Part shown: positions 1-64,000 of the stretch, in pieces | Position numbering within the stretch: the first letter of the stretch is position 1 | How the letters are laid out: the number at the start of each line of letters is the position of its first letter | Virus record (IMG/VR): IMGVR_UViG_3300032373_000001 | Length of the DNA: 64,000 nt | Direction: 5' to 3' (one strand) | Origin: a virus | Taxonomy: Duplodnaviria; Caudoviricetes | Translations under genes and position numbers: made by a program | The notes under the pieces: generated by a model | The model's input: only the letters and a program-made list of their open reading frames with translations | Told to the model about the DNA's origin: nothing | The model's database searches: none

Positions 1-514
1 GGGCGAAGGCGTCGGCGAGGACAGCACCGCTGATCGGAGCGACGACCGGGATGTCGGGGTTCTCACCACCGGCGATCGAGTCGAAGCCTGAGGTCGCGAT
101 CGCGTCGAGAACGGCGAACACACGCTCATCCTCAGCAGCCTGGATCTGAGCCTGGGCCAGGTCCTGGGCGCGCTCGATGAGATCGAAACGGCGCTCCTTG
201 ATCTGGGTCAGGGGGATCTCAGGGTTCGATGCGATCTCGAACAGCGGGAAGATGACACGGCGGGGCTTGGTGATGGCGACGATGTTCTCGCCTTCCTCGC
301 CGACCACGTAGGCCGTGACATCGGGGTCCTTGTCGTAGATCGGCAGAGCGCCGTCCGGCAGCTGCTCGACCAGGAAGGTCTTGCGGCCGACGGCCATGTA
401 GTCGCGGCGCAGGCGCAGCGGCTGGGTCATGGAGGCGGCGAGCTTCGCGCGACCGGCTTGGGTGTTGAGGTGCGCCTTGATGAGGCGGGCCTTGACGTCG
501 TTGGAAACGGGCAT
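1..514 (-). CDS. Major capsid protein, N-terminal part (runs off the left edge; not in the ORF track)
   Basis: Manual translation from ATG at 514 (RBS GAGGAGG upstream): MPVSNDVKARLIKAHLNTQAGRAKLAASMTQPLRLRRDYMAVGRKTFLVEQLPDGALPIYDKDPDVTAYVVGEEG...FEIASNPEIPLTQIKERRFDLIERAQ..., open to position 2. Resembles HK97-fold capsids of large myoviruses; follows protease-scaffold-decoration genes; strong codon bias. Confidence 0.85.
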   Translation of the reverse strand, partial: MPVSNDVKARLIKAHLNTQAGRAKLAASMTQPLRLRRDYMAVGRKTFLVEQLPDGALPIYDKDPDVTAYVVGEEGENIVAITKPRRVIFPLFEIASNPEIPLTQIKERRFDLIERAQDLAQAQIQAAEDERVFAVLDAIATSGFDSIAGGENPDIPVVAPISGAVLADAFA

Positions 515-527
515 TTCTGATCCCTCC

Positions 528-1199
528 TCAGATGCGCTGATCGAAGACGATCTCGGACTGCGTGGAGTCCGAAGGCATCTTCAGAATGCCGATCGTGGTT
601 GCCCCGCCCACCGCGGAGTTGGTAGCTTCCAGGAAGAAAGCAGAGGTCGTGGAGATGTCAGCACCGGCACTGTCGACCCGGGGGGCGAGGTAGCCGTTGT
701 CCGAGGCAGCGAGGGCCATTCCAGCGGTGTAGGTCAGGGCAGCACCCTGAGCGTAGGCACCGGCGGCTGCGAGCGCTGCGGTCTCGAAGAGCTGCGAGGC
801 GTAGGTGCCTTGCGAGGACATGTACGGACCCTTGCCAGAGGCGGGACCGGGGGTGTTCTCGTAGGCGTTGCCCACAGCGGTGTTGATGAAGCAGCCCAGC
901 GGACGGATCAGCGTGGCCTGCAGGGCGGTGATGCCACCAGCAGCGACGGTGTTCGGACCGCCGATGTAGTTGGCTCCGACGTCCGGGCGGGTGAAGGCGA
1001 CCGAGCCACTCAGGACACCAAGCGTCGCAGTGTCGACGTTGTCCGAGATGGTGGAAGCGGTGGTGACGATCGGGGGGTTGGTCTGCGTAAAGGCGTCATC
1101 CGTCAGGATGCCAACCGTGTTCCGCACGCCGACGTGCAGAAGACGCAGGGCCGAGGAGCTCTCGGTCCAACCACCACTCGCCTGTCCAAGCAGAGACAT
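528..1199 (-). CDS. Putative capsid decoration/head-associated structural protein
   Basis: 223 aa, Ala/Gly/Thr-rich, immediately upstream of the capsid gene, RBS AGGAG; assigned from position only. Confidence 0.55.
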   Translation of the reverse strand: MSLLGQASGGWTESSSALRLLHVGVRNTVGILTDDAFTQTNPPIVTTASTISDNVDTATLGVLSGSVAFTRPDVGANYIGGPNTVAAGGITALQATLIRPLGCFINTAVGNAYENTPGPASGKGPYMSSQGTYASQLFETAALAAAGAYAQGAALTYTAGMALAASDNGYLAPRVDSAGADISTTSAFFLEATNSAVGGATTIGILKMPSDSTQSEIVFDQRI

Positions 1200-1297
1200 T
1201 CGATTCTCCTACTCTTTGTTCACAGGTTGGGTGAGACGACTGGTGGACAACCCCCCAGTCTTGACAGCAAAAGAGCCGTCTACAGAAGAGGGAGGCT

Positions 1298-1313
1298 TAT
1301 TGGCACACTATTC
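1298..1313 (-). promoter_or_regulatory. Weak instance of the recurring promoter-like motif (GAATAG-N6-AATA)
   Basis: Partial match to CGGTAG-N6-TATC, upstream of the decoration/capsid genes and just after a terminator. Confidence 0.35.
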
Positions 1314-1352
1314 AAAGAAAAGACCTCCTCTTGTGAGAAAAGAGGAGGTCTT
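1313..1352 (-). terminator. Rho-independent terminator after the scaffold gene
   Basis: Inverted repeat AAGACCTCCTCTT (1320-1332) / AAGAGGAGGTCTT (1340-1352), followed on the minus strand by TTTCTTT. Confidence 0.75.
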
Positions 1353-1386
1353 ATTTATGCGACGGGGCTTGACGCCCCTTGCAAGA

Positions 1387-2580
1387 TCACTGGAAGTGGC
1401 TGGTCACGTCCGGAGCCGACTGCCAGAGCTGGCTGAGGTCCATGTCACCCTCGGCCGAAGCCTCCTTGGTGACAGTGCCCAGCGTGGACGGGCCGGTCGA
1501 AGCCTTCTTGGGCTGCGGCTTGAGGTCGAGCTCGGAGGCTTCCTTGGCCTGCTCGTCGGCGAGACGGGAGACCTCATCGCCCTGGAGCTGGGCCAGGAGC
1601 GAGCGCTCCTCCTCATCGAGTGCCATGATGTTCATGGGGTCCATGTCCATCTCGACCTCCTCTTCCTCGTAGAAGGAAGAGGGCTCGTTCTGGTCCATGC
1701 CGACATCTTCCACGGCCTCGGGCTCCATCATGCCCTCTTCGCGCATCATCTCCATGTACATGGCTTCGTAGTCGTCGCCTCCCATGGGCTCACCGCAGGC
1801 TGCCTGAGAGGCCATGCCCTCTTCGTCGCAGGCCTTCTTCTTGGCCTCCTCGTCGACCTCGACCTCGACCTCCTCCTCATCGCTGTCGTCATCGCTGTCG
1901 TCATCGCTGTCGTCATCGCTGTCGTCGTCATCATCCTCATCGCCCTCATCGTCATCCTCGGCGAGGCGCATGAGGATGCGCTCCAGGCGGGCGACGCGGG
2001 ACTCGGTGTCGTCTTCGGCAGCGAAGCGGGTCAGGACGCGCTCCAGCGTCGCGATGCGGCCTTCCAGGGAAGCCTGCTTCTCTGACTCCTCCACCCCCTC
2101 AGCCTTGTGCTCGACCTCCTCCTGGATGGTCTCAGCGGCCTCAGCCTCAGCCTTCTCTTCCTTCTCGGTGCCCGCGGCCTTGTCCTCGGCCTGCTTGTTG
2201 AGGTTCTCGAGGCTGGTGAAGATGTGGGACTCGGGCAGGTCCATGAACAGGCTGGCTTGCCTCTCGACCTTCATCACGTCGGCGTCGGTGGAGGGCTCGC
2301 CCAACATCGCCGTGGCGAGGCGCAGGCAGAGGTTGGCCTTCTCGATGGCAGCCATCTTGGAAGCCGGGTGGTCGTGGCCCTCATTCGGGACAGCGGGTGC
2401 AGGTCCGTTCGGGTACGGGCCGGGGTGCGGGTCCTCAGCCCAGGAGCTGGGGTCGCCGTTCTCGTACTTGTCAGCCTCGGGGTCGGGCTGAGAGTGAGCG
2501 GGCGATGCCGGTCCTTCGTTGGGCACGGCGGGAGCCGCCGAGCTCTTCTTGTTGTTCCAGGTCAGTCGTTGACGAGCCAT
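1387..2580 (-). CDS. Putative capsid scaffolding protein (highly acidic)
   Basis: About 397 aa, very D/E-rich, helical repeats (RIATLERVL/RVARLERIL), between the protease and capsid genes; many K/R-x-A-S motifs. Confidence 0.7.
   Translation of the reverse strand: MARQRLTWNNKKSSAAPAVPNEGPASPAHSQPDPEADKYENGDPSSWAEDPHPGPYPNGPAPAVPNEGHDHPASKMAAIEKANLCLRLATAMLGEPSTDADVMKVERQASLFMDLPESHIFTSLENLNKQAEDKAAGTEKEEKAEAEAAETIQEEVEHKAEGVEESEKQASLEGRIATLERVLTRFAAEDDTESRVARLERILMRLAEDDDEGDEDDDDDSDDDSDDDSDDDSDEEEVEVEVDEEAKKKACDEEGMASQAACGEPMGGDDYEAMYMEMMREEGMMEPEAVEDVGMDQNEPSSFYEEEEVEMDMDPMNIMALDEEERSLLAQLQGDEVSRLADEQAKEASELDLKPQPKKASTGPSTLGTVTKEASAEGDMDLSQLWQSAPDVTSHFQ
1879..1926. repeat. 12-bp tandem repeat x4 (ATCGCTGTCGTC) encoding DDSD repeats in the scaffold
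   Basis: Four exact copies read directly from the sequence. Confidence 0.9.
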
Positions 2581-2592
2581 CACGAACTCCTC

Positions 2593-4047
2593 TTAGAGGG
2601 TTTGCGGGTTGTTGTTGCGCTCCCACTTGGAGAGCAAGGAGCCGACCCGGACAACAACCCGGAGTTCGGCAGAGGAAAGCTCCCTCCCCGCCGCGCGCAG
2701 GATGGCGCGCTTGTAGTCTTGCGGGGAAGTGTAGCGAACCGGGGAACCGACCTTCAGCGCCACCCGGTAGGGTGCGGGGTCGGTCGGGATGCCGTAGGCT
2801 TGGTTCAGGGTGGCGACCCCTTCCACCAAAGCCACTTGGGAAGAGGCGGTGCGGGTCAGCAGGTCCATGCTGACATGGTACGCCTTGCGAGCAAGTCGGG
2901 CACCAGCCTCTCGCTGAATCGAATCGTTGGGCTGGAATGTGACCTCCGAGTCTGCCTCGGACGCCTCATCTTCCCTCAAGTCCTCATCGATGCGGTCGTG
3001 GACCTTGTCCTTGACCTTCTCGTAGACCTTCTCGGTGAGGTCTTCGAAAGGCTTCTTCGGCTCTTCGCCCTTCGGCGCATCGCCCCCTTCCTCGTCGTCG
3101 TCCTCGAAGTCGAACGCCTTGCAGAACTTGGGGAGGGTGAGGTTGGCAGCCTTGCTCATGGCGGTGTCGGACCAGCCGGTGGGGGCCTGGGCCAGAACAT
3201 CCCGCAGAGCCTTCTTGACCTGAGCGGGAGGGAGGTCACCTGCATCGATCAGGTTGCGCATGACCGCCCCAGGGAAAGCCGGGACCTTGACCCAGCTGGC
3301 CTCGATGAAGTTCACGCCGCCCGGAGCGTCAGGGTTGTCCTTGTAGTCGATGTGGCCGCAGAGCTCTGCAACGACGCGCTTCTGTTGGCGCTCGTCCAAG
3401 AAGCTATTGAGCTTGCTGATCTTGATGTGGTCGCAGAGGTCCGTCTCATCGACCGCGACATGGCCGCACTGAGAGCAGATGGTGAAGTCTGTGGTACAGC
3501 CCATGCTGAGGGTGCCCATGACCCCAGCCCTGATGTCGCGGACCAGGGTCTCGTGCTTCCGGTCGGTGGCGACCAGAATGTCGATGTAGACCGAATCCCC
3601 GATGTCGCGGGCGACCGCATCCAGGATGCGACCCTTACTCTGGGCCTCGATCTGGACGTGCTCTTGGAAGTTGTGGCCCGCGATGAAGGTGGGGTAGCTC
3701 GCCGTCAGGACCGGACGGCTCCAGCAGTCGCCGTTGTTGTTGACGAACTGAGCCGACTTGTCGGTGATGTAGAAGTCGCCCCAACGACGGTCGATGGTCC
3801 GGGACCCGACCCGGACCCGACCCAGCTTGGCGTTGGGGGCCTGCTCAGTATCCACCGAAGCCACGATGGTGCAGTGAGTGAACAGGTACTTGTCGGGGTC
3901 CAGGCTGCCGCCCAAAATCTCCCTCGCCTGATCTGTCAAGTTGCGGTTGCTCGCACCCGAGGTTGCAGCGGTGCGCGTTCGGCTCCACTGGCGACGACTC
4001 ACGTAGGGGTGAACCACCATGGCATTGGCTTTCTTCGAGTGAGCCAT
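2593..4047 (-). CDS. Prohead maturation protease (HK97/assemblin-like) with C-terminal extension
   Basis: Motifs NNNGDCW, FIAGHNFQEH (His), GTLSMGC (Ser), Cys cluster CSQCGH...CDH, then FIEASWV.VPAF; position upstream of scaffold and capsid genes. Confidence 0.75.
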   Translation of the reverse strand: MAHSKKANAMVVHPYVSRRQWSRTRTAATSGASNRNLTDQAREILGGSLDPDKYLFTHCTIVASVDTEQAPNAKLGRVRVGSRTIDRRWGDFYITDKSAQFVNNNGDCWSRPVLTASYPTFIAGHNFQEHVQIEAQSKGRILDAVARDIGDSVYIDILVATDRKHETLVRDIRAGVMGTLSMGCTTDFTICSQCGHVAVDETDLCDHIKISKLNSFLDERQQKRVVAELCGHIDYKDNPDAPGGVNFIEASWVKVPAFPGAVMRNLIDAGDLPPAQVKKALRDVLAQAPTGWSDTAMSKAANLTLPKFCKAFDFEDDDEEGGDAPKGEEPKKPFEDLTEKVYEKVKDKVHDRIDEDLREDEASEADSEVTFQPNDSIQREAGARLARKAYHVSMDLLTRTASSQVALVEGVATLNQAYGIPTDPAPYRVALKVGSPVRYTSPQDYKRAILRAAGRELSSAELRVVVRVGSLLSKWERNNNPQTL

Positions 4048-4604
4048 CAGAGCCCTCCTTCGTCCACGCAGTCCGGGTCGAGCGCCGGGGCGTTGTGGGG
4101 GTGGTTCACGATGTCGTCAGTCTTGACGAGAAACATGCAGTTCGGGCAACCCATGAGGCGAGTGCTCTTGCCGTCCCGCCTCTTGTAGATGGCCTTCTTG
4201 AGGGGGGAATTCGGACCACAACGAGGACAACAGGGGCGACCGTCCGACAACTCGTTCTTCGTCATCCGGTAGCGGCGGTCGCATTCCACCCAGTACATCG
4301 CGCGAACACCTCGACCGGACCCTCCTGCGGGGACACGAACGGTCGGGGTTCCGCCTGGTGTTGAGTTGATTCGGGTGGGGATCACGTTGCCATTCTCATC
4401 GAAGTGCTGAAGGTCCTCCGCAGGAAAGCGGCGGTTGCCCGAGCCAGGGAACTCTACGTCCACCATGCCGATGGCAGGATAAACTGCAGTGACGGTGCCA
4501 GTCATGCTTTGAACGAAGCCGAACGGAGCCGCACGGTCCCCGACCGAGAACTCACGCCCTCGCTCTTGGTAGTCGACGTAATCCGCTGCGGCTTGCCGGG
4601 TCAT
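4047..4604 (-). CDS. Hypothetical protein with C-terminal zinc ribbon
   Basis: CCPRC...CPNC; RBS GAGGAG before ATG 4604; TGATG coupling to the protease gene. Confidence 0.6.
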   Translation of the reverse strand: MTRQAAADYVDYQERGREFSVGDRAAPFGFVQSMTGTVTAVYPAIGMVDVEFPGSGNRRFPAEDLQHFDENGNVIPTRINSTPGGTPTVRVPAGGSGRGVRAMYWVECDRRYRMTKNELSDGRPCCPRCGPNSPLKKAIYKRRDGKSTRLMGCPNCMFLVKTDDIVNHPHNAPALDPDCVDEGGL

Positions 4605-4609
4605 GAAGG

Positions 4610-5008
4610 TCACTCCTCGAAGAGGTTGAGTCCCAGGGCGGCGAACTTGGAGCCGAGGTCTTCGAGGGTGTTGCCCTCAACACGCTCCAACAGCTCCCCG
4701 CTCTCCTCGCCGTCGAAGGTGGCCATGTACGGCTCGTCGGCATCGTGCTCCAGCGGGGGCTGAACCTCAGCGATCTGGTTGGGGTCCCAACCACCGTTGG
4801 AAGCAGAGGCATCCTTGGTCTCGATCGGGAAGTTGCGGGCCGCAACCTTCTCGACGTGATCGCTGAGCAGATCCAGGCGCGTCTGCATGTCGCGTGCAAC
4901 CTTGGTGTCGATCTCCAAGACCTCGCTGGCCTCCTGGAGGAGGTCAGCGACCCGGTCGAAGAGGGCAGTGACATTGAGGGCACCCTTGCGGGTCAGCTTG
5001 TTGGCCAT
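4610..5008 (-). CDS. Hypothetical head-region protein
   Basis: 132 aa, RBS AGGAGG; carries a WDPNQI...DADEPYM motif also found in 39842-41023. Confidence 0.65.
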   Translation of the reverse strand: MANKLTRKGALNVTALFDRVADLLQEASEVLEIDTKVARDMQTRLDLLSDHVEKVAARNFPIETKDASASNGGWDPNQIAEVQPPLEHDADEPYMATFDGEESGELLERVEGNTLEDLGSKFAALGLNLFEE

Positions 5009-5060
5009 CAGGGCCTCCTGCAGATTAAGATGCTACACCAGGACACAAATAAGTGTCCTG

Positions 5061-5076
5061 TATTGACAATCCACCG
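5061..5076 (-). promoter_or_regulatory. Promoter-like motif CGGTGG-N6-AATA with an adjacent hairpin
   Basis: Intergenic; followed directly by the stem CAGGACAC/GTGTCCTG (5039-5060). Confidence 0.5.
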
Positions 5077-5088
5077 GGAGTAAAACGA

Positions 5089-8000
5089 TCAATTCCGGTG
5101 CAAATCGGACGCTTGCTTGCCGGTGGCAGTGATGAGGTTCTTCAGGTACTCCTGAACCCAATCGAGGAAGGCACGCTTAGACCGCAACTCTGTCATCTTG
5201 CGTTTAGGGGCAGCTTTGGCCCGCGCTTTCTTGGCAGCCCTCTTGTGGTCAGCGACCACTGCTTCGCGGCCGACCTCTTTGGTCACCGCCGGGTCCAAGA
5301 ACGCGGTCTCAGCCTGCATCAAGTCGATGAGGTGCTGCCGGATCTCATTGCGGTCCTCGTCGCTGAGGTAGCCTGAGCGGTCGGGGTCGGTGAGGAACTG
5401 AACCAGGGAGGCACCCGGATGGTCTTCCGGCAAGAGATCTTCCAAGTCTTGGTCCGTCAGATCCTCGTAGATGCTGCGCATCATGCGCTGGTCTGCCAGA
5501 CCCGAGCCACCGTACATGGAGAGGCCAGCCAACTTGTCCAGGGACCCAGCTTTATCTGCTGCCTGAACCAAGCGTGCCATAGAGCTGGCAACGCCCGTAG
5601 CCTTGTCCCCGTCTTGGATGGCGCTGGCCATCCCGATCCCACGCTGGATCGCCTCAAGGTGGTCCCGTTGGGCACTGTCCTCGGGAAGACCCTCAATCTT
5701 CTCTTCGACCCTTTCCCAGTGTCGCTGACGGGTATCCGCATCCAGCTTCTTGTAGGAAGAGACCGCGCTCAAGGCACGCTCCGCAGCAGCCTTCTTGCTC
5801 TCCTCGGAAGAAGCCTCACCCTTCGGAGGAAGCGGGTCTTCCAAGTCTACTGCGGGGTTGTCCAGCACGTTTTCGTAGTAGGCCATAAGCGCCAGGTTCT
5901 CCGCCAAGGTGGTGGGGTCCTTCACCGAACCTTTCTGGACCTGATCCGTCATATCCTTCAGGGCTTCCAGCAGCCGAGAACTGTCGGGGATGGCCTCTCG
6001 AACCAGCGAGGAGGACGCAGTACTGAACTGCTCCTTGAACTCCTCATACTGATCCGCCCCGAAAGAGTCCAAGACCTCGCGAGTCTTGTCGCGGGAGTCC
6101 TCGGGAACCCCCCTCAGTGCCCTGGTGGTGTACTTCTTCCGCTCCGTAAAATAGCGGTCCAGGGAGACCTCCGAGCTCTCATCCTCTTTCGGCTTGTCCG
6201 CCGAGGGAGCCTCTTTCTCGGGAGCCGCCTCATTCTGCTGGCGGAGCTTCTCTTGCTGAGACTCAGGCAGGGAACCGAACTCGACCTTGTTCCCGGTCTC
6301 TTCGGAGGTGTACTCCTTGCCCTCTGCCCAGTCAGGAACCTTCGCTGCCATACGAGCTACCCTGGCAGCGCTGGGCATGCGAGGGTAGCTTCGATCAAAA
6401 GGGTCGGGGGTCGGGACCCCCGAGGCCCGCTGTTCGCACTGACGCGACCGGATGCGGGTCTCATGTAGACCCGCATCCTTGTAGTTCTGGGAGCGGTCTT
6501 TCTTGTCCTGCTTCTCGTCGGGATCCTGATCTCCGTCGGTGTCGACCTTGCGGTTCCGGAGGTCCATGCGAGGAGGCTTCTTCTTGGGGGACTGCTGTAC
6601 CAGTTTCTCAGCTTCCCGGTCGTCCTTCTCCCCCTCGCTGAGAGTCGACTGCTTGAACCAGACTGCGGAGAGCTGACCCGACAAGGATGCCTTGACCTTC
6701 TTGCCCTTGTTCCGCTTCTCGTTGACCCACCGCCAGAACTGACCGATGGGCATGGTGGAGATCTCACCCTCCTTGAAGTATCCGGGCTTAGAGTACTGGT
6801 TCTTGTAGGCCCCGATGGCCTCCTCGACCGAGTTGAACCCCAGCATCACCTTGTCTTCATCGTACTTCCCGTCCCAAGGGTTGTGCTGATGAACCACGAC
6901 CACCAGAGAGCTGTCGTGGTTATCGCCCACATACACGTCGAGCTTGTCGCCGTCCGTACCCTCGGTGCCCCGGATCTCCCCGTAGTGGCAGATCATCTTG
7001 ACGGACCAGGGCTCCCCGTCAGGGTCCGTGCCGGAGCGGGTGCTGCCCTTCTTGTTCTCCACGTCGATCTTGACGCCCTGGAAGTCGATGAAGCCTTCGA
7101 AAGGATACTCTTTCCGCTTGGCCTTGGGGGGGAGGACCTTGACCGGGTGGAAGTTATGGGGAGACTCGACCAACTTCTGGTTGGTCGAGGCGAACTTCAC
7201 CGTATAGCCAGCAATCTGACGGGTCAGGTCCCCCACGCGATAGCTGAGGAGCTGAGCCTCTTCGTTGTCCCAGAGGTCCCGCACGTCTTCAGCAAGGTCA
7301 TCGATGCGGCGGAACAAGCGGATAAACCCGAGACCCGGCAGGGCGGGTCGCTTGCCGCTGCGGGGCTTGATGTAGCCCTCTACGACCTCCCGGAACTGTC
7401 GGTGGAGGTCGTAGAGCTTCCGGGATGCCCGGTGTGCCCCTTCTACGGCAGCCTCTGCGGCCAGCGCCTTGGTAACCGTGCTCAGATCTTCAACCTGCTG
7501 ATGGAAGGGCGACCGGATCTTGAGCGGGAACACGTCTGCAAGTTTGAGGGTCGCGAACCTCCAAGCACGCGGTCGGGCCGACCCCTTGCGCACGGACTCC
7601 ACGTGACGCATGAACTTCAGAAACTTAAAGCTCAGCGACTGAAGCTCCCAACTCGGCCAAAGCTCCGACGCCTCGTAGAGTGCCTCATCAGCCTCTTTCA
7701 TCTTCCCCAAGAAGTAGTCCCACTTGGGTTCCACGAGCGGGTTCTTGCGGGACTGCTTCATAGAGGGCTCGATGCCATCGATGAACGCGGAAGACATCTT
7801 TGCGTAGGCCCGGCCCAGCAGGGCTTCAGCGGCCTGAGCTCCAGGGTCATCCCTGAACTTGGTGCGCGACCCATGGCTGAATGCAGCGATGCGCGCCATG
7901 AGGTTGTAGGATTCCTTGTAGAGCGGGAAATACCGCCACGCCGGGTCAGCGTATCGGGGGCGCTCCTGGCCCGCATCCATGAGCTGGAGGTTGTCGTAGA

Positions 8001-9507
8001 CCCCCGAAAGCCCGGTCGCCTCCTTGGCGAGGCGGAGTTGGCAGCGGTTGTTCACGTCTACGATACGAGGGTTCTTGAGCTTGGTCGCATCGAACCACGC
8101 GGTGCTCTCGATCATCCAGCCCTCGACGAACGGGGCACCGCGCGCCGTGACGTGAACTCCGTCGTAGAAACCGGCGACCTCCGCCCAGTCGATGCGGATA
8201 TCGGAACCCTCTTCTTCGTAGTCATCCTGCTCAAAGGTCACTGGATCGAGGTAGGCGAACGGGTACACCAGCCCGAAGAGATAGTCCCTCTGAGAGTCGA
8301 TCACCAAGAGGTTCGCTGAAGGGGCCGGGTCCAGCAAGACCGCCTTCTCTCCGACCCACTCCGGCATCTCACCCTTACACCAGTCCAACCACGGAGAGAT
8401 GTTGCCCTTCAAGGTGCTGGTCCAGAACGCCTCGCGGGGCTTGAACCGGGCTACCTTCGGACTGAACATCTTCCGGAGGGTCTGGTACTGAAACTTCTGT
8501 CCGGGGCGGAGCAGGAAGACCTGAGTCCCGAGAGCCTTGGCTTGACGCTCCGAGGCGAACCGCTTCAGGAGCTCCCGGACCACCTGCTGACGGTATGCGG
8601 GCTCGGTGAGACCAGACTCCTTGACCTGCTGAGCCCAGACCCCAGCATCCTGCTCCAGCTTCGCCTGGGCATACTCCGAAAACCTGGCATAGCGCGTAGT
8701 CATAGAGGCTTCCTTGTCGAGCTTGTCCAACACCGTACCGTCCTGAAGGAAGCGGTCTACCATCCCAGGGACCAGGTACTGGCTTTTGAGCGTGCTGGCC
8801 TCATGGCCCACAGCTGCTGCCGCAATCTCCAGGGCATCGGCGAGCTCTTGCTTCAGGATAGGGTCCCGCTCTTTCCGGGGCGTGGGAAGCTCAGGACCAT
8901 CGCTGCGGATCTTCTTCAGGGCTGCACGCACCTCTTCGTTTGCGTGAAGACCCCGGAGGTCCTTGGCGGTGACCCCAAACTCCTTGAGGTAGTCGTTGAC
9001 CTCGGAGGCAGTGATGGAGCAATCCGCACCCTCGCAGAGCACCTTGTCGTCTGAGCCTTTGCCGTCGAGCGCCTTCTTCAGCGCCCCTACCAGGGCACCG
9101 TCTTCGACGGTTTTGTCGTGCTTGACGCCACTCTTCCCCACGTACTTGAAGGTGGCCTTGTTGCCCTCCACCGTGACGTGCTTCTTCAACCAGCCAGTGA
9201 CCCCGAAGTGCCCATCCTTGGCCGACTCCGGATTGCCCACCCTCTCGTAGGTGTTGTCGATGAGGGCCACAGCCAAGGCCGTAAGGCGCTTCTGAGGGTC
9301 AGAAGCGGAGAGGTCCTTCTTGTACTTCGACCGGAGCTTGCCGATGCTCTTGCGGAGCTTTTCGACGCGCTTGGCCTTGGCCTTGTTCCGATTGGACTGC
9401 TGGATGGGGCCGTACTCGTACACGGTCGTCTTCCCCGAGCCGTCTACCTTGTCGACCTCTTTCTTGTTCTTGTACTTGGCCAGGACCCGGCTCGGATCAA
9501 GTTTCAC
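5089..9507 (-). CDS. Giant multidomain protein: type IB topoisomerase, ART-like domain, inorganic pyrophosphatase-like domain and unknown domains
   Basis: Probable GTG start at 9507 (GTGA overlap). TopoIB pentad: YERVGN (R), GKSGV (K), KDLRG (R), GH-x8-Y (H,Y). InPase-like ENKKGSTRSG...HYGEI.GT.G.DGDKLDVYVG...YDEDKVMLGF. FWTS...YDGVH...WMIES domain is ART-like by inference. Confidence 0.8.
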   Translation of the reverse strand: MKLDPSRVLAKYKNKKEVDKVDGSGKTTVYEYGPIQQSNRNKAKAKRVEKLRKSIGKLRSKYKKDLSASDPQKRLTALAVALIDNTYERVGNPESAKDGHFGVTGWLKKHVTVEGNKATFKYVGKSGVKHDKTVEDGALVGALKKALDGKGSDDKVLCEGADCSITASEVNDYLKEFGVTAKDLRGLHANEEVRAALKKIRSDGPELPTPRKERDPILKQELADALEIAAAAVGHEASTLKSQYLVPGMVDRFLQDGTVLDKLDKEASMTTRYARFSEYAQAKLEQDAGVWAQQVKESGLTEPAYRQQVVRELLKRFASERQAKALGTQVFLLRPGQKFQYQTLRKMFSPKVARFKPREAFWTSTLKGNISPWLDWCKGEMPEWVGEKAVLLDPAPSANLLVIDSQRDYLFGLVYPFAYLDPVTFEQDDYEEEGSDIRIDWAEVAGFYDGVHVTARGAPFVEGWMIESTAWFDATKLKNPRIVDVNNRCQLRLAKEATGLSGVYDNLQLMDAGQERPRYADPAWRYFPLYKESYNLMARIAAFSHGSRTKFRDDPGAQAAEALLGRAYAKMSSAFIDGIEPSMKQSRKNPLVEPKWDYFLGKMKEADEALYEASELWPSWELQSLSFKFLKFMRHVESVRKGSARPRAWRFATLKLADVFPLKIRSPFHQQVEDLSTVTKALAAEAAVEGAHRASRKLYDLHRQFREVVEGYIKPRSGKRPALPGLGFIRLFRRIDDLAEDVRDLWDNEEAQLLSYRVGDLTRQIAGYTVKFASTNQKLVESPHNFHPVKVLPPKAKRKEYPFEGFIDFQGVKIDVENKKGSTRSGTDPDGEPWSVKMICHYGEIRGTEGTDGDKLDVYVGDNHDSSLVVVVHQHNPWDGKYDEDKVMLGFNSVEEAIGAYKNQYSKPGYFKEGEISTMPIGQFWRWVNEKRNKGKKVKASLSGQLSAVWFKQSTLSEGEKDDREAEKLVQQSPKKKPPRMDLRNRKVDTDGDQDPDEKQDKKDRSQNYKDAGLHETRIRSRQCEQRASGVPTPDPFDRSYPRMPSAARVARMAAKVPDWAEGKEYTSEETGNKVEFGSLPESQQEKLRQQNEAAPEKEAPSADKPKEDESSEVSLDRYFTERKKYTTRALRGVPEDSRDKTREVLDSFGADQYEEFKEQFSTASSSLVREAIPDSSRLLEALKDMTDQVQKGSVKDPTTLAENLALMAYYENVLDNPAVDLEDPLPPKGEASSEESKKAAAERALSAVSSYKKLDADTRQRHWERVEEKIEGLPEDSAQRDHLEAIQRGIGMASAIQDGDKATGVASSMARLVQAADKAGSLDKLAGLSMYGGSGLADQRMMRSIYEDLTDQDLEDLLPEDHPGASLVQFLTDPDRSGYLSDEDRNEIRQHLIDLMQAETAFLDPAVTKEVGREAVVADHKRAAKKARAKAAPKRKMTELRSKRAFLDWVQEYLKNLITATGKQASDLHRN

Positions 9508-12500
9508 AGCTGACTCCAACGGAGGGACAACTCTCGCATTGCCTGAATGCTGGCGAGACGCCCGGCATCTTGAAGGGGGGTATTCGGGGGCAAGTACCCA
9601 GGACTCGAACCGAGCGGGATGTTCTCTGGGGCACCCATGCCCCAGATCTGGACGCTGTTGAAGTCCCAGGAGCCCCGGGGAGCCTCCAACCTCACTTCCT
9701 CACCTACAGGCACGTAGGCGATCGTGACGTGGGGATTCCAGCGGGGGAACGAATCCTTGACCTCGAACCCCGCCTCTTCGAGCCGTGCGCGGAGCCCATC
9801 TCTGGCCCGATTGAGGTCGCGACTGAACCGGACCCTGCTGAAGATGACCTTTTGCTCAGGGCTCAAGAAGCGGTCCAGCCCTCTCAGGGCAGCCCGGACC
9901 GGGCCGCGGACCTCACTGAACGCCTGGGTGCAGACAACCTTGAAATCTTCCTCTCGCCCCTCGGGGACCTGACCCACGTACAGGAGGGTGATGTGGGCCG
10001 GGGATGGGTCCTCACTCTTGGTCGGGTACTGAGCCGCCAACCCCTCCGGGAGGGGAATGAACAGGCCCACAGAAGTGCCCGTGGGAGGGACCACCGCAGC
10101 AGCCTGGGCGGAAGCCGTTCGGCTCTGAGGGGCGGAGGCTCGCCGGGACATAAAAGTGTGACCCCTTTCCCGGCCCGTCTCGACGAACCCGCGACGCTTC
10201 AGCATGCGAATCGCGTGAGGGTTGACTGCATCCAGGCAGAAATCCAAATCCTCGAAGGCTTCAGAGATTGCATCGTACTCGTCGATGGCATAGTCCATGA
10301 GCTTGGCCCCGAGGCCCTGCTTTTGCCTGTCGGGGCGGACTGCGATGTCGAAGGAGTAGCAGTCGTTGCTAACCTCGTCGAACAGTACCGCGACCAGCTC
10401 CCCGCCGACCATGAGCCCTGCCTTGAAGTCCTTGCCGCTGAAGATGTTGATGCCCGCTTGCTTGGCGATCTCCCAAGGGTCCGGGCCATCCCACGGAACC
10501 TCGAAGACCCACTCGACCCGATTGCTGAGCTTCAGGGCCTTTTCCTCGCCGCCTGCTGCCAAGATAAGGACACCGTCCTCTTCTTTGAGCACATCACCCT
10601 CGAACCGGGCTCCCTGAGCCGTGGTCCAAGCGACCTTGGTCTGCTGGGTCCACTTCTCCCCATCGGTATCTCGTCCAGCCTCCAGCGCGCCGAGATAGAA
10701 CCAGTGCTCTTCGATGCTGGCACGATCTGCGCCGCGAGGCAGGGCAGCCGTAGACGCCCCGTAGTCGGGTTCGGTGACCAGCTCCCAGGTGTTGGAGTAG
10801 AGGACCGGGACGCCCGCAGCGTCTTCTTTCGACTGGCCGATCGTCGGGTGGATGCTCGCAGTACGACTCATGCCCGCCCCCTTGGGCTGAGGAGAACCAT
10901 TCGCATACAACCGGGAACCCCGAACATAGCGCACCAGGTCCTGTTCTCCCAGCTGATAGGGGGTGTTGCTCAAGAGACTCATGGCCTGGGCCTTGGTCAT
11001 CAGCTTCGGACCCTTCAGGACGACGTCCTGATTCCAGGTGACCTCTTCCGAATAGGAGGGCTTGGGCATGGTGTCGGTCCGGAACCGGATTGCAACGACC
11101 GGACCCTCATCCTTGTCGATGTGGGTAGTCTGGGTCCCCGGGACGTAGTCTCCCCACACCAACGAGATGGCATACACGGCATAGCCGCCGAACTTCTTGA
11201 TTCCGGGCGGGTCAAGCAAGAGCTTCTTGGAGCGGAGAATAGAGGCAGCACGCTTGGCGGTGGTGAAGTGGACGAACTCATCCGACGCCAAGTTCATCTC
11301 ATAGACGCGGCCTTCCATGAAGGTGGTCTCGCTCGTGGGCGTCGGACCCGCAGAGCCCACCTTAACCTTCATGGTATCTCCAGTCCACTCCCCACCCTTT
11401 TCCTTGTACCACTTGGCAGCCCACCCTTGATGGAATCGGACAGGCATCTTGGGGTGCTTATCTTGGGCCGACCTCAGCGCCTCGGCCCAGAGGGCTGCAT
11501 TCTCGGGCTTGCCGAAGTCCCCCTCAAAGAACTCCCTTGAACCCTTGAACCAAGCCGCCCGAAGCTGGCGAGACGCAGCGCTGGAGAACAGGCCCGCCAC
11601 AGCCTTGTAGGCTTCCCCGATCGCCTTCCTGTACTTGCCCTGAGCAGAGGCTCCGGCCCGCTTCAGGTCATAGAAGAACGCAAGCGGATAGGTCCGGGTG
11701 TCGTGCCGGCGCTGGCCCACCATGATGCGGAAAGCTGCTGCCCGTTCCTCTATCGGGAGGGCTTCCAACCCCTCCCGCATACGCTCAATAGCGTCCGGCA
11801 ACTTGGTGTAGAACTCCCGGTCGTCCAGCGAATGCTGCGATCGGTTTTGGCCCTGCTGGCGGATGTCCGGGGTGCGGATCTTCTTGCCGGGGAGGCCCGC
11901 CTGGATCTTGTCGGAGGCGAATCCCGCCAGAGTGCTCAGGAGGTTCTGGGCATAGTGGCGCATCTCGTGCTGAAGGGCCTGCTGGATCCACTTGGCGTTG
12001 ACCTTCGGGCTAACCTCGACCTCTATGACGGCGGTGCGCGGGTCGAACTCGGCCGAGCGACGACCTCTGGTGTCGCTGAGTATCAGATTCACCCCAGGCT
12101 TCTTGGCACTCCGAAGGATGTCACGCTTCATATTCTCGATGTAGGCGAGCATGTAGTCCGGGATCGGACCTTCCGGGGGCTGGAGCTTCTTCAGGAGGTC
12201 AGCGTTTTCCTTCTCGATCAGCTCCTCAAGGCGGTCCCCGTACTTCCAACCCTTGAGGTCTGCTTCGAACCTCTTCTGAACCGGCCCGCTCAACACCACG
12301 GCTTCTGGGTGGAGCTTGCTGAGCCGTTCCCACTCCTCCCATGCAGAGTTGTCGGAGCCCATGCCTTGGGCCACGCCCTTGTCCATACGGGTTTTAGCCC
12401 AAGAAGCGACGGCCCAGCGATACATCTCGTCCAACATCGCCGGAGGAGCTTCGAGCAGACCTGCCTGCTTCGATGCAACGAAACGGTCAGGGATACCCAC

Positions 12501-14897
12501 GGGCCGGGTAGCAGCGGCGCACTTTTCAGAAGAGATCCTGACCGTCGGGAGAACCTGCCGCAACATCCCCAGGATCATATCCGGAACAGCCTTGGGGCCG
12601 AAGGCAACAAGTTTCCCCAACGCTTCACAGAAGGACTCCTCGGGGTTCTTGTTGGCGTACCCGCTGATAGGTAGCCCCGGAACGCGGACCACGGGGGGCC
12701 CGCCCCCTTCCAGATAGTCCCGGATGTCCTCTGCTGAGTCGAGGCCCTGACTCGACGCGGGGCCGTACTCCAAGGCAGAGAGTTGGAGGTGTAGGATAGG
12801 GTCCGCCTTCTTCAAGGCACTATCGATGACCCAAGAGGCACCCACAGATTCCATCTTCCGAAGAGCCCGGCGGAGGTCCAAGTCCTTGGAGGTCCCCCGA
12901 ATGAGTCCCCCCCAAGTCTTCCGGGCATCTCCGGAGAGCACCGTCTGGTAAAGGTGATGGCCCATCTCATGGGCCATCACCCAGACAAACCTGCGGATGT
13001 CCGAGCCGAGCTCCCAAGGGGTGACGTGGATCATCCCCCTCTCATAGTAGGCCCCTGCGCTGCTGGGGACCCCCGCCTCAAAATTCCACTGAATGTGGAC
13101 CGGGACCATACGTTGGAGAATGATGGGGGCGGTTTGTTGGGAACGCTCCCGAAAGAGGGCCAAGCCCTGCCGAACGATCGGGAGTTTGTCTTGGTACGGG
13201 GAGTCTTCGAAGCCTCGGAACACCACGCGGAACCCCGAGAGGCTCACGACCTCTTCCTCCGGGACCAGAAAGGGGATCGGCTCCTGACCGCCGCGCAGAC
13301 TCGCAGACCACTCTGCCAAATCCCCAAGCACCGACCACGACTTGCGCGCCTTTGCCCGGATGCGGTTGGCCCACTTTCGGGCTTCGTCTTTCCACTTGCC
13401 CAGAGCTTCCACTTCGGCTTCCTGCCGGGACCAGAGCGGACGGCGCGTCAAGTAGGACCGAGTCTGAGCCTCTGCGTCCTCTCGAGAGGACGCATATCCC
13501 CGGTCCAAGTAGAACCGGACGAGCTCTTCAAACAGTTCCTCTGGGGGTCGCCAAGGGTTCCCCGAGGAATCCTTCACCGGAATTTGAGAAGAGGGGACCC
13601 TGCCCACCTCATAGGCGAACTCCCACATCGGCTTGAGTGCTCGATCCAAGAAGGCGCGGGCATCTTGAACATTCGCAGGGGAAGTCCTCCCAGGATACTG
13701 GGAGGAGCGGATGCGGCCTTCCAAGTCCTGGCGGACAGTAGCCGTGAAGGAATCGAAGTGCTCCCGCCAACGGTTGACGGCAGCAGATACCTCCTGGGCC
13801 TGAGAGATGCTTTGAACGCGGTCAGCGGCCTTGGCCAGGGCCAAGATGTCTTTCCGAAACCTCTGGATAAGGTTCTCGTCCAGCACTTCCTTGCGGGCAG
13901 TCTTCCCCGGCCCCTTCTTGTCAGCGGCTTCCATCTGCTGGAGGATCTTCTTGACCCAAGCGAGCCCAGGGTCACCGCCCCACAGGAGCCAAGAGACGTA
14001 CCCCTTGTCGTTCCAGGGCTCGCCCTTGTGCTCTTCGGAAATGCCCTTGTTCTTCTGGTGCCGACTGAAGAAGCCGTGCATCTGCTTGATGGTGTCGGGG
14101 GCGATGTTGTCGCGGTTCTTCAGGTTGACAGCGCGCTGAACGCCGGACCCGATGCCCTCTTTGCCAGCTTCCTCGGAAGTCAGACCGCCCTTGTTCGAAG
14201 GGGACGCCTTCTGACGATACTCCAAACCCTTCTCCGCAGCTTTCGCGACCGACTCCGGAGGCTGGAAGTTGATGCCCTTGTATTTCTCCGGCACAGCCGA
14301 CCGAAAGCTAAGGGCCTGCTTGAACCTGCGTGGACTCAAAAGGGAGGCTGCGCGGGGGAAAGCAAACCGCACCGGATCCTGACTGACTCGAACAGGGAGG
14401 TCAAGACCAACATCCCTCAAGAGGGTGGAGGCCCTCGAGACCCCGCCAGCCGAAGGGACCAGGAGCCCCATCATTGCCCCGCTAACCTTGACCGGGGCAT
14501 ATTCCCGCTTGGAGACCCACTCCCCCTCATCCTTTTTCCAGAGGAAGGAGTCGAGCATCGCCTGCCCCTGAGCCTCCTCGACGCACTCTTCATCCTCCTC
14601 GCCCCACTCCTCGTCGTAGCAGCCATCAGGGATTTGGAACTGCTCATACCAACCCTCCCCCGCGATGTAGTCTGCGTGAACGGGGTGCTCCTCGGCCCAA
14701 CGCTCTGTGTATTCCACGGGAATTAGCTGGCTCCGGAGCTTAGAGGCATCCAGCACCAAGCACACATCCCGATGACTGATGTCACCGCTGAACAGAGGCT
14801 TCACCGAGAAGCTCAAGAAGGGTGCGGGACTCTTCATGACCCCCGAACGAAGAATCTTGAGCGCGTTGGACCAAGAAGTGGTGTGGTAGAGATTCAA
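9504..14897 (-). CDS. Giant multidomain (polyvalent-type) protein: two ART-like domains, two zincin metallopeptidases, GNAT acetyltransferase, 2H phosphoesterase
   Basis: N-terminal YHTT...LSFS...EGEW; PPESVAKAA...WLLWGGD head-associated domain; HEMGH...YANKNPEESFCE; HEMRH...EFY; FVHFTT...SEEV; GNAT RQKQGLGAKLM...LKRRGF; 2H motifs HITL and HVTI. Confidence 0.8.
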   Translation of the reverse strand: MNLYHTTSWSNALKILRSGVMKSPAPFLSFSVKPLFSGDISHRDVCLVLDASKLRSQLIPVEYTERWAEEHPVHADYIAGEGWYEQFQIPDGCYDEEWGEEDEECVEEAQGQAMLDSFLWKKDEGEWVSKREYAPVKVSGAMMGLLVPSAGGVSRASTLLRDVGLDLPVRVSQDPVRFAFPRAASLLSPRRFKQALSFRSAVPEKYKGINFQPPESVAKAAEKGLEYRQKASPSNKGGLTSEEAGKEGIGSGVQRAVNLKNRDNIAPDTIKQMHGFFSRHQKNKGISEEHKGEPWNDKGYVSWLLWGGDPGLAWVKKILQQMEAADKKGPGKTARKEVLDENLIQRFRKDILALAKAADRVQSISQAQEVSAAVNRWREHFDSFTATVRQDLEGRIRSSQYPGRTSPANVQDARAFLDRALKPMWEFAYEVGRVPSSQIPVKDSSGNPWRPPEELFEELVRFYLDRGYASSREDAEAQTRSYLTRRPLWSRQEAEVEALGKWKDEARKWANRIRAKARKSWSVLGDLAEWSASLRGGQEPIPFLVPEEEVVSLSGFRVVFRGFEDSPYQDKLPIVRQGLALFRERSQQTAPIILQRMVPVHIQWNFEAGVPSSAGAYYERGMIHVTPWELGSDIRRFVWVMAHEMGHHLYQTVLSGDARKTWGGLIRGTSKDLDLRRALRKMESVGASWVIDSALKKADPILHLQLSALEYGPASSQGLDSAEDIRDYLEGGGPPVVRVPGLPISGYANKNPEESFCEALGKLVAFGPKAVPDMILGMLRQVLPTVRISSEKCAAATRPVGIPDRFVASKQAGLLEAPPAMLDEMYRWAVASWAKTRMDKGVAQGMGSDNSAWEEWERLSKLHPEAVVLSGPVQKRFEADLKGWKYGDRLEELIEKENADLLKKLQPPEGPIPDYMLAYIENMKRDILRSAKKPGVNLILSDTRGRRSAEFDPRTAVIEVEVSPKVNAKWIQQALQHEMRHYAQNLLSTLAGFASDKIQAGLPGKKIRTPDIRQQGQNRSQHSLDDREFYTKLPDAIERMREGLEALPIEERAAAFRIMVGQRRHDTRTYPLAFFYDLKRAGASAQGKYRKAIGEAYKAVAGLFSSAASRQLRAAWFKGSREFFEGDFGKPENAALWAEALRSAQDKHPKMPVRFHQGWAAKWYKEKGGEWTGDTMKVKVGSAGPTPTSETTFMEGRVYEMNLASDEFVHFTTAKRAASILRSKKLLLDPPGIKKFGGYAVYAISLVWGDYVPGTQTTHIDKDEGPVVAIRFRTDTMPKPSYSEEVTWNQDVVLKGPKLMTKAQAMSLLSNTPYQLGEQDLVRYVRGSRLYANGSPQPKGAGMSRTASIHPTIGQSKEDAAGVPVLYSNTWELVTEPDYGASTAALPRGADRASIEEHWFYLGALEAGRDTDGEKWTQQTKVAWTTAQGARFEGDVLKEEDGVLILAAGGEEKALKLSNRVEWVFEVPWDGPDPWEIAKQAGINIFSGKDFKAGLMVGGELVAVLFDEVSNDCYSFDIAVRPDRQKQGLGAKLMDYAIDEYDAISEAFEDLDFCLDAVNPHAIRMLKRRGFVETGRERGHTFMSRRASAPQSRTASAQAAAVVPPTGTSVGLFIPLPEGLAAQYPTKSEDPSPAHITLLYVGQVPEGREEDFKVVCTQAFSEVRGPVRAALRGLDRFLSPEQKVIFSRVRFSRDLNRARDGLRARLEEAGFEVKDSFPRWNPHVTIAYVPVGEEVRLEAPRGSWDFNSVQIWGMGAPENIPLGSSPGYLPPNTPLQDAGRLASIQAMRELSLRWSQL

Positions 14898-14905
14898 AGC
14901 GCCCC

Positions 14906-17323
14906 CTATACGTCGAGCTTCCAGCCACCGAAGAGGACCTCCGCCAACTTCTCCGCGGAGACCTCTTCGTCGATGAAGTCTTCCATATGAGAGGCGGTCA
15001 GGTCAAACTCCGTGGGGTCGTAGTTGTTGGCCTGGAACAGAGCAGCAGTGCGCTCCTCGTCCGGCGCGTTGGCCATCTTGATGTTGGCCTGTTTCTGAGC
15101 CTTGACGGCGACGGAGCTGGTGTCGCGGGTGAAGAGCTTGTTGTAGAGAGAGCACCGGTCCTCCCCGCTGGCCATCCGCCGCGAATGCGCGCACGTCCCG
15201 CAGCGCTCCATCTCCACCACCTTCGGGATGGAGTTTGCCCGGTGCTTCAAGGCTCCTCTCTCGCACCCAGTCACCCCGTGAGGTGAGGCATAGGCAGCTG
15301 CGTCCACGTACAAAAAGCCACTGCCTCCCTCGTGCTCCTCGCGGAGGGAGGCAATCCGGGGGGCTGCCGCCGAGAGAAGCCTCTCAGAGTAACGGTGCTC
15401 CAGGTAGTCGGTCAGGTCCTTGCCGGCCAAACCCTCTGCCATCGCCTGGCGTGCCCCCTTCAGGGCACTGAGGATCTGCCCCTCTGCGACACCCGCCTCC
15501 TTCTTCTCGGAAGCGGCGCGGGTGAACGTCGGCTGGTCGTACTGCTTGGCCTTCTGGGACTGATCAGCCAGGGCGGAGGTCTTCTTGAGCAGCGGGGCCA
15601 ACATCTTGATAGCGGCGGGGCGCTCGGACGCATCCAGCAAGTTGGAGATGAACCGTCGCAAGGTCTCCCCCCGAACGCCACGGTGCACCTCTTGTTCGAC
15701 GCGGGTGACCTTCTTCTTGAGGGTGGCCAGCTTGTTCGCTTCGCGTGCCTCAGCAGCCCTCTTCAGACTGTCTTCTTCTCGCTGGCGGGACCCAGAAGCC
15801 TTCTGGAGCGCCCACTCATCCATGTTCTGACCTGCGCCAGTCCCCTCGAACAACCGGGACCGGGACCGGGCGGCCAGCTTCGCAGCGACCTCCAGCTTGC
15901 GGCTGGGGAGGGCCGGGGAGTCCAGGATCCTCTGGGACACCGAATCCGAGAGGAACCCAGAGTCCCGCCAGCTGAGGATCTTACGCCGCGCTTCCTCTGC
16001 TTGAGCTTGCTTGTCCGCTGCCTTGCGGTTCTCTCGAATACCTTGAGCGCGGGCTTCCTGATCCCGCTCCCGTTCGGCACGCTGAGCAAGGCGGAGCATG
16101 CTCAAGGCCCGTTGCCCCTCAAGGCCCTCGGATGAGGTGCCAGAGTAGTTGCCAGAGGTGACCCTGTTCATGAGGATCTGCGCCGAACGGTAGATGTCAC
16201 CCGGCTGAGCCGAACCTTCCAGGATCCGGCGTGCGTCCTGCTCCGAGACGTGGCCCAGACGCACCAACTTGCGGAGGTGTTCCTGGGCGTCAGCTGCTGC
16301 CACTGCCTTGCGGTCTTCGCGTCGGTCGTAGACCTTGCGCTGCGGGGGCTGGTAGTTCCGCAAGACCTCTTGGGCCTCCCGAAGGCCGACACGCTGATCT
16401 GGGGTCAGGTTCCGAACGAATGCCGTCTGAGGGGCTTCCTTGTGGGGGCCACTCAAGAAGGCTGCTCGGAGCACCTCCTTGGGGTGACCCGAGGCCAGCC
16501 GGTGGCCGGCAGCCCTCAGCCGAGGGACGTAGTGAGCCAACGCCTTCTGCCAAGGTACACGGGAGACAGCTTTCTTGCCTGTGAGCTGGCAGCGCCCATC
16601 GTGGATCCAGGCGGCGTTTCGGAGCTGGTCTTCCGTCACGATCACGTAGAGGGCCTGCTTGGCGTAGCGCTTGACGTGACCGACGCTCCCCCGGTTGTGC
16701 CAGTCCGGGAAAGCCGAAGCACGGACATACACGTTCCCGTGCAGACCGTGCTCGGCCCGGATCCGGTCCAGCGAGGCGTCGAGCTTGTGAGCTTCCAGCC
16801 CCACTGCCTCGCGCGCTTGGCGAACGATCGTATCGATGTCGTGTCCGGCGATGCTACGGCGCATCGCATGGGCGAGAATCTTGCGGGCGACCCTTGCCGT
16901 GAGCTGCGCCTTCTGCTCCTGCACGTCATCTTCGAAGCGGGCGCGCTTGATGTCACGCTCCCAAGTCCGGACGCCGTCGGTGCTGCCGCCCCAAGCCTCC
17001 TCCAGCTCCGGGATGATCTGAGGAGTTTCCGGCAGCCGCTCGGGATCTTGAAGTTGGGTGGGGTCCAGCCAACTCAAGTCAGCCAACCCGTCCTCGTCCA
17101 AGAAGTCGAGGTTGAGGTTGGCGGACCCTGCGCGAGCAAGACCGTCTGGCAGGGCCGGGGCAGGGTGATGCTCCGGATCCAGCACGCCCCCCAAGACCCC
17201 CGCGCCATAATCCAAGGTGGGAAAGCCGTCCAGACCATAGTTGCTGCCCAGCGTGGGGGTCAGCAGGTCTTCGGGGATGTGGCTCTCGCCCAGGAGGTCC
17301 AGATCCGCGTTCTTGTCAGACAT
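14906..17323 (-). CDS. Large hypothetical protein, probable internal head protein with an internal duplication
   Basis: 805 aa; duplicated EH-G-x-x-G-x-x-YV-x-A-x-A[FY] segment followed by Cys; basic helical middle; K/R-x-A-S motifs. Confidence 0.6.
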   Translation of the reverse strand: MSDKNADLDLLGESHIPEDLLTPTLGSNYGLDGFPTLDYGAGVLGGVLDPEHHPAPALPDGLARAGSANLNLDFLDEDGLADLSWLDPTQLQDPERLPETPQIIPELEEAWGGSTDGVRTWERDIKRARFEDDVQEQKAQLTARVARKILAHAMRRSIAGHDIDTIVRQAREAVGLEAHKLDASLDRIRAEHGLHGNVYVRASAFPDWHNRGSVGHVKRYAKQALYVIVTEDQLRNAAWIHDGRCQLTGKKAVSRVPWQKALAHYVPRLRAAGHRLASGHPKEVLRAAFLSGPHKEAPQTAFVRNLTPDQRVGLREAQEVLRNYQPPQRKVYDRREDRKAVAAADAQEHLRKLVRLGHVSEQDARRILEGSAQPGDIYRSAQILMNRVTSGNYSGTSSEGLEGQRALSMLRLAQRAERERDQEARAQGIRENRKAADKQAQAEEARRKILSWRDSGFLSDSVSQRILDSPALPSRKLEVAAKLAARSRSRLFEGTGAGQNMDEWALQKASGSRQREEDSLKRAAEAREANKLATLKKKVTRVEQEVHRGVRGETLRRFISNLLDASERPAAIKMLAPLLKKTSALADQSQKAKQYDQPTFTRAASEKKEAGVAEGQILSALKGARQAMAEGLAGKDLTDYLEHRYSERLLSAAAPRIASLREEHEGGSGFLYVDAAAYASPHGVTGCERGALKHRANSIPKVVEMERCGTCAHSRRMASGEDRCSLYNKLFTRDTSSVAVKAQKQANIKMANAPDEERTAALFQANNYDPTEFDLTASHMEDFIDEEVSAEKLAEVLFGGWKLDV

Positions 17324-18038
17324 CGTAGTTCTCCAGGACCTCTTGAGTCAGTGCAGTGAACTGTCGCAGCTCTTGGAGCATCACCCCTTGCTCTGCGGAG
17401 GCCACTCGGATGTTGGGGCTCAACAAGACTGCCAGGGCCTCGCTGCTGGATTGAAGGCGGGCCATCAACACTCCACGGGCAGAGGCTTTCTTGCCGCGAG
17501 CGTTTTCGGCGTCTTCTTCCGCCTCCTCTTCCCGAGCCCACCCTTCGGGGTCTTCCTTGATGTCCTCAGCATCCTCGACGATCTCCTTGACCTCCTCTCG
17601 GTCGCGAGCGTCGAGTTTGTCTTCGGCCGGGTCCCAGTGCGGAGCCTTCAGCTCATCGTAGATGGTATCGCTCAAGGCACTCAGGACTTCGACGCAGTTC
17701 ATCAACTGGCGGCGCATGTCTGGGATCTTCTGGATGTAGCCCTTGCCCCCCAGAGCGCCGTCCGGAGAGATGTCCCGGGACTTGATCTTGACCATCCGCG
17801 CATGCGCGGAAGTTGCATGGCCCAGGGCCATCAAGGTCGACCGCATCACCACCGCCAAAGGCTTGAGGTACTTGGCGTTGAAGATGAAATCGTCATCGAT
17901 ATAACGCTCGCTGGGTCCGGTGGTGTTCCAAGCCCACTCGGACTTGTCCCCGGCACGGTCCTTGACGAACCGGACCTCACCAGCGGACTTGGTAAACCCC
18001 GCTCGGGCTACCACGCGCAGGGGGCTAACTCGGGGCAT
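17316..18038 (-). CDS. Hypothetical head-region protein
   Basis: 240 aa, RBS GAGGAG; N-terminal SPLRVVARAGFTKSAG leader; GKKAS and RVAS motifs. Confidence 0.65.
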   Translation of the reverse strand: MPRVSPLRVVARAGFTKSAGEVRFVKDRAGDKSEWAWNTTGPSERYIDDDFIFNAKYLKPLAVVMRSTLMALGHATSAHARMVKIKSRDISPDGALGGKGYIQKIPDMRRQLMNCVEVLSALSDTIYDELKAPHWDPAEDKLDARDREEVKEIVEDAEDIKEDPEGWAREEEAEEDAENARGKKASARGVLMARLQSSSEALAVLLSPNIRVASAEQGVMLQELRQFTALTQEVLENYDV

Positions 18039-18063
18039 AATCTTCTCCTCAAAGCAGGAGGAA

Positions 18064-18079
18064 GATAAACCCTCTACCG
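18064..18079 (-). promoter_or_regulatory. Promoter-like motif CGGTAG-N6-TATC
   Basis: Full consensus, 26 nt upstream of ATG 18038. Confidence 0.65.
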
Positions 18080-18098
18080 CTGGGAGACCCCGTCGGGA

Positions 18099-18716
18099 CT
18101 AAGCCTTCAGCGGCTCGCCCGTCTCATCGAACAAGCGGGTCAGCAGCAGGTTCCCATCTGCGTCCTTCTGGAAGTTCCAGAGGTCCCGATCCGCCTTGTG
18201 GATCAGGGTGTTGCCATCGCGGGCTGCCTTCACGAAGAAGTCGGTCAGGTCCCCCAACGAAGCCACACGGAAGCTCGAGACCGAAGATGCGATGCGGCCC
18301 CGCGGGTCCGCAGGCACTCCCACAGGTGCGGAAGCCTTCTTGCCTTGACCCGGGCGCAAGTACAGGGCACTCACCGTCCGGAGTTGGCCATCGTCCCACT
18401 GGACGAAGACGCGACCCTCATGGGAAGTGATGTCGCCCCCCGCACTGCGAACAGAGACCACTTCCCCGCCCATGCCGTTCCCAGGAGGGTTGTCCATGGA
18501 GAGGTAGGCTCCGAGGCTTCCGGCGAAAGTCACGCGGGTCCCTGCGGGGACGGGCAGCGACAAGGCGTGGGCCTCCCGGTGTTGGTCGGTCAGCTGGCGG
18601 ACCGACTCGAAGTCCTCTCCGAGGGCCTTGCCGCCAGCACCCTTGAGGAAGGAGTCCATCTCGGATTCCTCGCTCTGGTAGCCTGCGGCCATATCGCGCC
18701 AAAACTGATCGGACAT
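18099..18716 (-). CDS. Hypothetical head-region protein
   Basis: 205 aa, RBS GAGGAGG; GKKAS, RIASS and RVASL motifs. Confidence 0.65.
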   Translation of the reverse strand: MSDQFWRDMAAGYQSEESEMDSFLKGAGGKALGEDFESVRQLTDQHREAHALSLPVPAGTRVTFAGSLGAYLSMDNPPGNGMGGEVVSVRSAGGDITSHEGRVFVQWDDGQLRTVSALYLRPGQGKKASAPVGVPADPRGRIASSVSSFRVASLGDLTDFFVKAARDGNTLIHKADRDLWNFQKDADGNLLLTRLFDETGEPLKA

Positions 18717-18740
18717 CGGAACCTCCTCTCAGCGGTGAGA

Positions 18741-18756
18741 GATAGTCCCTCTACCG
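18741..18756 (-). promoter_or_regulatory. Promoter-like motif CGGTAG-N6-TATC
   Basis: Full consensus, 25 nt upstream of ATG 18716; overlaps the upstream stop codon. Confidence 0.65.
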
Positions 18757-19983
18757 GATCATCTCGTAAGAGGAGGAGCGGTCGGTGAAGTAGGGGTCCT
18801 GGATTCCCACCAACCCAAGCTGAGATACCGCCCGAAGACCGCCGAACTGGGGGTACTGCGCCAACTGCTCCTCGGAGAGGGCTGCTGCCACCTGGTCTTC
18901 CTTCACAGTATGAGGATAGACCCGGTGGATAGTGCGACCCAACGGGAGACGGAGAGACCAATCTGTGTAGACTGAGGCAGAGATGCTCCCCGTGTAGAAG
19001 TACTCTTGGGTGTTGTCGTGGTAGATCTCCTCGCCCTCACCCCCAAGACTGACGGATTCGATCTCCATGCCCTCGAAGCTGAGGCGGTCCCGCAACTTGG
19101 CCTGAATGTAGAAGAAGGTCTCGTCGGTGATATCGCTGGCAGCGTTGACGTCGCGGGCGGCGACGTCAATGTCCAGACTCATCTCGAACCTCCCCCCATA
19201 CTCCTTCGCACAGACCTCTCGGTACTTGCTGACCACGACCGCCATCTGATCGCCCTCTTGTGCCCTTCGCCCGAAGGCGAGAACGACTCCGGGGATGGCA
19301 GAATTGTTCGCCCCGTTTTCTTCCACGGCGAAGGGGCCAGTACGTGCCCCCGTGTAGTAGTAATCCACGCTGAGAGTAGTCCCCGAAGGGAGAGGCCCAG
19401 TCAGCACGATTTGGCCGGTGTCGGAATCCGCGGAGTAGTTGATGCCCTCGTACAAGGGGAGGTTGCTCGGCAGTTCAAACACATTCAAAGAACCCGGATG
19501 GAACCCTGCTTGGAGGACCTGATAGGTCCGAGGGTCCAGCTGAAGGGGGGACTCGTCGAGGGATTCGAGCAGCGGGTCCACATAGAACACCAAATACTCG
19601 CGGATGGCCCCCTGGTATTCGAACGGCTCCTCAACCACCGAAATGTAGTAGATCCCAGGGGCCGAGGGGAAGTCCCCGCCCGCCTTCTGAATGGCGCGCA
19701 CGTCTTCGCGGACCCACTCGATGCTCGTCCCAGGTCGGTTGTAGATCTGGGTCAGGGAACAATGAGAACTGACCCAGCCCTGAAAGTTGTCCGCACTGAA
19801 CTTCACAGGGTTCGCCGAACCCGCCTTGACGACGATGCCCTCTTGAGGGCGGGCCTCAAAGGAGTACTTGCCTTGGATATTGTCGACCAGGGAATCCCGA
19901 TACTTCGGGTGCTTGGCCCAGAACTCTCGGAGTTCCAAGATGAACCGACGCTTCAGGGCTGTAGTGAGGTCGAAGTGAGCCAA
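18751..19983 (-). CDS. Putative neck/tail-completion structural protein
   Basis: 410 aa, TTG start with AGGAGG; beta-rich; terminator-protein-like segment MSLDIDVAARD...YTGSISASV; function inferred from context. Confidence 0.45.
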   Translation of the reverse strand: MAHFDLTTALKRRFILELREFWAKHPKYRDSLVDNIQGKYSFEARPQEGIVVKAGSANPVKFSADNFQGWVSSHCSLTQIYNRPGTSIEWVREDVRAIQKAGGDFPSAPGIYYISVVEEPFEYQGAIREYLVFYVDPLLESLDESPLQLDPRTYQVLQAGFHPGSLNVFELPSNLPLYEGINYSADSDTGQIVLTGPLPSGTTLSVDYYYTGARTGPFAVEENGANNSAIPGVVLAFGRRAQEGDQMAVVVSKYREVCAKEYGGRFEMSLDIDVAARDVNAASDITDETFFYIQAKLRDRLSFEGMEIESVSLGGEGEEIYHDNTQEYFYTGSISASVYTDWSLRLPLGRTIHRVYPHTVKEDQVAAALSEEQLAQYPQFGGLRAVSQLGLVGIQDPYFTDRSSSYEMIR

Positions 19984-20006
19984 GGGTTACCTCCTGTGGT
20001 GGAGGC

Positions 20007-20588
20007 TCAGTCGTAGATCGGGCCGCGATCGCGACGACGCTTCGGGGCACGACCGCGACGCTTGGCTCCATGCTTGTCGAGGTACTCGATGATGTCGTCG
20101 GCGGTGAGCCCCCGCTTCTCCCACTCGCGCCTGCTGAGACCCGCACCCATGTGGGGGTGCGTCAGGTCAATCTTGGCAGGCTGGCCCTTGCTCATGCGGA
20201 CTTGGTAAACCAGCCGCCCTTCCTCAGACTTGATGTCATCGGGCAACAGGCGGTCCCAGGTCAGCGCCCAACCCAAGAGCTTGGCCACCTTCTTCTCCGT
20301 GGCCGAGAGCTTGTTGAACACCGCATCCTGCTGCGCCTTGTAGATGTTGTAGGCTTCCCGCTCAACCTGGCGGAACAGGGTGCCTGTATCATACTGGCGA
20401 ATCCAGTATCCGTACCAGTCCGCCGCATCCGCGAAAGTGCGGGCGAACCCCATGGAACCCCTGCTCACGAGGTACTCGGCGAGACCCTTCGCATCCCCCG
20501 CCTGAAGGAACGCTTCGACCTTCGGGTCTCGCTCCTCAGACTGCTTGGAGAGGCCCTCTTCCCTCAAAATATCAGCCAGCTTCTTCAT
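20007..20588 (-). CDS. Hypothetical protein with MKKLADILREEGL leader
   Basis: ATG 20588 with GAGGGG RBS; N-terminus resembles that of 38632-38883. Confidence 0.6.
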   Translation of the reverse strand: MKKLADILREEGLSKQSEERDPKVEAFLQAGDAKGLAEYLVSRGSMGFARTFADAADWYGYWIRQYDTGTLFRQVEREAYNIYKAQQDAVFNKLSATEKKVAKLLGWALTWDRLLPDDIKSEEGRLVYQVRMSKGQPAKIDLTHPHMGAGLSRREWEKRGLTADDIIEYLDKHGAKRRGRAPKRRRDRGPIYD

Positions 20589-20596
20589 GGTTCCCC

Positions 20597-22147
20597 TCAC
20601 AGGTTCTCGATGATGTACACGCCAACAGTGGCAGTGATGGCCCCCGAAGCATCGACGTCGAAGCCCGACCCAGCCTTGCTGCCTACCCCCAGAGTAGCCG
20701 TGGTTACGGGGCTCTCCAGGAGAACCGCATAATCTGCGCTGGGCTTAGGGATGTCGAAGACATACGACTCATTGGTCGAAGCCGCAAAGGCCAGGGTCGC
20801 ACGAAGGGTGCTTTCCCGTAGGGTAGGGGTGCCACCCCCATCGGTAGCAGCGCCTCGCGTACACTGCTCCAGGACCGCAGCCACGGTATCGCTCAGGGTC
20901 AAATCCCCCAGGGAGCTCCGCACGGCACTGAGCACCTGGGTGCCGCCCTGGGTCACGTCCCCGGCTTCAGGGCAGTTCTTCACGGCATAACTGCCGACGT
21001 TATTCAGGTTGACAGTCGAATCTCCCGCACGGAGGACCCCCAGGACCTCGTAGGTCGAGGTCGCCGTCGCGGGCTGGTCGTTGCCGTCGTCGTAGCTCAA
21101 CTGAAGGTTGTTGACCCACTCGATGTTGGCCAACCGGAACACCGCACAGTTGGTGATGTTGGCTTCCGAGGTGGAAGAGCTGCCCCTCCAGGAGCCTCCC
21201 CGGAAGGTCATCTCGTTGGAAGTGTCTGCCCGGACTTGGTAGCCCGTGTTGCCCGTAGCTACCAGCTCCAAGCCTTCTCCGAGGAGCCCTTCGACCAGGA
21301 CGTTCGAGCCTGCAGCCCCGCCGCCGGTGAGGGTTCCACCGCTCAGAGTGATGTCGGCGGTGGAAGTAGCCAGAGTGATGGCATTGCCGCCCGACCCCGC
21401 AGTGACTGCCGTTAGGGTGATGATGGCCCCTGCTACAGTCGCCTCCACCGTAGCGGCAAAAGAGTTCGCCACGTCGTTGATCGCCGCAGCAATCTCAGCA
21501 GCCACTGCATCTGGAGTGCCGCCAGAGACCGAAAAGTCATCGGCCCCCGAAGTGCGGGTGCTGAGTACTCCTGTGAGCACATTGCCGCTGAGGGTGAGGG
21601 TATCCCCCACGCTGAGAGGGGCAGCAGTCACCGTCGCGGTGCCCGTAGCGAAGGTGTCGGCTCCGATCACGCGAATGCACGCCTGAGCATCCTGGTCATT
21701 CTCGATCCGCAGGTTCCGCAGCTCTACCTTCTGAGGCGTAGTCGAGATGGCCGCCGAGATTTCCAGGGTGTCGCTCGCACCTGAGTTCTGAAGGGTCACC
21801 CCACCCGGTGAAGCCATCACCACCCCATCTTTCTGGAGCGTCAGGTTCTCCTGATACACTCCCGGCTGAATCCAGATGAGACTGGGAGCCGAAGAAGAGG
21901 AAGAACTGGGGACCGCATCGAGCGCGTCTTGGATTGAGGTGTATTCGGCCCCGCCCCCAGCCCGGCCGACGAGGAACACGCCCGTGACGTTCCGCAACCC
22001 CACCAGATCCTTCAAGGATGCAGTGACGTTGGGGTCACTGAAGCGGAGCCCGCCATCCGCGGTATCCCGATCGATCAACCGGGTGCCGAAGGTGGTGGTG
22101 CCAGGTTCGACCTGAACCTGGTCAGTCAAGAGCGGGGACTGAGGCAT
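20597..22147 (-). CDS. Putative virion structural/fibre protein with a beta-helix-like N-terminal motif
   Basis: GGGAEYTSIQDALDAVP...IWIQPGVYQENL (pectinesterase/beta-helix start), interrupted by an Ala/Thr/Gly-rich insert resembling sheath-type domains. Confidence 0.5.
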   Translation of the reverse strand: MPQSPLLTDQVQVEPGTTTFGTRLIDRDTADGGLRFSDPNVTASLKDLVGLRNVTGVFLVGRAGGGAEYTSIQDALDAVPSSSSSSAPSLIWIQPGVYQENLTLQKDGVVMASPGGVTLQNSGASDTLEISAAISTTPQKVELRNLRIENDQDAQACIRVIGADTFATGTATVTAAPLSVGDTLTLSGNVLTGVLSTRTSGADDFSVSGGTPDAVAAEIAAAINDVANSFAATVEATVAGAIITLTAVTAGSGGNAITLATSTADITLSGGTLTGGGAAGSNVLVEGLLGEGLELVATGNTGYQVRADTSNEMTFRGGSWRGSSSTSEANITNCAVFRLANIEWVNNLQLSYDDGNDQPATATSTYEVLGVLRAGDSTVNLNNVGSYAVKNCPEAGDVTQGGTQVLSAVRSSLGDLTLSDTVAAVLEQCTRGAATDGGGTPTLRESTLRATLAFAASTNESYVFDIPKPSADYAVLLESPVTTATLGVGSKAGSGFDVDASGAITATVGVYIIENL

Positions 22148-22151
22148 CTAC

Positions 22152-22490
22152 TCAGCCCTTCCCGTGCTCGTCCGAGGCCCCACGGACCGGCCACCGACCG
22201 CTTGCGCGGGACTCCGTCTCAGCGCTGAGGATCTTGTCCTCATTGATCTCCTCCAGAGCCTCCAGCTCCTCGACGAACCCCTTGATCAGGGACTGAGCTT
22301 CGGGGCTCGCGGGGTCCGTGTGGGGGAAGGCACCTTCGAGGGACTTGGTCACTGCCCGAACGACCCCGCGAGAGTAGAGCGCGACCTTGTCCAAGCTGGT
22401 CAGGATCGCCCTGCGGGTCTCGTCACCCTTCGGGAGAGAGCGAGCCAGCCGCACCAGAGCCTGTCGCTCCTGCTTCGAAATCCTTTTCAT
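22152..22490 (-). CDS. Small hypothetical protein
   Basis: 112 aa, RBS AGGAGG; leader ERQALVRLARSLPKGDETRRAILTSLDKVA. Confidence 0.6.
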   Translation of the reverse strand: MKRISKQERQALVRLARSLPKGDETRRAILTSLDKVALYSRGVVRAVTKSLEGAFPHTDPASPEAQSLIKGFVEELEALEEINEDKILSAETESRASGRWPVRGASDEHGKG

Positions 22491-24327
22491 CGGAGGTCCT
22501 CCTATCCAGAGTTGCCGATAAGGAAAGGATTGCTCTGGCGAGGGCCTCTATCGAGACAGTGTCGCCCGAAGCGGTCTTGAGGCTGGCGAAACGCCCTTGG
22601 CTCTCCTTGGGTTTGGCGTAGGTCAACCCCAAACCCTTCGCGAGCTGGGACACGACGTCGGAGTTCTCGACCAGCTGCCGTCCCGTGTCGCTATAGATGC
22701 CTCGCATCATCTCGTTGTATGTCGGATCGTTGACGGTCAGCCGGTCCCGCTCGACCTTCTCCCGCACAGCCACCGGATCGAGGTTCAGGAGCTCCAGGAT
22801 GGTGTCGATGTCCAGCGAGCCCTTCTGGTACAGGTTGTAGAGCGCGTCGAAGGTGTCCCGGTTGTCCCGCAGGGCAAGGCGGGTGAAGCTCAGGGAGGGG
22901 ACCAAGACAATCTTATCCCCGTCCTCGTCTTCCTCCACAAAGCCCATACGAGCACACATAGGACGCAAGAGGATTTCTTCCACCAGTTTCTGGAGCTGCT
23001 CTCGCAAGAGCATGTAGCGGGTGTTGATGGCCTCCAGGTTCACCCGGTCCCCGGAATAAGAGCCCTCTCCTGTCAGGAGGCTCTCCGTGATGCCCAGGCC
23101 CGCATACAACTGACGGTTGGTCAGCTCATACTCGCCGTCCAGGTTCAAGAGGCGCTGGTCTGCCCCCATTTCTTCCCAGCGGACCTCGAAGTTGGAGACG
23201 ATGGAATAATCCGGGTCCATCAGGGCCATATCGACCTGCTCCCGGAGGTCCTCCACGTCACCCAGGCTAAGATCTTCCCCGTACACAATGCGGATAGGGG
23301 TCATGTGCCGCGAGGCGATGGAGGTCTGAGCCTGACGGAGCTTGTCCCGATAGACCAGGGCTCGCATGCAGCACTGGAGGATCGAAGTCCCACGGGCCTC
23401 GTAGTCCGACTTCTTGTTGTAGAGGCAGTACACGAAGCTGCCAGCATACGGGTCCGTACCCAAGACCACGTTCCCACCCTTCCGGACCGCGTCGATCAGG
23501 TGGGGAGGCATGTCATCCACGACCTCCTTTGCCACCGGGTCTCCCGCTGCCGCCTGCTCGATGACCTTCTTGGTCTCGGAGTCCGGGAGCATCTCCACGA
23601 TCTTCTTGTCGGTGAAGTTAAACGTGCGGACCCTAATGTTCTCGGGGGGGAGGCAGACCAACTTGGTCCAGCCCTTGTAGTTCTTCTTCAGCCACTTGGC
23701 AGCGCGCTTGTCGGCGTCCTCGTACTTGATCCTCTTCTCTACAGCCTCACCATCTTCCGTCAAAACCCGCTGCGTGTAGTGAGTGATATCTTCCGGCATC
23801 TCCGGGTTCTTGTCCTCGCACCAGAGATACACCTCGCCGATGAGGTTGCGCTCACGGGTGATCGCCAAGAGCCGGTCCGTCAGGTCGATGCGCCGGACCC
23901 ATTTCTCACAGAAGCGCATCGCCGCCTCCGCCATCTTCCGATTCTTGGCGCGAGGGATTGCCAACCGTACCTTGCTGATCGGCAGGATGGAATGTAGGGA
24001 AATCGCCTGGCTGACGTAGGGTTCGTTCTTATCGAAGAAGCGGTAGTAGGCCCACTGCTCATGGAGGCTCTGGGGCAGCTCCAAGAAGTCCGTGGAGAGC
24101 TCCGGGGAGTAGAAGTTGCCTCCGGCTCCCATCACCGACCCGCCGTTGCCGAAGCCGCCTCCACCGTAGGATGCGGTCCGAGACTTCATCTGGCTGGAAA
24201 CCACCCGCCGAGGCGGGCCAGCCTTGGCCTTCTTCTTGCCGTCTCCGTTGGAGACCTTGTTGACCACCTGAGCATCATCTTCTTGCTGCTTGCCCAGCCG
24301 CTGGCCGAACCCCTTACGACGACCCAT
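22423..24327 (-). CDS. Portal protein
   Basis: YRFFDKNEPYVSQAISLH..., RERNLIGEVYLW, RGTSILQCCMRALVYRDKLRQAQ...IASRHMTPIRIV; near terminase; ATG 24327 with GAGGAG RBS. Confidence 0.8.
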   Translation of the reverse strand: MGRRKGFGQRLGKQQEDDAQVVNKVSNGDGKKKAKAGPPRRVVSSQMKSRTASYGGGGFGNGGSVMGAGGNFYSPELSTDFLELPQSLHEQWAYYRFFDKNEPYVSQAISLHSILPISKVRLAIPRAKNRKMAEAAMRFCEKWVRRIDLTDRLLAITRERNLIGEVYLWCEDKNPEMPEDITHYTQRVLTEDGEAVEKRIKYEDADKRAAKWLKKNYKGWTKLVCLPPENIRVRTFNFTDKKIVEMLPDSETKKVIEQAAAGDPVAKEVVDDMPPHLIDAVRKGGNVVLGTDPYAGSFVYCLYNKKSDYEARGTSILQCCMRALVYRDKLRQAQTSIASRHMTPIRIVYGEDLSLGDVEDLREQVDMALMDPDYSIVSNFEVRWEEMGADQRLLNLDGEYELTNRQLYAGLGITESLLTGEGSYSGDRVNLEAINTRYMLLREQLQKLVEEILLRPMCARMGFVEEDEDGDKIVLVPSLSFTRLALRDNRDTFDALYNLYQKGSLDIDTILELLNLDPVAVREKVERDRLTVNDPTYNEMMRGIYSDTGRQLVENSDVVSQLAKGLGLTYAKPKESQGRFASLKTASGDTVSIEALARAILSLSATLDRRTSDEKDFEAGATGSGAAGSLSPEG

Positions 24328-24667
24328 CTGCAATCTCCTCCGCCGCCTGCTGCTCAGCCGCCCTCAAGAGGGCTTCTTCTCGCTCCTGTCGGACCCGTTC
24401 TCGGAGCTGTTGCGCCAGCTCATCCTCGGTCATCTCGTCGGTTTCTCGAGGGCCATTGCTGTAGGGGCTCACCATGCTGGGAACGTCCTGGATCATCTCC
24501 AGGAGCCCCCGGAGGTGCCGCAGGGTCCTTCGCTTCCGCTGAGGAGGTACGCCTACGGCTTCTGAGGCAGAGCGGAGTGCAGCACGGACCTCGGACTCCG
24601 CTCGACGAAGGCGGATCAGGACCTCACGGTCTTCCGCGCTACTCTGGCGGATCCGGAAACGAGTCAT
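24314..24667 (-). CDS. Hypothetical protein
   Basis: 117 aa helical ORF, translationally coupled between terminase and portal. Confidence 0.55.
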   Translation of the reverse strand: MTRFRIRQSSAEDREVLIRLRRAESEVRAALRSASEAVGVPPQRKRRTLRHLRGLLEMIQDVPSMVSPYSNGPRETDEMTEDELAQQLRERVRQEREEALLRAAEQQAAEEIADGSS

Positions 24668-26580
24668 CGACGGCGGCCTCGGGGAATGGTGCGACTACTG
24701 TGGGACCCTACCCCAGTGCGGCGCGCGGACCTTCGGGAATTCCCGAAGGGGGTCTTGCCTGCTGAAGGCAGGCCCCGGCGACCGGACGCCCCCAGCGTTG
24801 CATGCTGGTAGGTCTTGTTCTGGGTAGCGCAGAACACCATGCGAACCAAAGCGTCACTGTAGTCGTCGTGTTTCCCTTCCATCTGGGGGGCCTCGACGTT
24901 GACGATGTACTTGGACTTGTACTCCGCCTGAAGCTCCAACAGCTCTTGGATGTAGTCACACCACTCCTCGTCGTCCGCCAACGGCCAGTTGTAGAGCCGC
25001 ATCTTATGGTCCATCATGAGGTGCATGAAATTGGTGTAGACCTGGGAGTTGAAGCTGGGGTTGAACAGCTTCGACTTGATGTTCTTCAGGCCACGGCGGT
25101 TCAGCGCCTGCTCGAAAGGGATGCCAGCCCACTGGTCGAACATCCCCTCCACGATGTAGAAGCGCTTGCTCAGGTCGTAGACCCAGTCCGCGACGTGATC
25201 GAACTCCAACCGCTCGTAGTCTGCGTAGTCGCCCTCGCCAGCGCGGATGCGCTCGATGTAGTCCAAGACTACGTTGCCATCCGGGTCGTTGTGGCCAACG
25301 GCGACTGCAGAATAGTCGCCGACGAGGGCGATGTCGACGCCCATGAAGTGGGGGGCGCGAGGCTGTGCCCGGAGCTTGGGGCGCATGTCGGGGACCACGC
25401 AATCGTGCAGGTCCTTGGGGGTCTGGATCCAGCCACGAGTCTGATCGCTGAAGATCGCACCGAACTCAGTGTCGAAGACGTTGGGGTCCTTTAGGTAAGA
25501 ACCGACGAACGTCTCAGCAGGAACTGTGGGGTTGACCTCCCACGTAGGGGCCTGGATGCAGAGGAGGTTGTCTGCGGCTGCGTTGTCGCCAAAACCCAAC
25601 CGGAACTGCTTATAGAAAAGGCCCTGCTTGCCCAGCGGCGAGGAGATCATGATGATCCGACCCTCGTTCTCTCCGACAGGCTTGGTCTTGTCGTTGGGGT
25701 CCTTCTTGCTGAAGGTACGGGTAGAAGGCTCGACCGCCTGATAGACCTCGTCGGCCGACGCCTGCCCCTTGTCTCCGAAGTGAGCGACCTCATCCAGGGC
25801 AACCAGCAGGTTGGCTCCACCACGAAGGCCCTTAGCCACACAAGACCGGAAGGTCACGTTGATGCTGAACCGGGCCTTGGGGTTGTCCGCGTAGGACCCG
25901 TACTGCTCGATGTCATAGGGGGTCTGGAAGGTGGCATAGCTCTGCGTGGCGTTCGCAGCATAGGGTCGGAAGAAGTCACACTTGGTGAAGTGCCCCGAGG
26001 CCTCCCTGTAGAGCAAGGACGCCTGGTCCTTGTCGGTAGCGACCGAGATCAGCTGGATGACGTTCGATTGAGAAGAGCCGTAGTATGCCTGGGGGTTGCC
26101 CTTCAGGAGGAGCTTGTACGCCTCATAGGCGACGATGCAAGACGTGATCAGCGTCTTCCCAGAACGGCGACCAACACTGAGTACCATCTCGCGGCGCTGC
26201 CTGCCAGGGACGACCGCATCGATGTTGCAGCGGCCCTCACTGTGGAGGTACTTGATGTAGCTGGCCTCGGTGTGGTACTGAGGGTTCTGCCGCCGGAAGT
26301 CTGTGATGACCACCCGATAGACGTAGAAACCATCCGTGTCAACGAGGTCTTCGTCGTAGGCTGGGTGGTTAGTCGGGATCGGCACATCCAGCGGGAACCC
26401 GAGGGGGTTGTCGTCCAGCCCCATACCATAGTGGGCCTTGAGGATGATACGCTGAACCGGGAACAGCTTGAGGCCCAGCCCCCACTCACTCTCCACGAAC
26501 GTAATGATGTCAACCGCCGCATCGTCCGTAGAGTTAGACGAGCGGCGACCGACGCCAGCTACCAGGTTCCCCAGGCTCAT
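24664..26580 (-). CDS. terL: Terminase large subunit
   Basis: Walker A SVGRRSGKT, Walker B VALDEVAHF, coupling motif MISSP, nuclease MGVDIAL and HDDYSDA. Confidence 0.92.
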   Translation of the reverse strand: MSLGNLVAGVGRRSSNSTDDAAVDIITFVESEWGLGLKLFPVQRIILKAHYGMGLDDNPLGFPLDVPIPTNHPAYDEDLVDTDGFYVYRVVITDFRRQNPQYHTEASYIKYLHSEGRCNIDAVVPGRQRREMVLSVGRRSGKTLITSCIVAYEAYKLLLKGNPQAYYGSSQSNVIQLISVATDKDQASLLYREASGHFTKCDFFRPYAANATQSYATFQTPYDIEQYGSYADNPKARFSINVTFRSCVAKGLRGGANLLVALDEVAHFGDKGQASADEVYQAVEPSTRTFSKKDPNDKTKPVGENEGRIIMISSPLGKQGLFYKQFRLGFGDNAAADNLLCIQAPTWEVNPTVPAETFVGSYLKDPNVFDTEFGAIFSDQTRGWIQTPKDLHDCVVPDMRPKLRAQPRAPHFMGVDIALVGDYSAVAVGHNDPDGNVVLDYIERIRAGEGDYADYERLEFDHVADWVYDLSKRFYIVEGMFDQWAGIPFEQALNRRGLKNIKSKLFNPSFNSQVYTNFMHLMMDHKMRLYNWPLADDEEWCDYIQELLELQAEYKSKYIVNVEAPQMEGKHDDYSDALVRMVFCATQNKTYQHATLGASGRRGLPSAGKTPFGNSRRSARRTGVGSHSSRTIPRGRRR

Positions 26581-27275
26581 GCGATCTTATCCTTCATCTT
26601 GCGCTTGGCGTCTTCCTTCCAGACATCAGCGTCCACCGACTTCACGAGATTGGTAAACGTGGTCTCGATCAGCTCCTCGCGGCAACCTGCCTGAGCCATG
26701 GCATCCTTGAAAGTCTCCAGGATGAACACGAACAGCGCTTCAAAGGCCGGGGAGTCCAGGTCGACCATGTTGGCCGAGGCGATCTTCTTCCTGTTGATCC
26801 AGAGGTCCGCCATGGACTTCAAGACCCGAGCGCGCTGCGCAGCGTACTTTGGGATGTCTTCAGGGCGACCTTGACGTTGAAGCTCCAGGCGCTCGAACTT
26901 GATCATCGCCGCTTCTTCGCTGAGCGCCTTCATCATCTGGGTGAAGGCGTCATCCCCCTCAGCGTCATTTCGGAGAGACTGAACCACCCGGTCGCCTGAG
27001 ACCAAGTCCTCCCGCGCCTCTTCGATCTCTTGGACCTGGGGGTTCGCAACCGGAAGGTGCGACTTAACCTTGTTCCGGCCCGGCTTGGACCGCATGACGA
27101 TGGGGGCCTTGGGGTTTCCCTTCAAGGTCAGGATCGCGTGGTCCTGAAGGTCCACCGCATCGGGGCGAACATAGCGCTCGTTGCCATTGGCGTCCAGGAC
27201 CTTGACACGCTGAGTCCCCGCAGGCAAGTTCGCCAAGATGTCTTTGCGGTCTTGGGGGGTCTGTTTCGTTGTCAC
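26577..27275 (-). CDS. Putative terminase small subunit
   Basis: 232 aa helical protein overlapping the terL start (ATGA); positional inference. Confidence 0.45.
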   Translation of the reverse strand: MTTKQTPQDRKDILANLPAGTQRVKVLDANGNERYVRPDAVDLQDHAILTLKGNPKAPIVMRSKPGRNKVKSHLPVANPQVQEIEEAREDLVSGDRVVQSLRNDAEGDDAFTQMMKALSEEAAMIKFERLELQRQGRPEDIPKYAAQRARVLKSMADLWINRKKIASANMVDLDSPAFEALFVFILETFKDAMAQAGCREELIETTFTNLVKSVDADVWKEDAKRKMKDKIA

Positions 27276-27297
27276 AGGGAGCCTCCGACAGGTGGGA

Positions 27298-28188
27298 TCA
27301 GCGGATCAAGACCGGACCGATCGAGGGTTCCCCGCTGCCCAGGACCCGGCGGTCGGGGCTGAAGGTGAAGTTCTGAGGAGAAGCTCCACCGCCATAGAAG
27401 GAAGTCCTGTTCCCGGTCGGCCCTGCGGGACCCGTCACAGTAACAGTCGGGCCCACAACACTGGCAGTGTACCCTGGAAGGGCATCGATCGCCGCCTCCA
27501 AGCGGGAAGCGACCGCATCTACATCAACGACAGCTGTGTAGTCGATCGTGATGGTGGTGGCAGCGTCCGGGGGAAGACCCGTCGTGTCGAGGGTGATGGC
27601 CCCTGTCGTGTAGTTGATTGAAGAGCCGCCAGGGTTGCCATCGCCAGTGAACCCTCCGACCCCATCACCCACCTGGGACCGGCCCACTGCCCCCGAGGTC
27701 CAATTTAGGGTGACAGAGCCCGCTTCGACCGGAATGTTGGCGGGAACATTGATCAGGTTGGGGCCTGCGGTGCTGAATACAGCAAGGGCTCCGTTGGGGG
27801 CAGTGTCGGTGATGTCCTCACCGGCGTAAGCTACGCCAGACTCGACGTCGAAGTCGACCCCAGACTCCAGGACATACTCCCCCAACCGGATCGTCGTAGG
27901 CCCCGCAAAACTGGTCGCAGCGACCGCGATAGTTCCAGTGGCCCGGACTGGGACCGGGGAGGTGGTGTAGTCCACGTGCCCCACCCGCGTATGAACCCCA
28001 GGCGAGTTGCCCTGCTGGTTCTCGGTGCCCTGCTCGTTGCCGGGGATCTCCGGGAAGTGCTGGATCGTGAACTCGGAACGCACCTTCACCGGGTTGCCGC
28101 TGGCACCCTTCGACGGGTCGCTGCTCCCCCGAAGGTTGGCGACCAAGATCTTGAACGGTTTCTGACCGGAGATGAGCTTGCGGGACAT
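27298..28188 (-). CDS. Putative virion structural protein (Gly/Thr-rich, Ig-like segments)
   Basis: 296 aa; GGSSINYTTGAITL...TITIDY segment typical of phage structural beta-domains. Confidence 0.5.
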   Translation of the reverse strand: MSRKLISGQKPFKILVANLRGSSDPSKGASGNPVKVRSEFTIQHFPEIPGNEQGTENQQGNSPGVHTRVGHVDYTTSPVPVRATGTIAVAATSFAGPTTIRLGEYVLESGVDFDVESGVAYAGEDITDTAPNGALAVFSTAGPNLINVPANIPVEAGSVTLNWTSGAVGRSQVGDGVGGFTGDGNPGGSSINYTTGAITLDTTGLPPDAATTITIDYTAVVDVDAVASRLEAAIDALPGYTASVVGPTVTVTGPAGPTGNRTSFYGGGASPQNFTFSPDRRVLGSGEPSIGPVLIR

Positions 28189-28211
28189 AGGCCCTCCTGA
28201 AACAGGAGAAC

Positions 28212-28227
28212 CATAGGCGAGTTACCG
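28212..28227 (-). promoter_or_regulatory. Promoter-like motif CGGTAA-N6-TATG
   Basis: Intergenic, 24 nt upstream of ATG 28188. Confidence 0.55.
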
Positions 28228-28243
28228 CAAGAAGCCCCGACGA

Positions 28244-29236
28244 TCAGGAGCTGGCGTATCCGTAGAAGAGCCAGCCGCCCGGCACAGGAACCGCGAAAGC
28301 GGGTCCCCACTTGTCGTTATTGTCCCCATCCTCGTACGCGAAATTCCGAGCTTCCCTCAGCGTTCGCGGCTTCCGGTCCCGGACCTTGAATCCGTGCTTC
28401 TCTGCGATAGTCCCAGAGTAGCCCTCATAATCTTCCCCTTCCTCTTCGGCCTCGAACCGCGCTTCGCTCTCTGCCGAAGCGCGAAGGTCCTCGAAGACCT
28501 TCTTGGGGTCTGACCCCCGGCCCCAGACAGAGAAGAAGTCTGCGCCAGCAGACTTCCCCCGTGCGGCCATGTACCGGGACAGGACGCGGAGCGGGTCGAG
28601 GGAAGCAGGTCTGCCTGCACTGAGGTTTTCCCGCCTCAGACGGTCCATCGTAGGCGGCCGGCATCCAGCCATGACTTGTCTCCCTTCGGGAGTGATCTCT
28701 CTCTCGATCGCGCAGGCAACCCTGCGTACCAGATAAGAGGGCCATTTCTCCGACCACTTGCTGTAGAAGAAGTCCTCGCCGCACACGCGGACGAGCTTCT
28801 CGGGGTTGGGCATGTTGGAGTCTGCTACCCAAACACACCTGCCCGTCAGGTCCCCGTAGCCTGCACAGTAGGGGGGCAATCCCCCTTCCGGCAACCCGTC
28901 GGTCACATCGAAGACCACCGAAGCGTGGGACCAGTCTCGACCTTCGGGATTCCAGGAGATCATGACAGGGGCACCTTTGTCGGTCCACTCCCGGAGTTGG
29001 GTGACTGTGGAAGGCGTCGTCAGGGTAGCCCGACAGCCGTAGTGCTGAGCTGTGGCCAGCGCCTGCTCCCACGCAGCCCCCCGCGTCGGGGTAGCCCCCA
29101 TGACCTGATTGACCTCATCCTCATCGCACTGATGCCCCAGAGCCTGGAGCGCCATACACATCGAGGTGGCCATACAGCTAAACTGAGTTCGCTGCCGGAC
29201 AGGTTTGATCATCGCCTTTGCGAAGAAATTCCTCAC
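28244..29236 (-). CDS. C39-like cysteine peptidase fused to a small unknown C-terminal domain
   Basis: GTG start 29236 (GTGA overlap, AGGAGG RBS); QRTQFSC (Q,C), WSHASVV (H), VADS (D). Confidence 0.7.
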   Translation of the reverse strand: MRNFFAKAMIKPVRQRTQFSCMATSMCMALQALGHQCDEDEVNQVMGATPTRGAAWEQALATAQHYGCRATLTTPSTVTQLREWTDKGAPVMISWNPEGRDWSHASVVFDVTDGLPEGGLPPYCAGYGDLTGRCVWVADSNMPNPEKLVRVCGEDFFYSKWSEKWPSYLVRRVACAIEREITPEGRQVMAGCRPPTMDRLRRENLSAGRPASLDPLRVLSRYMAARGKSAGADFFSVWGRGSDPKKVFEDLRASAESEARFEAEEEGEDYEGYSGTIAEKHGFKVRDRKPRTLREARNFAYEDGDNNDKWGPAFAVPVPGGWLFYGYASS

Positions 29237-31221
29237 GACTCCTCCTGTACGGGTGCCGCTGGCAAGCGGACCCAAAAAGTGCAACCCCGGCCGTGGCCAT
29301 CGCTTTCGACCCCCGCAGCACCCCCATGACGCTCGGCGATGCTTCTACAGAGCGCCAAGCCCACCCCCGTACCTTCAGACAGGTCAGGTCGGATGCGGGC
29401 ATAGAGACCCCAGATCTTGCCCTGCTCGGAGGGAGACAGACCCACCCCGTTGTCTTTCAGATACACAGTCAAAAACCCAGCGTCGATCTCTGACCAGACC
29501 GCCAAAGTCGGTTGCGGAGAAGTGTTGTACTTCGAGGCATTGCGGACGATGTTGTAGAACATTTCCCGGATCAGCCTGGAAGACCCCAAGACAGTGCAGT
29601 CCGGTGACGGTGCCATAGTGACACCCAAACCAGCCCGGCCTGCTTCTCGGACCAAAGACTCGAACAGAAAGTGCAAAGATACCGGCTCCAGCTCGTCAGG
29701 ATCCAGGTGGCGTGCCTCACTAAACCGATAGAGGCCACCGACCAAGTCCACGATCTTGCGGCCCTCCTCCGCAATCATGAGGAGCATTTCCCGGTGCTCC
29801 TCTGGGAGCTCGGGGGACTCCCAGAGGATCTCCTCGGCCAACCCCACGATACTACGCGGACCGCTCTTGAGCTGGTGTACGCTGGCAGAAGCAACGCGCT
29901 CCAAGTCCGCGTTGCTTCTGCGAAGAACTGCCAGGGCTTGGTGGGTGTCGTGAACGTCGGACCCCACAAAATAAATCTTGCCGGGGTCCGCCGAGACGGC
30001 GGACCAAGACACCCAGCGATACTCGCCGGTCTTGTGCCGCCACCGATTGCGGTACGAGGAAGAGGCACACCCGCTCAAGAGCTGGCCTTGAGCCTCGCGG
30101 GTCGTCGCCAAGTCTTCGGGGTGGATGAAGGACTCTACACCCTTAGCACAGAGCTCCCCCTCCGAAGAGGAGCCTGACCAACTCAGCAGAGCCTTGTTTG
30201 CCCAGAGGACCTTCTTGCCCTCTTGAATCCGAATAAAAGACAAAGACAGGTCGATCAACTCCTTGGCCTCTTCGCGCTCCTTGATGCGGGCGATCTCCCC
30301 CGTAACGTCTCGCCCGACCCCGTACATGTACTCCCCGATCAGGGACCCTCGCCACTCGATCGTGCGGTAAGGCCCCTTCTGGGCAGCGAGGGAGCCGGGC
30401 TTCGTCCGGTATCGGTTCCTGTATCCTTGAAGAGGAACCCCGGACTCTGACTCTTCTTTGACATGATCAGTGCCGGGGAGGTCCTCTGGGTGCATCAAGT
30501 CTTGGAAGCGGGTGGACTCGATCTCTTCGGGGGTCCACCCGAGAACGTCAGTCCAAGCCTTGTTCACACTGGTGTAGTAGTCCGAACCAGCCTTCATCAG
30601 GCCATACATCTCTGCGGCCTCGTCATAGATCGCCGAGGACAGAAACAGCCTCCGCTCGAACTCGACTTCTTGAGTGACATCGCGGGCCACCGCATAGATG
30701 TTCTTGCCGTCTAAGACAGCCCCACACCACTGAAGCCAGCGATATTCGCCCTTCTCCGCTGCGGGCGTCCCGGGCTTCGTCCGGTATCGGTTCTTGAACC
30801 GATACACGCGGGACCCGCCCTCAACATCACCCTTCTCTTCTACGGTTCGGAGGACGTCTTCGGGATGTACGAGCTCCTCCAAGAAGTTCATCGACTCAAC
30901 CTCTTCTGGAGTCCAACCCAAAACCGTTTCCCAGGCATCGTTTGGGTTCTTGAAAGAAGTGCCGCCCACCGGCATCAGGGCGTAAAGCTCATTTCCTCCC
31001 TCCAAGAGGCGTTGCATTAACAGGAGGCGCCGACCCCGCTTCTCCCCAGACTTAAACAGCTGACGCAGGACTACCAGAGAGACCAGCAGCAAGAGGGAAA
31101 CCCACCCCTGGTACACCCAAGAAGGGAAGTCCAAGAAGGGCTGCGAGATGGCCGAAAACCCCAAGACGCACACCAGCAGGTAGACCCAACCCTTGACGTT
31201 CGCGCGCAGCTCACTAATCAT
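29233..31221 (-). CDS. Membrane-anchored multi-PAS sensor histidine kinase
   Basis: Two N-terminal TM segments; three PAS-like repeats (HPEDV/HPEDL/HPEDL...NR[YW]R...YR); H-box SNADLERVASASVHQLK; N-box NIVRNASKY; G1 KDNGVG; G2 GTGVGLALC. Confidence 0.9.
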   Translation of the reverse strand: MISELRANVKGWVYLLVCVLGFSAISQPFLDFPSWVYQGWVSLLLLVSLVVLRQLFKSGEKRGRRLLLMQRLLEGGNELYALMPVGGTSFKNPNDAWETVLGWTPEEVESMNFLEELVHPEDVLRTVEEKGDVEGGSRVYRFKNRYRTKPGTPAAEKGEYRWLQWCGAVLDGKNIYAVARDVTQEVEFERRLFLSSAIYDEAAEMYGLMKAGSDYYTSVNKAWTDVLGWTPEEIESTRFQDLMHPEDLPGTDHVKEESESGVPLQGYRNRYRTKPGSLAAQKGPYRTIEWRGSLIGEYMYGVGRDVTGEIARIKEREEAKELIDLSLSFIRIQEGKKVLWANKALLSWSGSSSEGELCAKGVESFIHPEDLATTREAQGQLLSGCASSSYRNRWRHKTGEYRWVSWSAVSADPGKIYFVGSDVHDTHQALAVLRRSNADLERVASASVHQLKSGPRSIVGLAEEILWESPELPEEHREMLLMIAEEGRKIVDLVGGLYRFSEARHLDPDELEPVSLHFLFESLVREAGRAGLGVTMAPSPDCTVLGSSRLIREMFYNIVRNASKYNTSPQPTLAVWSEIDAGFLTVYLKDNGVGLSPSEQGKIWGLYARIRPDLSEGTGVGLALCRSIAERHGGAAGVESDGHGRGCTFWVRLPAAPVQEES

Positions 31222-31640
31222 CGAAATTCCGGGAGCTCCGCAAGGTCCAGCCAGAAGTCCGATACTACCTGCACCAAGCTGTCCAAGTCTTGGCGGCCGA
31301 CCGGCTTCTTGAGGTAGCTGTTGGCACCTTGCTCGTACGCACGGACGATGTCCGACGGGGAGGGGGATGTCGTCAGGACCAAGACTGGGATCTTCCTCAA
31401 CAACGCATCCGTCTTTCGGAAGGCCAAGAACTCATGCCCATCCATGACAGGCATGATCAGGTCCAGCAAGATCAGCTGGGGGCGGAGACCCAGCTCAACC
31501 ATAGAGATCGCGTCTCGCCCGTGCACCGCCACCTTGACTTCCACATTCTTGGGGCCATGGCGCTCCAAAGCCTTCCGCATGAGAAAAGCGTCTGCGGGTC
31601 GATCGTCCACGACCAGCAGGACTGGGATTTGGCGAGGCAT
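31218..31640 (-). CDS. Single-domain response regulator (Rcp1/CheY-like receiver)
   Basis: VDD, LILLDLIMPVMDG (phospho-Asp), VLTTS (Thr), YLKKP (Lys) all intact; probable ATG 31640. Confidence 0.92.
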   Translation of the reverse strand: MPRQIPVLLVVDDRPADAFLMRKALERHGPKNVEVKVAVHGRDAISMVELGLRPQLILLDLIMPVMDGHEFLAFRKTDALLRKIPVLVLTTSPSPSDIVRAYEQGANSYLKKPVGRQDLDSLVQVVSDFWLDLAELPEFR

Positions 31641-31641
31641 C

Positions 31642-32202
31642 TCAGCCCCCCGCCATCTGCAAGAAGCCATAGGCTGCTGCGCCACCTACGCCGACCAACC
31701 CCGCCGCCCAGAGGAGGTACTTCCCGAAGCCTTCCCACAGCACGGAAGCTGCCTCGCGGAGTTGCCTGTTCGCCTCATCTTCCCTTCGCCGGGCTGCCTC
31801 CACTTCTCGGTCAGAGAGCTGATGCGCCCGTTCGGCGGAACGCTCCTCCCGGTCCCCAGAGTGCTGGAGCACTCTCTCGATCAGGGACTTCTGATCGGCC
31901 ATCTGGTCCTGACGCTCTTTGCGTTCTTGCGCCAAGAGCTCGTCCATCTTGCCCACAAAGCCGCTGATGGTAGAGAGCAAGGTCTCAGTGGTGACGGTCT
32001 GTTGGGTAACCGAGCGGTCCAAGTTGTCCAACTTGGCCGAGAAGTCCCTCCGCAGAGAAGAGACCTCCGAGCTCTGTTGGGTCACCAAGTGCTTCTGGGA
32101 CTCCAAGAGCGCAGTGATCGAATCGGCCAAGTGAGACATAGAGGTGTCCAGCCGCACCAAAATGTCGCGCTCAGTCATCTGCGCTGTGCGATGCTCTTCC
32201 AA
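31642..32202 (-). CDS. Coiled-coil protein with a C-terminal transmembrane helix (holin/XhlA-like candidate)
   Basis: Heptad-rich N-terminal region; hydrophobic YLLWAAGLVGVGGAAAYGFL at the C-terminus. The holin call is inference. Confidence 0.45.
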   Translation of the reverse strand: MEEHRTAQMTERDILVRLDTSMSHLADSITALLESQKHLVTQQSSEVSSLRRDFSAKLDNLDRSVTQQTVTTETLLSTISGFVGKMDELLAQERKERQDQMADQKSLIERVLQHSGDREERSAERAHQLSDREVEAARRREDEANRQLREAASVLWEGFGKYLLWAAGLVGVGGAAAYGFLQMAGG

Positions 32203-32227
32203 GTCGGCCCCCTCAGAGGAGGCCGGC

Positions 32228-32243
32228 GATAGGTCAGCGACCG
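32228..32243 (-). promoter_or_regulatory. Promoter-like motif CGGTCG-N6-TATC
   Basis: 26 nt upstream of start 32202; heads the TM protein-regulator-kinase-peptidase operon. Confidence 0.55.
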
Positions 32244-32806
32244 GCGTAGAGCTCGACCCTCAAGAGGAACTGCTTGAAAGCCTCGTCCGGGACCCACCCA
32301 GCGCCAGCGAACTCTTCCTGGGGCAGGGGGTCCGGGATATTCCCCCAGAGCTCTGGGATCGGCCTGCCTCGGAGGTACTCGCGCTCCGTGCTGAGCAGGA
32401 GGTTGTCCACCCAGATCAAATCCTCGGTCATCCCCGGAGGCAACCCGCGCCACTCCCAGACCAGGTCCTGAACCTTGGCTTCCAGAGTGTAGTAGGCATC
32501 CTTGATGCCCGGGAAGCGCTTCAGCGGTCGGGGGATGTCCACCAAGACATACTCAGACCCATCGTGGAACAGGAACTTGTGCGCCATCTCTTCATCGCCG
32601 TAGCGCTGGAGGATGTAGTCGTGCCCTCGCACGGAGTGTTCCGCGACGGAGTAGAAGCGGTGCAGGTGACCGGCGAAGCGGCACTGGTTGCTCAGCGCGC
32701 GAGCCATGCCGAAGAGGTCCAGCATCTCGATCCTCGGATCGAGAAAGTCGAAGGCAGTTGCATCGATGGTTTCGATGGTGCAGTGACTCGGTTCGATGTA
32801 TGGCAA
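32234..32806 (-). CDS. HD-domain phosphohydrolase (YfbR/YfdR-like nucleotidase)
   Basis: ARALSNQCRFAGH...YSVAEHSV...LFHDGSEY..VDIPRPLK. Confidence 0.85.
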   Translation of the reverse strand: MPYIEPSHCTIETIDATAFDFLDPRIEMLDLFGMARALSNQCRFAGHLHRFYSVAEHSVRGHDYILQRYGDEEMAHKFLFHDGSEYVLVDIPRPLKRFPGIKDAYYTLEAKVQDLVWEWRGLPPGMTEDLIWVDNLLLSTEREYLRGRPIPELWGNIPDPLPQEEFAGAGWVPDEAFKQFLLRVELYAGR

Positions 32807-32808
32807 AG

Positions 32809-32838
32809 GGTCCTCCCAGTCGGCCGACTGGGAGGACC
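32809..32838. repeat. Perfect 30-bp palindrome (terminator-like; contains the HD gene RBS)
   Basis: GGTCCTCCCAGTCGG|CCGACTGGGAGGACC between the sheath stop and the HD gene TTG start. Confidence 0.85.
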
Positions 32839-32869
32839 GTACCCCTTAAACACACATCCAACCAAACAC

Positions 32870-35800
32870 TCAGGTCAGACTGCTCCGCAAAGAGAAGCGG
32901 AGGATGACGTACAGAAGGGGAAGAACCGGCGCATAGGCAGCCTGCGCTTCCACCGCAGTAGGGTCGTCCGGGGAGGGATTCGCCTCGACCCCGGCGTAGC
33001 CCTGAATGATCTGAGCCTTCTGGAGGCTGTCCAGAGTCTTCTGGAGCTGACTGGCGATCTGGGAGGTGATCCCCGCCAGGAACTTGTTGCCGGTGAACCC
33101 ATCCAGGGTCGAACGGCTCTGGCGCTGGACCTCGTCAGCGATAGCGATGACCGTTGGCAGCTTGGTCAGGGGGCCGGACATGTCCGTCGTCAGGCCTTGG
33201 CGGCAGAAGATCCGGTTACGCTCTTGGGTCATGACCGTGACACCGCGAACCGCAACCTGGTTCTGCTGGACCGGGTCCAAGACCCGAGCGATCTCATCGA
33301 ACGCGAAGACCTGGCGGCGCGTCCAGGGAGTTGCGACGTCGATGGAAGGGTTCGCCCTGGCTCCTGCCCAGGCCGCTGCCATGTAGCCGCCATCCACCAG
33401 GTAGGAATCCGAAGTGCCGTCCCCATTGTCCAGGGTGAGCGTGTAGATGTCTGGGTAGAGGAAGCGGAAGCGGGACCGACCGATCGCCTCTGCAGAGTTC
33501 CCGGCCTCTTGGGGTTGGGTTCCAGCGCTGAACCCTGCGAGGGCAGTACGCTCCGCGCGGAAGCGGATCGAGCTCTGGACGTCGCAGTGCAGAGCCATCT
33601 GCTCGTACAGGGCCTGGGAATCCGTCTTGAGCGCCGTGATGTAGTTCAGGAAAGCGCCACCGGGCAGCGGACCCTCAACATCTCCCAGGGCAGTCAGGTA
33701 GGCTGCCGTCGAGGCAGAGTCATTGACGCCATCACCGTCGGTGTCGGTGTCCCGCTGGACCTGACGGAGAGCCAAGATGACCGCCCCATTGTTCAGCGCC
33801 AAGTAGGACGCGAGACTCAGGGGGTTCTGAGTCCCGATCGAACCGTAGGCTGCCACGATCGTTGCTTGGCGGGTGAATAGCTGGGTGGCGTAGACCTGCT
33901 TGGCGTAGTCGTAGGTGGCGTAGTAGAGGTCCCCGATGTCCGGCTCGTTGCCGCCCCGATCGTAGGTCTCCACGATCCCGGTGTCCCCATCAGTCACCCC
34001 CAGCGTGTTGCTGACGATGACCTCAGCACCCGGAACCACACGCGAGGGGAGGTTGGCATCAGCAGTAGCCGCCGCCCGCACGGTGAAGGTGAAGGTTGCC
34101 GCTGCCGGGTAGCTGGTGCCGCCTTCCCGCTCCAGGAGGGTGAAGGTGAGGCCAGTGACCGCATCGCGGTAGGTCTGGCCGACCTGACCATCCTGACCGG
34201 TGCCCGAGTTGAGCACCGAGGTGTTCGCAGTACCGGAGCCAGTCACGATGTCCGAGCTGGTGACGTAGAAGCCTTCGAGGGCATCCTCACCAGTGCCGCC
34301 CTCACCTCCTGTGACTCCCAGGCCCGTTCCCGGAAGGGTGACGGAGGCGGTCGCAGCAACAGCAATCGCGACCGAGGAGGAAGTCCCGGCCCCTGCTGTG
34401 CCCTGACTCTGGATGTAGAGGTACGCAGCGTTGGCCGAATCCCGCACCGTCTTGGCAAGCGCTTCTGCTGCGAAGTAGGTTGCCGTGGGGCTGCCCCAGC
34501 TCAAGAGCGAAGCAGAGAGCGTTGCTCCAGAATGGGCCATCAAGGCCGAGACCAAGACCTCGACGCTCACATCGGTACGCTGGAAGACATCACCGCCAGA
34601 AAGCCCCAGGACGCTGTTGGCCGAGCCCGTGCCGAGCACGATGGTAGCCGACGATGCTGAACTGGCTCCCCGAAGCCGGAAGCCTGCACCCTCTTGGGTC
34701 AGGGTAGCGGTGGAGCTCGCTGCGGTCAGCGCTGCCTGAACCTGGGCGAGGACCGTGTTGGCCACCCCGACAGGACCCAGCGGGACATCAGCAGAGCCCC
34801 CCGAAGCAATGGCGGTGCCCGTAGCATCCGCGAACTCAACGGTGATCGGGGTGCCCTCGATCGTGAGCTGGAGGACGTTGTTCTGGGCGGTGGTTCCGCC
34901 GGCAGCGTAGAAGGTGACCAGCGGCTGACCGTCCCGAGCATCACCGTAGGTAGCAGTCGGGACCTGACCGCCGCTGAGACCGACGAGGCCCCGAACGGTG
35001 GGAGACTTGATAGTGGCCTGGGTTCCGGCCTGACCCAGCTCGTTGGGGGTGAGCCCCGCCTGGGTAGCGCCAGTCCCGCCGAGAACCTCCAGTTGAGTCA
35101 GGTCGAGGATGTCCTGGCCGTCGAGCGAGCCGCCGTTGCCGGGAACCAGCCGGTTCCGCAGGACGAGCCGATCGTTCAAGGTCGGAGTGTCACCCAGCGT
35201 GTAGAGCCGGGCGACGTCGGAGTTGACCAACTTGGCCTGGGCACCCTGGGCCCCGGCCGTCGGGAGACCGGCCAAGACCGCGAAGTCAACCGCAGTGGAA
35301 GCCCCGGCGACGAACTCCAAGAAGCCGCCGCCAGTGTCGGTCGGGTCGACCGTCAGCGCGAAAGTGAGGCGACCAGAGGAATCCGACCCGACCGCCACTG
35401 CGATGTCGATACCAGCCGCAGTGATTGCGGCATCCATCGCAGTTTGAACAGCCGTCGCCAGGGCCGAGACCGAGGCGTAGGTGCCAGCAGCGATGACGTT
35501 GCCGGCCGTCAGGCTGACCGGGGTCGAAGCGACCGTCGTGCCCGTGTAGTTCAGGACCAAAGCATCGTACTCACCCGCCGTGATCGTGACCGGGGCCAGG
35601 AACCGGGTGGAAGACTTGATGACAGGAACAGCGTCGGGGTCGTGGATGTGGTAGGTGTCAGTGACGACAGGAGCACCACTGAAGTTGACTCCGACCGTCG
35701 CCACCTTGGTGGTACCATCGTAGTCGGTGATGGTGCGGACATCACCGTTGGCCAGACCCGCCGTCGGGCGAACGGTCCAACCGATGTAGTAATCATCGAT

Positions 35801-38059
35801 GTCCGAAGCAGTCGCTGCCAGGGTGATGCTTCCGAGGGCACCGCCCTGGGCCGCTGCGAACTCCCCGAGAGATGCCCGGTTGATCGCTCGAACATAGGAG
35901 GCAGCAGTCGCCGTCGCAGAAGAGTCTGCCTTGGCCTGGATCAAGACCCCATCGATCTCCAGGTCGATGTCCCGGTTGGTTGAGTCGATGTCGTAGGTGG
36001 TGCCGCCCGAGTCCGCATCGTAGGAGACCACGTCCCCTACCAACTGACCGCTGAAGCCTGTCCCCGTAGCAGCCGGGTTGCTGAGCTTGACGAAGCCGCC
36101 CGCCAACGCAGAGCCGTCCACCTCGATGTCGAAGTTCTCCGAGGCCCCGGAGACCATGTAGTAAGGTCCGGAGCTGGGAACCGTGTAGGCCCCCAGCGTG
36201 GCACCTTGACTGGCGAAGGTGACGGTGACATCTTCCTCGACACCACCCGTGAACACTGAGGCGCTGAACGGGCTTTCGAAGCGGGCGTCGGGGTCCGACT
36301 CGCTACCGGAGGGGAACTGAAGGGTGATGGTCGCCAGCGCCGCAGACTTGCTGCCGAAGCGAGGGGTGTAGAGGGTGTTGCCATCCTCATCCTGCACCGA
36401 ATAGGTTCCGACGCCGCTGCCACCCGCAGACTCCGACGTGAAGGTGTAGTCCGCGTCCTGGAGGGTGCTGTAGTAGAAGGTGGCGTAGACGCTCGCACCG
36501 ACCGGGACCGGCTCACTCAGGGTGATCTGGTTGGTGGCAGCTTCAACACGGGTGACAGCAACACGACCGCGATTGACCGCATCGCTGAGGCTGTAGCCCC
36601 AGTAGGCGAAGACGAGGTCCGGTCGGTTGGTCGGCAGGTCCACGCGACCGTTGCTGACCTCGCTGAAAGTAGTGGTGTCCAGCGGAGAGTTGCGACCGTT
36701 CCCGGTGGTGGCTGTCAGCGGGAGGGTGAACGTGGTGCGGCTCTCGACCGGAGGCGAGACCGTTTGGTTCACCACTGCCGCGCACTCAGCCAAGTACTGG
36801 CGAGCATCGACCAGCGTCGAGCTGATCTGGTTGGAGCCGAAGGCCGTCCCGCCGACCGTCAGCTCGCCCTGCTCGACCAGCGTTGCCGCACCCCAGAGGA
36901 TGCGGTCCTCCTTGAGGACGTAGTCGGTGCCGTTGATGTAGTCGGTGCGATCTGGAGTCAGACCCACACGGGTGATCTCAGTGACTCCGATGTTCTCCAG
37001 GTAGTCGAAGGTGTCCTGCCAGGAGTTGAAGAAGTACTGGATGGTAACCGTTGCGCCCACTTCCGGAGCGAAGGGGAGAGTGACGGCACGAGTCTGACCA
37101 TCGACCGCAGTCGGGATCACCTGGGTGCCGTTAACCTTCACGGTCACGTCCGCAGTGTCAGTCGTGGTCACACCACCGTTGCTGCCATCGACAATCGGGC
37201 CTTGGAAGGTGTAGAAGACCTTGTTGCGGCTGGTGCCGTTGCCCTGCGTCAGGCCAAGCGTGGTGTTCGCGGTGCCCGCACCCACATCGACGTCGCGGTC
37301 TGCCGTGAGAAGCAGGACCGTTTGGCCGAAGGAGTTCTCCGCCGAGGAAGCAACGAGGCTGGTCCCAGTCGCAGCGGCGTTGATGAACGCCGCCACCTGT
37401 GCAGCAGTCCACCCGCCCGAGGGGCTCTCGGAGATGGCGACCGAGACTGCGTCCGTCGAATCGACAGTGAGCAGGAGGGTGTCGTTGACGTCCGTGGTGA
37501 TGGTGTAGTTCTGACCGACCTCCCCATAGATCGTGGGGGCATCGGGGGCGACCTGATCGCTCACCGTGTCGGTGATCAGGGTGTCGGTGCGGTTGAAGAA
37601 GTAGGTGACCCGGACCTCATCGGTCGCCTCGGGGGTGACGCTGATGCGAAGAACACCGCTGGCACCATCGATGGACAGGACGGCAACAGGCGACCCGTTG
37701 ACGGTGACATTGACACTGCCGGCGGTGGTCGCAGTAACGCCTGCGCCAGTGCCAGTGACGATCGGATAGTTGCGGACCTGGAGGCGGTCCAAGGTCCCAT
37801 CAAAGTTGCCGAGCGTGGCCTGCCCTGCGTTCGAGATGGAGACGACTGCACGTCCGGTCTCGTCTTCCTGCACGACCCGCTGATCGACGTTCGAGGAAGA
37901 GCCCCGAACCAGCTCCAACGCATCCCGCGTGAGGCTCTCGACAGCTTCGCCCATGAACAGAGGAATCCTCAGCGCAGCGGCGATGCCCTGGAGCGGAGAC
38001 TCCTGATTCGTCTCGGTGTAGACGCCTGGAGGGGCGTAAATTTGTCCGGGAAAAGCCAT
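32870..38059 (-). CDS. Contractile tail sheath protein (very large, many inserted domains)
   Basis: N-terminal YAPPGVYTET; C-terminal RQGLTTD...TVIAIADEVQR...AYAPVLPLLYVILRF typical of sheath proteins; 1729 aa. Confidence 0.88.
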   Translation of the reverse strand: MAFPGQIYAPPGVYTETNQESPLQGIAAALRIPLFMGEAVESLTRDALELVRGSSSNVDQRVVQEDETGRAVVSISNAGQATLGNFDGTLDRLQVRNYPIVTGTGAGVTATTAGSVNVTVNGSPVAVLSIDGASGVLRISVTPEATDEVRVTYFFNRTDTLITDTVSDQVAPDAPTIYGEVGQNYTITTDVNDTLLLTVDSTDAVSVAISESPSGGWTAAQVAAFINAAATGTSLVASSAENSFGQTVLLLTADRDVDVGAGTANTTLGLTQGNGTSRNKVFYTFQGPIVDGSNGGVTTTDTADVTVKVNGTQVIPTAVDGQTRAVTLPFAPEVGATVTIQYFFNSWQDTFDYLENIGVTEITRVGLTPDRTDYINGTDYVLKEDRILWGAATLVEQGELTVGGTAFGSNQISSTLVDARQYLAECAAVVNQTVSPPVESRTTFTLPLTATTGNGRNSPLDTTTFSEVSNGRVDLPTNRPDLVFAYWGYSLSDAVNRGRVAVTRVEAATNQITLSEPVPVGASVYATFYYSTLQDADYTFTSESAGGSGVGTYSVQDEDGNTLYTPRFGSKSAALATITLQFPSGSESDPDARFESPFSASVFTGGVEEDVTVTFASQGATLGAYTVPSSGPYYMVSGASENFDIEVDGSALAGGFVKLSNPAATGTGFSGQLVGDVVSYDADSGGTTYDIDSTNRDIDLEIDGVLIQAKADSSATATAASYVRAINRASLGEFAAAQGGALGSITLAATASDIDDYYIGWTVRPTAGLANGDVRTITDYDGTTKVATVGVNFSGAPVVTDTYHIHDPDAVPVIKSSTRFLAPVTITAGEYDALVLNYTGTTVASTPVSLTAGNVIAAGTYASVSALATAVQTAMDAAITAAGIDIAVAVGSDSSGRLTFALTVDPTDTGGGFLEFVAGASTAVDFAVLAGLPTAGAQGAQAKLVNSDVARLYTLGDTPTLNDRLVLRNRLVPGNGGSLDGQDILDLTQLEVLGGTGATQAGLTPNELGQAGTQATIKSPTVRGLVGLSGGQVPTATYGDARDGQPLVTFYAAGGTTAQNNVLQLTIEGTPITVEFADATGTAIASGGSADVPLGPVGVANTVLAQVQAALTAASSTATLTQEGAGFRLRGASSASSATIVLGTGSANSVLGLSGGDVFQRTDVSVEVLVSALMAHSGATLSASLLSWGSPTATYFAAEALAKTVRDSANAAYLYIQSQGTAGAGTSSSVAIAVAATASVTLPGTGLGVTGGEGGTGEDALEGFYVTSSDIVTGSGTANTSVLNSGTGQDGQVGQTYRDAVTGLTFTLLEREGGTSYPAAATFTFTVRAAATADANLPSRVVPGAEVIVSNTLGVTDGDTGIVETYDRGGNEPDIGDLYYATYDYAKQVYATQLFTRQATIVAAYGSIGTQNPLSLASYLALNNGAVILALRQVQRDTDTDGDGVNDSASTAAYLTALGDVEGPLPGGAFLNYITALKTDSQALYEQMALHCDVQSSIRFRAERTALAGFSAGTQPQEAGNSAEAIGRSRFRFLYPDIYTLTLDNGDGTSDSYLVDGGYMAAAWAGARANPSIDVATPWTRRQVFAFDEIARVLDPVQQNQVAVRGVTVMTQERNRIFCRQGLTTDMSGPLTKLPTVIAIADEVQRQSRSTLDGFTGNKFLAGITSQIASQLQKTLDSLQKAQIIQGYAGVEANPSPDDPTAVEAQAAYAPVLPLLYVILRFSLRSSLT

Positions 38060-38137
38060 GATTCCTCAGTGACCTTGGAAGGTAGTTGAGATGCAGAATG
38101 TCTCCGCAGGGTAACCCCCACGGCACCTACTCCCGGC

Positions 38138-38153
38138 TATAAACCAGGCACCG
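38138..38153 (-). promoter_or_regulatory. Promoter-like motif CGGTGC-N6-TATA upstream of the sheath gene
   Basis: Intergenic, flanked by the inverted repeat TCCCGG/CCGGGA. Confidence 0.55.
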
Positions 38154-38157
38154 GGAT

Positions 38158-38622
38158 CTATTGTCCAGAGGTCTTCGGTGCGGCCTTCTTGGCCTGGGCG
38201 ACCTTGAAGGCCGCATCCCGGTTCTGATTCACCCGGACGCGCTCTTTCTCGGTGATCACGCGATAGTCCCCTTCCTTGGTAGGGATGAGATGGTCCCGCG
38301 TCACAGCCCGCCCGGCCTCCCGCTCGTGGCGAACCCTACGGTCCTTGACCGCGTTCCGCTTTTCGATGTCGACCCACTTCTTCTCGGAATCCCGGCCGAC
38401 CGCCTTGTCGAAGTTCCAGTCATCTGAGGTTCCCGTGTTGGGGGGGAGTGCCCCGCGAACCCCAGCCTTGTGCTTGAATGCGAAAGAAGCCACCGAAGGG
38501 ACCTTCGGCATATCTTCCCCGCACTTCGGACACGGAATAGTAGGGGTCGCCCGAGAGGACAACTTCCAGAGCTTCTCTCGCTTGATTCGGCACTCTCGGC
38601 AGGCGTACTCATAGATCGGCAT
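38158..38622 (-). CDS. FmdB-family zinc-ribbon protein
   Basis: MPIYEYACREC...CPKCG...FAFK signature. Confidence 0.85.
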   Translation of the reverse strand: MPIYEYACRECRIKREKLWKLSSRATPTIPCPKCGEDMPKVPSVASFAFKHKAGVRGALPPNTGTSDDWNFDKAVGRDSEKKWVDIEKRNAVKDRRVRHEREAGRAVTRDHLIPTKEGDYRVITEKERVRVNQNRDAAFKVAQAKKAAPKTSGQ

Positions 38623-38631
38623 GCCCAGACC

Positions 38632-38883
38632 CTACCCGTTGTCCTGAACCCACTCGGCGGCTTCTTCGTAGTCCGTGGACTCGAACGTGGCTCCGGCCAT
38701 CAGCTCGCCGGTCCAGGTGCCCCAACCCATAGAGTAGAGGTAGCCCATGGGACGACCACGCCGGTCCTTGAGAACGTACTGATCACCGTCAACATCCCAG
38801 CGGGAATTGAGGCGCTTCAGGCGCTCGTACACGCTGGCGGTCCGGAGGTTCTCCGCACGAAGGATCTTGGAGAGCTTGTTCAT
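38632..38883 (-). CDS. Small hypothetical protein with MNKLSKILRAENLRTAS leader
   Basis: 83 aa; leader shared with 20007-20588. Confidence 0.6.
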   Translation of the reverse strand: MNKLSKILRAENLRTASVYERLKRLNSRWDVDGDQYVLKDRRGRPMGYLYSMGWGTWTGELMAGATFESTDYEEAAEWVQDNG

Positions 38884-39842
38884 GACATTTCCCGGTGAAG
38901 GTTGCGGGTGTACTCCTCAAGGGCTGCACGATACGCTCGACGCCAGCCCTTGTAGAGCGAGTATTCATCGAAGGTGTACCGACCCCGGCTCAGGTCCGAA
39001 ACGGAACCGTCTTGGCCGATACTGAGGAAGCCCAACTCTCCCGGCCAGTAGATGCGGGTGCCGACGCCAGGCTTGTGCCAGACCGTCAACCGATCGGGCC
39101 CCCCGTGCTTCTTGATCAGCCGAGAGAGATCTTCCGCCTTCTGCTTGGCCCCGGCCCGAGCCTCCTGCTCTTGCTGACGGGTTCGCTCCCTGCGCTCTCG
39201 GACCAGCTGCCTGCGAAGGTCATTCAGGCGCTGCTGCACTCGGGGCAGCAGCTTCTTGTGGAAGCCCAGCTCCGACGCTCCCAACCGCTCGATCTGAGCG
39301 ACCAGGGCCTCAATCTCCTCCCCCAAAGACTTTCCCGAAGCCTGGACTGTCTTGGGGGCAGCCAGTTGCTGGAGGAGATACTGATTCTCCTCGTGGGCGT
39401 TGGCGGTCGCCATGATCCAATCATCCAGGCCCAGCGTCATCGCCCCGGCTTCTTTGATGGCGTCGTAGGATTCCTGCAAGAGGTCCTGGAGGTCCTGCTC
39501 GCTCTGAAGTCCCCGGAGCACATGGTCCGCTTCTTGGGACCAACGCTCCATGCTGTACTGAATAAGCTGGCCCTGTAGGCTGAGGCCCACGCCCTCTGCT
39601 CCGAAGTAGCCGACGACCTTCTCTGCGATCTGATCGATCTGCACCTCGACGCTCTCGTAGAGCCTCTGGAACAAGAGGTGGTCGCCATAGAACGAAGGGC
39701 CGCGGACCTGCCAGTGACTGGTCTGGTAGGAGAGGTACATGGCACGGAGCATCCCCAGTATGCGACCGAGGCGTGCCTCGGTCACCGACCTCTGCTCAGG
39801 GGTCGCGCTGAGGTAGGCGCGCTTCTCTTGCTCGAAAGACAT
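38880..39842 (-). CDS. Dps/ferritin-like domain protein with extra C-terminal domains
   Basis: SHWQVRGPSFYGDHLLFQRLY...DQIAEK matches the Dps ferroxidase helices; probable ATG 39842 (TGATG overlap). Confidence 0.75.
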   Translation of the reverse strand: MSFEQEKRAYLSATPEQRSVTEARLGRILGMLRAMYLSYQTSHWQVRGPSFYGDHLLFQRLYESVEVQIDQIAEKVVGYFGAEGVGLSLQGQLIQYSMERWSQEADHVLRGLQSEQDLQDLLQESYDAIKEAGAMTLGLDDWIMATANAHEENQYLLQQLAAPKTVQASGKSLGEEIEALVAQIERLGASELGFHKKLLPRVQQRLNDLRRQLVRERRERTRQQEQEARAGAKQKAEDLSRLIKKHGGPDRLTVWHKPGVGTRIYWPGELGFLSIGQDGSVSDLSRGRYTFDEYSLYKGWRRAYRAALEEYTRNLHREMS

Positions 39843-41023
39843 CAGTCCTCCCAAACCAACTCGCCACCCGACAAAACCTCACCGCCTTTGAGTTCGCGCG
39901 GGAGGCCCACTTCCACAACCGCTGCGAACTTCTGGCGGGCCTGAGCCATGGCCGCAAAACGGTCGGTAGCTCGGACCAGCAGCCAACGGCTGGCCCTCTT
40001 GCCCTCTTCCTCCACCTTGACCTCGACCTCGTAGTTGGAGGTCTCGAGCTCTTGGAGCTCCGAGTTCTCTTCCTGGGTGAACTCGCTTTCCATCCAGGGC
40101 TCGTCAGCGTCTGATGCGTGGGGGCCTGGGACCTCGCTGCCGAGGTCGTTGGGGTCGAAGCCCTCCGCAGCCCCGACCTTCTCCTCGCGGAGGTTTGCCT
40201 TCTTGTCCAGGAAGTCGGGCTTCTTCTCGCCCTTCTCGCCGTCCTTGTCCTTGTCGTTCCCCTTGGGGTTGGGGTTGTCCTCGGAGGTGAACTGATGCTC
40301 CTTCAGGGCATCGGGCACCTTGCCGGCAACCTTCGGGGCGTCCGGATACAAGTCAAAGTAGTGCTTGCTGAACGCGCAGCGGCTGGTCTTCGAGTGTTCC
40401 TTGAGGAATCCCGTGATCCGTTCGTGTCGGTCCGTCTTCTTGGCGCTCAGGGCGAAGACCTGCTCCCCCATGTAGGCGCTGAGATCCGCGACCGAAGCCA
40501 TGCAGAGGCGGGCGGTGTCGGACGGAAAGCCGTACATGCCTCCCGCCAGCTTCTCCTTAGAGGCTTGACGGTGCTTGATATCCTCGGGGAGCTCCTGCAT
40601 GGCAGCGAGGAGGACCTTGGCCGCGAGACCCTTAGAACGCTTGGCGTGAGCCTTCATGAAGGGCAGGGATCGCGCATCCTTCTTGCAGGCATCCTTCGCG
40701 AGCTTCAGGGAGCGCTTCTGGGCACGCTTGACCAGCCGCTCGACGTCCGACTGGGTCTGCTTGGTGTAGCCGTAGAGGCCAGAGGCTGCTGCCTTGGAGG
40801 CGGGCTCAGCTTCCACCGGAGGACCCTCCTTGCGGTGCATCCCCTCTTCGTCGTCCCCGGCCTTCTTGAACTTGTCCTTGTATTCCTGGTTGTGCTGCTC
40901 CCAGGAATCTTGGACGGGCTGAGGCTGCTCGGCGAGCCAAGCCTCAAACTGCTTGCGCCCTTCAGGGCCGGACTCAAACCGCGCGAGGATCTGCTGGCGC
41001 TCGCTGGGGAGGAGAATGCTCAT
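39842..41023 (-). CDS. Hypothetical modular protein with internal repeats
   Basis: 393 aa; two A[SG]G[LM]YG[YF] repeats; DADEPWM motif; many K/R-x-A motifs. Confidence 0.65.
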   Translation of the reverse strand: MSILLPSERQQILARFESGPEGRKQFEAWLAEQPQPVQDSWEQHNQEYKDKFKKAGDDEEGMHRKEGPPVEAEPASKAAASGLYGYTKQTQSDVERLVKRAQKRSLKLAKDACKKDARSLPFMKAHAKRSKGLAAKVLLAAMQELPEDIKHRQASKEKLAGGMYGFPSDTARLCMASVADLSAYMGEQVFALSAKKTDRHERITGFLKEHSKTSRCAFSKHYFDLYPDAPKVAGKVPDALKEHQFTSEDNPNPKGNDKDKDGEKGEKKPDFLDKKANLREEKVGAAEGFDPNDLGSEVPGPHASDADEPWMESEFTQEENSELQELETSNYEVEVKVEEEGKRASRWLLVRATDRFAAMAQARQKFAAVVEVGLPRELKGGEVLSGGELVWED

Positions 41024-41056
41024 CTCAGGGACTCCTTTTATCAGAGCACCCCAAAG

Positions 41057-41072
41057 GATAGCCAGGATACTG
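41057..41072 (-). promoter_or_regulatory. Weaker promoter-like motif CAGTAT-N6-TATC
   Basis: Intergenic, 34 nt upstream of ATG 41023. Confidence 0.4.
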
Positions 41073-41075
41073 AGG

Positions 41076-41504
41076 TCAGATCAGGACGTCGTAGCCCACA
41101 TCCCCCGTGATGGTTGCCCCGGCTTCGAGCGTGAATCCGCTGATGGTCTTGTTAGTGACCCGGAACGGGGCGAAGACTCCGGGACTCAGGGCCACACGGT
41201 ACGCGGTCGAGGCCAGAGGGGAGGAGAACGTGACCACCTTAGACGCCTCTGCCGCAAAGCTCAGGGTGCCGTTGATTGCTGTGGTAAGTGCCAAGAGCGT
41301 CTCCACTTGACCCATAGCGGTCGCGATGTCGTCGGCGACTGATTGGGGGATCTGGGTGTAGGGGCTGACCACGAACCCGTAGGGATTCTGGATGTCTCGG
41401 ACGGAGATCACGCCAGCCTGATTGCTCACGATGGTGAACCGATAGAGCTCGCTGGAGGGGCCAGAGTTGTAGGTGAACTCGCTCTGATACAGAGTAGGCA
41501 TCAC
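41076..41504 (-). CDS. Hypothetical beta-rich structural protein
   Basis: 142 aa; C-terminal VTFSSPLASTAYRVAL...VTNKTISGFTL resembles the end of 20597-22147. Confidence 0.5.
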   Translation of the reverse strand: MMPTLYQSEFTYNSGPSSELYRFTIVSNQAGVISVRDIQNPYGFVVSPYTQIPQSVADDIATAMGQVETLLALTTAINGTLSFAAEASKVVTFSSPLASTAYRVALSPGVFAPFRVTNKTISGFTLEAGATITGDVGYDVLI

Positions 41505-41815
41505 CAGACTCCTGTGGTCTCGTAGCCCTTAGAGGTGAGCCATCGATCCAGCTGCACGAGACCCTCACGGTCCGAGGACCAAAGAGTCAAGCTGTCCCCG
41601 GCGAGGCGTATGCCGAGATCCGGCACCGGAGGCAAAGACGCGATGCGGTTCTTGCCGTCGCGGAAGGCTTTCAAGAACTGCGGGAGGTTCTTGACCCCAT
41701 GCCCGAAGTCATAAACGGCCACCCTCCACTCCGGTGAAGCTCTCGAAGCCACCCACTCACGGGCAATCCGGTAGGTCATCGCGACCCGCTGCTCCGACAA
41801 TTTCAATTTGCTCAT
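41501..41815 (-). CDS. Hypothetical protein
   Basis: 104 aa, RBS AGGAG; leader RVAMTYRIAREWVASRAS. Confidence 0.55.
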   Translation of the reverse strand: MSKLKLSEQRVAMTYRIAREWVASRASPEWRVAVYDFGHGVKNLPQFLKAFRDGKNRIASLPPVPDLGIRLAGDSLTLWSSDREGLVQLDRWLTSKGYETTGVW

Positions 41816-41839
41816 GGAGGTCTCCTGCAGAACTAAGAG

Positions 41840-41855
41840 GATAGGGCTCCTACCG
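41840..41855 (-). promoter_or_regulatory. Promoter-like motif CGGTAG-N6-TATC
   Basis: Full consensus, 25 nt upstream of ATG 41815. Confidence 0.65.
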
Positions 41856-41856
41856 C

Positions 41857-42459
41857 TCAGAGCGCATAGATGACCTCATCCCCCCACTCCGAACGGCAAG
41901 TGTCCTTGAGGATGTTAAAGTTCTCTGCCACCTTCTCGAAGACCTCGACGTAAACCCTCATAGAGGGCAGAAGGCGGAGTCGATCGATGGTGCGGAAGAA
42001 CCGATAGCGAACATAGCCTTGAGTGACGCCCAGCTCACGGGCTACGTCGCTCTGGCAAGTGGTCGCCACCATCCGCTCCATGATGCGGGCATCCACATCT
42101 TCCTGAAGGACTCCCCGAAGGTCCCGACCCATTCTCACGGGGTCGAAGTCCGGCAGTTCCATCAAGAAGCGTATTCGAGCTGCTCCCCGCTGAAGCCTGT
42201 AGCACACCGTCGGCTGGGAGACGTTGAACATCTCCGCGATCGTGGTCTGACGCAGCCTCAAGAAGAAATAGAGCTCGATAAAGTCAGCCTCCCTTGCAGG
42301 GATGCGGTCCAGATAGGACCGCACCTCATCCAAACGCTCCTGACCCTCTTCGTGAAGTTCTTCCCAGACCGAAGGCATCTCGGCCAAGGAATCTTCTTCG
42401 CTGAACATTCGTTCAAGGTCGCTGGGGTCCAGGAGAACGTAACGTCCCCATCCGCTCAT
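41857..42459 (-). CDS. Sigma-70 region-4-like double-HTH transcription factor
   Basis: IPAREADFIELYF...QTTIAEMFNVSQPTVCYRLQRG and QSDVARELGVTQGYVRYRF; no clear region 2. Confidence 0.65.
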   Translation of the reverse strand: MSGWGRYVLLDPSDLERMFSEEDSLAEMPSVWEELHEEGQERLDEVRSYLDRIPAREADFIELYFFLRLRQTTIAEMFNVSQPTVCYRLQRGAARIRFLMELPDFDPVRMGRDLRGVLQEDVDARIMERMVATTCQSDVARELGVTQGYVRYRFFRTIDRLRLLPSMRVYVEVFEKVAENFNILKDTCRSEWGDEVIYAL

Positions 42460-43256
42460 TCATCGCCTCCCGACGGGCGAAGGGCAAAGCGCGGAATTTC
42501 CTTGATTATCTTGAGGGTGCGAAGCCCGTCGAAGACGACTTGAGCCTGACTCCCCTCTGTGTGGACCACCTGACCACACATGTTCTTGTAGTCGCCCTCT
42601 GTGACGACTACAAGCATTCCTTCTGTGATCTCTTCTGCGACCATCTTGCCGAGGGAGCCCTTCAGCTCATCCACGGCGGCCTGAGACACAGTCTGGAGGA
42701 CCGTGACCGACCCTCCAGTGTAGTGCAAGACCCCCTTCAAGTTGGGGGAGCGGTGTACCGCGTTCAGGTACTCTTGCTCGGGGAGCCCCGACGCGCAAAA
42801 GGCGTACCCTTCCATGACGCTAAAGGTGTACGCCTTTCCGCCATACTGGTAGCTGACCGAGGGAATGAACACGGGGAGGTCCTTGCTCTTCAAGACCGCC
42901 CGTAAGTGCGGCTCCAACTCACCTTGAGAGGCCAGCTGGACCCCAGCATAACTCAGCTCGAAGACCACCCAGGTCTGGTCATCTCGGACGTCCCGGCTGA
43001 CTCGCTCTGGGCGAAGGACCAACATCCCCCCGGTCAAGGGTTTCGTCACCGGACACAAGCGGTCCAGGACCTCTCCCCTTGTAGCGGACCGGAACCCTGC
43101 CTCCCGAAGCAGACTGAAGAAGTCTGCTTCGCTGAAAGTCGTCAGCGAGCAGGACCTCATCTCACGCACCAAGGTGGATACAGCTTCCCCGAGGGAAGTG
43201 ATCTCCTCCCCCAGGACACTCAGGAGTTGTTCGAAGTTTTCCTCACTGAGTGTCAT
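42456..43256 (-). CDS. NusG/RfaH-like transcription elongation factor
   Basis: NGN-like WVVFEL...VFIPS...MEGYAF...VLHY; KOW-like EGMLVVVTEGDYKNMCGQV. Confidence 0.7.
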   Translation of the reverse strand: MTLSEENFEQLLSVLGEEITSLGEAVSTLVREMRSCSLTTFSEADFFSLLREAGFRSATRGEVLDRLCPVTKPLTGGMLVLRPERVSRDVRDDQTWVVFELSYAGVQLASQGELEPHLRAVLKSKDLPVFIPSVSYQYGGKAYTFSVMEGYAFCASGLPEQEYLNAVHRSPNLKGVLHYTGGSVTVLQTVSQAAVDELKGSLGKMVAEEITEGMLVVVTEGDYKNMCGQVVHTEGSQAQVVFDGLRTLKIIKEIPRFALRPSGGDE

Positions 43257-43273
43257 CTAATCCTCCAAGGGTT

Positions 43274-44620
43274 TCACCCTGCGGATAAGTGAAACTGTAC
43301 CAAGTTCCGGAACAACACTGGCTGCATCTTGCCAGTTTTCGGGGCCCGTGGTTGGGGGAGAGGGATCTCAGGTTCTTCTCGCAGGGTGTTGGAGGGACCC
43401 GGACCCACCCCCCGAGGATCGATAAACACTCCACCTTGAACGGTCGGTTCTTCGAAGGTCTCAGGGTCTGGGTCAGGCTCCTCTGTAATTTCAGTACCCG
43501 CAGGCGCCGCAGATGTGACCCCTAAAACAACTTGGGACATGCTCTGAATCCCAAGTTGACCCCGGAGAGCGAAGTGTACTGACCCGACATCCATCAGGAG
43601 CGTGTGGCGATTCACCCGGTGAGGAGGAGCAGCGAAGCGGGCAGCGATCCCTAAGAGGGTAGGACCCATCTTGCTGATGTTCCGGATTCGCTCGGGTTTC
43701 CAGTGGGAAGGGATTTTGCCGACGCCCAGGCTTTCCCGATAAGCGCACATCGATGCCTCGGCAAGACGCTCGTAGGCCGATGCGGGGCTGACCTCGTGCG
43801 CCATCTGGGTAGCGATGACGGTTGCCTTCTGAAGGTCGGTCGCCAGGTTCTCCAAGATATCCAGCGCGAGGTCATTGGCCCCCAGCCTCATGTACTGAGA
43901 GACGTTCGCCTTCGTCACCGCGCCCAACATGCTGACGCCCTCGACCGACTTCAACGCGTCCCGGATGTGACTCTCAGAAATCTCCGCGAGGGTCACCAGG
44001 GCATCGTGCTCGTACTCGATGCCCTCCTGCTGGCAGACCCAGGCGAGACGCTCTGCGATCTTCTCGGGGACGACCGAGCGAATGACGAAAGCTGGAGCAC
44101 AGCGACTGAAGATGGTGGAACGCATCCGCTCCGGCTCGGTCGTAGCAAAGATGCAGACGAGCTTCTTGTCCTGAGTGCCCTCGACGGAATCTTCCATCGG
44201 CTTCAAGAGGATGTCGAGGGCCTGCTTGGAGAGCTGGTGGCTCTCGTCGAAGAGGTAGATCTTCCGCTTGCCGCTGAAAGAGGAATAGCGGATCTCATCA
44301 ACGATCCGGGCCAGGTCCTCCTTCTTGGACTTGCTGGCAGCGTCCAGCTCCTCGAAGTTCTCGTGCGTCTTGCCTTCGAGGAGCGTGCGGCACGAGTGGC
44401 ACTCATTGCAGGGGTCCCCGTCGACAGGGTCGTCGCAAAGAAGCGCGCGGACCAAGATGCGGGCAGTGGTAGTCTTCCCGCTGCCGTGCTGACCGCAGAA
44501 CACATAGCTCTGCTGGAAGCCGCGACCCTCCTTGACGAACTGGCGGAGGACCGCGACGTGGGAATCTTGCCCCAGGACATCGTTGTAGTTTGCGGGGCGG
44601 TATTTGGTGTCGAGGGCCAA
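43274..44620 (-). CDS. dnaX: DNA polymerase III gamma/tau-like clamp loader
   Basis: KYRP...VLGQ, GQHGSGKTT, CNECHSC zinc motif, ELDAAS, DESH, SRC. Confidence 0.9.
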   Translation of the reverse strand: MALDTKYRPANYNDVLGQDSHVAVLRQFVKEGRGFQQSYVFCGQHGSGKTTTARILVRALLCDDPVDGDPCNECHSCRTLLEGKTHENFEELDAASKSKKEDLARIVDEIRYSSFSGKRKIYLFDESHQLSKQALDILLKPMEDSVEGTQDKKLVCIFATTEPERMRSTIFSRCAPAFVIRSVVPEKIAERLAWVCQQEGIEYEHDALVTLAEISESHIRDALKSVEGVSMLGAVTKANVSQYMRLGANDLALDILENLATDLQKATVIATQMAHEVSPASAYERLAEASMCAYRESLGVGKIPSHWKPERIRNISKMGPTLLGIAARFAAPPHRVNRHTLLMDVGSVHFALRGQLGIQSMSQVVLGVTSAAPAGTEITEEPDPDPETFEEPTVQGGVFIDPRGVGPGPSNTLREEPEIPLPQPRAPKTGKMQPVLFRNLVQFHLSAG

Positions 44621-44640
44621 GGGGAACTCCGTGCTTGCCG

Positions 44641-45057
44641 CTACTTACCGGAAGAGTTGCGCTTGTGCAGTAGCTCTTGAACACCCAAGAAGACCTCACC
44701 CAGTGAGGGCACCCACGGGTGAGGAACTGGGTGAGGGTCGTTGGGGTCCGCAAAGCGGAACTCAGTATGTACAGTCAGCTCAGGCTCCTCAGAAATCGAC
44801 ACCAAGAAGAAGTTGACCCTGTAAGGGATTCCGTTGCAGTCTTCGAGGTCCACCCAGAACTCGGGGTTCGGGCCGACCTCGGCGTTAACCCCAAGCTCCT
44901 CGGATAATTCGCGGGCGAGGGCTTGCCTGAGGGTCTCGCCGGGGTCCACCTTCCCCCCAGGCGTCTCCCAGCAGCCTGCGTAGCTGGGACCCTTGCGCTT
45001 CCCCACGAAGAGGTGACCGCTCTCATCGAGCCAAAGCCCCGAGACTACTTGAAGCAT
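44641..45057 (-). CDS. NUDIX hydrolase (MutT-like)
   Basis: Nudix box GGKVDPGETLRQALARELSEELG; probable ATG 45057. Confidence 0.85.
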   Translation of the reverse strand: MLQVVSGLWLDESGHLFVGKRKGPSYAGCWETPGGKVDPGETLRQALARELSEELGVNAEVGPNPEFWVDLEDCNGIPYRVNFFLVSISEEPELTVHTEFRFADPNDPHPVPHPWVPSLGEVFLGVQELLHKRNSSGK

Positions 45058-45521
45058 GATCCCAACCCCAGAGTCTCCATAGTGTCTTCGATGCTCCGGA
45101 CCTTCTCCAGGTAGCGGGAGCGCTCCGCTTCGAAGTGCTTCTGGGAGGTGCGGCCAATGTGGGCGCGGGAGCACTCAGGGAACAGCGTCAGATACTCCAC
45201 AGGAAACTCAGCGAAGGATCGCGTAGAGCCCCCATCGTTCTCCCAGTAGCCTGCGGTGAACCTCTTGATAGTAGGGTGCTCCCACCGGTGGGAGTAACTG
45301 CTGCCCATGTCCCAGAGGAATCTGTAGAGTTGCTCATCGTCGCAGCAGACCCGGATCTGGGCCGAATGCCTGGACCGCTGGGCGGTGTAGTCCTTGTAGA
45401 ACCACACCAATCCCGGACGGTACAGACCCTCCTCGCTGAAGATGGCGGCCAGAGTCAAGGACTGATCCCGCTCCTGCCGTTCTTTCTCTCCCTGGAGATG
45501 TTCGATGTACTGCTGCCCCAT
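45045..45521 (-). CDS. Hypothetical protein
   Basis: 158 aa ORF filling a co-oriented gap; start uncertain. Confidence 0.45.
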   Translation of the reverse strand: MGQQYIEHLQGEKERQERDQSLTLAAIFSEEGLYRPGLVWFYKDYTAQRSRHSAQIRVCCDDEQLYRFLWDMGSSYSHRWEHPTIKRFTAGYWENDGGSTRSFAEFPVEYLTLFPECSRAHIGRTSQKHFEAERSRYLEKVRSIEDTMETLGLGSCFK

Positions 45522-45817
45522 CTTCCGGAGGCGGGCCTTCCGCTGAAGCGGGGGGCAGCGAGGTACTTCTCGAGCTCCTTCATCGGATAGGTCTCTTCGA
45601 TCGGAGTCCTGGATGAGGGGAAGCGGCCACTCATGTGGAAGAAGGTGCCCTCGAACCCAGCAGGGTCCTCAATGAAGAGGACCAGCCTCTTGCTCGATTG
45701 GAGGGTCGCCTTGAACCCTTCAGGCATTCGGAGGTTCAAGTAGTTCTGGACCTCCTCCGGAGTGTAGTTTTCGGGGGAGCCTGCCTTGACCTCCCGCCTC
45801 TCCTGAATCGTGCCCAT
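45455..45817 (-). CDS. Hypothetical protein
   Basis: 120 aa; TGATG coupling with the upstream ORF. Confidence 0.45.
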   Translation of the reverse strand: MGTIQERREVKAGSPENYTPEEVQNYLNLRMPEGFKATLQSSKRLVLFIEDPAGFEGTFFHMSGRFPSSRTPIEETYPMKELEKYLAAPRFSGRPASGRWGSSTSNISRERKNGRSGISP

Positions 45818-46128
45818 CAGAAATCCAGTCCTTGTAGATGTTGCTTCCAGGCCTCATCCCACTCGCTGCGAGAATAGTTGCTTCGCCGGTGGTTGACGTG
45901 GTCATCCCCAAACAAAGAGGACTCCCACCTCTCGGGGAGGGAGAGTCCTCTTTTCCGGATCTCCCTCAGAGCCCGGTGCGCCTTCCGTTGGGGAGAGCAA
46001 GTTGCAATGGCATCCCGCTCAAACCCGCAACGAGGGACATCGTCAAGACCTTCAGGATTGCAGAGGCAGACGAGTGCCTTGCTGGCGAAGGTCTTAAGGA
46101 GGGTGAGGTCTTCGGCGGAGAGCTTCAT
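45817..46128 (-). CDS. Hypothetical protein
   Basis: 103 aa co-oriented ORF. Confidence 0.5.
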   Translation of the reverse strand: MKLSAEDLTLLKTFASKALVCLCNPEGLDDVPRCGFERDAIATCSPQRKAHRALREIRKRGLSLPERWESSLFGDDHVNHRRSNYSRSEWDEAWKQHLQGLDF

Positions 46129-46146
46129 GCCCCACCCTACCCTCTC

Positions 46147-46758
46147 TCAGTCGAGGGTGAGGTCAAAGACCGAGCTCGGGTCCTCCTCCGAAGCCGGAGC
46201 CTTCGGAGCGACGTGGGGGGCATCCTCAGCGTCCGGCATAGGCGCACCGGGCATCGGGACGAAGGGCTTGGTCTGCTCGCCGTTCTTGACCACGTCCTCG
46301 ATCAGGTCCGCGCCGTCCTGGGGGCCTCGGGAAGCCTCGTCCGGCATCGGCATCCACACGCCGAAGCGCTCAACGTTCTCCCGGAACATCATGACGTCGG
46401 GCGGGACCTTGTAGCACTTGTAGCCGCTCTGGCTCTCTTCGTCTTCGTCCTCGTCGCAGCGGCAGGAGCACAGGAGGGAGTCGAGGAGCGCCTTCCGCTG
46501 GCGGGAGGTCAGCTCGTGCTCCCAGCCGTCAGAGCCCAGCATGAGGATGAACTCCAGGGGCTCATCCCGGAGAGCGTTCATCGTGGGGTTGGGGCGCAGC
46601 ACCTTGCCGTAAATGCGACCGCCTCCGCGACGGTTCCACGCCTTTTCGCGGAACATCACCACGATCTTGTCGACGACCAGCGCGAGGTCCGGGTGGTACT
46701 GACCGACCAGATACTTCATCTGGTCCTGGATCTCATCGCGCGCCTTCCACTGTTCCAT
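46147..46758 (-). CDS. Phage metallopeptidase-like protein, HExxH motif degenerate
   Basis: F(I)LMLGSDGW..LT.RQRKALLDSLLCSC...PDV..FRENVERFG resembles small phage putative metallopeptidases, which usually read LLDHELCH. Confidence 0.55.
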   Translation of the reverse strand: MEQWKARDEIQDQMKYLVGQYHPDLALVVDKIVVMFREKAWNRRGGGRIYGKVLRPNPTMNALRDEPLEFILMLGSDGWEHELTSRQRKALLDSLLCSCRCDEDEDEESQSGYKCYKVPPDVMMFRENVERFGVWMPMPDEASRGPQDGADLIEDVVKNGEQTKPFVPMPGAPMPDAEDAPHVAPKAPASEEDPSSVFDLTLD

Positions 46759-46769
46759 GTAAGTCTCCG

Positions 46770-47522
46770 TCAGAGCTGAAACGCTCTCTTCAGTGCATGA
46801 ACCCCGCCCCGATCCCAGATCTCTCCGGGGTCCTTGCCTCCGGAGTACCGAACGGGGCGGGCTCGGAGGCCTGCCTTCTCAAGTCGGGCAGGCACCCCTG
46901 GGATCCATTTACCTGGGTCACGGTCTGAGGTGGCCTTGGACCGATCGTGGAAACCCGTGAGCTGCTTCTGGCCGGTCTCATCCATGTCGAACGCTACATG
47001 AACCATGGCGGTGCGCGCCAGGAACCTACGAAGGAAATGGAGCTGAAGCCGGCTCAACCTCGCGGTCCCACAAGCCAGAGCAACGTCCCCTTTCGGGAGG
47101 GCCTTGGAGATACACAGGTCGAAGGCCCCCTCCACCAACCACACGGACCCACCCGCCCAGATCTTCTGGAGCACAGAGGGGGCCATTCCGATGAAAGTGG
47201 GGTTGTGCTCACTGCGAGGCAAGCGGTAGTCTCGAACCTTCTTCTTCTCGTCGAAGGACCAAGTCCTGTACTCCACCCCCAAAACACGGCCGGAGGGGCT
47301 CCAATAAGGTAGGGTGAGCCACCCTGCCCTCCAGTCACCCCGCTCCCCATGCTGGGTCCGATACTTGCCTTCTGGGGCGGGCTCCGCCGGGGCCTGCCAC
47401 AGACCCACCTGCATCTCTTCCATCAGAGAGTAGGGAAGACCACGCCCCAGGACGTAGCCCTCCAAAGCCTCAGAACGGTTTGCGGCGGCCCGGAGCAGGC
47501 CAGCCTTGAGCCAGTTTTCCAT
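46770..47522 (-). CDS. DnaG-type primase core (TOPRIM), no N-terminal zinc-binding domain
   Basis: WLVEGAFDL, VAFDMDETG, GKDPGE motifs. Confidence 0.75.
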   Translation of the reverse strand: MENWLKAGLLRAAANRSEALEGYVLGRGLPYSLMEEMQVGLWQAPAEPAPEGKYRTQHGERGDWRAGWLTLPYWSPSGRVLGVEYRTWSFDEKKKVRDYRLPRSEHNPTFIGMAPSVLQKIWAGGSVWLVEGAFDLCISKALPKGDVALACGTARLSRLQLHFLRRFLARTAMVHVAFDMDETGQKQLTGFHDRSKATSDRDPGKWIPGVPARLEKAGLRARPVRYSGGKDPGEIWDRGGVHALKRAFQL

Positions 47523-47642
47523 CAGAACGGATCGGAGACCAGGATGTAAGGGGTGAAGCCCGGGTCATCGCAGAGCACCCCAAGGGGCCGCGACGCAGGA
47601 TAAATCGAAAGGGCAAACCAGAGAACCCGTCGTCCAACCAGC

Positions 47643-48236
47643 TCACGTCTCGTCGGGCTTCTCATCGTCCGGCTCCGGGTCGGGTTCCACTGCCGAGGCC
47701 AGAATCACGATGCCTCGGGAGGGGTTGTGGAATGCAGCGGCCTTTACCCCTCCCGCAAAGTCGACCGTAGTGCCCAGATACCCGCGATCCTCGGGCAACA
47801 GAACGGCCCAGGTTGCCGGGACCCAGGCTTCCTCTCTCGCCGATATGGAGAGAGGAATTCCCACCAAAGGGAATTCGGAGCCGTGGATCAAGTGCCGTTC
47901 TCCAGGCACCTCATAAGACTCCAAGAAGTCCAAGGCAGACTTCAAGCCCTCTTTGGTGGGCGGGAGCACATTGCCCCACTCCTGCTCCAGAGACTTCGCC
48001 CAGATCAACTGGAGGGCATCCCGGAAGAGGAACCCCAGGGGGATTTTGCGAGGGGCAGCGCGGATCTCAGGACCGGGCATCGCCCGGTCAACCCACAAGA
48101 AGTCCCGCGAAGAGGTCACCAGGTACGGACCATCGAGCCCTGGTGAGATGGGGATCTTCAGGATAAGCGGGCGGCGCTTGTAGGAAGGGTAGGTGATCAT
48201 CTCCGTCAGAACCATGACAGAAACCTCCGCCACCAA
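47643..48236 (-). CDS. Hypothetical protein
   Basis: 197 aa co-oriented ORF; start uncertain. Confidence 0.5.
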   Translation of the reverse strand: MVAEVSVMVLTEMITYPSYKRRPLILKIPISPGLDGPYLVTSSRDFLWVDRAMPGPEIRAAPRKIPLGFLFRDALQLIWAKSLEQEWGNVLPPTKEGLKSALDFLESYEVPGERHLIHGSEFPLVGIPLSISAREEAWVPATWAVLLPEDRGYLGTTVDFAGGVKAAAFHNPSRGIVILASAVEPDPEPDDEKPDET

Positions 48237-48979
48237 GAGGGGGGGTCTTGGTGGGCCGGAAGCTGGGCGGCACGGAAGTCTTCGAGTTCCCCTTGGAGGC
48301 GGGCGAGAGCTTCTGATTTGACCTGGGCAGCCCGGCGATGCTCCTCTGCGCGAGCATCAGCTTCGCGCAGAGCCTTCTCGGAAGCGGCCAGGGCTCGCTC
48401 TTGGCTGCGAATGATGCTGTCTTTTTGATCGGCTTGCTGCTGGATTTCTGCAGCAGCGTCCAGGTCTGCCTGGAGTCTCTCCGCCTTGGCCTGCGCAGCC
48501 TTCAGGGTGACCGCTCCTTCCAGGTAGGCCCCTTGAAGGGTCTGACGGTCTTCTGGGGTATCCGCCCAAGCCGCCACACCCCACAACTTCAAGGCAGGCT
48601 CCGCCTGTAGCATGAGGTGGCCTCGCTGGTCGTCATCATCCCCATTCGCCAAGACCCACAAGAGGGAGGCGATATCGGGAAAACGAGCAGCGAGGTCTTG
48701 CGGAGGGCGCGTCTTCAGAAACTCCCGCAGGCTCTTGCGGATCTGAGGCTCGGTCGCGCGGGGAGTATAGTCCGGGCACTCCGGGGCACGGTCATCCAAG
48801 ACCGGGTCGCACTTCTGGCAGTCCAAGGCGCAGACCCGGACTGCCCCCGTACCAAAGGTCACCTCTCGGTTATTGGTACAGCTGGGGCCGGTGCGGCGGG
48901 TGAGGTTGCGGACCTCCCGCTGGATGGCCCGGTGTACTGCCTGCTTCAACTTATGAGCAACCTGACCCTTGGACCTCAT
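48206..48979 (-). CDS. Hypothetical protein (Cys cluster, coiled coil, amphipathic C-terminal tail)
   Basis: Probable ATG 48979; CALDCQKC...C; ends PSWWRRFLSWF. Confidence 0.55.
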   Translation of the reverse strand: MRSKGQVAHKLKQAVHRAIQREVRNLTRRTGPSCTNNREVTFGTGAVRVCALDCQKCDPVLDDRAPECPDYTPRATEPQIRKSLREFLKTRPPQDLAARFPDIASLLWVLANGDDDDQRGHLMLQAEPALKLWGVAAWADTPEDRQTLQGAYLEGAVTLKAAQAKAERLQADLDAAAEIQQQADQKDSIIRSQERALAASEKALREADARAEEHRRAAQVKSEALARLQGELEDFRAAQLPAHQDPPSWWRRFLSWF

Positions 48980-48983
48980 GGCG

Positions 48984-49640
48984 TCACTTCTTCCTCCGAA
49001 GGGGCTTGAACACCGCCGCACCCTTCTGGGCTTGGATGCGGTAGGCAGTGTCCGCCTCTTCTACAAGAGTAGGATTGTGTGTTACCGCGAGGATGTCCAA
49101 ACCCAACCGATCGCTCAGCAGCGAAAGGAACCGGGCAACGCGGGGGATGTACTGCTCGTTGATGGCCGCCAGGCTCTCGTCCAGCAGCAAGATAGGTCGC
49201 AAACCCCTCCGCGTCAGAACTACGATGCGCAGCAAGACTGACTGGACAGTCGCCACGGCCCCACCGTAGGACTCCGTCACAGACCCTACAACCTCGACAC
49301 CATTCGCCTGCTTCTGGATGGTGTCGAATTGGACGCTGACCTTGCCCCGGTGGACCCCCACCTCCGCGCGGACGCTGATGGTCTGGTCATCGAAAATCAC
49401 CCCGAGCCCCTCGGTGAGGAGGGATTCGGCCGTCTTGGCGTTGCCGACGATCTCTTGGTCCAAGAGGTTTCGGAAAAGGTCAGCGACTTTCGCCAACACC
49501 TCACTCTCCTGCGTCAAGGACGCAACCAATTCCTCGGTTGCGTCCCGGCGTCGGACCAAAGAGTCCCGGTGATGGACCGCTTCCAAGAGGCGGGCTTCGA
49601 CCCCTTGGAAGCGGTCCGAAAGGTTGTTCAGTTCTTCCAC
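48984..49640 (-). CDS. SbcC/Rad50-like ATPase, C-terminal half
   Basis: Short coil, then signature SYGGA, Walker B ILLLDE and H-loop VTHN; no Walker A. Confidence 0.8.
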   Translation of the reverse strand: MEELNNLSDRFQGVEARLLEAVHHRDSLVRRRDATEELVASLTQESEVLAKVADLFRNLLDQEIVGNAKTAESLLTEGLGVIFDDQTISVRAEVGVHRGKVSVQFDTIQKQANGVEVVGSVTESYGGAVATVQSVLLRIVVLTRRGLRPILLLDESLAAINEQYIPRVARFLSLLSDRLGLDILAVTHNPTLVEEADTAYRIQAQKGAAVFKPLRRKK

Positions 49641-50800
49641 AGGATGATCGCGGTGTAGCGGTTGTCGTCCGGGAACTTGTTGCCGAACAACTCCTCCCCA
49701 TCCTCACCTTCGGGAGCGTTTACCCGGAACTCCACGTACCCGCCGCGCGCCTTCTTGTAGACGCCGAGAGAAAGGGTGTCGAGGCCAAAGGTGCTGGCGA
49801 CTCCCTCCAGGTAGCGAGTGCGGATGGTGAAGTCGGTCCAGTTATCCATGTCCCCCGCGAGGACCGACTTCTCCAGAGGGTACTCATCCAGCCCGCCCGC
49901 CTCGCAAGGCATGCTGGCGTAGACCTGACCGGAGTTGTAGCTGAAGGTGACATCGCTGTGACCCTTGGGGGCACCTGCGAGGAGGACACTGAGCGCCACT
50001 GCGAACTCTTCGCGGTCCAGAGTGAGCTGGACCGGCGGGTTCTGGTCGCTGGGGATCTTCAAATCCGGGAATTCCAGCACAGGGCGGGAGACGCCGAAGT
50101 AGCTGCCGTCCGACTTCCAGAAGGTGGTGCTGCCCCCACCGCCCACCGACAGGTCGCGGTCGCTGTTCTTGATCGTGATGGAGTCCTTGCCTCCGAGGAA
50201 GCGGGAGACCGTGTTTACATCCGAGGAGGGGATGCGGATGTCGAGCCCGGTCAGCGGCAGGTCGATCTTGAGGATCGACCTGCGGTCGCTGGCCCAGAGA
50301 ACACCAGCGCGGGACTCCACCTGAGCGATCTCCGGCTTGGTGGTGTCCTCATCGCTCATGAAGAACTTGCAGAGCGCCAGCGCCCTGTTGAGGGCAGCGC
50401 CGTCGATGGTGCCCATCTCCTCCGCCGACGCCATCAGGTTGTCGTTGGTGGGCCACTTGGTCGGGTCCAGGGAGCGGAGCCGGATGCGGGAGTGCGGCCC
50501 CTTGCACCTCACGTCACCATTGCCCTCGTACTCCAAAGTCAGCAGACCCTCGCCGACCGCTGCGACCCACTTCTCCAAACGCCACGCCTCCACGGTGAAG
50601 GCATCCCCGTCCTCAGCGTTGTCCACCTTCGAGATGATAGGGGCCGAAGCGAAGGTCTGGCGCGAGAAGGAGTTGACCTTGAGAACGCCGCCCGAGAGCC
50701 GGAAGAGGTAGTGGGAAGAGAGGTCTGCATCCTTGCCCACGGCAAAGCGTACAGTGCTGATCGCGGTCTCCAGGTCTTGCTGAGCCACCTGAATCTTCAT
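49628..50800 (-). CDS. dnaN: DNA polymerase III beta sliding clamp
   Basis: 390 aa; MKIQVAQQDLETAI start, three-domain clamp pattern, FTIRTRYL near the end; adjacent replication genes. Confidence 0.75.
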   Translation of the reverse strand: MKIQVAQQDLETAISTVRFAVGKDADLSSHYLFRLSGGVLKVNSFSRQTFASAPIISKVDNAEDGDAFTVEAWRLEKWVAAVGEGLLTLEYEGNGDVRCKGPHSRIRLRSLDPTKWPTNDNLMASAEEMGTIDGAALNRALALCKFFMSDEDTTKPEIAQVESRAGVLWASDRRSILKIDLPLTGLDIRIPSSDVNTVSRFLGGKDSITIKNSDRDLSVGGGGSTTFWKSDGSYFGVSRPVLEFPDLKIPSDQNPPVQLTLDREEFAVALSVLLAGAPKGHSDVTFSYNSGQVYASMPCEAGGLDEYPLEKSVLAGDMDNWTDFTIRTRYLEGVASTFGLDTLSLGVYKKARGGYVEFRVNAPEGEDGEELFGNKFPDDNRYTAIILWKN

Positions 50801-51066
50801 CGGATTTTCTCCGTGTAAGGCTTGAGATCAGCTTCCAGCTGATCCAAGTCGTTGTTGAACTTTTCGACCTCAGAGGCCAACGCCTCTTCGAGGGCCTTGA
50901 CCTTGGCACCCAACTCGGAGGGCTCGATGCCCATGGCCCGAATCTCATCCTCAACCGCCGCCACGTTGCGGTCAGCTGCCTCTTTCTGGCCCTGGATGCG
51001 CTGGGCCAAGGAAGAGAGTTTATCGCGGCGCTTCAGCGCCTCTTCCAACTTGTTGTCGATGTCCAT
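50797..51066 (-). CDS. Small coiled-coil protein
   Basis: 89 aa of continuous heptad repeats. Confidence 0.65.
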   Translation of the reverse strand: MDIDNKLEEALKRRDKLSSLAQRIQGQKEAADRNVAAVEDEIRAMGIEPSELGAKVKALEEALASEVEKFNNDLDQLEADLKPYTEKIR

Positions 51067-51075
51067 ACTGTGCCC

Positions 51076-52023
51076 CTACAGGGAAAAGTCTACGAAGCCG
51101 CCCTTAGAGCCCTCTGCCTCGGGGATCTCCGAAGGGCTGGGACCTCGGGAATTGCGCCGCTTCTGCCCCAGCCGCGCTTCACACGCCGACTGGAACTTAC
51201 AGTACTTGCAGGTCTTGGGGCTCGGGGTCGGCTCGAACTTTCGCTTTCGCATGCCGTTGCGGGCCTCGTTCGCCCGGACGGCAAGGCCGTGGATGTCTTC
51301 AGGATCAAACTCCACCCAGTGAACTCCCTCTTCCTCAAGGTCTTCCCCCGACTCTGGGTCTTTGGTGAGCATGCCCGCAGGGAAGCGATGCCACACGAAC
51401 CCCAATTTACCGGGGAGCTCTCGGTAGGTTCGCCAATAGGTCATGGCGTGCCAGCGCAGCTTGTCGGGATTGGCCCAACGCAGCTTGTACCGGGTGGAAG
51501 TGCCTTCAAGGATGATGGCGGGGGCCTTGTCAGAGCGAAGGAGGATGTCGGCGTAAGAGCCCACAGTCAGCCACTTGTTGAGCTGACCCAAGAGGTGAAC
51601 CTTGCTGCGGCTTTTCGATGTCAGGAGCCGGTGCCTCTTCATGGTCCGAACGTATCCCGCCGCCCCTTCCCTGACGACATCGAAAAGCTCTTGCGGGGAG
51701 CTTTTCGACGCTCGGACCGCGTGGGCGTTCTCGGGCTTGCGGAGGGCCTGGCGCCACTCACGCAGCGCAACCTTCTCCATGTTGGCGGTCAGCCTCTTGG
51801 GGTCCCGCCACAACTCGTTGTTGTAGAGTTGTGTCGTACAAGCGCGGATGACCTCCCCGATCAGGAGGCTCTCTCGGGGGTAAGGAGGCTCCGGGCGAGG
51901 TTTGGGCTGTCCGTAGCCTCCCCCGCAATCTACACCATCCCATCCATAGCCCCAGAGGAACATCTGCGGGCAGTGCTCGTAGGCTTCGAAGTGTTCGAAG
52001 TAGATTGCCGAATCTCGGTCCAT
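51076..52023 (-). CDS. PD-(D/E)xK nuclease-like protein (AddB/Cas4-like Cys pattern)
   Basis: YEHCPQ at the N-terminus and TCKYCKFQSAC at the C-terminus; GSYADIL; the expected DxK reads EGT. Confidence 0.65.
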   Translation of the reverse strand: MDRDSAIYFEHFEAYEHCPQMFLWGYGWDGVDCGGGYGQPKPRPEPPYPRESLLIGEVIRACTTQLYNNELWRDPKRLTANMEKVALREWRQALRKPENAHAVRASKSSPQELFDVVREGAAGYVRTMKRHRLLTSKSRSKVHLLGQLNKWLTVGSYADILLRSDKAPAIILEGTSTRYKLRWANPDKLRWHAMTYWRTYRELPGKLGFVWHRFPAGMLTKDPESGEDLEEEGVHWVEFDPEDIHGLAVRANEARNGMRKRKFEPTPSPKTCKYCKFQSACEARLGQKRRNSRGPSPSEIPEAEGSKGGFVDFSL

Positions 52024-52991
52024 TATTCCCCTGCTTCTTCGTAGTACCGAAGGGCGCGCTCGCGGACATCAACCAGCGTCTCATCGAGCTCCCGAATCTT
52101 GTCCTCGGGAGTACCCTCGGTCTGCTTCAAACCCTCCCGCAAGGAGGCTACGAAGCCGTCCATATTTACCTGACGCTCGACCTGAAGGCGGCGGCGATCC
52201 ACATCAAAGACCTCAGGAGCGGCTCGAACGGCAAGGCGGTGGGTAAGGGTCTCGATACCCTGGGGGGTGAACCGAAGGGCAACACACGCAGGTTGACGCT
52301 GCACCTCGTCTTGACTCAAGGAACCTCGGGTGAGGCTCCCCACGTTAACGAAGTGCTTCCCTTCGATGACCTCGACCCCCTGGTCCTTGTGCCAATGACC
52401 AAAGCAAAAGACGTCCGGAGCAGCATCGAGAAGGTCGTTATAGCGGACGATATCCTCCCCCTCGAACATGTTCCCGCCATGCCTTGAGGCAAGAACATGG
52501 GCGCAGCACACGAGGTAGTCCTCGTCCCTCTTCTCGAGGCTGAAGAAGCGGTCCATGTCGTAACGGTTGCCGTGGAAGGGGATGCCCACCACCCGCACCT
52601 TGACCCCACCCTCTATGAACACCACCTCGTGCTCGTCGTAGAGCCGCTTGAATATACCAGTGGAGTAGAGAACCCCCAGCGGCTGTTGCCCCAGGAACTG
52701 ATAGTTCCCATACACGCAGTCGTGGTTGCCCGGAACACAGTACACAGGGAAGGGGTACGCGGTGTGGTGATCCGCTACCATCCTCAGCGTCTCGTGGGTG
52801 TTCCGGCCTGGGCTCTTGATGTGGAAGAAGTCCCCGCCGTCCAAGATGGCCGAAGCACCCTCTCGGGCGGCAAAATCCCGGACTTGCCCCAGCTTGTCGA
52901 GGACCATAGCCCGCCAGTCATCAGTACGCGAGCTGGGACCGTGGTCCGCCATATGTACGTCTGTTCGCCATACCAGCGTAACCTTGGACAT
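52023..52991 (-). CDS. SbcD/Mre11-like metallophosphoesterase nuclease
   Basis: TDVH, GGDFFH, PGNHD, AH, FGHWH motifs. Confidence 0.85.
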   Translation of the reverse strand: MSKVTLVWRTDVHMADHGPSSRTDDWRAMVLDKLGQVRDFAAREGASAILDGGDFFHIKSPGRNTHETLRMVADHHTAYPFPVYCVPGNHDCVYGNYQFLGQQPLGVLYSTGIFKRLYDEHEVVFIEGGVKVRVVGIPFHGNRYDMDRFFSLEKRDEDYLVCCAHVLASRHGGNMFEGEDIVRYNDLLDAAPDVFCFGHWHKDQGVEVIEGKHFVNVGSLTRGSLSQDEVQRQPACVALRFTPQGIETLTHRLAVRAAPEVFDVDRRRLQVERQVNMDGFVASLREGLKQTEGTPEDKIRELDETLVDVRERALRYYEEAGE

Positions 52992-54215
52992 TTAGGGGCT
53001 CCCGAACAGGTCTAAGGCATCAAGGTCCGTAGACCTCTCAGAAGGGCCTGCCTTATTACCGTGAAGACGGGCCATCGCCAGGGGGAGATAGTCAGGGTTG
53101 AGGTCAACCCCGACATAATCGCAACCCTCAGAAAGCGCCACCATCCCCGTCGTCGCAGACCCGCTAAACGGATCCAATACCACCGGGCGGGACACCGGGG
53201 CATCGCACTTACAGGGAGGAGCCCAACCTCCGGGACAGCGCTTCTGGCCCAAGGCATTTCCCCCCGAACCGGACCCCTCCCGGACCCGCGCTCCCCCGTC
53301 CCCCCGACCCGGATCGCCCCCCACCTTCGCAGCGGTGGGGCGGAGTGCGCGGGACTGCAAAGCCCTCCCCCAAGGCTTCCCGCAAGAAGAACAGACACCC
53401 TTGGAGGAAGCACCGAGCAGGATCAAGGGGCGGACCAGCTCTGCGGGCCAGGTGGCGAAATGCGCCCCCCTGTAAGGCTTCGGGTTCACTTGAAACCCGA
53501 GCGGGTGCCCGTCGTCCGATAGAAGGACGGGCGAGTCCGCGTTCAAGACCTCCAGGGAATACTCCCAAGAGTCAGAGTTCCTCCAATTCCGCTTCCTGCC
53601 GTAACGCTGGCGGACCTCGAAGGGGTCATAGAAGTAACGCCCCCCCGAGTCAGGGTGAGCCAGGAGGAAGACGTACTCGGTGGCCGTCGTGGGTCGGTCC
53701 AAGACCGACTCAGGCATTGGATTCCGCTTCACCCACGGAGCGGCAGACCTCAGATACCAACCGTCCTGCTGTAAGGCGAAAGCCACCCTCCAAGGGGCAC
53801 CGACCAGGTCCTTCGGCTTCAACCCTTCAGGGGTCGGGGGTCGGGCCGAGTTCCGCTGACCGTTAGACCCCCTGTTGGACTGCTGCTTGAACCCCACGCG
53901 AGTACCGTGCCCCTGCCGGCCCCCCGAAGCGTAGGAATCTCCCAAGTTCAGCCAGAGAACCCCGTCCGAGCGGAGAACGCGACGAACCTCTCGGAACACC
54001 CCCACTAAAGCCTGAACGTAACCCTCCAAAGAGTCTTCCAGACCAATCTGGTCTTCGGTCGCACCGTAATCCCGCAACCCCCAATAGGGAGGGCTCGTGC
54101 TTACGAGATGCACGCTGTTCTCGGGCAATCCGCGGAGGGTGGCACGAGCGTCTTCCCCGTAGTAGAGTTCCGCCTTCCCGCCTTGGGGGGAATAGAATAC
54201 GTCAGGACTCCTCAA
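52992..54215 (-). CDS. Orphan DNA methyltransferase (N4-C/N6-A, beta class)
   Basis: TSPPYWGLRDY catalytic motif, HFATWP, VLDPFSGSATTG; probable TTG 54215 (TTGA overlap); no cognate endonuclease seen. Confidence 0.88.
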   Translation of the reverse strand: MRSPDVFYSPQGGKAELYYGEDARATLRGLPENSVHLVSTSPPYWGLRDYGATEDQIGLEDSLEGYVQALVGVFREVRRVLRSDGVLWLNLGDSYASGGRQGHGTRVGFKQQSNRGSNGQRNSARPPTPEGLKPKDLVGAPWRVAFALQQDGWYLRSAAPWVKRNPMPESVLDRPTTATEYVFLLAHPDSGGRYFYDPFEVRQRYGRKRNWRNSDSWEYSLEVLNADSPVLLSDDGHPLGFQVNPKPYRGAHFATWPAELVRPLILLGASSKGVCSSCGKPWGRALQSRALRPTAAKVGGDPGRGDGGARVREGSGSGGNALGQKRCPGGWAPPCKCDAPVSRPVVLDPFSGSATTGMVALSEGCDYVGVDLNPDYLPLAMARLHGNKAGPSERSTDLDALDLFGSP

Positions 54216-55531
54216 TGGACCGCCCCGCAGGTAGGACACTCACCGCGCTCCCCCAGCAGGGTGATGACTTCGGCCTTGACTTGAGCCAGCAGAAGGTCCA
54301 GGTGCTCCCTCTTGCTACCCAACTCCCGCTGACGTTCCAAGAGGGAGGAGCGGCGGTCGAGGGAAGCAGAGAGCTTCAAGATCCCCTTCTGGATGCGCTG
54401 CCCGCGGTCCCCCGAAGGCAGGGACACCGACTTGACCGAGGGCAACGCGCCCTGCTTCCGCAACGCCTCTTGCCTCCGACCGCTCAAGAGGCTCATCTGG
54501 CTCAGGAGCCGTACCAACGCGGGCAGCTTCGAAGGCTCCGCTACAGGAGGAGGGCAACCGGCCAAAAGCTGTTGCTTTTGGGCAGAGGTCTCATAGCGGG
54601 AACCTACTGCTCGGAGAGTCTTCCGCGAACGGGCCAACTTGACGACAGTCCCTGACTCAGGGACTGTCGTCCGGAAGCCCCGGAACCGAGCAGAGTCCTC
54701 CGATGCTCGAACCCAGCGGCGCTGGATCTGGTCGAGGCGGTGGATATCAGTCACGCGGGCCGGGGAGAGATGAGCATGCGACGGAACACGCCCCTCAAAC
54801 GCGCCCCAGTACTGGGCTTGGACTCGGGCCTCCCCCAAGCGCGCTTGGAGCGCGCGGAGCTTCTGCAGCTCCTGCTGCCTGGAGGCAAGGAAACTCCGGC
54901 AGCCCCTTAAAGAGTCGGACGCTTTTTGGAGATCCCCCAGACCCTCGAAGTACTCCAGGTCTTTGCTGAGAGTCCGCAGGTCTTTGCTGCGGACTCTCAG
55001 TTCTCCGTCCGTGGAGCGACGGTCCCTCTCGGTTAGGCGAAGGGCCTTGTTCAGCCTCCCCACCCGCTCTACGTCGCTAAGAGCCTCCGCTACGATCGCC
55101 CCCGACTTGTTCACCAGAAAGTAGTCACCCTCCTTCTGGCGGGCGATCTGGGGCCAGAGCTGTTGATTCCCTGCGGGGATGGAATCCACCCCCAAGGCAA
55201 GGACCTCTTTGGGTGCTCCGTGGCCTACAGACTCCAGCTTCACCCCGTTGAGCCAGTACTGATTGAGGGTTCCGCCCTTCTTGTGGGGCTTGGCCCAACC
55301 CTTCTCCCACTTGATGTGGGTGCCGTCGTCCAACCAGAGGTCGACGGTCAGGTGGGCGGTCCCATTACGGACCAGCGGGCCGGCAGTAGGGTTGGTGAAC
55401 ACCCCCCGCACGGCCCGCATCAGCGCACTCTTCCCGATGTTATTTGGGCCAGTGATGACCGTCAAACCTGAGAGGGTGACTTCCGCATCTTTGATAGATT
55501 GGAAGTTACGCACCCGAACTCGAACCGGCAT
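54212..55531 (-). CDS. SbcC/Rad50-like ATPase, N-terminal half ending at the zinc hook
   Basis: VRNFQS, Walker A GPNNIGKS, Q-loop QIARQ, long coil, terminal CPTC. Confidence 0.85.
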   Translation of the reverse strand: MPVRVRVRNFQSIKDAEVTLSGLTVITGPNNIGKSALMRAVRGVFTNPTAGPLVRNGTAHLTVDLWLDDGTHIKWEKGWAKPHKKGGTLNQYWLNGVKLESVGHGAPKEVLALGVDSIPAGNQQLWPQIARQKEGDYFLVNKSGAIVAEALSDVERVGRLNKALRLTERDRRSTDGELRVRSKDLRTLSKDLEYFEGLGDLQKASDSLRGCRSFLASRQQELQKLRALQARLGEARVQAQYWGAFEGRVPSHAHLSPARVTDIHRLDQIQRRWVRASEDSARFRGFRTTVPESGTVVKLARSRKTLRAVGSRYETSAQKQQLLAGCPPPVAEPSKLPALVRLLSQMSLLSGRRQEALRKQGALPSVKSVSLPSGDRGQRIQKGILKLSASLDRRSSLLERQRELGSKREHLDLLLAQVKAEVITLLGERGECPTCGAVH

Positions 55532-55550
55532 CAACGGCTCCTACGACGAA

Positions 55551-55566
55551 GATTACAGCCCTACAT
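55551..55566 (-). promoter_or_regulatory. Weak promoter-like motif ATGTAG-N6-AATC
   Basis: Intergenic, 20 nt upstream of the SbcC-N start; partial match only. Confidence 0.3.
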
Positions 55567-55570
55567 TACC

Positions 55571-56785
55571 CTACTTGTCGCCATCTTCGTCGAACATGCC
55601 GTCCAAGCCCTTCAGCTCCGCGCTGATCTCGTCATCCTCCTCCAGCGCCTCGTCCGAGAACTGCGCGGCGGCTCCCTGACCCAGGAGCGGTCGGACCGTA
55701 TCCCGGAGAGCATCCACCAACTCCGGGTTCTCCTTGAGGTGCTTGAGGAACTTCTCAGTCCCCTGAAGCATGAGGGACTTGCCCGGAGCACCTTCCCATT
55801 TGACCCAGGAGCCGGACTGCTTGATGATGCCATGAGCCTTGGCGATCTCCAGGAAGGAGCGGACATTGTCGATGCCCTCCCCCCAGCGGATGTAGAAGAT
55901 CTCCTCACGACCCTGGCTGCGGCTCATCTTGCACTTGATGGCGGTGACCTTGATGACACCACCGACCGTGCGCTCCTCGGTCTTGTGGGTCAGCTCGTTG
56001 AACTCCTTCGCCTTCTCGTTCTGGACACGACGGAGCTCCAGGCGAACCGAACTGTAGAACTTCCAGGCGTTGCCACCCTGCGGCTTGCTCTGCTTGCCCA
56101 TCCGGGCCATGGTGGCGCGGACCTGACTGATGCCGATGACCGCAGTGCCCGTCCGGGCAATGACACCCTTGAGCTTCGGCAGCTCCTGGGACCACACCGC
56201 CTGAAGCTCGCCGACCTTGCCCTGCTCAGCCGAGTCCAAGGCATCGCGCTCGGCCAGACGACGAGGCACCGCCGCACCGACCGAGTCGAAGACGATGACA
56301 TCGACGCCTGCGGTGGCATAAGCGATGGCGAACTTCACTCCGTCCTCGAGGGTCTCCGGCTGAAGCAGCTCGAAGCGGTCGGGGTCGGTGATCGGGATAC
56401 CCAAGCTGGCTGCGTAGTCTGGGACGATGTCGTTCTCCCAGTCGATGTAGACAGCGGTGCCCCCTGCGGCACAAACCGCAGCACAGCACTCCAGGGCCAG
56501 CGTGGTCTTACCAGCCGACTCGTGGCCCCAGATCTGGACGACGCGACCTCGCGGAAAGCCAGGGCAAGGGGGGACGCCGAAGGAGTTGGGCTCACCGCCG
56601 ATGAGGTAGTCGATCACCTCACACCCAGAAGTGAGGTGGGGGAGGCTCTGACGAAGGGCCTCCGGATCCAGCGCCACGCGGATGTCGGTGAACTTCTTCT
56701 TCAGCTTCTTTTCGAGGTAGCCGCGCGCTGCGGCCAGGGGGCTCTGCGCCCCGCTCAGGTCTTTTGAGGACTTAACGGTAGCCAT
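55571..56785 (-). CDS. recA: RecA recombinase
   Basis: GRVVQIWGHESAGKTTL, IVFDSVGA, GGNAWKFYSSVRLE; ATG 56785 (TGATG overlap). Confidence 0.93.
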   Translation of the reverse strand: MATVKSSKDLSGAQSPLAAARGYLEKKLKKKFTDIRVALDPEALRQSLPHLTSGCEVIDYLIGGEPNSFGVPPCPGFPRGRVVQIWGHESAGKTTLALECCAAVCAAGGTAVYIDWENDIVPDYAASLGIPITDPDRFELLQPETLEDGVKFAIAYATAGVDVIVFDSVGAAVPRRLAERDALDSAEQGKVGELQAVWSQELPKLKGVIARTGTAVIGISQVRATMARMGKQSKPQGGNAWKFYSSVRLELRRVQNEKAKEFNELTHKTEERTVGGVIKVTAIKCKMSRSQGREEIFYIRWGEGIDNVRSFLEIAKAHGIIKQSGSWVKWEGAPGKSLMLQGTEKFLKHLKENPELVDALRDTVRPLLGQGAAAQFSDEALEEDDEISAELKGLDGMFDEDGDK

Positions 56786-57435
56786 CAGGACTCCAGGTTG
56801 GACCAAAGGAAGAAACGGTCGTCTTCCCGGTAGATTGTGCCGCGCTTGACCGTCTTGCCAGCCTTCTTGCCGCGCGTAAACACCTTCACCTCAGTGAAGA
56901 ACTTCCGCTCGACGGGGGAGAGGTCGGCTTGGGAGAGGGTGCCATCGTATAGCTCCCAGAACCGAGCGCTCAGTCTGGCGCAATGGTATGCGTCGGCTTC
57001 GTTGTGGTTCCAGCGGCCAGGTCCTGCATCGACCTTGACTGCCTCGACCATGTCTTTCTTGTCCATCTTCCACCCCTTGGGGCGGTTGACGAGCTCTCTT
57101 GCGTGCGCCTTCAACTGGAGCGGGGTCCAGAAGACGACATCACATCGGGTCTGGCGGAGGGCCTCGCACGTGAACAGGAACAGGCCGTACATTCCTTCCG
57201 ACCACAAGTTCCCGAAGACTGGGAACTCAACACCCACGGCGTCGGGCCGAAGTTCTTCGACCAGCTCCACCAAGCGCTGGCGTTGCAGCATGTAGCGGGT
57301 GATGAATTCTTGCTTGGACGAGGTCTGGAACCGACCTCGTTGCTCGCACCGCCGAGGATCTCCTCCCGGCATGGAGGTGTCGTGCAGCGCCCAACCGTAG
57401 TTGGTCAGGGAAGGGTCTACGCCCAAGACTCTCAT
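56785..57435 (-). CDS. ruvC: RuvC-like Holliday junction resolvase
   Basis: VLGVDPSL, VGVEFP, DKKDMV, NEADA acidic active-site motifs. Confidence 0.8.
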   Translation of the reverse strand: MRVLGVDPSLTNYGWALHDTSMPGGDPRRCEQRGRFQTSSKQEFITRYMLQRQRLVELVEELRPDAVGVEFPVFGNLWSEGMYGLFLFTCEALRQTRCDVVFWTPLQLKAHARELVNRPKGWKMDKKDMVEAVKVDAGPGRWNHNEADAYHCARLSARFWELYDGTLSQADLSPVERKFFTEVKVFTRGKKAGKTVKRGTIYREDDRFFLWSNLES

Positions 57436-57451
57436 TCAAGCACTCCAACGG

Positions 57452-57509
57452 AAAAGGGGCCAGGAGAACGCACCCCCTGGCCCCGGCATCCCTCGCGGGT
57501 GAGGGATGC
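57452..57509 (-). terminator. Tandem hairpins ending in a U-tract (terminator)
   Basis: GCATCCCTC/GAGGGATGC (57486-57509), then GGGGCCAGG/CCTGGCCCC (57456-57484) followed by TTTT on the minus strand. Confidence 0.6.
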
Positions 57510-58298
57510 TCAGATCACGCCGTCCAGCATTCCATCGACGTCCGCAGCGATGTTCGCCGAGTTGTTGAGGGCGGTGGCGGGGTCCTTCCCATCACGCTTG
57601 GCGATGACCTCGGCCACAGTCATCTTCGTAGCCAGCTCGGCAGGAAGGCCGTCGACGATGGCCTTCACCTGGGAGAGGATCTTCCGAACGGTGGCCTTGG
57701 CCTGCGGCTTCTCGCTCGCCATGAGCGAGGCGAGAAGGTTGGCGGGGAGCTCGTCGCTCTCCTGCTCTGCGAGGAAGGTCAGCTTCTGGTACTCAGCACC
57801 GTTCTCCGGGCAGGAGAACAGCACGTCGTGCCGGCTGAGCGGGTTGCGCTTGTGGATCTTGGCGACCTGCTTGTACTTCTCGCTGTCGCCGTGGATCCAC
57901 GGGAGGACCTTCCAGCCCTTGCCCTTGGAGAACTTGTTCATGTCCAGGTCGCCCTCGTCGTTGGTCGGCCAGACGACAACGACGGTTGCAATGGCAGTCT
58001 TGGGCTTGCCGAACGTGTTGAACGCCGGACCATCGTGGAGAACGTAACCGGCCCCCTTGACGTAGTGGCGCTGGCAGCCGGTGAACCGGGGGACCGCCTT
58101 GGGGTTGAAGGTGCCGTCGGGCTGAATCAGGCCCTCTGTGGTCCAGGTAGGGTTGCCGTCATCGTCGGGCTCTCCGGGGATGCTGAACCAGGCGAAGGAG
58201 ATGCGGTCCGAGCAACCGTCCTTCGCACCGTACTTCTTCTCCTTGGTTCCGACGCCCTCGTCCTCAACGCCGATTCCGAAATCCATGAAGCCGTCCAT
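57510..58298 (-). CDS. Hypothetical protein, candidate single-stranded DNA-binding protein
   Basis: ATG 58298 with AAGGAGG; aromatic-rich beta core, acidic C-terminus; recA/ruvC context. SSB is inference. Confidence 0.4.
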   Translation of the reverse strand: MDGFMDFGIGVEDEGVGTKEKKYGAKDGCSDRISFAWFSIPGEPDDDGNPTWTTEGLIQPDGTFNPKAVPRFTGCQRHYVKGAGYVLHDGPAFNTFGKPKTAIATVVVVWPTNDEGDLDMNKFSKGKGWKVLPWIHGDSEKYKQVAKIHKRNPLSRHDVLFSCPENGAEYQKLTFLAEQESDELPANLLASLMASEKPQAKATVRKILSQVKAIVDGLPAELATKMTVAEVIAKRDGKDPATALNNSANIAADVDGMLDGVI

Positions 58299-58380
58299 GG
58301 CTTCCTCCTTGTGTTGTTGTGCGCCCGTGGGTGGTAGTGTTGGCGCAGAACCTATTACCCTAACCTTAGACTTGCCAAGC

Positions 58381-59352
58381 CTACGAGAACAGCCCATCAA
58401 GTGCGTTTGCGATGTTCTGTTCCTCGGCAGTCATCCCCGGCTCCTGAGTCAGGACACCGGTGAGAAGGTCATCCAAGAAATCAGCTTCTGCAGTGGAACC
58501 CTCGACAGCCTTCTTAGGCTGGGGTTCTGGCTCAGGCTCGGTTGCGACCGGGACCGGAGGCACTGACGGGACCGGAGGCACGTCTGAGACTGTAGTAGCC
58601 CCCAGATGACCGTTCTCACAGAGGGACCCGTCCGGGGTCTGGTGCTGAGGCTCACCGCAGACGCTACACAACCCCAAGTATGGGTAGGAATGCAGCGGAG
58701 GGGCTTCCTCCTGCACCTGCTCCGCCAGCATCTCTTGCTCGACCTCTTGGACGGTCTTCCCGGTCTCTCGGGTCCGCTTGAACAGCTCCGTCAGGGACGC
58801 CGGGCTCAGGCCCGCAGCGGTTGGGTCCTCGACCTTTCGGGGGGCTGGCTTGGAGCCCCATCGCTGGCCCAGGCCAATCTGCTCTTGGCAGAGCTTGAGC
58901 TGGTCCCGCAGGCGTCCCTGAGCGTCCTTGAGGTCGGCCTTCTTGGACTTGACCGCGCTCATGATCATCACCAGATCATCTCTGGTTGAGGCCAGTCTCG
59001 ACGCCAACTCAACTTGGGGGCGGAGCTGGTAGGTGGCAAGCGCTTCCTGCGTAGACTGGTTGCGGGCGGAACGGATCTCCACGTTGTTGGCATAGAGATC
59101 CATCTTCTCCAGGTCCAGGGTCAGCTCTGCCGTGCGGTGAGCTGCTTTGTACTGCTGGATGAGCGAAGAGATCTTGAGGTAGACTGCCTCGGTCTGACTC
59201 AAGAACCCGCGCGTGGCGGAGATCTTCTTGTTCAGCCTGCCGGGACCGTATCGAAGAGGGTCCGGATCAAGGAGCACCTCCATCGAGGTGAGCGCGGCAT
59301 ACAGCCTGTTGACCGCATCTTGAGAAACCTGGGGGAGGTCTTCAGCCTTCAT
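58381..59352 (-). CDS. Hypothetical coiled-coil protein with a zinc-finger-like motif
   Basis: 323 aa; CSVCGE...CENGH. Confidence 0.55.
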   Translation of the reverse strand: MKAEDLPQVSQDAVNRLYAALTSMEVLLDPDPLRYGPGRLNKKISATRGFLSQTEAVYLKISSLIQQYKAAHRTAELTLDLEKMDLYANNVEIRSARNQSTQEALATYQLRPQVELASRLASTRDDLVMIMSAVKSKKADLKDAQGRLRDQLKLCQEQIGLGQRWGSKPAPRKVEDPTAAGLSPASLTELFKRTRETGKTVQEVEQEMLAEQVQEEAPPLHSYPYLGLCSVCGEPQHQTPDGSLCENGHLGATTVSDVPPVPSVPPVPVATEPEPEPQPKKAVEGSTAEADFLDDLLTGVLTQEPGMTAEEQNIANALDGLFS

Positions 59353-59358
59353 GTTTCC

Positions 59359-60018
59359 TCACAGGGCTGGGTACAGCACCCGGAAGACATCTCGAACTTG
59401 TATGACATCTTCATAAAGGTGCTCGTATACACCTTCAGCATTACCTTCCAGATAGGCTTGGTAGACGCCCGAGCCCATGACGCCATCCTGCACGGGCAGT
59501 CCCAGGAGGCGGCAGATGGTGTCGAGCTTCTTGAGGCCAAACCCCTTGGGGTAGCCTCGGCTGGAGTCCGGCCACAGTTCCTGGGTGTCGAGGACACGCT
59601 TGTCCCAGGGCTTCTGGAGCGGGGAGCCCAGGAACTTTGCCAAGGCTGGCATCCCAGCCTTGAGCGCGCGGACCTGAAGGAAGGGGAGGTCAAAGCGCCT
59701 GATGTTGTGGCCGACGAACCAGGGGTTCCGGTAGTTCTGGACGTGCCTCCAGAACTCTTCCAGCACCAGCTTTTCCGAAGAGGGGGAACCATCGCCCCAA
59801 CAGAGGACAGGATCCCCAGGCCCGACTGCGAAGCCGATCATCCAGGTGCGACCCAGTGCAGGCCAGAGACTGGTGCTGCGGCGCACCTTGCCCTGGTCCT
59901 CGACCGTCAGGTCGCTCTTCGAAGCAAGGTGCTGCCAGAGGGTATCTTCCTCCTCGGCAGGCAGCGTCTCGATGTCGAGATAGAGGACGGTATCGTTGCG
60001 GGAAGGCTTGGTGCTCAT
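59359..60018 (-). CDS. Stand-alone 3'-5' exonuclease (DEDD, PolB-exo-like)
   Basis: LDIET, GHNIRRFDLPFL, LDT, HLYEDV. Confidence 0.8.
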   Translation of the reverse strand: MSTKPSRNDTVLYLDIETLPAEEEDTLWQHLASKSDLTVEDQGKVRRSTSLWPALGRTWMIGFAVGPGDPVLCWGDGSPSSEKLVLEEFWRHVQNYRNPWFVGHNIRRFDLPFLQVRALKAGMPALAKFLGSPLQKPWDKRVLDTQELWPDSSRGYPKGFGLKKLDTICRLLGLPVQDGVMGSGVYQAYLEGNAEGVYEHLYEDVIQVRDVFRVLYPAL

Positions 60019-60063
60019 GAGGGCCTCTAAGTCAGCTTAGAGGATACCCCCAAAGACTCAAAG

Positions 60064-60363
60064 TCACTCGAACACGGGAAATCTCGTCTCCGGGGAACCG
60101 CCCCCGGAGACGAGATTTCCCACCGCATCCTTGCGGGAACGAAAGCGAAAACCCCTCTTCTGGCTGTTGTACCACTTCCGGTCCATGCCCTGCCAGACCT
60201 TCCCGAGATTCTTGGGTCCTTGGTAGACCCAAATGATCCCGATAAGTCGGTCCGGGTCTCTCACCAGACGAACCGACTTATCGGATGCAGATTTGTCGGC
60301 CATGTTCTTCAGCTTCTCCAGCCCCCGCAGAAGCTTCTTCTCGGTGACGGAGGCCCTCTTCAC
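60064..60363 (-). CDS. Small hypothetical protein
   Basis: 99 aa; a partial promoter-like motif (GTATAG-N6-TATC, 60370-60385) lies just upstream. Confidence 0.5.
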   Translation of the reverse strand: MKRASVTEKKLLRGLEKLKNMADKSASDKSVRLVRDPDRLIGIIWVYQGPKNLGKVWQGMDRKWYNSQKRGFRFRSRKDAVGNLVSGGGSPETRFPVFE

Positions 60364-60379
60364 CTCAAGGATAGGCCCT

Positions 60380-62815
60380 CTATACCAAGTTGGCCAGTCT
60401 CATTGACAGCCCGGAGCTCCGCTCCTGGGCCTTGTTGTTCCGGATGGCCTTCATCACCGCCGAGCGGGTGCCTACCAGGTAGACGCGCTTCTTGGCTCGG
60501 GTGATGGCCGTGTAGAACAGGTTCCGCTGAAGCTGGCGTCCGAAGGCGTCCAAGACAGGCAGTACGATGACATCGTACTCCTGACCCTGGCTCTTGTGAA
60601 CAGTCTGCGCATAAGCCAGCCGAAGGACCTTGACGGCATCCGAGTACTTGTAGCGGATGACCCGGTCCGGGACGCCGGGACCTTCGAAGACCTTGACCTC
60701 GATCTCCTTGGCGCGCTTGTCGATGCGGCTGACCTTACCTACATCCCCGTTGTAGACTCGGTTGTCGTAGTCGTTCTTGATGACCATGACGCGGTCACCC
60801 TCGCGGATCACGTCGTTGCCCAGGCGAACCTCAACAAGGCCCGACACCTGGGGATTCAGGGCTTGGCGGAGACGGTGGTTGAGGACTGTCACCCCGGAGT
60901 CCCCGCCGTGGCGGGGACTCAAGATCTGGAAGTTGGCGCGCTGGTGGTAGAGGGTCCGGGCCAGGGCCACGACCTGATCGCTGGCGTCGGTCTCATCGGG
61001 GGCCTCCTTCAGAACGAAATCCTTCTGGTCGATCTGAGGGAACTTCCCGGCGTGAACGGCGTGGGCTGCCAGGACGATGCCCGAGGTGTCTGCTTGGCGG
61101 AAGATCTTGTCCAGGTGAGTGTGCGGGAAGACCCCCGACTTCACCATGTCGCGGAGCACGTCACCGGAACCTACAGAGGGCAGCTGGTACGGGTCCCCGA
61201 CGAAGAGGAAGCGGCAGTCCTCCCGCGTGGAGATCACGAGCCGATACAGCATGTAGAGGTCGAGCATCGAGCTCTCATCTACGATGACCAGCTTTGCCGG
61301 GTGAGGGTTGTCAGGACCATAACCCCACTCCTGGCTGCCCCGCGCGTTGGGGTCGCGGCCTTCAGAAGACCCAGTCACTCCAACGTAGGTGGCCTCCCGG
61401 TCCTCTTGATCCTTGCGGAAGCCCTTCGCTCCGAAAGCACGGTGAACGGTGTGGGCCTCTACCCCAGTGACGCTGGCCATGCGCTTGGCGGCGATGCCTG
61501 TGGGGGCTACAAGCAACAGGGGGATGCCTGCATCCCGCGCCACACTGACGATGGCCTTCAAGGTCGTGGTCTTGCCCGTGCCGGGAAGGCCCGTGAGGAG
61601 GCTCACCGGAGAGATCAGGGCAAGGGTCGCGGCCTTCATCTGATCCTGCGTGAGGTTGACCTTCTTGGCGCTGGCCCAGCTCTGGAGAGCAGAGCGCGCG
61701 GCAACGTCCAGCGTGCGCCCAAATCGGACCAAGGCGGTCTCCACATGCCCGCTGGACATCGCCAACATGTCCAGCAACTCGTCTTCTTCCAGGGGCCGCT
61801 TCAGCTTCAACGCGAGGGCTTCTGCCGACCCCACCTCGACCTTGTAGTGCCACGCATCATACAAGAGCTTGTTGCCGGGGTCTGTATCCCGGTCCACGAT
61901 GAGCTGGCCGCTCTTGACCAGGGCTCCGATGGCTTCAGCGATCTTGCGCGCTGGGGGTTGCCCCGAAGGGACCAACCGGGTGACCCGGTTGACCGCCCCG
62001 ACCACAGAGCAGTACACGTTGCCTTCTCGGACCACATCCTTGACGGCGCTGAGCACTGCCCCCTGAAGGCGTCCGGGATGGTCGAGGCCGACGCCCATGC
62101 CTTGGGCCAATGCGTCTGCTTCCTTGAACGTGATGCCAGGAACCTGGGTGATGACCCACGGGTTGCGAGTCAAGATCTCTTGAAGGTCCCCACCAAACTT
62201 CTTCCGGATCCGGCCGATCGCACGGGCGTTGAGCCCTGCCCGGATCAGGAAGGCCGCGCCGTCGATGTAGGTCCGAAGCGACTTCCAGTTGGTCAAGACG
62301 TGGGCAGCGGCGACCTCATCCATCCCCGGAGCCCCGTCGAGGTCCTCGGCTTCCAGGACCTCGAACATCGTTTTGCCCAGCTGCCGGGCATGGCGCTCCA
62401 CGGCGTACCGCATCGAAGGCCCGACGCCGCGGGAAGTCAGTGCCCCCTTGACCCGCTCGTTGGTCCAGTTGTTGAGGCTGACAGGCGACCGAACGCTCTG
62501 GAGCTGCTTGCCGTATTGAGGGTGGTTGATCCAGCGGCCCTCAAAGGTGAACCAGGTCCCCGGTTTCATCGCCATTCCGGGGAAGTCCCCCTTGACGGTC
62601 ACCGGGGCAGCGGTGCTCGCGAACAGGCCCATCGGGTCGTTGGGGTCGTTGACGGGGCTGACGTCCGGGCGGATCTTTAAGATGAAGAAGTCGTCGTTGG
62701 AGTAAACCACGTTCAGCACACTTCCGCTGAACGCTTGAGTCTTACTTTTGGGCTTGGGCACCCGCATCTCCTCTTGGGTTTTTTCGCGATGGCTCCATAG
62801 GAGCGCCTGCGTCAC
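60380..62815 (-). CDS. RecD2-like SF1B helicase
   Basis: N-terminal OB and HhH regions, GLPGTGKTT, APTGIAAK, VDESSM, GDPYQLPSVG, RQA, AYAQTVHKSQGQE, YTAITRAK; exact start uncertain. Confidence 0.92.
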   Translation of the reverse strand: MTQALLWSHREKTQEEMRVPKPKSKTQAFSGSVLNVVYSNDDFFILKIRPDVSPVNDPNDPMGLFASTAAPVTVKGDFPGMAMKPGTWFTFEGRWINHPQYGKQLQSVRSPVSLNNWTNERVKGALTSRGVGPSMRYAVERHARQLGKTMFEVLEAEDLDGAPGMDEVAAAHVLTNWKSLRTYIDGAAFLIRAGLNARAIGRIRKKFGGDLQEILTRNPWVITQVPGITFKEADALAQGMGVGLDHPGRLQGAVLSAVKDVVREGNVYCSVVGAVNRVTRLVPSGQPPARKIAEAIGALVKSGQLIVDRDTDPGNKLLYDAWHYKVEVGSAEALALKLKRPLEEDELLDMLAMSSGHVETALVRFGRTLDVAARSALQSWASAKKVNLTQDQMKAATLALISPVSLLTGLPGTGKTTTLKAIVSVARDAGIPLLLVAPTGIAAKRMASVTGVEAHTVHRAFGAKGFRKDQEDREATYVGVTGSSEGRDPNARGSQEWGYGPDNPHPAKLVIVDESSMLDLYMLYRLVISTREDCRFLFVGDPYQLPSVGSGDVLRDMVKSGVFPHTHLDKIFRQADTSGIVLAAHAVHAGKFPQIDQKDFVLKEAPDETDASDQVVALARTLYHQRANFQILSPRHGGDSGVTVLNHRLRQALNPQVSGLVEVRLGNDVIREGDRVMVIKNDYDNRVYNGDVGKVSRIDKRAKEIEVKVFEGPGVPDRVIRYKYSDAVKVLRLAYAQTVHKSQGQEYDVIVLPVLDAFGRQLQRNLFYTAITRAKKRVYLVGTRSAVMKAIRNNKAQERSSGLSMRLANLV

Positions 62816-62841
62816 GAGGTCGTACTTACCGGCAAAGGAAG

Positions 62842-62870
62842 CGGGGAGTAGTCCATCGGACTACTCCCCG
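62842..62870 (-). terminator. 13-bp-stem hairpin, terminator-like
   Basis: CGGGGAGTAGTCC-ATC-GGACTACTCCCCG followed by CTTCCTTT on the minus strand; a second imperfect hairpin lies at about 62881-62907. Confidence 0.55.
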
Positions 62871-62903
62871 GCCAGTGCTTGTAATCCCGCCTTGCGGGGC
62901 GGA

Positions 62904-64000
62904 TTACTTGTCTTGTTTCTTCTGCTCCAGGTAGCGGTGCGCGATGCGCTCTGCTGCCCGGTGGCCCCGGTAGTTGGGGTCGATCAGGTGCTGGTCGCTG
63001 ACCGCCCGATCGAAGGTCTCGCCGAAGTCCCGCTTCATACGCAGGTGGCGCTGCTCCTGCTCGCGCTCCAACCGAAGCTGCTTGCGGAGCTTCTTGAATC
63101 CGGGAACCTTCTTGAGACGGCGCAGGGCCTTCTCCATCTGGTCGTCGAACACGTCCTGGTCCCAGTCCATGACGTCACGGCGGGTGGGCCCGCGATAGGG
63201 CTCCGGACCCTCACCCGCAGGGTAGATGGGGCCGACTTGGCCGGTCCCACCCGGCCCCGGACGGCGCTGGCTCTCGGTGAGGAACTCCATCAGGTCCTGA
63301 CGCCCCATGATGAGGCCCGCGATCTCGGAGCTGCGGAGGGCATCCTCCATCCTCGGCTTGACACCCTTCCGCCACTCGGTGTTGAACAGGACTTCCTTCT
63401 TGCGGAGAGCCTCGGAGTCGTTCGGGTCCAGGTCCAGTTGGCCGCTGCGGATCAGCATCTTCACCGCAGCGCGGGCGTTCAGCGCGACTTGACCGTTCCG
63501 GGAGAACTTGAGGAGGGAGGGGTCCTGACGAACGAGGTCCCAGATCAACTTCTGGGTCCTCCCGGTCATCCGAGGACGGACCGCAGCGTCCACCAACGCA
63601 GCAACCTCCGGGTCCTTGTAGAGGAACTCCGTGAGCTGTTGCCAGTTGGCGTCTTCGAGGCTGCGAGGGTCAGCCACAGTCTCCTGAACCGAAAGGCCCT
63701 CGCCGACTGGGATGTCCAGCGGCATCATGAAGACCTCTTCCTTGGGCGCGGAGCGGGCCACGTCCATGCCGAACTGTCGGCCCGACTTCTGGGCGATGGC
63801 GTTGAGCCCTCCCAGGGTGGGGGCCTTCTTGGCCCGCGTTCCCAGCCAGTCGAAGACGCCTCGCCGGTTGAGCTTCGACAGCGGGGTGCCCGTGAGGGGG
63901 CTGTATCCCAGGAGAAGGCTCGAAGCGACGTCCGCCGGCATCAGACCGCGAACAGCATCCTGACCTTGAAAGGCTCCTCGGATACCCTTCAGGAAGCTCG
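62904..64000 (-). CDS. C-terminal part of a longer hypothetical gene (open to the right edge)
   Basis: The frame of 62904-63941 stays open to 64000 (SFLKGIRGAFQGQDAVRGL-MPAD...). Confidence 0.65.
   Translation of the reverse strand, partial: SFLKGIRGAFQGQDAVRGLMPADVASSLLLGYSPLTGTPLSKLNRRGVFDWLGTRAKKAPTLGGLNAIAQKSGRQFGMDVARSAPKEEVFMMPLDIPVGEGLSVQETVADPRSLEDANWQQLTEFLYKDPEVAALVDAAVRPRMTGRTQKLIWDLVRQDPSLLKFSRNGQVALNARAAVKMLIRSGQLDLDPNDSEALRKKEVLFNTEWRKGVKPRMEDALRSSEIAGLIMGRQDLMEFLTESQRRPGPGGTGQVGPIYPAGEGPEPYRGPTRRDVMDWDQDVFDDQMEKALRRLKKVPGFKKLRKQLRLEREQEQRHLRMKRDFGETFDRAVSDQHLIDPNYRGHRAAERIAHRYLEQKKQDK

Follow-up and report, generated by a model that had tools for sequence, protein, structure and literature searches.

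The analyzed window, a stretch of 64,000 nucleotides, covers the virion module of a huge soil phage (a contig of ~411 kb), whose closest cultured relative is Tunturi_5, a phage of Acidobacteria (Tunturiibacter). A first-pass annotation had noted that a short motif, [KR]-x-A-[SA], recurs in the proteins encoded at positions 1-41.8 kb, and had read it as the cut site of a head protease. The genes and sites considered here are listed in Table 1.

Table 1. Genes, domains and predicted sites in the virion module
Feature	Position	Strand	Basis or remark
Major capsid protein, 5' part, running off the left end of the window	2..514	-	Homology to Tunturi_5 gp334 and relatives
Predicted capsid leader cut site KLAA (residues 24-27)	434-445	-	
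Conserved 223-aa protein between scaffold and capsid genes	528..1199	-	60% identity to L002 ORF in the same position
Scaffold-like acidic protein, 7 motif sites	1387..2583	-	Flanked by the protease and capsid genes here and in all relatives
Scaffold sites KKAS359 / KEAS373	1498-1509 / 1456-1467	-	Immediately before conserved C-terminal tail
Prohead (head maturation) serine protease, assemblin / T4 gp21 fold	2593..4047	-	phrog_18299, structure matches
Candidate nucleophile S181 in TLSMGC	3496-3513	-	
Predicted self-site RTAA25	3964-3975	-	
Predicted self-site RTAS399	2842-2853	-	
Helical C-terminal domain of the protease	residues 404-479		
188-aa Cys-rich (CxxC-type) protein, site RQAA6 near N-terminus	4047..4613	-	L002, upstream of protease, 41% identity
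Small motif-rich internal protein	4610..5008	-	3 sites vs 0.21 expected
Polyvalent protein 1, 1476 aa (putative cargo)	5089..9519	-	Pfam Topoisom_I E 1.6e-24, InPase E 2.4e-40
Best-supported junction sites KEAS269 / KFAS775	8704-8715 / 7186-7197	-	
Polyvalent protein 2, 1797 aa (putative cargo)	9504..14897	-	Pfam GNAT and 2_5_RNA_ligase2
Junction sites RAAS182 / KCAA792	14343-14354 / 12513-12524	-	
Junction sites RRAS1585 / RTAS1593 / RLAS1780	10134-10145 / 10110-10121 / 9549-9560	-	
805-aa motif-rich protein, putative internal head or ejection-type	14906..17323	-	10 sites vs 3.2 expected
Two small proteins (240, 205 aa), sites clustered in C-terminal halves	17316..18716	-	Both kept in L002
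Portal protein	22423..24333	-	phrog_16240 portal, E 3e-24
Tail sheath, negative control outside the system	32870..38059	-	Tunturi_5 gp326 homology
Further motif-bearing genes	38632..41023	-	83-aa protein (RTAS14); 393-aa protein (5 sites)

In the genes of the 1-41.8 kb region the motif occurs 75 times, where whole-protein shuffles predict 28.0 occurrences (z 9.5); for [KR].AS alone the counts are 42 against 11.5 (z 9.2). The excess persists when shuffling is confined to blocks of 10 or 20 residues (z 7.7-9.2), whereas the genes past 41.8 kb show no excess (13 vs 11.8 expected, z 0.4). The reported recurrence is therefore real and exceeds amino acid composition. An unbiased scan of ~48,000 gapped tripeptides ranked R.AS first in the 1-41.8 kb region (28 vs 6.5, P 4e-10) and gave no comparable pattern past 41.8 kb. 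The top tripeptide pattern in relatives of lower GC content is K.AS (P 6e-24); Lys versus Arg usage tracks GC content, and the overall pattern is retained. Composition-matched control patterns stay flat (SA.[KR] z 1.2, [DE].AS z -1.3, [KR]..A[SA] z 1.1, [KR].G[SA] z 0.1), and [KR].A[^SA], where the residue after Ala is neither Ser nor Ala, is not enriched. The x-x-E rules of T4 and phiKZ were also rated flat: [ASG].E is not enriched (z -1.3), and [LIV].E has z 3.0 in the head region vs 1.5 in downstream genes. When the other positions are fixed, Lys/Arg at P3, Ala at P1, and Ser more than Ala at P1' each stand out in the logo, P2 is depleted in Pro, Gly and Asn, and the Ala preceding Ser is the most specific position.

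The motif excess is confined to the 2-18716 segment, the portal gene and the 38632-41023 segment (~58 sites vs ~19 expected). Its carriers are the scaffold, the protease, the capsid-protein leader, the portal ends, small internal proteins and two polyvalent giants. No excess was found in the sheath, terminase and replication genes. The sheath, both ends of which are homologous to the gp326 sheath of Tunturi_5 (34% and 29% identity), is at background (3 sites vs 2.3 expected), as are the tail-like genes at 18751-22490 (2 vs 2.0). The range originally assigned to the system, 1-41.8 kb, is therefore too wide, since it also takes in tail, terminase, kinase and sheath genes that do not belong to the system. 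Nearly every site in the initial per-gene list is present, except for off-motif entries: KVKAS (~943 in 5089-9519) comes close to the motif but has Val at P3, KQAG in 9504-14897 is a variant, and VQAS does not match the motif. The latter was assigned to a ferritin-like gene (38880-39854) located between the two motif-bearing genes, which has no sites.

The product of ORF 2593-4047 matches phrog_18299, 'head maturation protease' (E 2.8e-8), and is 40% identical to Tunturi_5 gp331; no Pfam peptidase family was found at E <= 0.01. Its AlphaFold core (residues ~50-295, pLDDT ~90) aligns in VIA-align with the VZV protease (Z 10.8), T4 gp21 (Z 8.7) and the HCMV protease (Z 8.5). The scores of 8.7-10.8 are moderate, and the best Foldseek match is T4 gp21 (prob 0.95; 5JBL), which upholds the previous assignment to assemblin-type proteases. 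The invariant residues are H58, H130, S181, C191, C194, C205, C230 and H232, with the Ser of TLSMGC invariant among 50 homologs. The motif is found around position 27/28 in 46 of these homologs, around 401 in 43, and around 300/301 in 31, and these self-sites form conserved islands inside variable or disordered segments. None of the protease's own sites was positioned in its active site by AlphaFold.

The partial capsid protein shares 58-83% identity with ~290-aa proteins whose genes neighbour the protease gene in metagenomic relatives, and 47% with the Tunturi_5 'major head protein' gp334; its homologs match PF25209 (Phage_capsid_4) weakly. All seven aligned homologs have [KR]-[LI]-A-[AS]-S at residues ~24-28, and conservation is weaker upstream of this site than downstream. 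The scaffold, which includes (DDDS)n and Glu-rich tracts, has 7 sites vs 0.78 expected (KMAA76, RQAS108, KQAS169, RFAA186, KEAS347, KKAS359, KEAS373). Its family is barely alignable, yet sites recur at ~15, at ~76, and twice before the tail LS.LWESAPDVS..F. The portal has 4 sites vs 0.93 expected, including RTAS52, RFAS581 and KTAS586 near its ends; the relatives have their sites in the first 2-9% and at 86-97% of the protein, with RFAS kept in four of six. The 223-aa protein has no sites (0.3 expected) and no Pfam or PHROG match.

Among the other motif-bearing proteins, the product of 4610-5008 shares a ~40-aa segment ('WDPNQ...DADEPYM') with an L010 ORF and the 393-aa protein of 39842-41023, where it reads 'FDPND...DADEPWM'; the latter protein includes RQAS152 and KRAS342. 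The 805-aa protein has an L002 homolog with 10 sites vs 1.2 expected, and its Atlas model (pLDDT 0.47) gave no fold match. Tunturi_5 gp328, a 'DNA ejection protein' encoded upstream of the protease, has 11 sites vs 2.7 expected and no detectable homology to the 805-aa protein. The two proteins of 17316-18716 have 2 sites vs 0.78 and 3 vs 0.41 expected, with KKAS, RVAS and RIAS among them.

The first giant protein consists of a topoisomerase IB module (~12-274), helical regions, an InPase module (~806-932) and a C-terminal region. Its 9 sites (3.7 expected) include KEAS269, RFAS320, KFAS775 and KQAS1468. Of the homolog alignments, 70 stop no more than 10 residues from site 269, and 26 begin within the same distance of site 775. 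In the AlphaFold model, four of five sites (269, 320, 775, 1056) are at domain edges or in disordered stretches. Examples of likely background sites are RIAA543, which is inside a confidently modelled helical bundle, and RMAA1056 and KKAAA1242, which are not kept in alignments spanning them. The second giant has 9 sites vs 4.1 expected (RTAS1345 among them), and its shuffled modules, delimited using 31 homologs of differing architecture, are 186/199-328, 329-790, 805-1329, GNAT (1494-1578) and a 2H phosphoesterase (~1595-1767).

The placement of sites at termini and domain junctions, noted earlier, is nonrandom. Only two of 36 sites are inside Pfam envelopes, which cover 22% of residues (P 0.008); KDAS within a 2H domain in L009 is a contrary case. 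In 73 TopoIB proteins, 74 sites lie at the N edge of the module, 26 at the C edge, and ~10 in the 250-residue interior. The InPase edges are likewise crowded, with tandem extra copies in variable upstream linkers. The ends of homology blocks cluster around the P1 Ala, with a peak no more than 3 residues to either side. Their frequency at the motif is 10-20 times background, or 3.1 times without TopoIB and InPase, and composition-matched controls reach 1.1-1.4 times. At the N edge of TopoIB, the conserved RVAA (RVLA in the window protein) is retained even where the module is N-terminal, thus it could be partly structural. Furthermore, enrichment in polyvalent proteins is only 1.6-fold, so that roughly half of the individual sites there are background.

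The motif excess is also present in eight metagenomic loci (seven distinct) with 39-62% GC, and in ~140 polyvalent homologs (z 12.9 for 108 proteins and z 9.2 for 31 more). In the ~190 kb of Tunturi_5 examined, the entire excess falls in ~10 ORFs, and the remainder is at background (85 vs 81). The carriers include the ejection protein, an ADP-ribosyltransferase (ART) toxin, the DarB-like gp350 (9 sites vs 2.3), a virion structural protein, the portal, the unannotated gp348, and gp332 in the scaffold position. RTA and R.AS are the top patterns in the distant Gordonia phage Stormageddon. Co-occurrence of the motif with this protease family extends from phages of Acidobacteria to those of Gordonia.

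The motif is most likely the cut site of the herpesvirus-like head protease, and the computations support the original reading. That the prohead protease cuts [KR]-x-A-[SA] both in capsid-internal proteins and in the giant putative cargo proteins is, in our view, quite probable. It is unlikely that the motif is a genuine processing site of another peptidase, either a Peptidase_C39_2-like protein (28244-29284), a peptidase undetected within the giants, or a host protease. The C39_2-like ORF belongs to the same operon, but C39 peptidases cleave after Gly-Gly. Release by embedded zincin-like metallopeptidases was proposed by Iyer et al. 2017 (PMC5512222), but Pfam and PHROG profiles revealed no such domain in the two giants. 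The combination of P1 Ala and P1' Ser matches the other assemblin-fold group of known specificity (PMC4498786). Also at odds with another peptidase, the prohead protease itself carries the motif at three conserved positions, the classic substrates of such proteases (capsid leader, scaffold, portal) carry it too, and it co-occurs with this family in Acidobacteria and Gordonia phages.

An uncut linear signal, such as a tag for capsid targeting or scaffold docking, or an R-x-x-S site phosphorylated by a phage or host kinase, also seems improbable. The sequence [KR]-x-x-S is similar to basophilic kinase sites, and a kinase encoded nearby is a PAS histidine kinase rather than one of the Ser/Thr type. 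Both T4 and P1 have known tags for capsid targeting (PMC9024508). However, Ala substitutes for Ser at conserved positions (KLAA vs KIAS in the capsid leader; RVAA at the TopoIB edge), specificity is highest at the preceding Ala, and the many or tandem sites per protein, at module borders and before detachable tails, fit cutting better. Finally, a by-product of composition or secondary structure in Ala/Lys/Ser-rich helices and linkers, without specific recognition, is very improbable and was rejected: motif-rich proteins are indeed Ala-, Lys- and Glu-rich or of low complexity, and AA, AS and some neighbouring patterns are slightly over-represented (for [SA]A.[KR], z is 2.6 in the window and 6.3 in polyvalent proteins), but local-composition block shuffles (still z 8-9) and the flat permutations contradict it, as do the first rank of the motif in two independent data sets of different GC, the Lys/Arg switch with GC under a kept pattern, and the conserved site positions in variable segments.

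In the proposed protease mechanism, cutting would occur within the assembled prohead at sites where P3 is Lys/Arg, P2 is anything but Pro, Gly or Asn, P1 is Ala, and P1' is Ser or, more rarely, Ala. If the sites work like those of herpesviruses, the scissile bond is probably the one between Ala and Ser/Ala; this is only an analogy, since P3 is basic here and hydrophobic there, and the cut could fall one residue further along. Self-cutting would take place in the N-tail, behind the catalytic core and ahead of the C-terminal helical domain. The protease would also remove a ~26-residue leader from the capsid protein and trim the portal at both ends. The acidic scaffold would be chopped and lose its conserved C-terminal tail, which probably binds the capsid protein; this cut would resemble the one at the herpesvirus M-site. 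The giants (TopoIB-InPase and the GNAT and 2H carrier) would be cut at linkers between shuffled modules; it can be proposed that the head would then hold separate enzymes that could pass into the host together with the DNA.

The assemblin-fold proteases of phages include T4 gp21 (substrates gp23, gp22, IPI-III and Alt), phiKZ gp175 and SPN3US gp245, and their substrates are predictable from short motifs (PMC10052503). If the present motif is a cut site, capsid-packed enzymes could be predicted from sequence in the same manner. As in these phages, an assemblin-fold serine protease gene lies beside the scaffold and capsid genes, and the enzyme is proposed likewise to cut itself, the capsid protein, scaffold, portal and many packaged ejection proteins. 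The known enzymes cut after Glu (L/I-x-E, S/A/G-x-E, A-x-E), in contrast to P1 Ala, P1' Ser/Ala and a basic P3 here, and, according to the SPN3US paper, nearly all identified cleavages by gp245 remove N-terminal propeptides, whereas the sites predicted here would dissect multi-enzyme proteins by module.

The Dar system of phage P1 (DarB, DdrB, Pro protease) also packs large anti-defence enzymes in the head, in line with the motif-rich DarB-like protein of Tunturi_5. The P1 capsid protein is cut at E120/S121 and DarB loading depends on an N-terminal signal together with helper proteins; the paper makes no mention of DarB being cut into modules (PMC9024508). Both giants are textbook polyvalent proteins as described by Iyer, Burroughs, Anand, de Souza and Aravind (2017, PMC5512222): they string unrelated enzyme domains (TopoIB, InPase PF18823, GNAT, 2H) together in a virion module, and domains are extremely shuffled among their homologs. 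In that description, assemblin-like peptidases occur in polyvalent proteins only as rare C-terminal fusions. Unlike in that model, no embedded peptidase was found here, and the modules are bracketed by the motif present in the other putative substrates of a separate prohead protease.

The best structural match is herpesvirus assemblin (pUL26 / pUL80a; MEROPS S21), as represented by the VZV protease, with its R- and M-sites. Herpesvirus sites have P1 Ala and P1' Ser/Thr (YLQA-T, VQA-S; PMC4498786), and the motif likewise has Ala followed by Ser. Like assemblin, the phage protease is predicted to be released from a C-terminal extension, and a scaffold site 23-37 residues from the C-terminus would, like the M-site, free the scaffold from the capsid protein. 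The phage system differs in the Lys/Arg at P3, in the separate rather than nested in-frame genes for protease and scaffold, in a Cys-rich insertion (C191, C194, C205, C230) in a protease whose catalytic His/Ser/His is only predicted, and in a substrate set that, judging from the sequences, appears to include enzyme cargo.

The [KR]-x-A-[SA] motif, the presumed cut site of the head protease (P3-P2-P1-P1'), was counted in a curated set of minus-strand genes, with per-protein shuffles as the expectation. The genes within 1-41815 contain 75 sites against 28.0 expected (z 9.5), which confirms the recurrence of the motif across head-region proteins proposed in the first-pass annotation. Past position 41815, 13 sites were observed and 11.8 expected. 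For [KR].AS alone, the genes within 1-41815 give 42 sites against 11.5 expected. In the same gene set, controls made by permuting, reversing, shifting or charge-swapping the motif stay flat, and shuffles confined to blocks of 10 or 20 residues, which keep the local composition, still leave the motif at z 7.7-9.2; these controls exclude a composition artefact as the source of the excess. The contrast between head and other genes that the first-pass annotation drew was right, but its interval of 1-41815 was too wide, because the sheath, terminase and tail-like genes stand at background.

All real genes of the window lie on the minus strand, tightly packed and at 62% GC, and no tRNA genes were found in it. 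The protease protein is present on a ~411 kb contig and has >1,100 metagenomic homologs; its nearest named relatives come from the uncultured 485-kb phage LR745208 and from the Tunturiibacter phage Tunturi_5, a 309-kb Acidobacteria myovirus (PMC11924767).

Genes of the window along the minus strand (high to low coordinates, all on the minus strand), with observed and expected motif sites, followed by the copies of a shared segment
Feature	Coordinates	Sites (observed vs expected)
99-aa ORF outside the head region	60064-60363	2 vs 0.09
Replication-type genes	beyond ~43 kb	
Sigma-70 region 4 domain protein	41857-42459	
Small head-associated genes	38632-41023	39842-41023: 5 vs 1.3
Ferritin/Dps-like domain protein, among the head-associated genes	38880-39854	0
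Tail sheath	32870-38059	background
dNMP phosphatase-like gene	32234-32806	
PAS histidine kinase and small upstream partner gene (matches related PHROG families)	29233-31685	
C39-like peptidase	28244-29284	
Large terminase	24664-26580	background
Portal	22423-24333	4 vs 0.9
Tail-like genes	18751-22490	background
Three motif-rich proteins	14906-18716	14906-17323: 10 vs 3.2; 18099-18716: 3 vs 0.4
Giant protein (GNAT, 2H)	9504-14897	9 vs 4.1
Giant protein (TopoIB, InPase)	5089-9519	9 vs 3.7
Two small proteins	between giant 5089-9519 and protease	
Of these two, small motif-rich protein	4610-5008	3 vs 0.2
Protease	2593-4047	2
Acidic scaffold-like protein	1387-2583	7 vs 0.8
Conserved 223-aa protein	between scaffold-like and capsid genes	
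Major capsid gene, start only	2-514	1 (leader)
Shared ~40-residue segment, copy 1	4610-5008 (residues 73-113)	
Shared ~40-residue segment, copy 2	39842-41023 (residues 288-330)	
Shared ~40-residue segment, copy 3, in another locus	L010:8249-9436 (residues ~83-120)	

Within this virion/packaging operon, the PAS-PAS histidine kinase (662 aa) is an unusual inclusion among structural genes, and a Peptidase_C39_2-like ORF (E 1e-6), the second peptidase of the operon, lies between it and the terminase region. At 1,729 aa, the tail sheath exceeds its Tunturi_5 counterpart (1,204 aa); the two share homologous ends, and the unaligned middle of the window protein (~residues 620-1277) is ~500 residues longer than the matching Tunturi_5 stretch. 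The ferritin/Dps-like protein was recognized by PF00210 (E 3e-5) and by a PHROG labelled 'DNA binding protein'. The 99-aa ORF carries its two sites, KRAS2 and KSAS24, near the N-terminus; its product may be packaged, with the gene lying apart from the head module.

A blind scan of ~48,000 gapped tripeptides returned R.AS as the most over-represented pattern of the head region (P 4e-10), and K.AS tops the same scan in five lower-GC relatives (P 6e-24); no comparable pattern was found in the downstream genes of the window. With the rest of the motif fixed, Ala at P1 reaches 3.2x background, and Ser and Ala at P1' reach 2.6x and 1.5x, respectively; [KR].A followed by any residue except Ser/Ala is not enriched. 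At P3 ahead of AS, K is at 2.9x and R at 2.2x background, with I, V and L at 1.0-1.3x, and Pro, Gly and Asn are disfavoured at P2. This position-specific profile looks like a protease subsite profile. A hydrophobic P5 as an extra requirement adds little (2.7x in the window whether or not it is required). The T4- and phiKZ-type x-x-E rules (Glu at P1, L/I or S/A/G at P3, as also in SPN3US) were rejected as the cutting code on these counts: in the head region [ASG].E has z -1.3 and [LIV].E has z 3.0 (1.5 in non-head genes), and both are missing from the top of the blind scan.

The sites fall on the classic substrates of head maturation. In all seven aligned capsid proteins, [KR]-[LI]-A-[AS]-S is found at residues ~24-28, and conservation is weak ahead of this leader site and very strong past it. 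Although members of the scaffold family can hardly be aligned, sites persist at ~15 and ~76, and their PKKAS and KEAS immediately precede a conserved tail, LS.LWESAPDVS..F; cutting the window scaffold at PKKAS/KEAS would remove the last 23-37 residues. Such a cut would parallel the one at the herpesvirus M-site, through which the scaffold is released from the capsid protein (PMC4498786). The portal sites map to 2-9% and 86-97% of protein length. A ~40-residue segment, '[FW]DPN[DEQ]...D.DEP[YW]M...', is common to otherwise unrelated small motif-rich proteins and might serve in capsid targeting or scaffold docking; at ~residue 372, the protease linker contains a conserved 'QPNDS' island. The 'FDPN...DEP.YM' segment occurs in three small proteins and not in the giants; since its short 'PN[DQ]' core is over-represented in non-head genes too, the segment was discounted as a general targeting tag.

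At E <= 0.01, Pfam gave no family for the protease, the scaffold or the small head proteins, and a PDB sequence search with the protease returned noise only. PHROGs assigned the protease to phrog_2774 (E 1e-16) and to phrog_18299, 'head maturation protease' (E 2.8e-8), the annotation also carried by its Tunturi_5 homolog. In the AlphaFold model, which draws on 50 homologs, two parts are confident, a core at ~35-270 (pLDDT ~90) and a helical C-terminal domain at 404-479, with disordered/acidic linkers between. Its top four VIA-align matches among 48,161 chains are the proteases of VZV (Z 10.8), T4 gp21 (8.7), HCMV (8.5) and KSHV (7.1), and Foldseek ranks T4 gp21 first for the core (prob 0.95), with herpesvirus proteases among the top matches. 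Among the clan SH prohead/assemblin-fold serine proteases (herpesvirus S21, T4 gp21 S77, HK97 gp4 S78), the modelled core is thus predicted to have the assemblin/T4 gp21 fold. Residues H58, H130, S181 (in TLSMGC) and H232 are invariant in the 50 homologs and H207 is at least 90% conserved; their order fits a His...Ser...(His/acid) catalytic arrangement, with Ser as candidate nucleophile and His as candidate base. The protease also contains a Cys-rich insertion at residues ~191-232 (C191, C194, C205 and C230 invariant, H207/H232 near), possibly a zinc site; we know of no such insertion in T4 gp21 or herpesvirus assemblins.

The order of the protease, scaffold-like, 223-aa and capsid genes is kept in most relatives examined. 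In one close relative (L009), the scaffold position is broken by a reverse-strand ORF; a GIY-YIG/NUMOD3 homing-endonuclease-like gene (L009:9166-9999) is inserted directly upstream of its protease. Protease homologs carry sites of their own at ~27/28 (46 of 50), ~300/301 (31 of 50) and ~401 (43 of 50), which map to the disordered N-tail, the linker past the core and the junction ahead of the C-terminal domain. They appear in the alignment as conserved islands amid variable sequence, as expected of putative self-processing sites; in the AlphaFold model, the protease's own sites are not docked in the active site.

Both giants are encoded in the stretch from the protease to the portal and in the same orientation as these two genes. 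Pfam identified topoisomerase IB and InPase (PF18823) in the 1476-aa protein 5089-9519, and GNAT and 2H phosphoesterase in the 1797-aa protein 9504-14897. Their homologs (109 and 35 proteins, respectively, ~140 in all) have mosaic architectures that recombine these domains with PAP2, poly(A) polymerase-like (PolyA_pol), SOD, carbonic anhydrase, RNA ligase, HAD, NUDIX and ChaC modules, as well as PF18905, PF18760 and PF18796; PF187xx-189xx families co-occur with the polyvalent-protein InPase family. Domain shuffling is a hallmark of polyvalent proteins (Iyer et al. 2017, PMC5512222), and by their unrelated enzyme domains in one polypeptide and the mosaic architectures of their homologs the giants belong to this group. 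Some InPase-containing homologs are labelled 'DNA-binding ferritin-like protein' in source annotations. The motif is in excess in the homologs of both 5089-9519 (604 vs 371 expected, z 12.9) and 9504-14897 (212 vs 110, z 9.2), and the control motifs are flat.

Sites in these proteins favour module borders. Only 2 of 36 fall inside Pfam envelopes, which cover 22% of residues (P 0.008). In 73 TopoIB-anchored proteins, 74 sites were counted at the N edge and 26 at the C edge of the domain, against ~10 in ~18,000 interior residues, and the InPase module is bracketed in the same way. The TopoIB N edge is a conserved RVAA immediately ahead of KYKNKKEVPKADG, and the variable linker upstream frequently holds extra tandem copies (e.g. 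'KQAS..RVAA', 'RAAS.RVAA'). In all-against-all alignments, block endpoints are 10-20x more frequent than background within +-3 residues of the P1 Ala; without TopoIB and InPase the ratio is 3.1, versus 1.1-1.4 in composition-matched controls. Edges support sites 269, 775, 1426 and 1468 of 5089-9519 and sites 182, 792, 1585, 1593 and 1780 of 9504-14897, and sites 1056 and 1242/3 of the former and 1052 and 1215/6 of the latter look like background. When residues 1-1,100 of 5089-9519 are modelled with AlphaFold, sites 269, 320, 775 and 1056 lie at domain edges or in disordered stretches, and only site 543 lies within a confident helical bundle. Mapping the sites onto domain boundaries therefore bears out the placement at domain junctions noted in the first-pass annotation.

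The motif pattern recurs in other phages. In the virion locus of Tunturi_5, the sites cluster in gp328, a 'DNA ejection protein' (11 vs 2.7 expected), gp332, in the scaffold position (7 vs 1.8), the protease and the capsid leader; they are nearly absent from the sheath, the fibers and the remaining tail proteins. Across the ~190 kb surveyed (247 ORFs), the whole excess is found in ~10 ORFs, among them gp348, gp328, gp205, gp350, gp332, gp345 and the portal; without the top 12 ORFs, 85 sites remain against 81 expected. Of these proteins, gp205 is labelled 'ADP-ribosyltransferase exoenzyme toxin' and its gene lies 130 kb away from those of the head, gp350 is annotated 'DarB-like antirestriction' and gp345 'virion structural protein'. 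The Atlas yielded no fold for the 805-aa window protein 14906-17323, which has no detectable homology to gp328. Eight metagenomic loci (seven distinct, 39-62% GC) have the same pattern. The Gordonia phage Stormageddon is a distant case, with ~30% identity in the protease core; in it, gp8, gp9, the portal, gp12 and the protease have 6-7 sites each, the capsid protein has KLAS46, and the top patterns of an unbiased scan are RTA and R.AS. The Stormageddon capsid maturation protease (NC_054726, 11839-15108; 1,089 aa, seven sites) is a protease domain fused to a long extension; phrog_2774, the best PHROG match of the window protease, is likewise a 1,263-position profile.

These results are explained most economically if [KR]-x-A-[SA] serves as the recognition site of the window's protease family. 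Another peptidase is an unlikely candidate for the cutting, given that the prohead protease and its canonical substrates bear the motif and that it accompanies this protease family; no peptidase family embedded in the giants was found by Pfam or PHROGs. A signal that stays uncut is also unlikely, because Ala replaces Ser at conserved sites and the sites are placed in tandem, hugging module borders. The motif excess, the predicted fold, the border placement and the replication in other phages together support computationally the cleavage interpretation of the first-pass annotation, in which the protease cuts x-A↓S sites in head proteins. Inside the prohead, the protease would trim structural proteins and divide the polyvalent giants into individual enzymes. 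From herpesvirus precedent we infer Ala↓Ser as the scissile bond, and from gene position, the polyvalent-protein literature and the proteins that the motif picks out in Tunturi_5 we infer packaging and injection of the giants.

A broader reading joins these points, and we regard it as a serious possibility that falls a little short of probable. It envisages a large, mostly uncultured phage lineage (>1,100 metagenomic protease homologs, with cultured members in Acidobacteria and Actinobacteria hosts) that uses one code, K/R-x-A↓S/A, and whose polyvalent proteins would be true polyproteins, cut per module by the prohead protease in the capsid; the Ala-P1/Ser-P1' likeness to herpesvirus assemblin would be inherited with the fold rather than convergent. 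The injected enzyme arsenal of such phages would then be readable from the genome. If the cleavage interpretation is true, a sequence rule would predict capsid-packed proteins in hundreds of huge soil and water phages, among them some whose genes are remote from the head module, for example the ART toxin and the DarB-like proteins in Tunturi_5. It would also suggest why domain-shuffling units have sharp borders, as modules would move with their flanking cut sites. The prediction is directly testable in the cultured phages Tunturi_5 and Stormageddon.

Release of polyvalent proteins has been proposed to depend on embedded metallopeptidases (Iyer et al. 2017, PMC5512222); that zincin-like MPTase is frequent and not obligatory, and no such domain was found in the window giants. 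Where that work offered only embedded peptidases, cutting by the prohead protease would give a concrete, testable mechanism for release into separate enzymes. It is already well known that prohead proteases trim many head proteins. T4 gp21, phiKZ gp175 and SPN3US gp245 have a role like that proposed for the window protease, but they cut after Glu (PMC10052503), and in P1 the capsid protein is cleaved at E↓S (PMC9024508); all characterised phage examples found cut after Glu, and searches of the open-access literature yielded no description of a K/R-x-A↓S rule in a phage. Herpesvirus assemblin-type sites include YLQA-T and VQA-S (PMC4498786). Their rule, (V/L/I)-x-A↓S, has a hydrophobic P3, whereas the motif statistics here point to the same Ala at P1 and Ser at P1' with a basic P3 instead. 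By this analogy, the window lineage appears to use a herpesvirus-like Ala↓Ser site with a basic P3.

What the first reader, a model, noticed from the sequence alone, without database searches (positions are those of the whole stretch)
5089..9507. Type IB topoisomerase at the front of a head-region polyprotein with ART-like and pyrophosphatase-like domains
The TopoIB catalytic pentad is intact (about 8750-9400), including the H-x8-Y spacing seen in poxvirus TopoIB. It is followed by KEAS/RFAS junctions, an FWTS...YDGVH...ES domain (about 8060-8520, ART-like by inference), RLAKEA, KFAS, an InPase-like domain (about 6750-7090) and KVKAS. A TopoIB encoded among capsid genes may be packaged and injected to relax newly circularised DNA before phage gene expression, as poxviruses package TopoIB for early transcription.
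Basis: partly seen in the sequence, partly recalled or inferred. Interest (0 to 1): 0.75.

Follow-up and report, generated by a model that had tools for sequence, protein, structure and literature searches.

The report
Huge-phage head cargo protein with topoisomerase
A roughly 411-kb uncultured phage encodes, between its portal and capsid genes, one 1,472-residue protein that joins an apparently active type IB DNA topoisomerase, an ADP-ribosyltransferase-like fold, a pyrophosphatase and a conserved helical tail. It is probably cut apart by the head protease and carried in the capsid, and the design recurs in hundreds of uncultured phages but has never been tested at the bench.

Summary
Window 5089-9507 (minus strand) is one gene for a 1,472-aa protein. 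It carries a compact TopIB (Pfam E 1.6e-24) whose pentad R93/K129/R189/H239/Y248 is invariant in 221 relatives. It also carries an ART-superfamily-like fold (moderate support), an unknown domain and an InPase (E 2.4e-40).

New here: a 60-aa charged motif and a 387-aa all-helical C-terminal module follow TopIB, fused or in the next gene, in most relatives. Other enzyme cassettes vary around them.

The gene sits in the head module: TerL, portal, cargo genes, S77/S78-like prohead protease, acidic scaffold, HK97-fold capsid protein. Six of eight related loci keep this order.

A [KR]-x-A-S motif marks four independently mapped domain borders in this protein. It is about four-fold enriched in the head-block genes (7 copies in the scaffold). 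It is probably the prohead-protease cut site.

Packaging, cleavage, ejection and topoisomerase activity are all inferred, not shown. The best fit is a new variant of phage polyvalent, processed head-cargo proteins; the 2017 polyvalent catalogue does not list TopIB. This scan has already noted head-module TopIB in at least 21 other genomes.

The parts
5089..9507 (-). Whole gene: 1,472-aa multidomain head-cargo (polyvalent) protein. GTG start at 9507, TGA stop at 5089-5091.
   Evidence: ORF. GGAG plus GTGA overlap at the start. Identical 1,472-aa record on a 410,989-bp contig.
8716..9489 (-). Compact type IB topoisomerase module, residues 11-268. Catalytic codons: R93 9241-9243, K129 9133-9135, R189 8953-8955, H239 8803-8805, Y248 8776-8778.
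   Evidence: PF01028 E 1.6e-24. 2f4q and 2h7f alignments. Pentad invariant in 221 relatives. The module opens with RVLAKYK, as in the family.
8704..8715 (-). Junction site KEAS (residues 269-272) at the C-terminal border of TopIB.
   Evidence: In the family, 81 of 219 proteins have [KR]xAS within -5..+9 of this border.
8551..8562 (-). Junction site RFAS (residues 320-323) opening the ART-like domain.
   Evidence: Homology to P0005-7 begins about 3 residues later.
8026..8550 (-). ART-superfamily-like domain, residues 324-498. Motifs: FLL-R-PG, F-W-T-S-T-L, W-M-I-E-S.
   Evidence: Alignment A1. Model pLDDT 65.5. VIA Z 7.5 to MbcT 6fkg, with the list nearly all ART folds. Atlas TM 0.55 to the RES family.
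8014..8025 (-). Junction site KEAT (residues 499-502) closing the ART-like domain.
   Evidence: Homology to relatives ends at about residue 495-500.
7198..8013 (-). Unknown domain(s), residues 503-774, with an internal RFAT site at residues 654-657 (window 7549-7560).
   Evidence: Shared only with the 87%-identical P0004. No PDB sequence match. No atlas hit.
7186..7197 (-). Junction site KFAS (residues 775-778) opening the InPase unit.
   Evidence: The BLAST match to P0047 starts at residue 777.
6724..7098 (-). InPase (polyvalent-type inorganic pyrophosphatase) domain, residues 808-932, with signature DGDKLDV.
   Evidence: PF18823 E 2.4e-40. PHROG hits to minor head, virion and DarB-like families.
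6472..6654 (-). Conserved charged motif of about 60 aa, residues 956-1016. Family consensus: r.ATKS..EkEDEEAERLVRpSPKKKPPRxDLRRrRVD.D.D.DPD..DKDLSLNYKD.
   Evidence: Present in 183 of 219 TopIB proteins, always downstream of TopIB. It sits at the N-terminus of the C-terminal protein in split versions.
5092..6252 (-). Conserved all-helical C-terminal module, residues 1090-1476, with a KQAS site 9 residues from the end.
   Evidence: Present in 123 of 219 relatives. AlphaFold pLDDT 89.3, pTM 0.85. No fold relative found.
9504..14897 (-). Upstream 1,797-aa cargo protein: two HExxH motifs, GNAT, C-terminal 2H phosphoesterase. Translationally coupled to the TopIB gene.
   Evidence: Its modules recur inside TopIB proteins of other phages.
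4610..5008 (-). Downstream 132-aa gene, fused to the C-terminus of the TopIB protein in 13 relatives.
   Evidence: Local BLAST.
2593..4047 (-). Prohead (head maturation) protease of S77/S78 type; the candidate enzyme for the junction cuts.
   Evidence: phrog_18299 E 2.8e-8. Atlas features 0.91 for Peptidase_S77; shape TM 0.51 for Peptidase_S78. 58% identity to the syntenic gene in L003.
1387..2583 (-). Acidic scaffold-like protein with seven [KR]-x-A-[ST] sites and a (DDSD)n tract.
2..514 (-). N-terminal 171 aa of the HK97-fold major capsid protein; the gene runs off the window.
   Evidence: NF042927 at 88.8 bits, above the cut-off of 80. 88% identity to the L003 capsid protein carrying PF25209.
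22423..24333 (-). Portal protein.
   Evidence: phrog_16240 E 3.1e-24.
24664..26580 (-). Large terminase subunit.
   Evidence: phrog_2 E 3.3e-23; PF03354 weak.

Best explanation
The gene encodes a capsid-internal cargo protein of a huge phage, a phage-type polyvalent protein.

Shown:
- A compact, catalytically complete TopIB, an ART-like fold, an unknown domain and an InPase are strung in front of a conserved charged motif of about 60 aa and a 387-aa helical module.
- TopIB, motif and helical module form the conserved core of a family with hundreds of sequence clusters.
- Other enzyme cassettes are plugged in before or after TopIB.
- The gene belongs to the head module.

Inferred:
- The precursor is built into the procapsid, with the helical C-terminal unit as the likely anchor.
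- The S77/S78-type prohead protease cuts it at [KR]-x-A-S junctions (P1 Ala and P1' Ser are assumed) into separate enzymes, as it cuts the scaffold.
- The pieces leave the capsid with the DNA.
- TopIB needs neither ATP nor Mg2+. It would relax supercoils on the incoming genome (or on host DNA) before any phage gene is expressed.
- The ART-like and InPase units would act on host targets or nucleotide pools.
For: TopIB:
- PF01028 E 1.6e-24.
- Pentad aligned to the 2f4q and 2h7f catalytic residues and invariant in 221 relatives.
- 542 clusters at E<1e-30; the 150 best listed are nearly all multidomain.

Core architecture:
- Fixed order TopIB, then motif, then C-terminal module. The motif is in 183 of 219 proteins and the module in 123 of 219.
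- When the chain is split, the C-terminal unit is the next gene.

Head-module context and synteny:
- TerL, portal, protease, scaffold and capsid protein flank the gene.
- The same order holds in 6 of 8 loci.

Cargo character:
- Fusion partners elsewhere include PolyA_pol, PAP2, 2H, GNAT, ART-PolyVal, LPD1, NUDIX, SOD and RNA ligase.
- Polyvalent-type InPase domains are proposed to be virion-packaged, and one is fused to a portal domain in BcepF1 (PMC5512222).

Cut-site motif:
- Strict [KR]xAS occurs 29 times in 7,703 head-block residues against 6.9 expected (Poisson 2.8e-10), and 17 in 12,042 elsewhere (Fisher 0.0012).
- Seven [KR]-x-A-[ST] sites lie in the scaffold.
- Four of the six sites in this protein lie within 5 residues of borders mapped by homology.
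- Family-wide: 745 sites against 492 +/- 21 in shuffles, with a peak at the TopIB C-terminal border.
Against: - There are no proteomic, expression or biochemical data for this uncultured phage.
- There is no MuF or portal fusion in this protein or in the 230 relatives fetched.
- The motif is also somewhat over-represented outside the head block: 17 observed against 8.2 expected. It could be a linker inherited with shuffled cassettes rather than a cut site.
- Part of the family-wide excess comes from the conserved start of the charged motif itself.
- Two of eight related loci (L006, L007) show no labelled capsid gene within 10 kb.
- Folded enzymes of 20-30 kDa must unfold to pass through a tail tube.
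- In the cultured phage PaBG, whose distant TopIB gene lies near the capsid gene, the text of PMC7412058 names several of its 14 gel-detected virion proteins and gp84 is not among them. Its Table 1 was not read.
Confidence: 0.55

Rival explanations
1. The protein is packaged, but TopIB works on the phage's own DNA inside or at the mouth of the capsid. It would act as a cofactor-free swivel that releases twist built up while a genome of about 400 kb is pumped in or out. TopIB, motif and helical module would form a structural head-core unit, and the other enzymes would only hitch-hike.
For: TopIB, motif and C-terminal module are the invariant core while everything else varies. They stay adjacent even when split. 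The family sits on very long contigs of 140-411 kb. From established knowledge, TopIB needs no ATP or Mg2+, so it could work in a capsid.
Against: Nothing links the helical module to portal, DNA or capsid: no fold relative was found. A junction site separates TopIB from the rest, which suggests release rather than anchoring. Smaller phages with portal- or MuF-fused TopIB, reported in earlier scan notes and untested here, would not share a large-genome problem.
Confidence: 0.17
2. The protein is not a virion component. It would be a late-expressed multi-enzyme protein that serves replication, transcription or nucleotide metabolism in the cell. Its place in the head block would reflect only co-regulation, and the junction motif would be a flexible linker.
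For: No direct evidence of packaging exists. Some jumbo phages carry a stand-alone TopIB that is listed among DNA topology genes (PMC7824862). One relative, P0108 in L007, lies among non-structural genes.
Against: Synteny between portal and protease/scaffold/capsid genes is conserved in 6 of 8 loci. The same short motif is concentrated in the scaffold and other head genes and is nearly absent from the replication genes of the window. The cassette shuffling is typical of polyvalent cargo.
Confidence: 0.15
3. TopIB handles genome ends. It would stay covalently bound to a 3' end in the capsid and rejoin it to a 5'-OH end after entry (ligase-free circularisation), or it would shield ends from exonucleases.
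For: This rests only on the known chemistry of TopIB, which forms a 3'-phosphotyrosyl intermediate and can transfer the strand to a 5'-OH acceptor (established knowledge).
Against: Nothing in the sequence points to end specificity. A RecA/UvsX-like recombinase and a RecD-like helicase elsewhere in the window offer other routes to circularisation. Genome ends are unknown.
Confidence: 0.05

Closest known systems
Poxvirus TopIB (vaccinia/variola; PDB 2h7f, 1a41)
   Same: Small cofactor-free enzyme with the same R-K-R-H-Y pentad and H-x8-Y spacing. The poxvirus enzyme is carried in the virion for early transcription (established knowledge), which parallels the proposal here.
   Different: Phmmer E is only 1.6e-8. 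The N-terminal DNA-binding domain is reduced: query residue 28 aligns to variola residue 65. The module is embedded in a 1,472-aa chain, and the host is a bacterium.
Bacterial TopIB (Deinococcus radiodurans, PDB 2f4q/3m4a)
   Same: Best sequence match, E 1.8e-14, aligned over residues 27-269, with all catalytic positions aligned.
   Different: The bacterial enzyme has Asn at the fourth pentad position; His is found here and in 220 of 221 relatives. It is a stand-alone cellular protein with a full N-terminal domain: query residue 27 aligns to residue 71.
Phage-type polyvalent proteins (Iyer, Burroughs, Anand, de Souza, Aravind 2017, PMC5512222)
   Same: Many unrelated enzyme domains sit in one phage polypeptide. 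The InPase domain is the polyvalent-type family (PF18823). ART, 2H, GNAT, LPD1 and zincin partners occur in this locus or in relatives. These proteins are proposed to be packaged and processed.
   Different: That paper does not list a TopIB domain: its single mention of 'topoisomerase' is a reference title. Here there is no MuF domain. Processing is proposed to be by the prohead protease at a shared motif rather than by an embedded peptidase. The family has a fixed TopIB-motif-helical core.
Protease-processed head and ejection proteins of giant phages phiKZ, 201phi2-1 and SPN3US
   Same: In those phages many head-internal proteins and the scaffold are cut by one prohead protease, and ejected enzymes are carried in the head (PMC10052503, PMC7411985 abstracts; PMC13282480).
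   Different: The motif is different: S/A/G-X-E there (from memory) against [KR]-x-A-S here. The phage lineage is unrelated. No TopIB is reported among their head proteins in the texts searched.
Stand-alone TopIB of cultured jumbo phages (PaBG gp84, PhiXhv-15, Lu11, phiRSL1)
   Same: These are TopIB homologues in large phages (PMC7824862). The PaBG gene lies four genes from the capsid gene, and the PhiXhv-15 gene lies near a head-tail connector gene.
   Different: Identity is only 28-32% over about 170 residues. TopIB is C-terminal in a 562-668-aa protein that lacks the motif and helical module. Virion presence is not reported.
Herpesvirus assemblin cleavage sites (V/L/I)-x-A|S
   Same: If the cut is between A and S, then P1 is Ala and P1' is Ser. 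Assemblin and the phage S77/S78 prohead proteases are regarded as one fold family (from memory, not tested here).
   Different: The P3 residue is Lys or Arg here, not hydrophobic. The cut position is an assumption.
ART-superfamily proteins: RES/MbcT NAD+ phosphorylase (6fkg), diphtheria-type toxins, ParT, AcrIF11, cyanophage A4 pre-ejectosome domain (9k3a_B)
   Same: These are the best structural matches of the second domain: Z 7.5, 6.1, 5.7, 3.7 and 5.1. One of them is part of a phage ejection protein.
   Different: All scores are modest and the model has pLDDT 65.5. No ART or RES Pfam model matches. The arginine of an R-S-E triad is not conserved among the eight homologues.

Membership tests
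Type IB topoisomerase (Pfam PF01028 Topoisom_I; poxvirus/bacterial subgroup) | Significant match to the family model above the curated threshold | tested here: met
   87 bits against a cut-off of 23.7, E 1.6e-24, residues 42-246.
Type IB topoisomerase (Pfam PF01028 Topoisom_I; poxvirus/bacterial subgroup) | Catalytic pentad Arg-Lys-Arg-His/Asn-Tyr in order, with the Tyr nucleophile 9 residues after His/Asn | tested here: met
   R93, K129, R189, H239 and Y248 align to R137, K174, R239, N280 and Y289 of 2f4q. They are invariant in 221 relatives.
Type IB topoisomerase (Pfam PF01028 Topoisom_I; poxvirus/bacterial subgroup) | Full N-terminal beta-sheet DNA-binding domain (about 70-80 residues in poxvirus and Deinococcus enzymes) | tested here: not met
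   Query residues 27-28 align to residue 71 (2f4q) and residue 65 (2h7f). The family module begins at RVAAKYK, residue 11 here. Only the last strand, with its Y-x-Y-G motif, is kept.
Type IB topoisomerase (Pfam PF01028 Topoisom_I; poxvirus/bacterial subgroup) | Mg- and ATP-independent relaxation through a covalent 3'-phosphotyrosyl intermediate | not testable with these tools
   This needs a relaxation assay and a Y248F control.
InPase of polyvalent proteins (Pfam PF18823) | Match above the curated threshold and the acidic metal-binding signature | tested here: met
   137.9 bits against a cut-off of 26.8, E 2.4e-40, covering model positions 11-134 of 135. DGDKLDV is seen in the sequence.
ADP-ribosyltransferase superfamily (including RES and ART-PolyVal PF18760) | ART-type split beta-sheet fold | tested here: inconclusive
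   Model pLDDT is 65.5. The VIA list is almost wholly ART folds but the top Z is only 7.5. All Foldseek E-values are at or above 0.35. Atlas shape TM is 0.55 to a RES cluster.
ADP-ribosyltransferase superfamily (including RES and ART-PolyVal PF18760) | Sequence match to an ART or RES family model | tested here: not met
   No Pfam hit at E<=0.1. hhalign of A1 against a protein carrying ART-PolyVal found nothing. Language-model features give only leads: AcrIF11 0.86, ART-PolyVal 0.84.
ADP-ribosyltransferase superfamily (including RES and ART-PolyVal PF18760) | Catalytic triad (R-S-E or H-Y-E) conserved | tested here: inconclusive
   The F-W-T-S-[TS] motif is conserved. A Glu in W-x-x-E-S is present in 6 of 8 homologues. 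The candidate Arg (FLLRPG) is present in 3 of 8.
Phage-type polyvalent proteins (Iyer et al. 2017) | Two or more unrelated effector-type domains in one polypeptide of a phage, with domain shuffling among relatives | tested here: met
   TopIB, an ART-like fold and InPase are found here. Relatives carry more than 12 other partner domain types.
Phage-type polyvalent proteins (Iyer et al. 2017) | Link to virion packaging (MuF or portal fusion, or head-gene neighbourhood) | tested here: inconclusive
   The head-gene neighbourhood is conserved in 6 of 8 loci. No MuF or portal fusion was seen.
Phage-type polyvalent proteins (Iyer et al. 2017) | Physical presence in the virion and delivery to the host | not testable with these tools
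   The phage is uncultured and no proteome exists.
Prohead-protease-processed head proteins | A short consensus shared with the scaffold and other head proteins and enriched over chance | tested here: met
   29 observed against 6.9 expected in the head block; Fisher P 0.0012 against the rest of the window. Seven sites lie in the scaffold. Sites coincide with domain borders.
Prohead-protease-processed head proteins | Cleavage demonstrated at those sites | not testable with these tools
   This needs co-expression or particle proteomics.

The most novel reading that the evidence does not exclude
TopIB, the charged motif of about 60 aa and the fold-orphan helical module are a dedicated, conserved head-core machine of a large lineage of huge phages. 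It would act on the phage's own genome as a cofactor-free swivel, or as an end-handling device, during packaging or ejection of DNA longer than 150 kb. Its protease-site junctions would serve as docking points where any enzyme cassette can be inserted and delivered.
Probability: 0.2. Interest if true: 0.85.

Novelty: new variant of a known kind. Interest (0 to 1): 0.6.

Why it matters
Poxviruses are the textbook case of a virus that carries a type IB topoisomerase in its particle. A widespread phage counterpart (542 sequence clusters at E<1e-30) would be new. It would show that tailed phages with very large genomes also bring their own DNA-relaxing enzyme, together with interchangeable counter-defence enzymes, in a protease-cut cargo array.

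The finding offers four things:
- A module of about 260 residues. From memory, vaccinia TopIB (314 aa) is usually called the smallest topoisomerase, so this would be smaller.
- A candidate prohead-protease specificity, [KR]-x-A-S, that can be tested with three recombinant proteins.
- A fold-orphan helical module that may be the capsid address or anchor.
- A natural scaffold for loading foreign proteins into phage heads.

I found no paper describing TopIB as a phage head or polyvalent-protein domain in the searchable library.

Tried and rejected
- Megablast of window 1-25000 against 50,697 phage records found no match.
- No whole genome is held for this window.
- PHROG and Pfam found nothing for most small head-block genes.
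- PDB sequence search of residues 290-800 found nothing.
- The unknown domain (residues 503-774) has only one homologue, at 87% identity.
- A search for stand-alone homologues of the ART-like domain found only three short proteins.
- hhalign of the ART-like alignment against P0040, which carries ART-PolyVal, found nothing.
- Fold searches of the C-terminal helical module found no relative. Foldseek PDB E was at or above 0.39. VIA Z was at most 7.0 on helical pieces of 60-80 residues, below the noise level quoted for helical models. Atlas TM was at most 0.34.
- PDB sequence search of the protease gave only low-complexity noise.
- NCBIfam has no model matching the TopIB protein or the protease.
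- PaBG gp82 is not similar to the protease here, so the PaBG neighbourhood is only loosely comparable. The capsid proteins are distantly related (E 5e-8).
- BLAST of the window's portal, 805-aa protein, scaffold and protease against the 230 fetched relatives found no fusion of any of them to TopIB.
- I considered a telomere resolvase or tyrosine recombinase reading. I rejected it because the match is specific to the Topoisom_I model and to TopIB structures, and the pentad has the TopIB order.
- I considered a programmed frameshift joining the upstream gene to this one. A normal SD-GTG start with GTGA coupling explains the overlap.

Full report
**What is there**

The window is a one-strand gene array with about 62% G+C. 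It has no near match among deposited phages. The finding is a single ORF, 5089..9519 on the minus strand. The likely start is GTG at 9507. GGAG lies 6 nt upstream, and the GTG overlaps the TGA of the upstream gene as GTGA. The resulting 1,472-aa protein is on record from a 410,989-bp contig, so this is a huge uncultured phage. Residue numbers below count from the TTG at 9519; subtract 4 for the GTG start.

**The topoisomerase**

- Pfam Topoisom_I matches residues 42-246 at E 1.6e-24.
- Phmmer against the PDB gives D. radiodurans TopIB at 1.8e-14, variola TopIB at 1.6e-8 and an archaeal TopIB at 1.3e-7. Human Top1 is at about 5e-4.
- The alignments put R93, K129, R189, H239 and Y248 on the catalytic pentad, and the His-to-Tyr spacing is the same as in poxvirus.
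- In 221 aligned relatives the five positions are invariant, apart from one Asn for His. That fits a working enzyme.
- The N-terminal DNA-binding domain is largely missing. Residue 27 aligns to residue 71 of the Deinococcus enzyme and residue 28 to residue 65 of the variola enzyme.
- Across the family the module always opens with S-x-RVAAKYK, which is RVLAKYK at residues 11-17 here.
- From memory, the vaccinia catalytic domain alone keeps activity with weaker DNA binding. A short N-domain is therefore compatible with catalysis.

**The other domains**

*InPase.* PF18823 matches residues 808-932 at E 2.4e-40, and the DGDKLDV signature is visible. PHROG families that share this domain are labelled minor head protein, virion structural protein and DarB-like antirestriction.

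*ART-like domain.* The FWTS...YDGVH...ES domain (residues 324-498) has seven homologues.
- An AlphaFold model from that shallow alignment is mediocre: pLDDT 65.5, pTM 0.67.
- Foldseek finds nothing significant, but its list is dominated by ART-superfamily proteins.
- An exhaustive VIA search gives MbcT/RES 6fkg at Z 7.5 (142 residues, 4.4 A). Next come other RES, ParT, diphtheria-type, PARP, AcrIF11 and DarT chains, and an ART-like domain of the cyanophage A4 pre-ejectosome.
- The atlas shape search gives TM 0.66-0.71 to unnamed viral clusters and 0.55 to a RES cluster.
- An STS-like F-W-T-S-T motif is conserved. The Glu of W-x-x-E-S is present in 6 of 8 homologues. The candidate Arg is present in only 3 of 8.
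- No ART Pfam model matches.
- I call this an ART-like fold with moderate support and unknown chemistry.

*Unknown domain.* Residues 503-774 remain unknown.

**The family, which changes the picture**

- The TopIB piece has 3,224 hits in a 1.84-billion-protein library, 542 of them at E<1e-30. The 150 best listed are mostly chains of 400-3,400 aa in which TopIB (55-69% identical) may lie anywhere.
- Fusion partners include PolyA_pol, PAP2, 2H, GNAT, ART-PolyVal, LPD1, NUDIX, Ham1, RNA ligase, superoxide dismutase and carbonic anhydrase.
- Local profile searches on 219 relatives found two further conserved parts:
  - a charged motif of about 60 aa (residues 956-1016; consensus r.ATKS..EkEDEEAERLVRpSPKKKPPRxDLRRrRVD.D.D.DPD..DKDLSLNYKD), present in 183;
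  - a C-terminal module (residues 1090-1476), present in 123.
- The order is always TopIB, then motif, then C-terminal module. In about half of the proteins the motif abuts TopIB.
- In this protein, three cassettes (ART-like, unknown, InPase) are inserted exactly between TopIB and the motif.
- Where the C-terminal unit stands in its own protein, the TopIB gene abuts it upstream. In L005 a 989-aa 2H-TopIB-InPase protein is followed by a 617-aa protein; L006 is split similarly.
- The C-terminal module folds confidently as about 19 helices (pLDDT 89.3, pTM 0.85). It has no detectable structural relative.
- Modules of the upstream 1,797-aa protein recur inside TopIB proteins of other phages. The 132-aa downstream gene is fused to the C-terminus of 13 of them.
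- Gene borders therefore move while the module order stays. That is expected if the products are cut into modules anyway.

**Context**

| Window position | Gene |
|---|---|
| 24664-26580 | TerL |
| 22423-24333 | Portal |
| 14906-22147 | Six genes without annotation |
| 9504-14897 | Upstream cargo protein |
| 5089-9507 | This gene |
| 4047-5008 | Two small genes |
| 2593-4047 | Protease |
| 1387-2583 | Very acidic scaffold-like protein |
| 528-1199 | 223-aa protein |
| 2-514 | Major capsid protein |

- The protease is supported by phrog_18299 (E 2.8e-8), atlas features for Peptidase_S77 (0.91) and shape TM 0.51 to Peptidase_S78.
- The scaffold-like protein is described.
- The capsid protein matches NF042927 at 88.8 bits, above the cut-off of 80.
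- The order TopIB gene, two small genes, a protease of about 475 aa, scaffold, a protein of about 225 aa, then a 290-aa capsid protein (PF25209) recurs in L003, L004, L005, L008 and L009. It does not recur in L006 or L007.

**The junction motif**

- [KR]-x-A-[ST] occurs six times in this protein against 2.5 expected.
- Four of the six sites (KEAS 269, RFAS 320, KEAT 499, KFAS 775) lie within five residues of borders mapped independently by homology. By my rough estimate the chance of this is about 1e-5.
- Within the window the motif is concentrated in head-block genes:

| Gene | [KR]-x-A-[ST] sites |
|---|---|
| Scaffold | 7 (0.5 expected) |
| 805-aa protein | 5 |
| 205-aa protein | 3 |
| Portal | 3 |
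| Each of the two cargo proteins | 6 |
| Most replication genes | 0 |

- Strict [KR]xAS gives 29 sites in the head block against 6.9 expected (Poisson 2.8e-10). Against the rest of the window, Fisher P is 0.0012. The rest is itself mildly enriched: 17 against 8.2.
- Family-wide the count is 745 against 492 +/- 21 in shuffles. Sites peak at the C-terminal border of TopIB and are rare inside the helical module.
- Part of that family-wide excess is the conserved start of the charged motif itself.
- The simplest reading is a prohead-protease recognition site. This is analogous to the motif-directed processing of head and ejection proteins in phiKZ-like phages (PMC10052503, PMC7411985). If the cut is between A and S, it resembles the x-A|S sites of herpesvirus assemblin (from memory).

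**Mechanism**

- Shown: domain identities, conservation, synteny and motif statistics.
- Inferred: the precursor enters the procapsid, is cut at the junctions and is released with the DNA. TopIB then relaxes DNA early in infection.
- Rivals:
  - a swivel acting on the phage genome inside the capsid;
  - a non-virion late enzyme;
  - an end-joining role.

**Literature**

- The polyvalent-protein catalogue does not include TopIB.
- The jumbo-phage survey notes stand-alone TopIB in Motura, NCTB, phiRSL1, Lu11 and PaBG.
- PaBG's TopIB gene lies four genes from its capsid gene. It is not among the virion proteins named in the text of that paper.
- Searches for a phage TopIB in capsids found nothing.
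- Earlier notes of this scan report the same theme in at least 21 other genomes, including portal and MuF fusions. I did not verify those.

**Verdict**

This is a new variant of the polyvalent, processed head-cargo theme, with an undescribed conserved TopIB-motif-helical core. All functional steps await experiment.

Noticed in passing
window 5039-5060 (minus strand): An 8-bp stem with a 6-nt loop (CAGGACAC-TTATTT-GTGTCCTG) lies between the stop of the TopIB gene and the SD-ATG of the next gene. No T-run follows, so it is not a canonical terminator. It may be an RNA stability or processing element.
   Followed up: no
window 9504-14897 (minus strand): The upstream 1,797-aa protein has two HExxH motifs (HEMGH, HEMRH), a GNAT domain and a C-terminal 2H phosphoesterase. 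It also has six [KR]xA[ST] sites. Its segments 200-800, 1200-1340 and 1600-1790 recur inside TopIB proteins of other phages.
   Followed up: partly
window 4610-5008 (minus strand): This 132-aa protein is homologous to the C-terminal end of 13 TopIB proteins elsewhere (for example P0166 and P0194). The fusion/fission pattern ties it functionally to the TopIB protein.
   Followed up: partly
window 1387-2583 (minus strand): A scaffold-like protein with seven [KR]-x-A-[ST] sites, a duplicated PAVPNEG segment and a (DDSD)4 acidic tract.
   Followed up: partly
window 2-514 (minus strand): The major capsid protein N-terminus carries RAKLAAS at residues 21-27, conserved as RRKLAAS in L003. It may be a maturation cut that removes a propeptide of about 26 aa.
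   Followed up: no
P0001 residues 11-17, 950-956 and about 1058; P0002 (LRAAWFK): A short RVA-x-x-[YF]-like element (RVLAKYK, LSAVWFK, RVARMAAKV) recurs at the start of modules. S-x-RVAAKYK opens every TopIB module in the family. Whether it is part of the fold, a protease exosite or an address tag is unexplained.
   Followed up: partly
window 29233-31221 (minus strand): A PAS-PAS histidine kinase (HATPase_c) gene lies next to the packaging genes of the phage.
   Followed up: no
window 32870-38059 (minus strand): A 1,729-aa protein with only a weak DUF2460 hit; possibly a tail or baseplate component.
   Followed up: no
L003 18797-19750; L004 4616-7681; L005 13383-14216; L008 20029-21972: Homing elements interrupt or flank head-module genes in relatives: LAGLIDADG genes after the capsid gene, an intein in a 1,021-aa protein that also carries the PF27249 (MJ0330_N) domain, and a GIY-YIG gene before the protease.
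   Followed up: no
L006 8355-12673: TopIB is split in mid-domain between two overlapping called genes of 556 aa and 890 aa. This is likely an assembly frameshift or a real frameshift.
   Followed up: no
phage record LR745208.1, 404414-405193 (minus strand): The only deposited phage record with a close TopIB (52.5% identity over 94% of the module) is an unannotated 485-kb uncultured phage genome.
   Followed up: no

Follow-up and report, generated by a model that had tools for sequence, protein, structure and literature searches.

A polyvalent protein in the head module of a large phage carries a basic-x-Ala-small motif at most module borders and is probably cut by the head maturation protease

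In phage T4, the internal proteins IPI-III and Alt carry a capsid-targeting sequence and are cleaved by gp21 at (L/I)-x-E. This cargo, which includes an ADP-ribosyltransferase, enters the prohead, is trimmed at a short consensus by the maturation protease, and is later ejected; its members are separate proteins, from each of which a single N-terminal leader is removed. The sites of herpesvirus assemblin read (V/L/I)-x-Ala|Ser, and assemblin has the same fold as the prohead proteases of the HK97/T4 type. In the MuF-anchored polymorphic toxins of temperate phages, a head-morphogenesis domain carries variable enzymatic cargo. In the giant phages phiKZ (gp175) and SPN3US (gp245), one prohead protease with one motif acts on numerous head and ejection proteins, some of which have several sites, and strips N-terminal propeptides after Glu (PMC10052503, PMC5694885). 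Iyer, Burroughs, Anand, de Souza, and Aravind (2017) published the idea of packaged polyvalent proteins with possible proteolytic release, the criterion being two to 15 unrelated effector-type domains per polypeptide; they assigned release to embedded metallopeptidases and proposed neither a shared junction motif nor the prohead protease (PMC5512222).

The DNA analyzed here (the window) is a stretch of 64,000 nucleotides from a virus of the Caudoviricetes (IMG/VR record IMGVR_UViG_3300032373_000001), whose source contig is 270,829 bp on record. DNA-level comparison with cultured phages gave a single 88-bp match and nothing more. On the minus strand, positions 9504-14897 encode a protein of 1797 aa (P0001), which a reading of the sequence alone had described as an effector polyprotein. 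The frame is open for 1797 codons from a TTG start, 9 nt past the stop of the upstream 805-aa gene, and its GC3 (0.76) is similar to that of the neighboring genes, indicating that the claimed ORF is real. P0001 lies in the head module, with the portal on one side and the prohead protease on the other. The order of the minus-strand genes is TerL, portal, five small or medium genes, the 805-aa gene, P0001, the gene of a 1476-aa TopoIB/InPase protein, two small genes, the protease, a scaffold-like 398-aa gene, a 223-aa gene, and the MCP. The 398-aa gene was also considered as the MCP gene and was rejected, because locus L003 and Tunturi_5 place the MCP at the gene cut by the window start; no related loci for this scaffold-like protein were found in IMG/VR. 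Relatedness between the 805-aa neighbor and the "DNA ejection protein" of Tunturi_5 was not detectable. The 1476-aa protein (5089..9519, minus strand) is a second polyvalent protein, matched by both Pfam Topoisom_I and InPase; its gene is translationally coupled, and its N-terminus has a DPSRVLAKY leader of the family type.

P0001 is a chain of approximately ten unrelated modules with TerL, portal, protease, and MCP as flanks, that is, a polyvalent protein of a phage head module. It has the domain number, the place beside virion genes, and the strongly varying architectures among relatives that characterize polyvalent proteins. The module borders were mapped from shuffling among homologues, independently of the junction motif described below. 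Blocks reused by homologues in other orders or combinations correspond to residues 199-328, 329-~800, ~810-1139, 1130-1171, 1188-1333, 1317-1604, and 1583-1767, and this reuse in varied orders indicates that the modules are autonomous. The sequence-only reading had given the domain order essentially correctly, with its motifs at the residues claimed, but had overlooked a mini-module at residues 1128-1172. Two modules, GNAT and 2H, are backed by Pfam, and the remainder by conserved motifs; for modules A, B, C, D, E, and F1, nothing significant was obtained in Pfam, PDB-sequence, and profile searches. A word-based homologue search gave one new relative for module A and none for residues 1185-1480. 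All module coordinates given below are on the minus strand.

Module A (residues 1-175; 14373..14897) is a possible ART-fold domain. Its free-standing homologue P0038 has 191 aa and is 61% identical over residues 1-173, and its N-terminal motif HTTS..A..ILRS resembles module E. The Atlas feature search gave a weak DarT/PARP lead (rank 22, score 0.90), and the AF2 model, folded without the only homologue in the alignment, was of low confidence. Module A is thus possibly an ADP-ribosyltransferase. Module E (residues 1201-1333; 10899..11297) probably has an ADP-ribosyltransferase fold, judging from its conserved motifs and a structural match of its model. It contains HFTT at 1210 and SEEV at 1283, and H1210, VYAxS at 1241 (Y1242), and EEV at 1284 (E1284/1285) are conserved in its homologues. 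The model (pLDDT of only 55-83) matched the ART toxin TreTu (7zhl; Z 5.3, rmsd 2.8, 84 residues), which was the only row covering module E for the 1120-1600 model, the match lists being filled by the GNAT domain. The named Atlas matches of module E were almost all ART families, with DarT/PARP at 0.93, Arr-ms in 63 of 100, and further matches to Tox-ART-HYD1, exotoxin A, ART-PolyVal, and AcrIF11; a Pfam match was absent.

Modules C and D are zincin-like. Module C (residues 336-786; 12540..13892) has HEMGHH at 643-648, with HEMGH at 643-647 (12957-12971), and its block is common to P0003, P0004, P0005, P0006, P0067, P0088, and P0148. HExxH is invariant in eight homologues, as are H-E-x-x-H-H and a downstream E. 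In module D (residues 814-1110; 11568..12458), the corresponding HEMRH is at 977-981 (11955-11969), and H, E, H, and a DDxEF block are invariant in six homologues. The sequence-only reading had called both zincins; HExxH is invariant in both, but the zinc-peptidase families were reached only below threshold: DUF5700 (putative Zn peptidase) by four of eight module C members, and DUF6782 (putative metallopeptidase) by three of six module D members.

The mini-module D2 (residues 1128-1172; 11382..11516) consists of two helices with GWAAKWY, was modeled with a pLDDT of 80-87, and is shared with P0021, P0070, P0101, and P0152. Module F1 (residues 1349-1465; 10503..10853) is partly beta in a model of low confidence, and its sole homologue is P0002; no family was found for it in Pfam and profile searches, and it had no row among the structural matches of the 1120-1600 model. 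The GNAT acetyltransferase (about 1470-1584; 10146..10490) exceeded the Pfam cut-offs (Acetyltransf_1, 29.3 vs 20.7 bits; Acetyltransf_7, 28 vs 27), has the acetyl-CoA motif RQKQGLG at residue 1524, and matched the folds of RimI, Naa50, and other GNATs over model residues 353-471, which agrees with its earlier designation. The same holds for the LigT-like 2H phosphoesterase (residues 1611-1767; 9597..10067), as Pfam 2_5_RNA_ligase2 scored 41 bits against a cut-off of 27 and both H-x-T motifs (HIT at 1635 and HVT at 1723) are in place.

Module B (residues 204-328; 13914..14288) is a head-associated, all-helical domain with a confident model (pLDDT >90). Its family comprises at least 3300 representative clusters at E<=1e-3, and its copies are 60-77% identical inside otherwise unrelated proteins. 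Relatives join it to a CCA enzyme, TopoIB, PAP2, InPase, SOD, ITPase, and 2H in many orders. No Pfam family, including MuF/SPP1 gp7 (Phage_Mu_F), was obtained for module B at E<=5, and 72 of its relatives gave nothing besides two weak DUF6321 matches at E<=0.1. Comparison with the PDB (Foldseek, VIA) gave no convincing fold, the best match (Z 5.0) being helical-bundle noise. No literature naming DUF5824, DUF3721, DUF6321, or DUF3140 was found. Elsewhere, B-like domains occur as fusion partners of portals, prohead proteases, and scaffold-like proteins. These fusions, together with the portal-to-protease position of the polyvalent gene that is kept in three diverged loci, argue against the possibility that P0001, rather than being a virion component, is a cytoplasmic multi-enzyme protein made late whose gene simply happens to lie in the head operon. 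In one huge phage (413 kb), a related polyvalent protein is encoded outside the head module, as such a cytoplasmic protein could be; we regard this explanation as highly improbable.

The motif R-x-A-S or [RK]-x-A-[SAG] is present at most module borders of P0001. RAAS at 182, KQAG at 810, RTAS at 1345, RRAS at 1585, and RTAS at 1593 were located as the sequence-only reading had listed them, whereas RAA at 1113 is not a canonical site. That a recurring motif marks most borders is correct; the claim that the same motif punctuates almost every boundary was overstated, because strict R-x-A-S occurs at four of about nine borders and the others have degenerate variants or none. When the motifs were compared with the domain boundaries, five of the six R.AS sites fell in linkers, which make up roughly 9% of the length of P0001. 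The sixth, RAAS at 1216, falls in the opening helix of module E, and homologues do not retain it. The linker sites are predicted to be disordered in the models.

Linker A|B (residues 176-203; 14289..14372; pLDDT <50) contains RAAS (182-185) and RSAV (199-202). P0002 begins here, and RSAV corresponds in the alignment to the [RK]-x-A-[AS]-x-P site that the family has just ahead of module B. The looser border B|C has the variant KTAR (residues 332-335; 13893..13904), which aligns with K-x-[KQT]-A-[SAG], found 8-14 residues past QMEAAD in relatives. Linker C|D (residues 787-813; 12459..12539), where homologue blocks have their borders at 790-810, contains RISS, KCAA, RFVAS, and KQAG; the position of RISS is RIAS in orthologues, and P0002 has RFAAS. 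A canonical site is absent at D|D2, which has no variant either, and at D2|E. Linker E|F (residues 1334-1348; 10854..10898) contains KGAG and RTAS and is exactly the point where P0002 has an extra module of roughly 285 aa, with K-K-A-G-M-S-R-S-A-S retained ahead of the module that follows the insertion. Linker GNAT|2H, with RRAS (1585) and RTAS (1593), lies at 10110..10145 and has a pLDDT <50 after the last GNAT strand. At the C-terminus, RLAS (1780-1783) is followed by a 14-residue tail (9507..9560); this site is kept in P0002 (RLAS|IQAMRELSLRWSQL), and P0003 ends with REAS|SRLRSAWGNVQ. A short N-terminal capsid-targeting leader is absent from P0001, which starts directly with module A; neighboring proteins carry leaders ending with K-S-A-G or R-T-A-G.

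The motif was then surveyed across the family in 184 relatives, where the rule proved to go further than the sequence-only reading had claimed. Around module B, [RK].A[SAG] was found in 55 of 100 upstream and 91 of 158 downstream windows, compared with 7.5% of background windows. For four of the five module types surveyed (head domain, 2H, D2, and TopoIB), the site was usually at a near-fixed upstream distance, whatever module precedes. Of 25 relatives with the 2H module, 20 have [RK]-x-A-[SA] in front of it, at a distance of 10-13 residues from G-[LF]-F-I-P-L; D2 is directly preceded by R-x-A-S-[DE]-N-E-P-T in 20 of 24 relatives, although this site is missing in P0001; and TopoIB has a site no more than 30 residues upstream in 19 of 29 with near-fixed spacing. 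For the CCA module, an upstream site was found in only 8 of 16. Fourteen free-standing B proteins start with M-[ASG]-x-P-K-K-Y, and internal copies read [RK]-x-A-[AS]-x-P-K-K-Y; likewise, free CCA modules start with M-S-.., and internal ones read K-K-A-S-E-Q. C-terminal copies of module B stop just short of the downstream site. That free head-domain and CCA modules often begin with Met at P1 implies cleavage at A|S.

Some features of the family would fit a motif that is not cut and instead serves as a linker, or as a peptide for docking to scaffold, portal, or DNA, or is a by-product of module recombination, in which case P0001 would work as one intact chain of enzymes. Eighteen free B proteins start with M-R-R-x-A-[SA], keeping the motif at the extreme N-terminus where there is almost nothing to remove, which suggests that another role, such as docking, may exist. 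In addition, [AS]-S-R-V-A-x-R-[YW]-L recurs as a longer peptide that resembles an amphipathic tag, and N4 vRNAP, ArdC, and TraC1 travel uncut (PMC5512222). However, the free-standing modules begin exactly at P1' or end just before the site, and in head-module proteins totalling 7.7 kaa R.AS is found 18 times, compared with 1-8 times (mean about 4) for each of eleven control patterns that keep these three residues and this gap. This order-specific enrichment argues against composition alone. Furthermore, the motif is absent from a phage with module B but another head-assembly type; a Vibrio phage protein with module B has one such junction site in 660 residues, indicating that the motif belongs to the lineage and not to module B. 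We consider an uncut motif unlikely.

The motif is common to other head proteins, namely the portal, the 805-aa, 240-aa, and 205-aa proteins, and the C-terminal region of the protease; such a distribution would be expected of a maturation-protease site. Four of ten sites are conserved in the locus L003 orthologues, which are 43-58% identical. The site of the scaffold-like protein is not conserved, and the MCP has no site. The candidate processing enzyme is the prohead (head maturation) protease of 484 aa (2593..4047, minus strand). It matched phrog_18299 "head maturation protease" (2.8e-8), and the annotation of homologues from Tunturi_5, Rhodococcus E3, and Gordonia phages is likewise prohead protease; searches of Pfam and of PDB sequences gave no match. 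Candidate features of an HK97-type (S78-like) prohead serine protease, namely His130, the Ser of S-M-G-C, and E-A-S-W-V-x-x-P-A, are conserved. The protease has its own site, R-[TV]-A-S-S-Q-V-A at 399, which an orthologue of 58% identity retains. Literature searches yielded no measured cleavage specificity for the family of this protease or for phage G.

Modules C and D could themselves process P0001 at the junction motif, in the capsid or after ejection, and perhaps cut other head proteins. Both have the invariant HExxH and the sub-threshold Zn-peptidase matches, such a model has been published for metallopeptidase-bearing polyvalent proteins, and P1 DdrB is processed (PMC5512222). On the other hand, the same fixed-spacing sites occur in many relatives with no peptidase among the precomputed Pfam families, a list that would miss zincin modules like C and D; P0009, with CCA enzyme, 2H, and TopoIB, is an example. 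Such relatives would need a protease acting in trans. Moreover, the sites are also in the portal, the protease, and other head proteins, and the conserved site in the protease tail fits self-trimming by the prohead protease. The R.AS enrichment in head proteins and this tail site favor the prohead protease over the embedded zincins, and we consider self-processing improbable.

Taken together, recurrence of the border motif in other head proteins suggests that the head protease probably cuts P0001 into separate enzymes delivered with the DNA. From the sequence we infer cleavage at the motif, the Ala|Ser bond, the prohead protease as the cutter, packaging and ejection, and the enzyme targets; the enzymes may also have an anti-defence role. 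P0001 would be made late alongside the head proteins and taken into the prohead, the most likely loading handle being the highly conserved helical module B. The serine maturation protease (2593-4047) would then cut exposed linkers in the prohead at [RK]-x-Ala|[Ser/Ala/Gly]. The predicted products are A (1-184), possibly an ADP-ribosyltransferase; B (about 202-334); zincin-like C (about 335-790); zincin-like D with or without D2; D2 with ART-like E (to 1347); F1 with GNAT (1348-1587); 2H (1596-1782); and small peptides. The pieces would be ejected with the DNA and may act at once on host RNA, protein, or signaling molecules. This picture of a virion-cargo polyprotein that is cut at its linkers by the maturation protease is the one we favor, with somewhat better than even confidence.

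A broader proposal, which we hold more tentatively and at slightly under even chances, is that of a plug-and-play cargo. In this lineage of large phages, each enzyme module would evolve as a cassette carrying its own upstream [RK]-x-Ala|Ser site. Any set of modules joined in one chain to domain B, the universal element for head loading, would be packaged and then cut up by the protease into a custom cocktail for injection. Module B would then be a general anchor in the capsid interior and possibly a DNA tether through its G-I-G-S-G hairpin. If true, DNA phages would have their own equivalent of viral polyprotein processing.

P0001 is thus a variant of the known polyvalent and internal head proteins. 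Like polyvalent proteins, it has many unrelated effector-type domains that shuffle rapidly and is encoded beside virion genes, and delivery with DNA and possible proteolytic release are proposed for it. Unlike them, its junctions carry a defined motif common to other head proteins, which points to the prohead protease rather than embedded metallopeptidases, and its handle is an undescribed helical domain, not MuF or DarA; MuF was not detected in P0001 by Pfam. As with T4 IP/Alt, cargo enzymes including an ADP-ribosyltransferase are proposed to be loaded, cut by the protease, and ejected, and the motif is shared, at the sequence level, with other candidate substrates and the protease itself. 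The single P0001 chain, however, would be cut at about 8-10 places, and its motif is basic-x-Ala|small instead of the x-Glu of T4. With giant-phage head proteolysis it has in common a large phage and one protease proposed for many head proteins, but the descriptions of giant-phage proteases do not include dissection of multi-enzyme polyproteins at every domain border. The putative Ala|Ser bond and the P3 determinant resemble assemblin sites, although P3 is basic here. The head-associated carrier with variable enzymatic cargo is reminiscent of MuF toxins; in contrast, the carrier is module B, which lacks a Pfam match, and there are many cargo modules, not one C-terminal toxin.

Module B is flagged by these results as a very large uncharacterized head-associated domain family. 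If the proposed processing is true, the enzyme that processes polyvalent proteins would shift from embedded metallopeptidases to the prohead protease, and a specificity would be defined for a protease family that also occurs in mycobacteriophage cluster C-like and Rhodococcus phages. The basic-x-Ala|small linker rule would then predict which mature enzymes are delivered by the virions of big phages from a large uncultured group, and opaque ORFs of 1000-3000 aa would become testable lists of effectors, such as ART, GNAT, 2H, CCA enzyme, TopoIB, pyrophosphatase, and others.

The putative polyprotein P0001 is read from 1797 codons without a stop on the minus strand (9504-14897). Its third-position GC (0.76) is similar to that of adjacent genes, an 805-aa gene stops 9 nt upstream of its start, and an identical copy is recorded on a 270,829-bp contig. 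PHROG and Pfam scans located the large terminase (24664-26580), the portal (22423-24333), and the head maturation protease (2593-4047). An ORF truncated by the window start (2-514) showed 47% identity to the major head protein (MCP) of Tunturiibacter phage Tunturi_5; this match and the positions of the portal and protease placed P0001 between the portal and the protease-scaffold-MCP genes. The same gene order was found in three diverged metagenomic loci. The start of the gene for a second polyvalent protein (5089-9519; 1476 aa, with TopoIB at 42-246 and InPase, a pyrophosphatase, at 808-932) overlaps the P0001 stop by 16 nt, and the same pair overlaps by 4 nt in relatives, which suggests translational coupling.

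P0001 was compared by BLAST with 184 fetched relatives to find recurring blocks. Residues 199-328, 329-~800, ~810-1139, 1130-1171, 1188-1333, 1317-1604, and 1583-1767 were reused in other proteins at other positions, and residues 1-173 (module A) occur as a free-standing 191-aa protein. The homologue P0002, with 83% identity over aligned parts, lacks module A, has another module in place of C, and carries a 285-aa extra module exactly at P0001 1333/1345 and another of 55 aa ahead of the 2H domain. Since the borders were drawn from these blocks and insertions, they were mapped independently of the motif R-x-A-S, which occurs in P0001 at 182, 1216, 1345, 1585, 1593, and 1780. The sequence-only reading placed such a motif at almost every domain border, and this was borne out in part: five of the six sites lie in linkers modelled as disordered, whereas that at 1216 is inside a helix of module E and is not conserved. 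Looser motifs, [RK]-x-A-[SAG], or near-misses were found at the B|C border (KTAR 332) and the C|D border (RISS 787, KCAA 792, and KQAG 810), the latter having RIAS and RFAAS in orthologues, and no site was present at D|D2 or D2|E. A further KQAG (1479) falls in the first GNAT helix.

Across the family, internal copies of module B are preceded by [RK]-x-A-[AS]-[VIT]-P-x-K-Y and followed, 8-14 residues past QMEAAD, by K-x-[KQT]-A-[SAG]. The looser motif was present in 55% of upstream and 58% of downstream flanks versus 7.5% of background windows, permuted patterns in the flanks mostly giving 7-28%. The 2H (20/25), D2 (20/24), and TopoIB (19/29) modules likewise have a site upstream at a near-fixed distance, regardless of the preceding module. 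In free-standing modules the initial Met often lies exactly at the position of the Ala of internal copies (free M-A-V-P-K-K-Y versus internal R-x-A-A-V-P-K-K-Y; free M-S-A-Q-I-E-V-M versus internal K-K-A-S-E-Q-V-E-V-M), and B copies at C-termini end just short of the downstream site. From the coincidence of these ends with the site, we infer that cleavage would occur between the Ala and the small residue.

Iyer et al. (PMC5512222) proposed embedded zincins as the releasing enzymes of polyvalent proteins. The sequence-only reading named two zincins in P0001; HExxH is invariant in eight homologues for module C and in six for module D, but the Zn-peptidase families DUF5700, DUF6782, SprT-like, and M48 were matched below threshold only, so that both modules are described as zincin-like, short of proven zincins. 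Several sequence features favour the prohead protease instead as the putative cutter of the junctions. R.AS was counted 18 times in 14 head-module proteins (mean of eleven permuted patterns, ~4) and 11 times in the remainder of the window (~4). Sites also occur in the portal, in the 805-, 240-, and 205-aa proteins, and in the C-terminal region of the protease itself, where L-x-R-[TV]-A-S-S-Q-V-A is conserved in an orthologue of 58% overall identity; overall, 4 of 10 sites are conserved in orthologues. Orthologous small head proteins have unlike leaders, yet both finish with K-S-A-G or R-T-A-G directly ahead of the conserved body. Many relatives with junction sites have no peptidase family listed, although a Pfam-based list would overlook zincin modules like C and D. 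A Vibrio phage protein with module B, of a different assembly type, has only one site in ~660 residues. Finally, the protease conserves a His, the Ser of S-M-G-C, and an E-A-S-W-V-x-x-P-A block, and its relatives are annotated as prohead proteases; a literature search found no measured cleavage specificity for this family.

Two other features of this protease were observed. A conserved Cys-rich insertion, C-S-x-C ... C-D-H (3148-3600; residues ~150-300), is common to the Tunturi_5 and Rhodococcus E3 homologues and is likely a zinc ribbon. In a closely related phage the orthologue (L001:20966-23689) has 907 aa versus 484 aa, with Hint/LAGLIDADG matches, and the gene appears to be interrupted by an intein.

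The data leave room for a role of the motif, or of a longer peptide, in docking: some N-termini keep M-R-R-x-A-S, and S-R-V-A-x-R-[YW]-L recurs, also at the C-terminus of P0038, a free module A homologue. Unrelated proteins share a recurring ~10-aa peptide, (D)P-x-R-[VI]-A-[SA]-[RK]-[YF], located at either terminus or in a linker (the P0038 C-terminus; the N-termini of L003:5664-6245, L003:16855-20136, and window 5089-9519); it may be a capsid-targeting tag separate from the minimal cut site.

The GNAT and 2H assignments were confirmed, both passing Pfam curated cut-offs with catalytic motifs in place, and GNAT also by a fold match. Of the two ART domains claimed, module E is a probable ADP-ribosyltransferase: its H, Y, and E positions are kept among homologues, TreTu, an ART toxin, was its one structural match (84 residues at rmsd 2.8, Z 5.3), and its Atlas feature profile comprised mostly ART families. 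Module A has only a short N-terminal motif in common with E, a weak DarT/PARP lead, and a poor structure model. The mini-module D2 (window 11382-11516; residues 1128-1172) consists of two helices with the pattern ..LW..A...A.....PSAY.NGWA.KWY...GG.W and occurs in many relatives, mostly immediately C-terminal to R-x-A-S-[DE]-N-E-P-T.

Module B (204-328) is a helical domain modelled at pLDDT >90, for which searches gave no Pfam family and no PDB match. At E<=1e-3 it was found in at least 3300 representative clusters; the best 150 showed 44-77% identity in the module, within proteins of 153-1879 aa. Its designation as a head-associated domain is well supported by the position of its gene between portal and MCP in cultured phages and by fusion proteins in which B-like folds are joined with portals of three families, with proteases of the S78, Mu-I, and XkdF types, or with a scaffold-like protein. 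In the cultured 44-kb Vibrio phage 1.214.O, module B forms the N-terminus of the 659-aa gp07 (L006:4995-6974), whose middle part is similar to prohead protease or XkdF and whose C-terminus is an acidic coiled coil, with the MCP just downstream; gp07 looks like a B-protease-scaffold fusion. On a 413-kb groundwater phage contig (L007), a module-B polyvalent protein (CCA enzyme and InPase) lies outside the head module, adjoining SNF2 helicase, thymidine kinase, and baseplate genes.

As judged from sequence comparison, P0001 probably belongs with polyvalent and internal-head proteins, and what distinguishes it is the junction rule across the family. The observation in the sequence-only reading is confirmed with corrections, and its interpretation is partly supported. 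Cleavage, packaging, ejection, and the enzyme activities are predicted, and the family-wide junction rule is open to proteomic testing.
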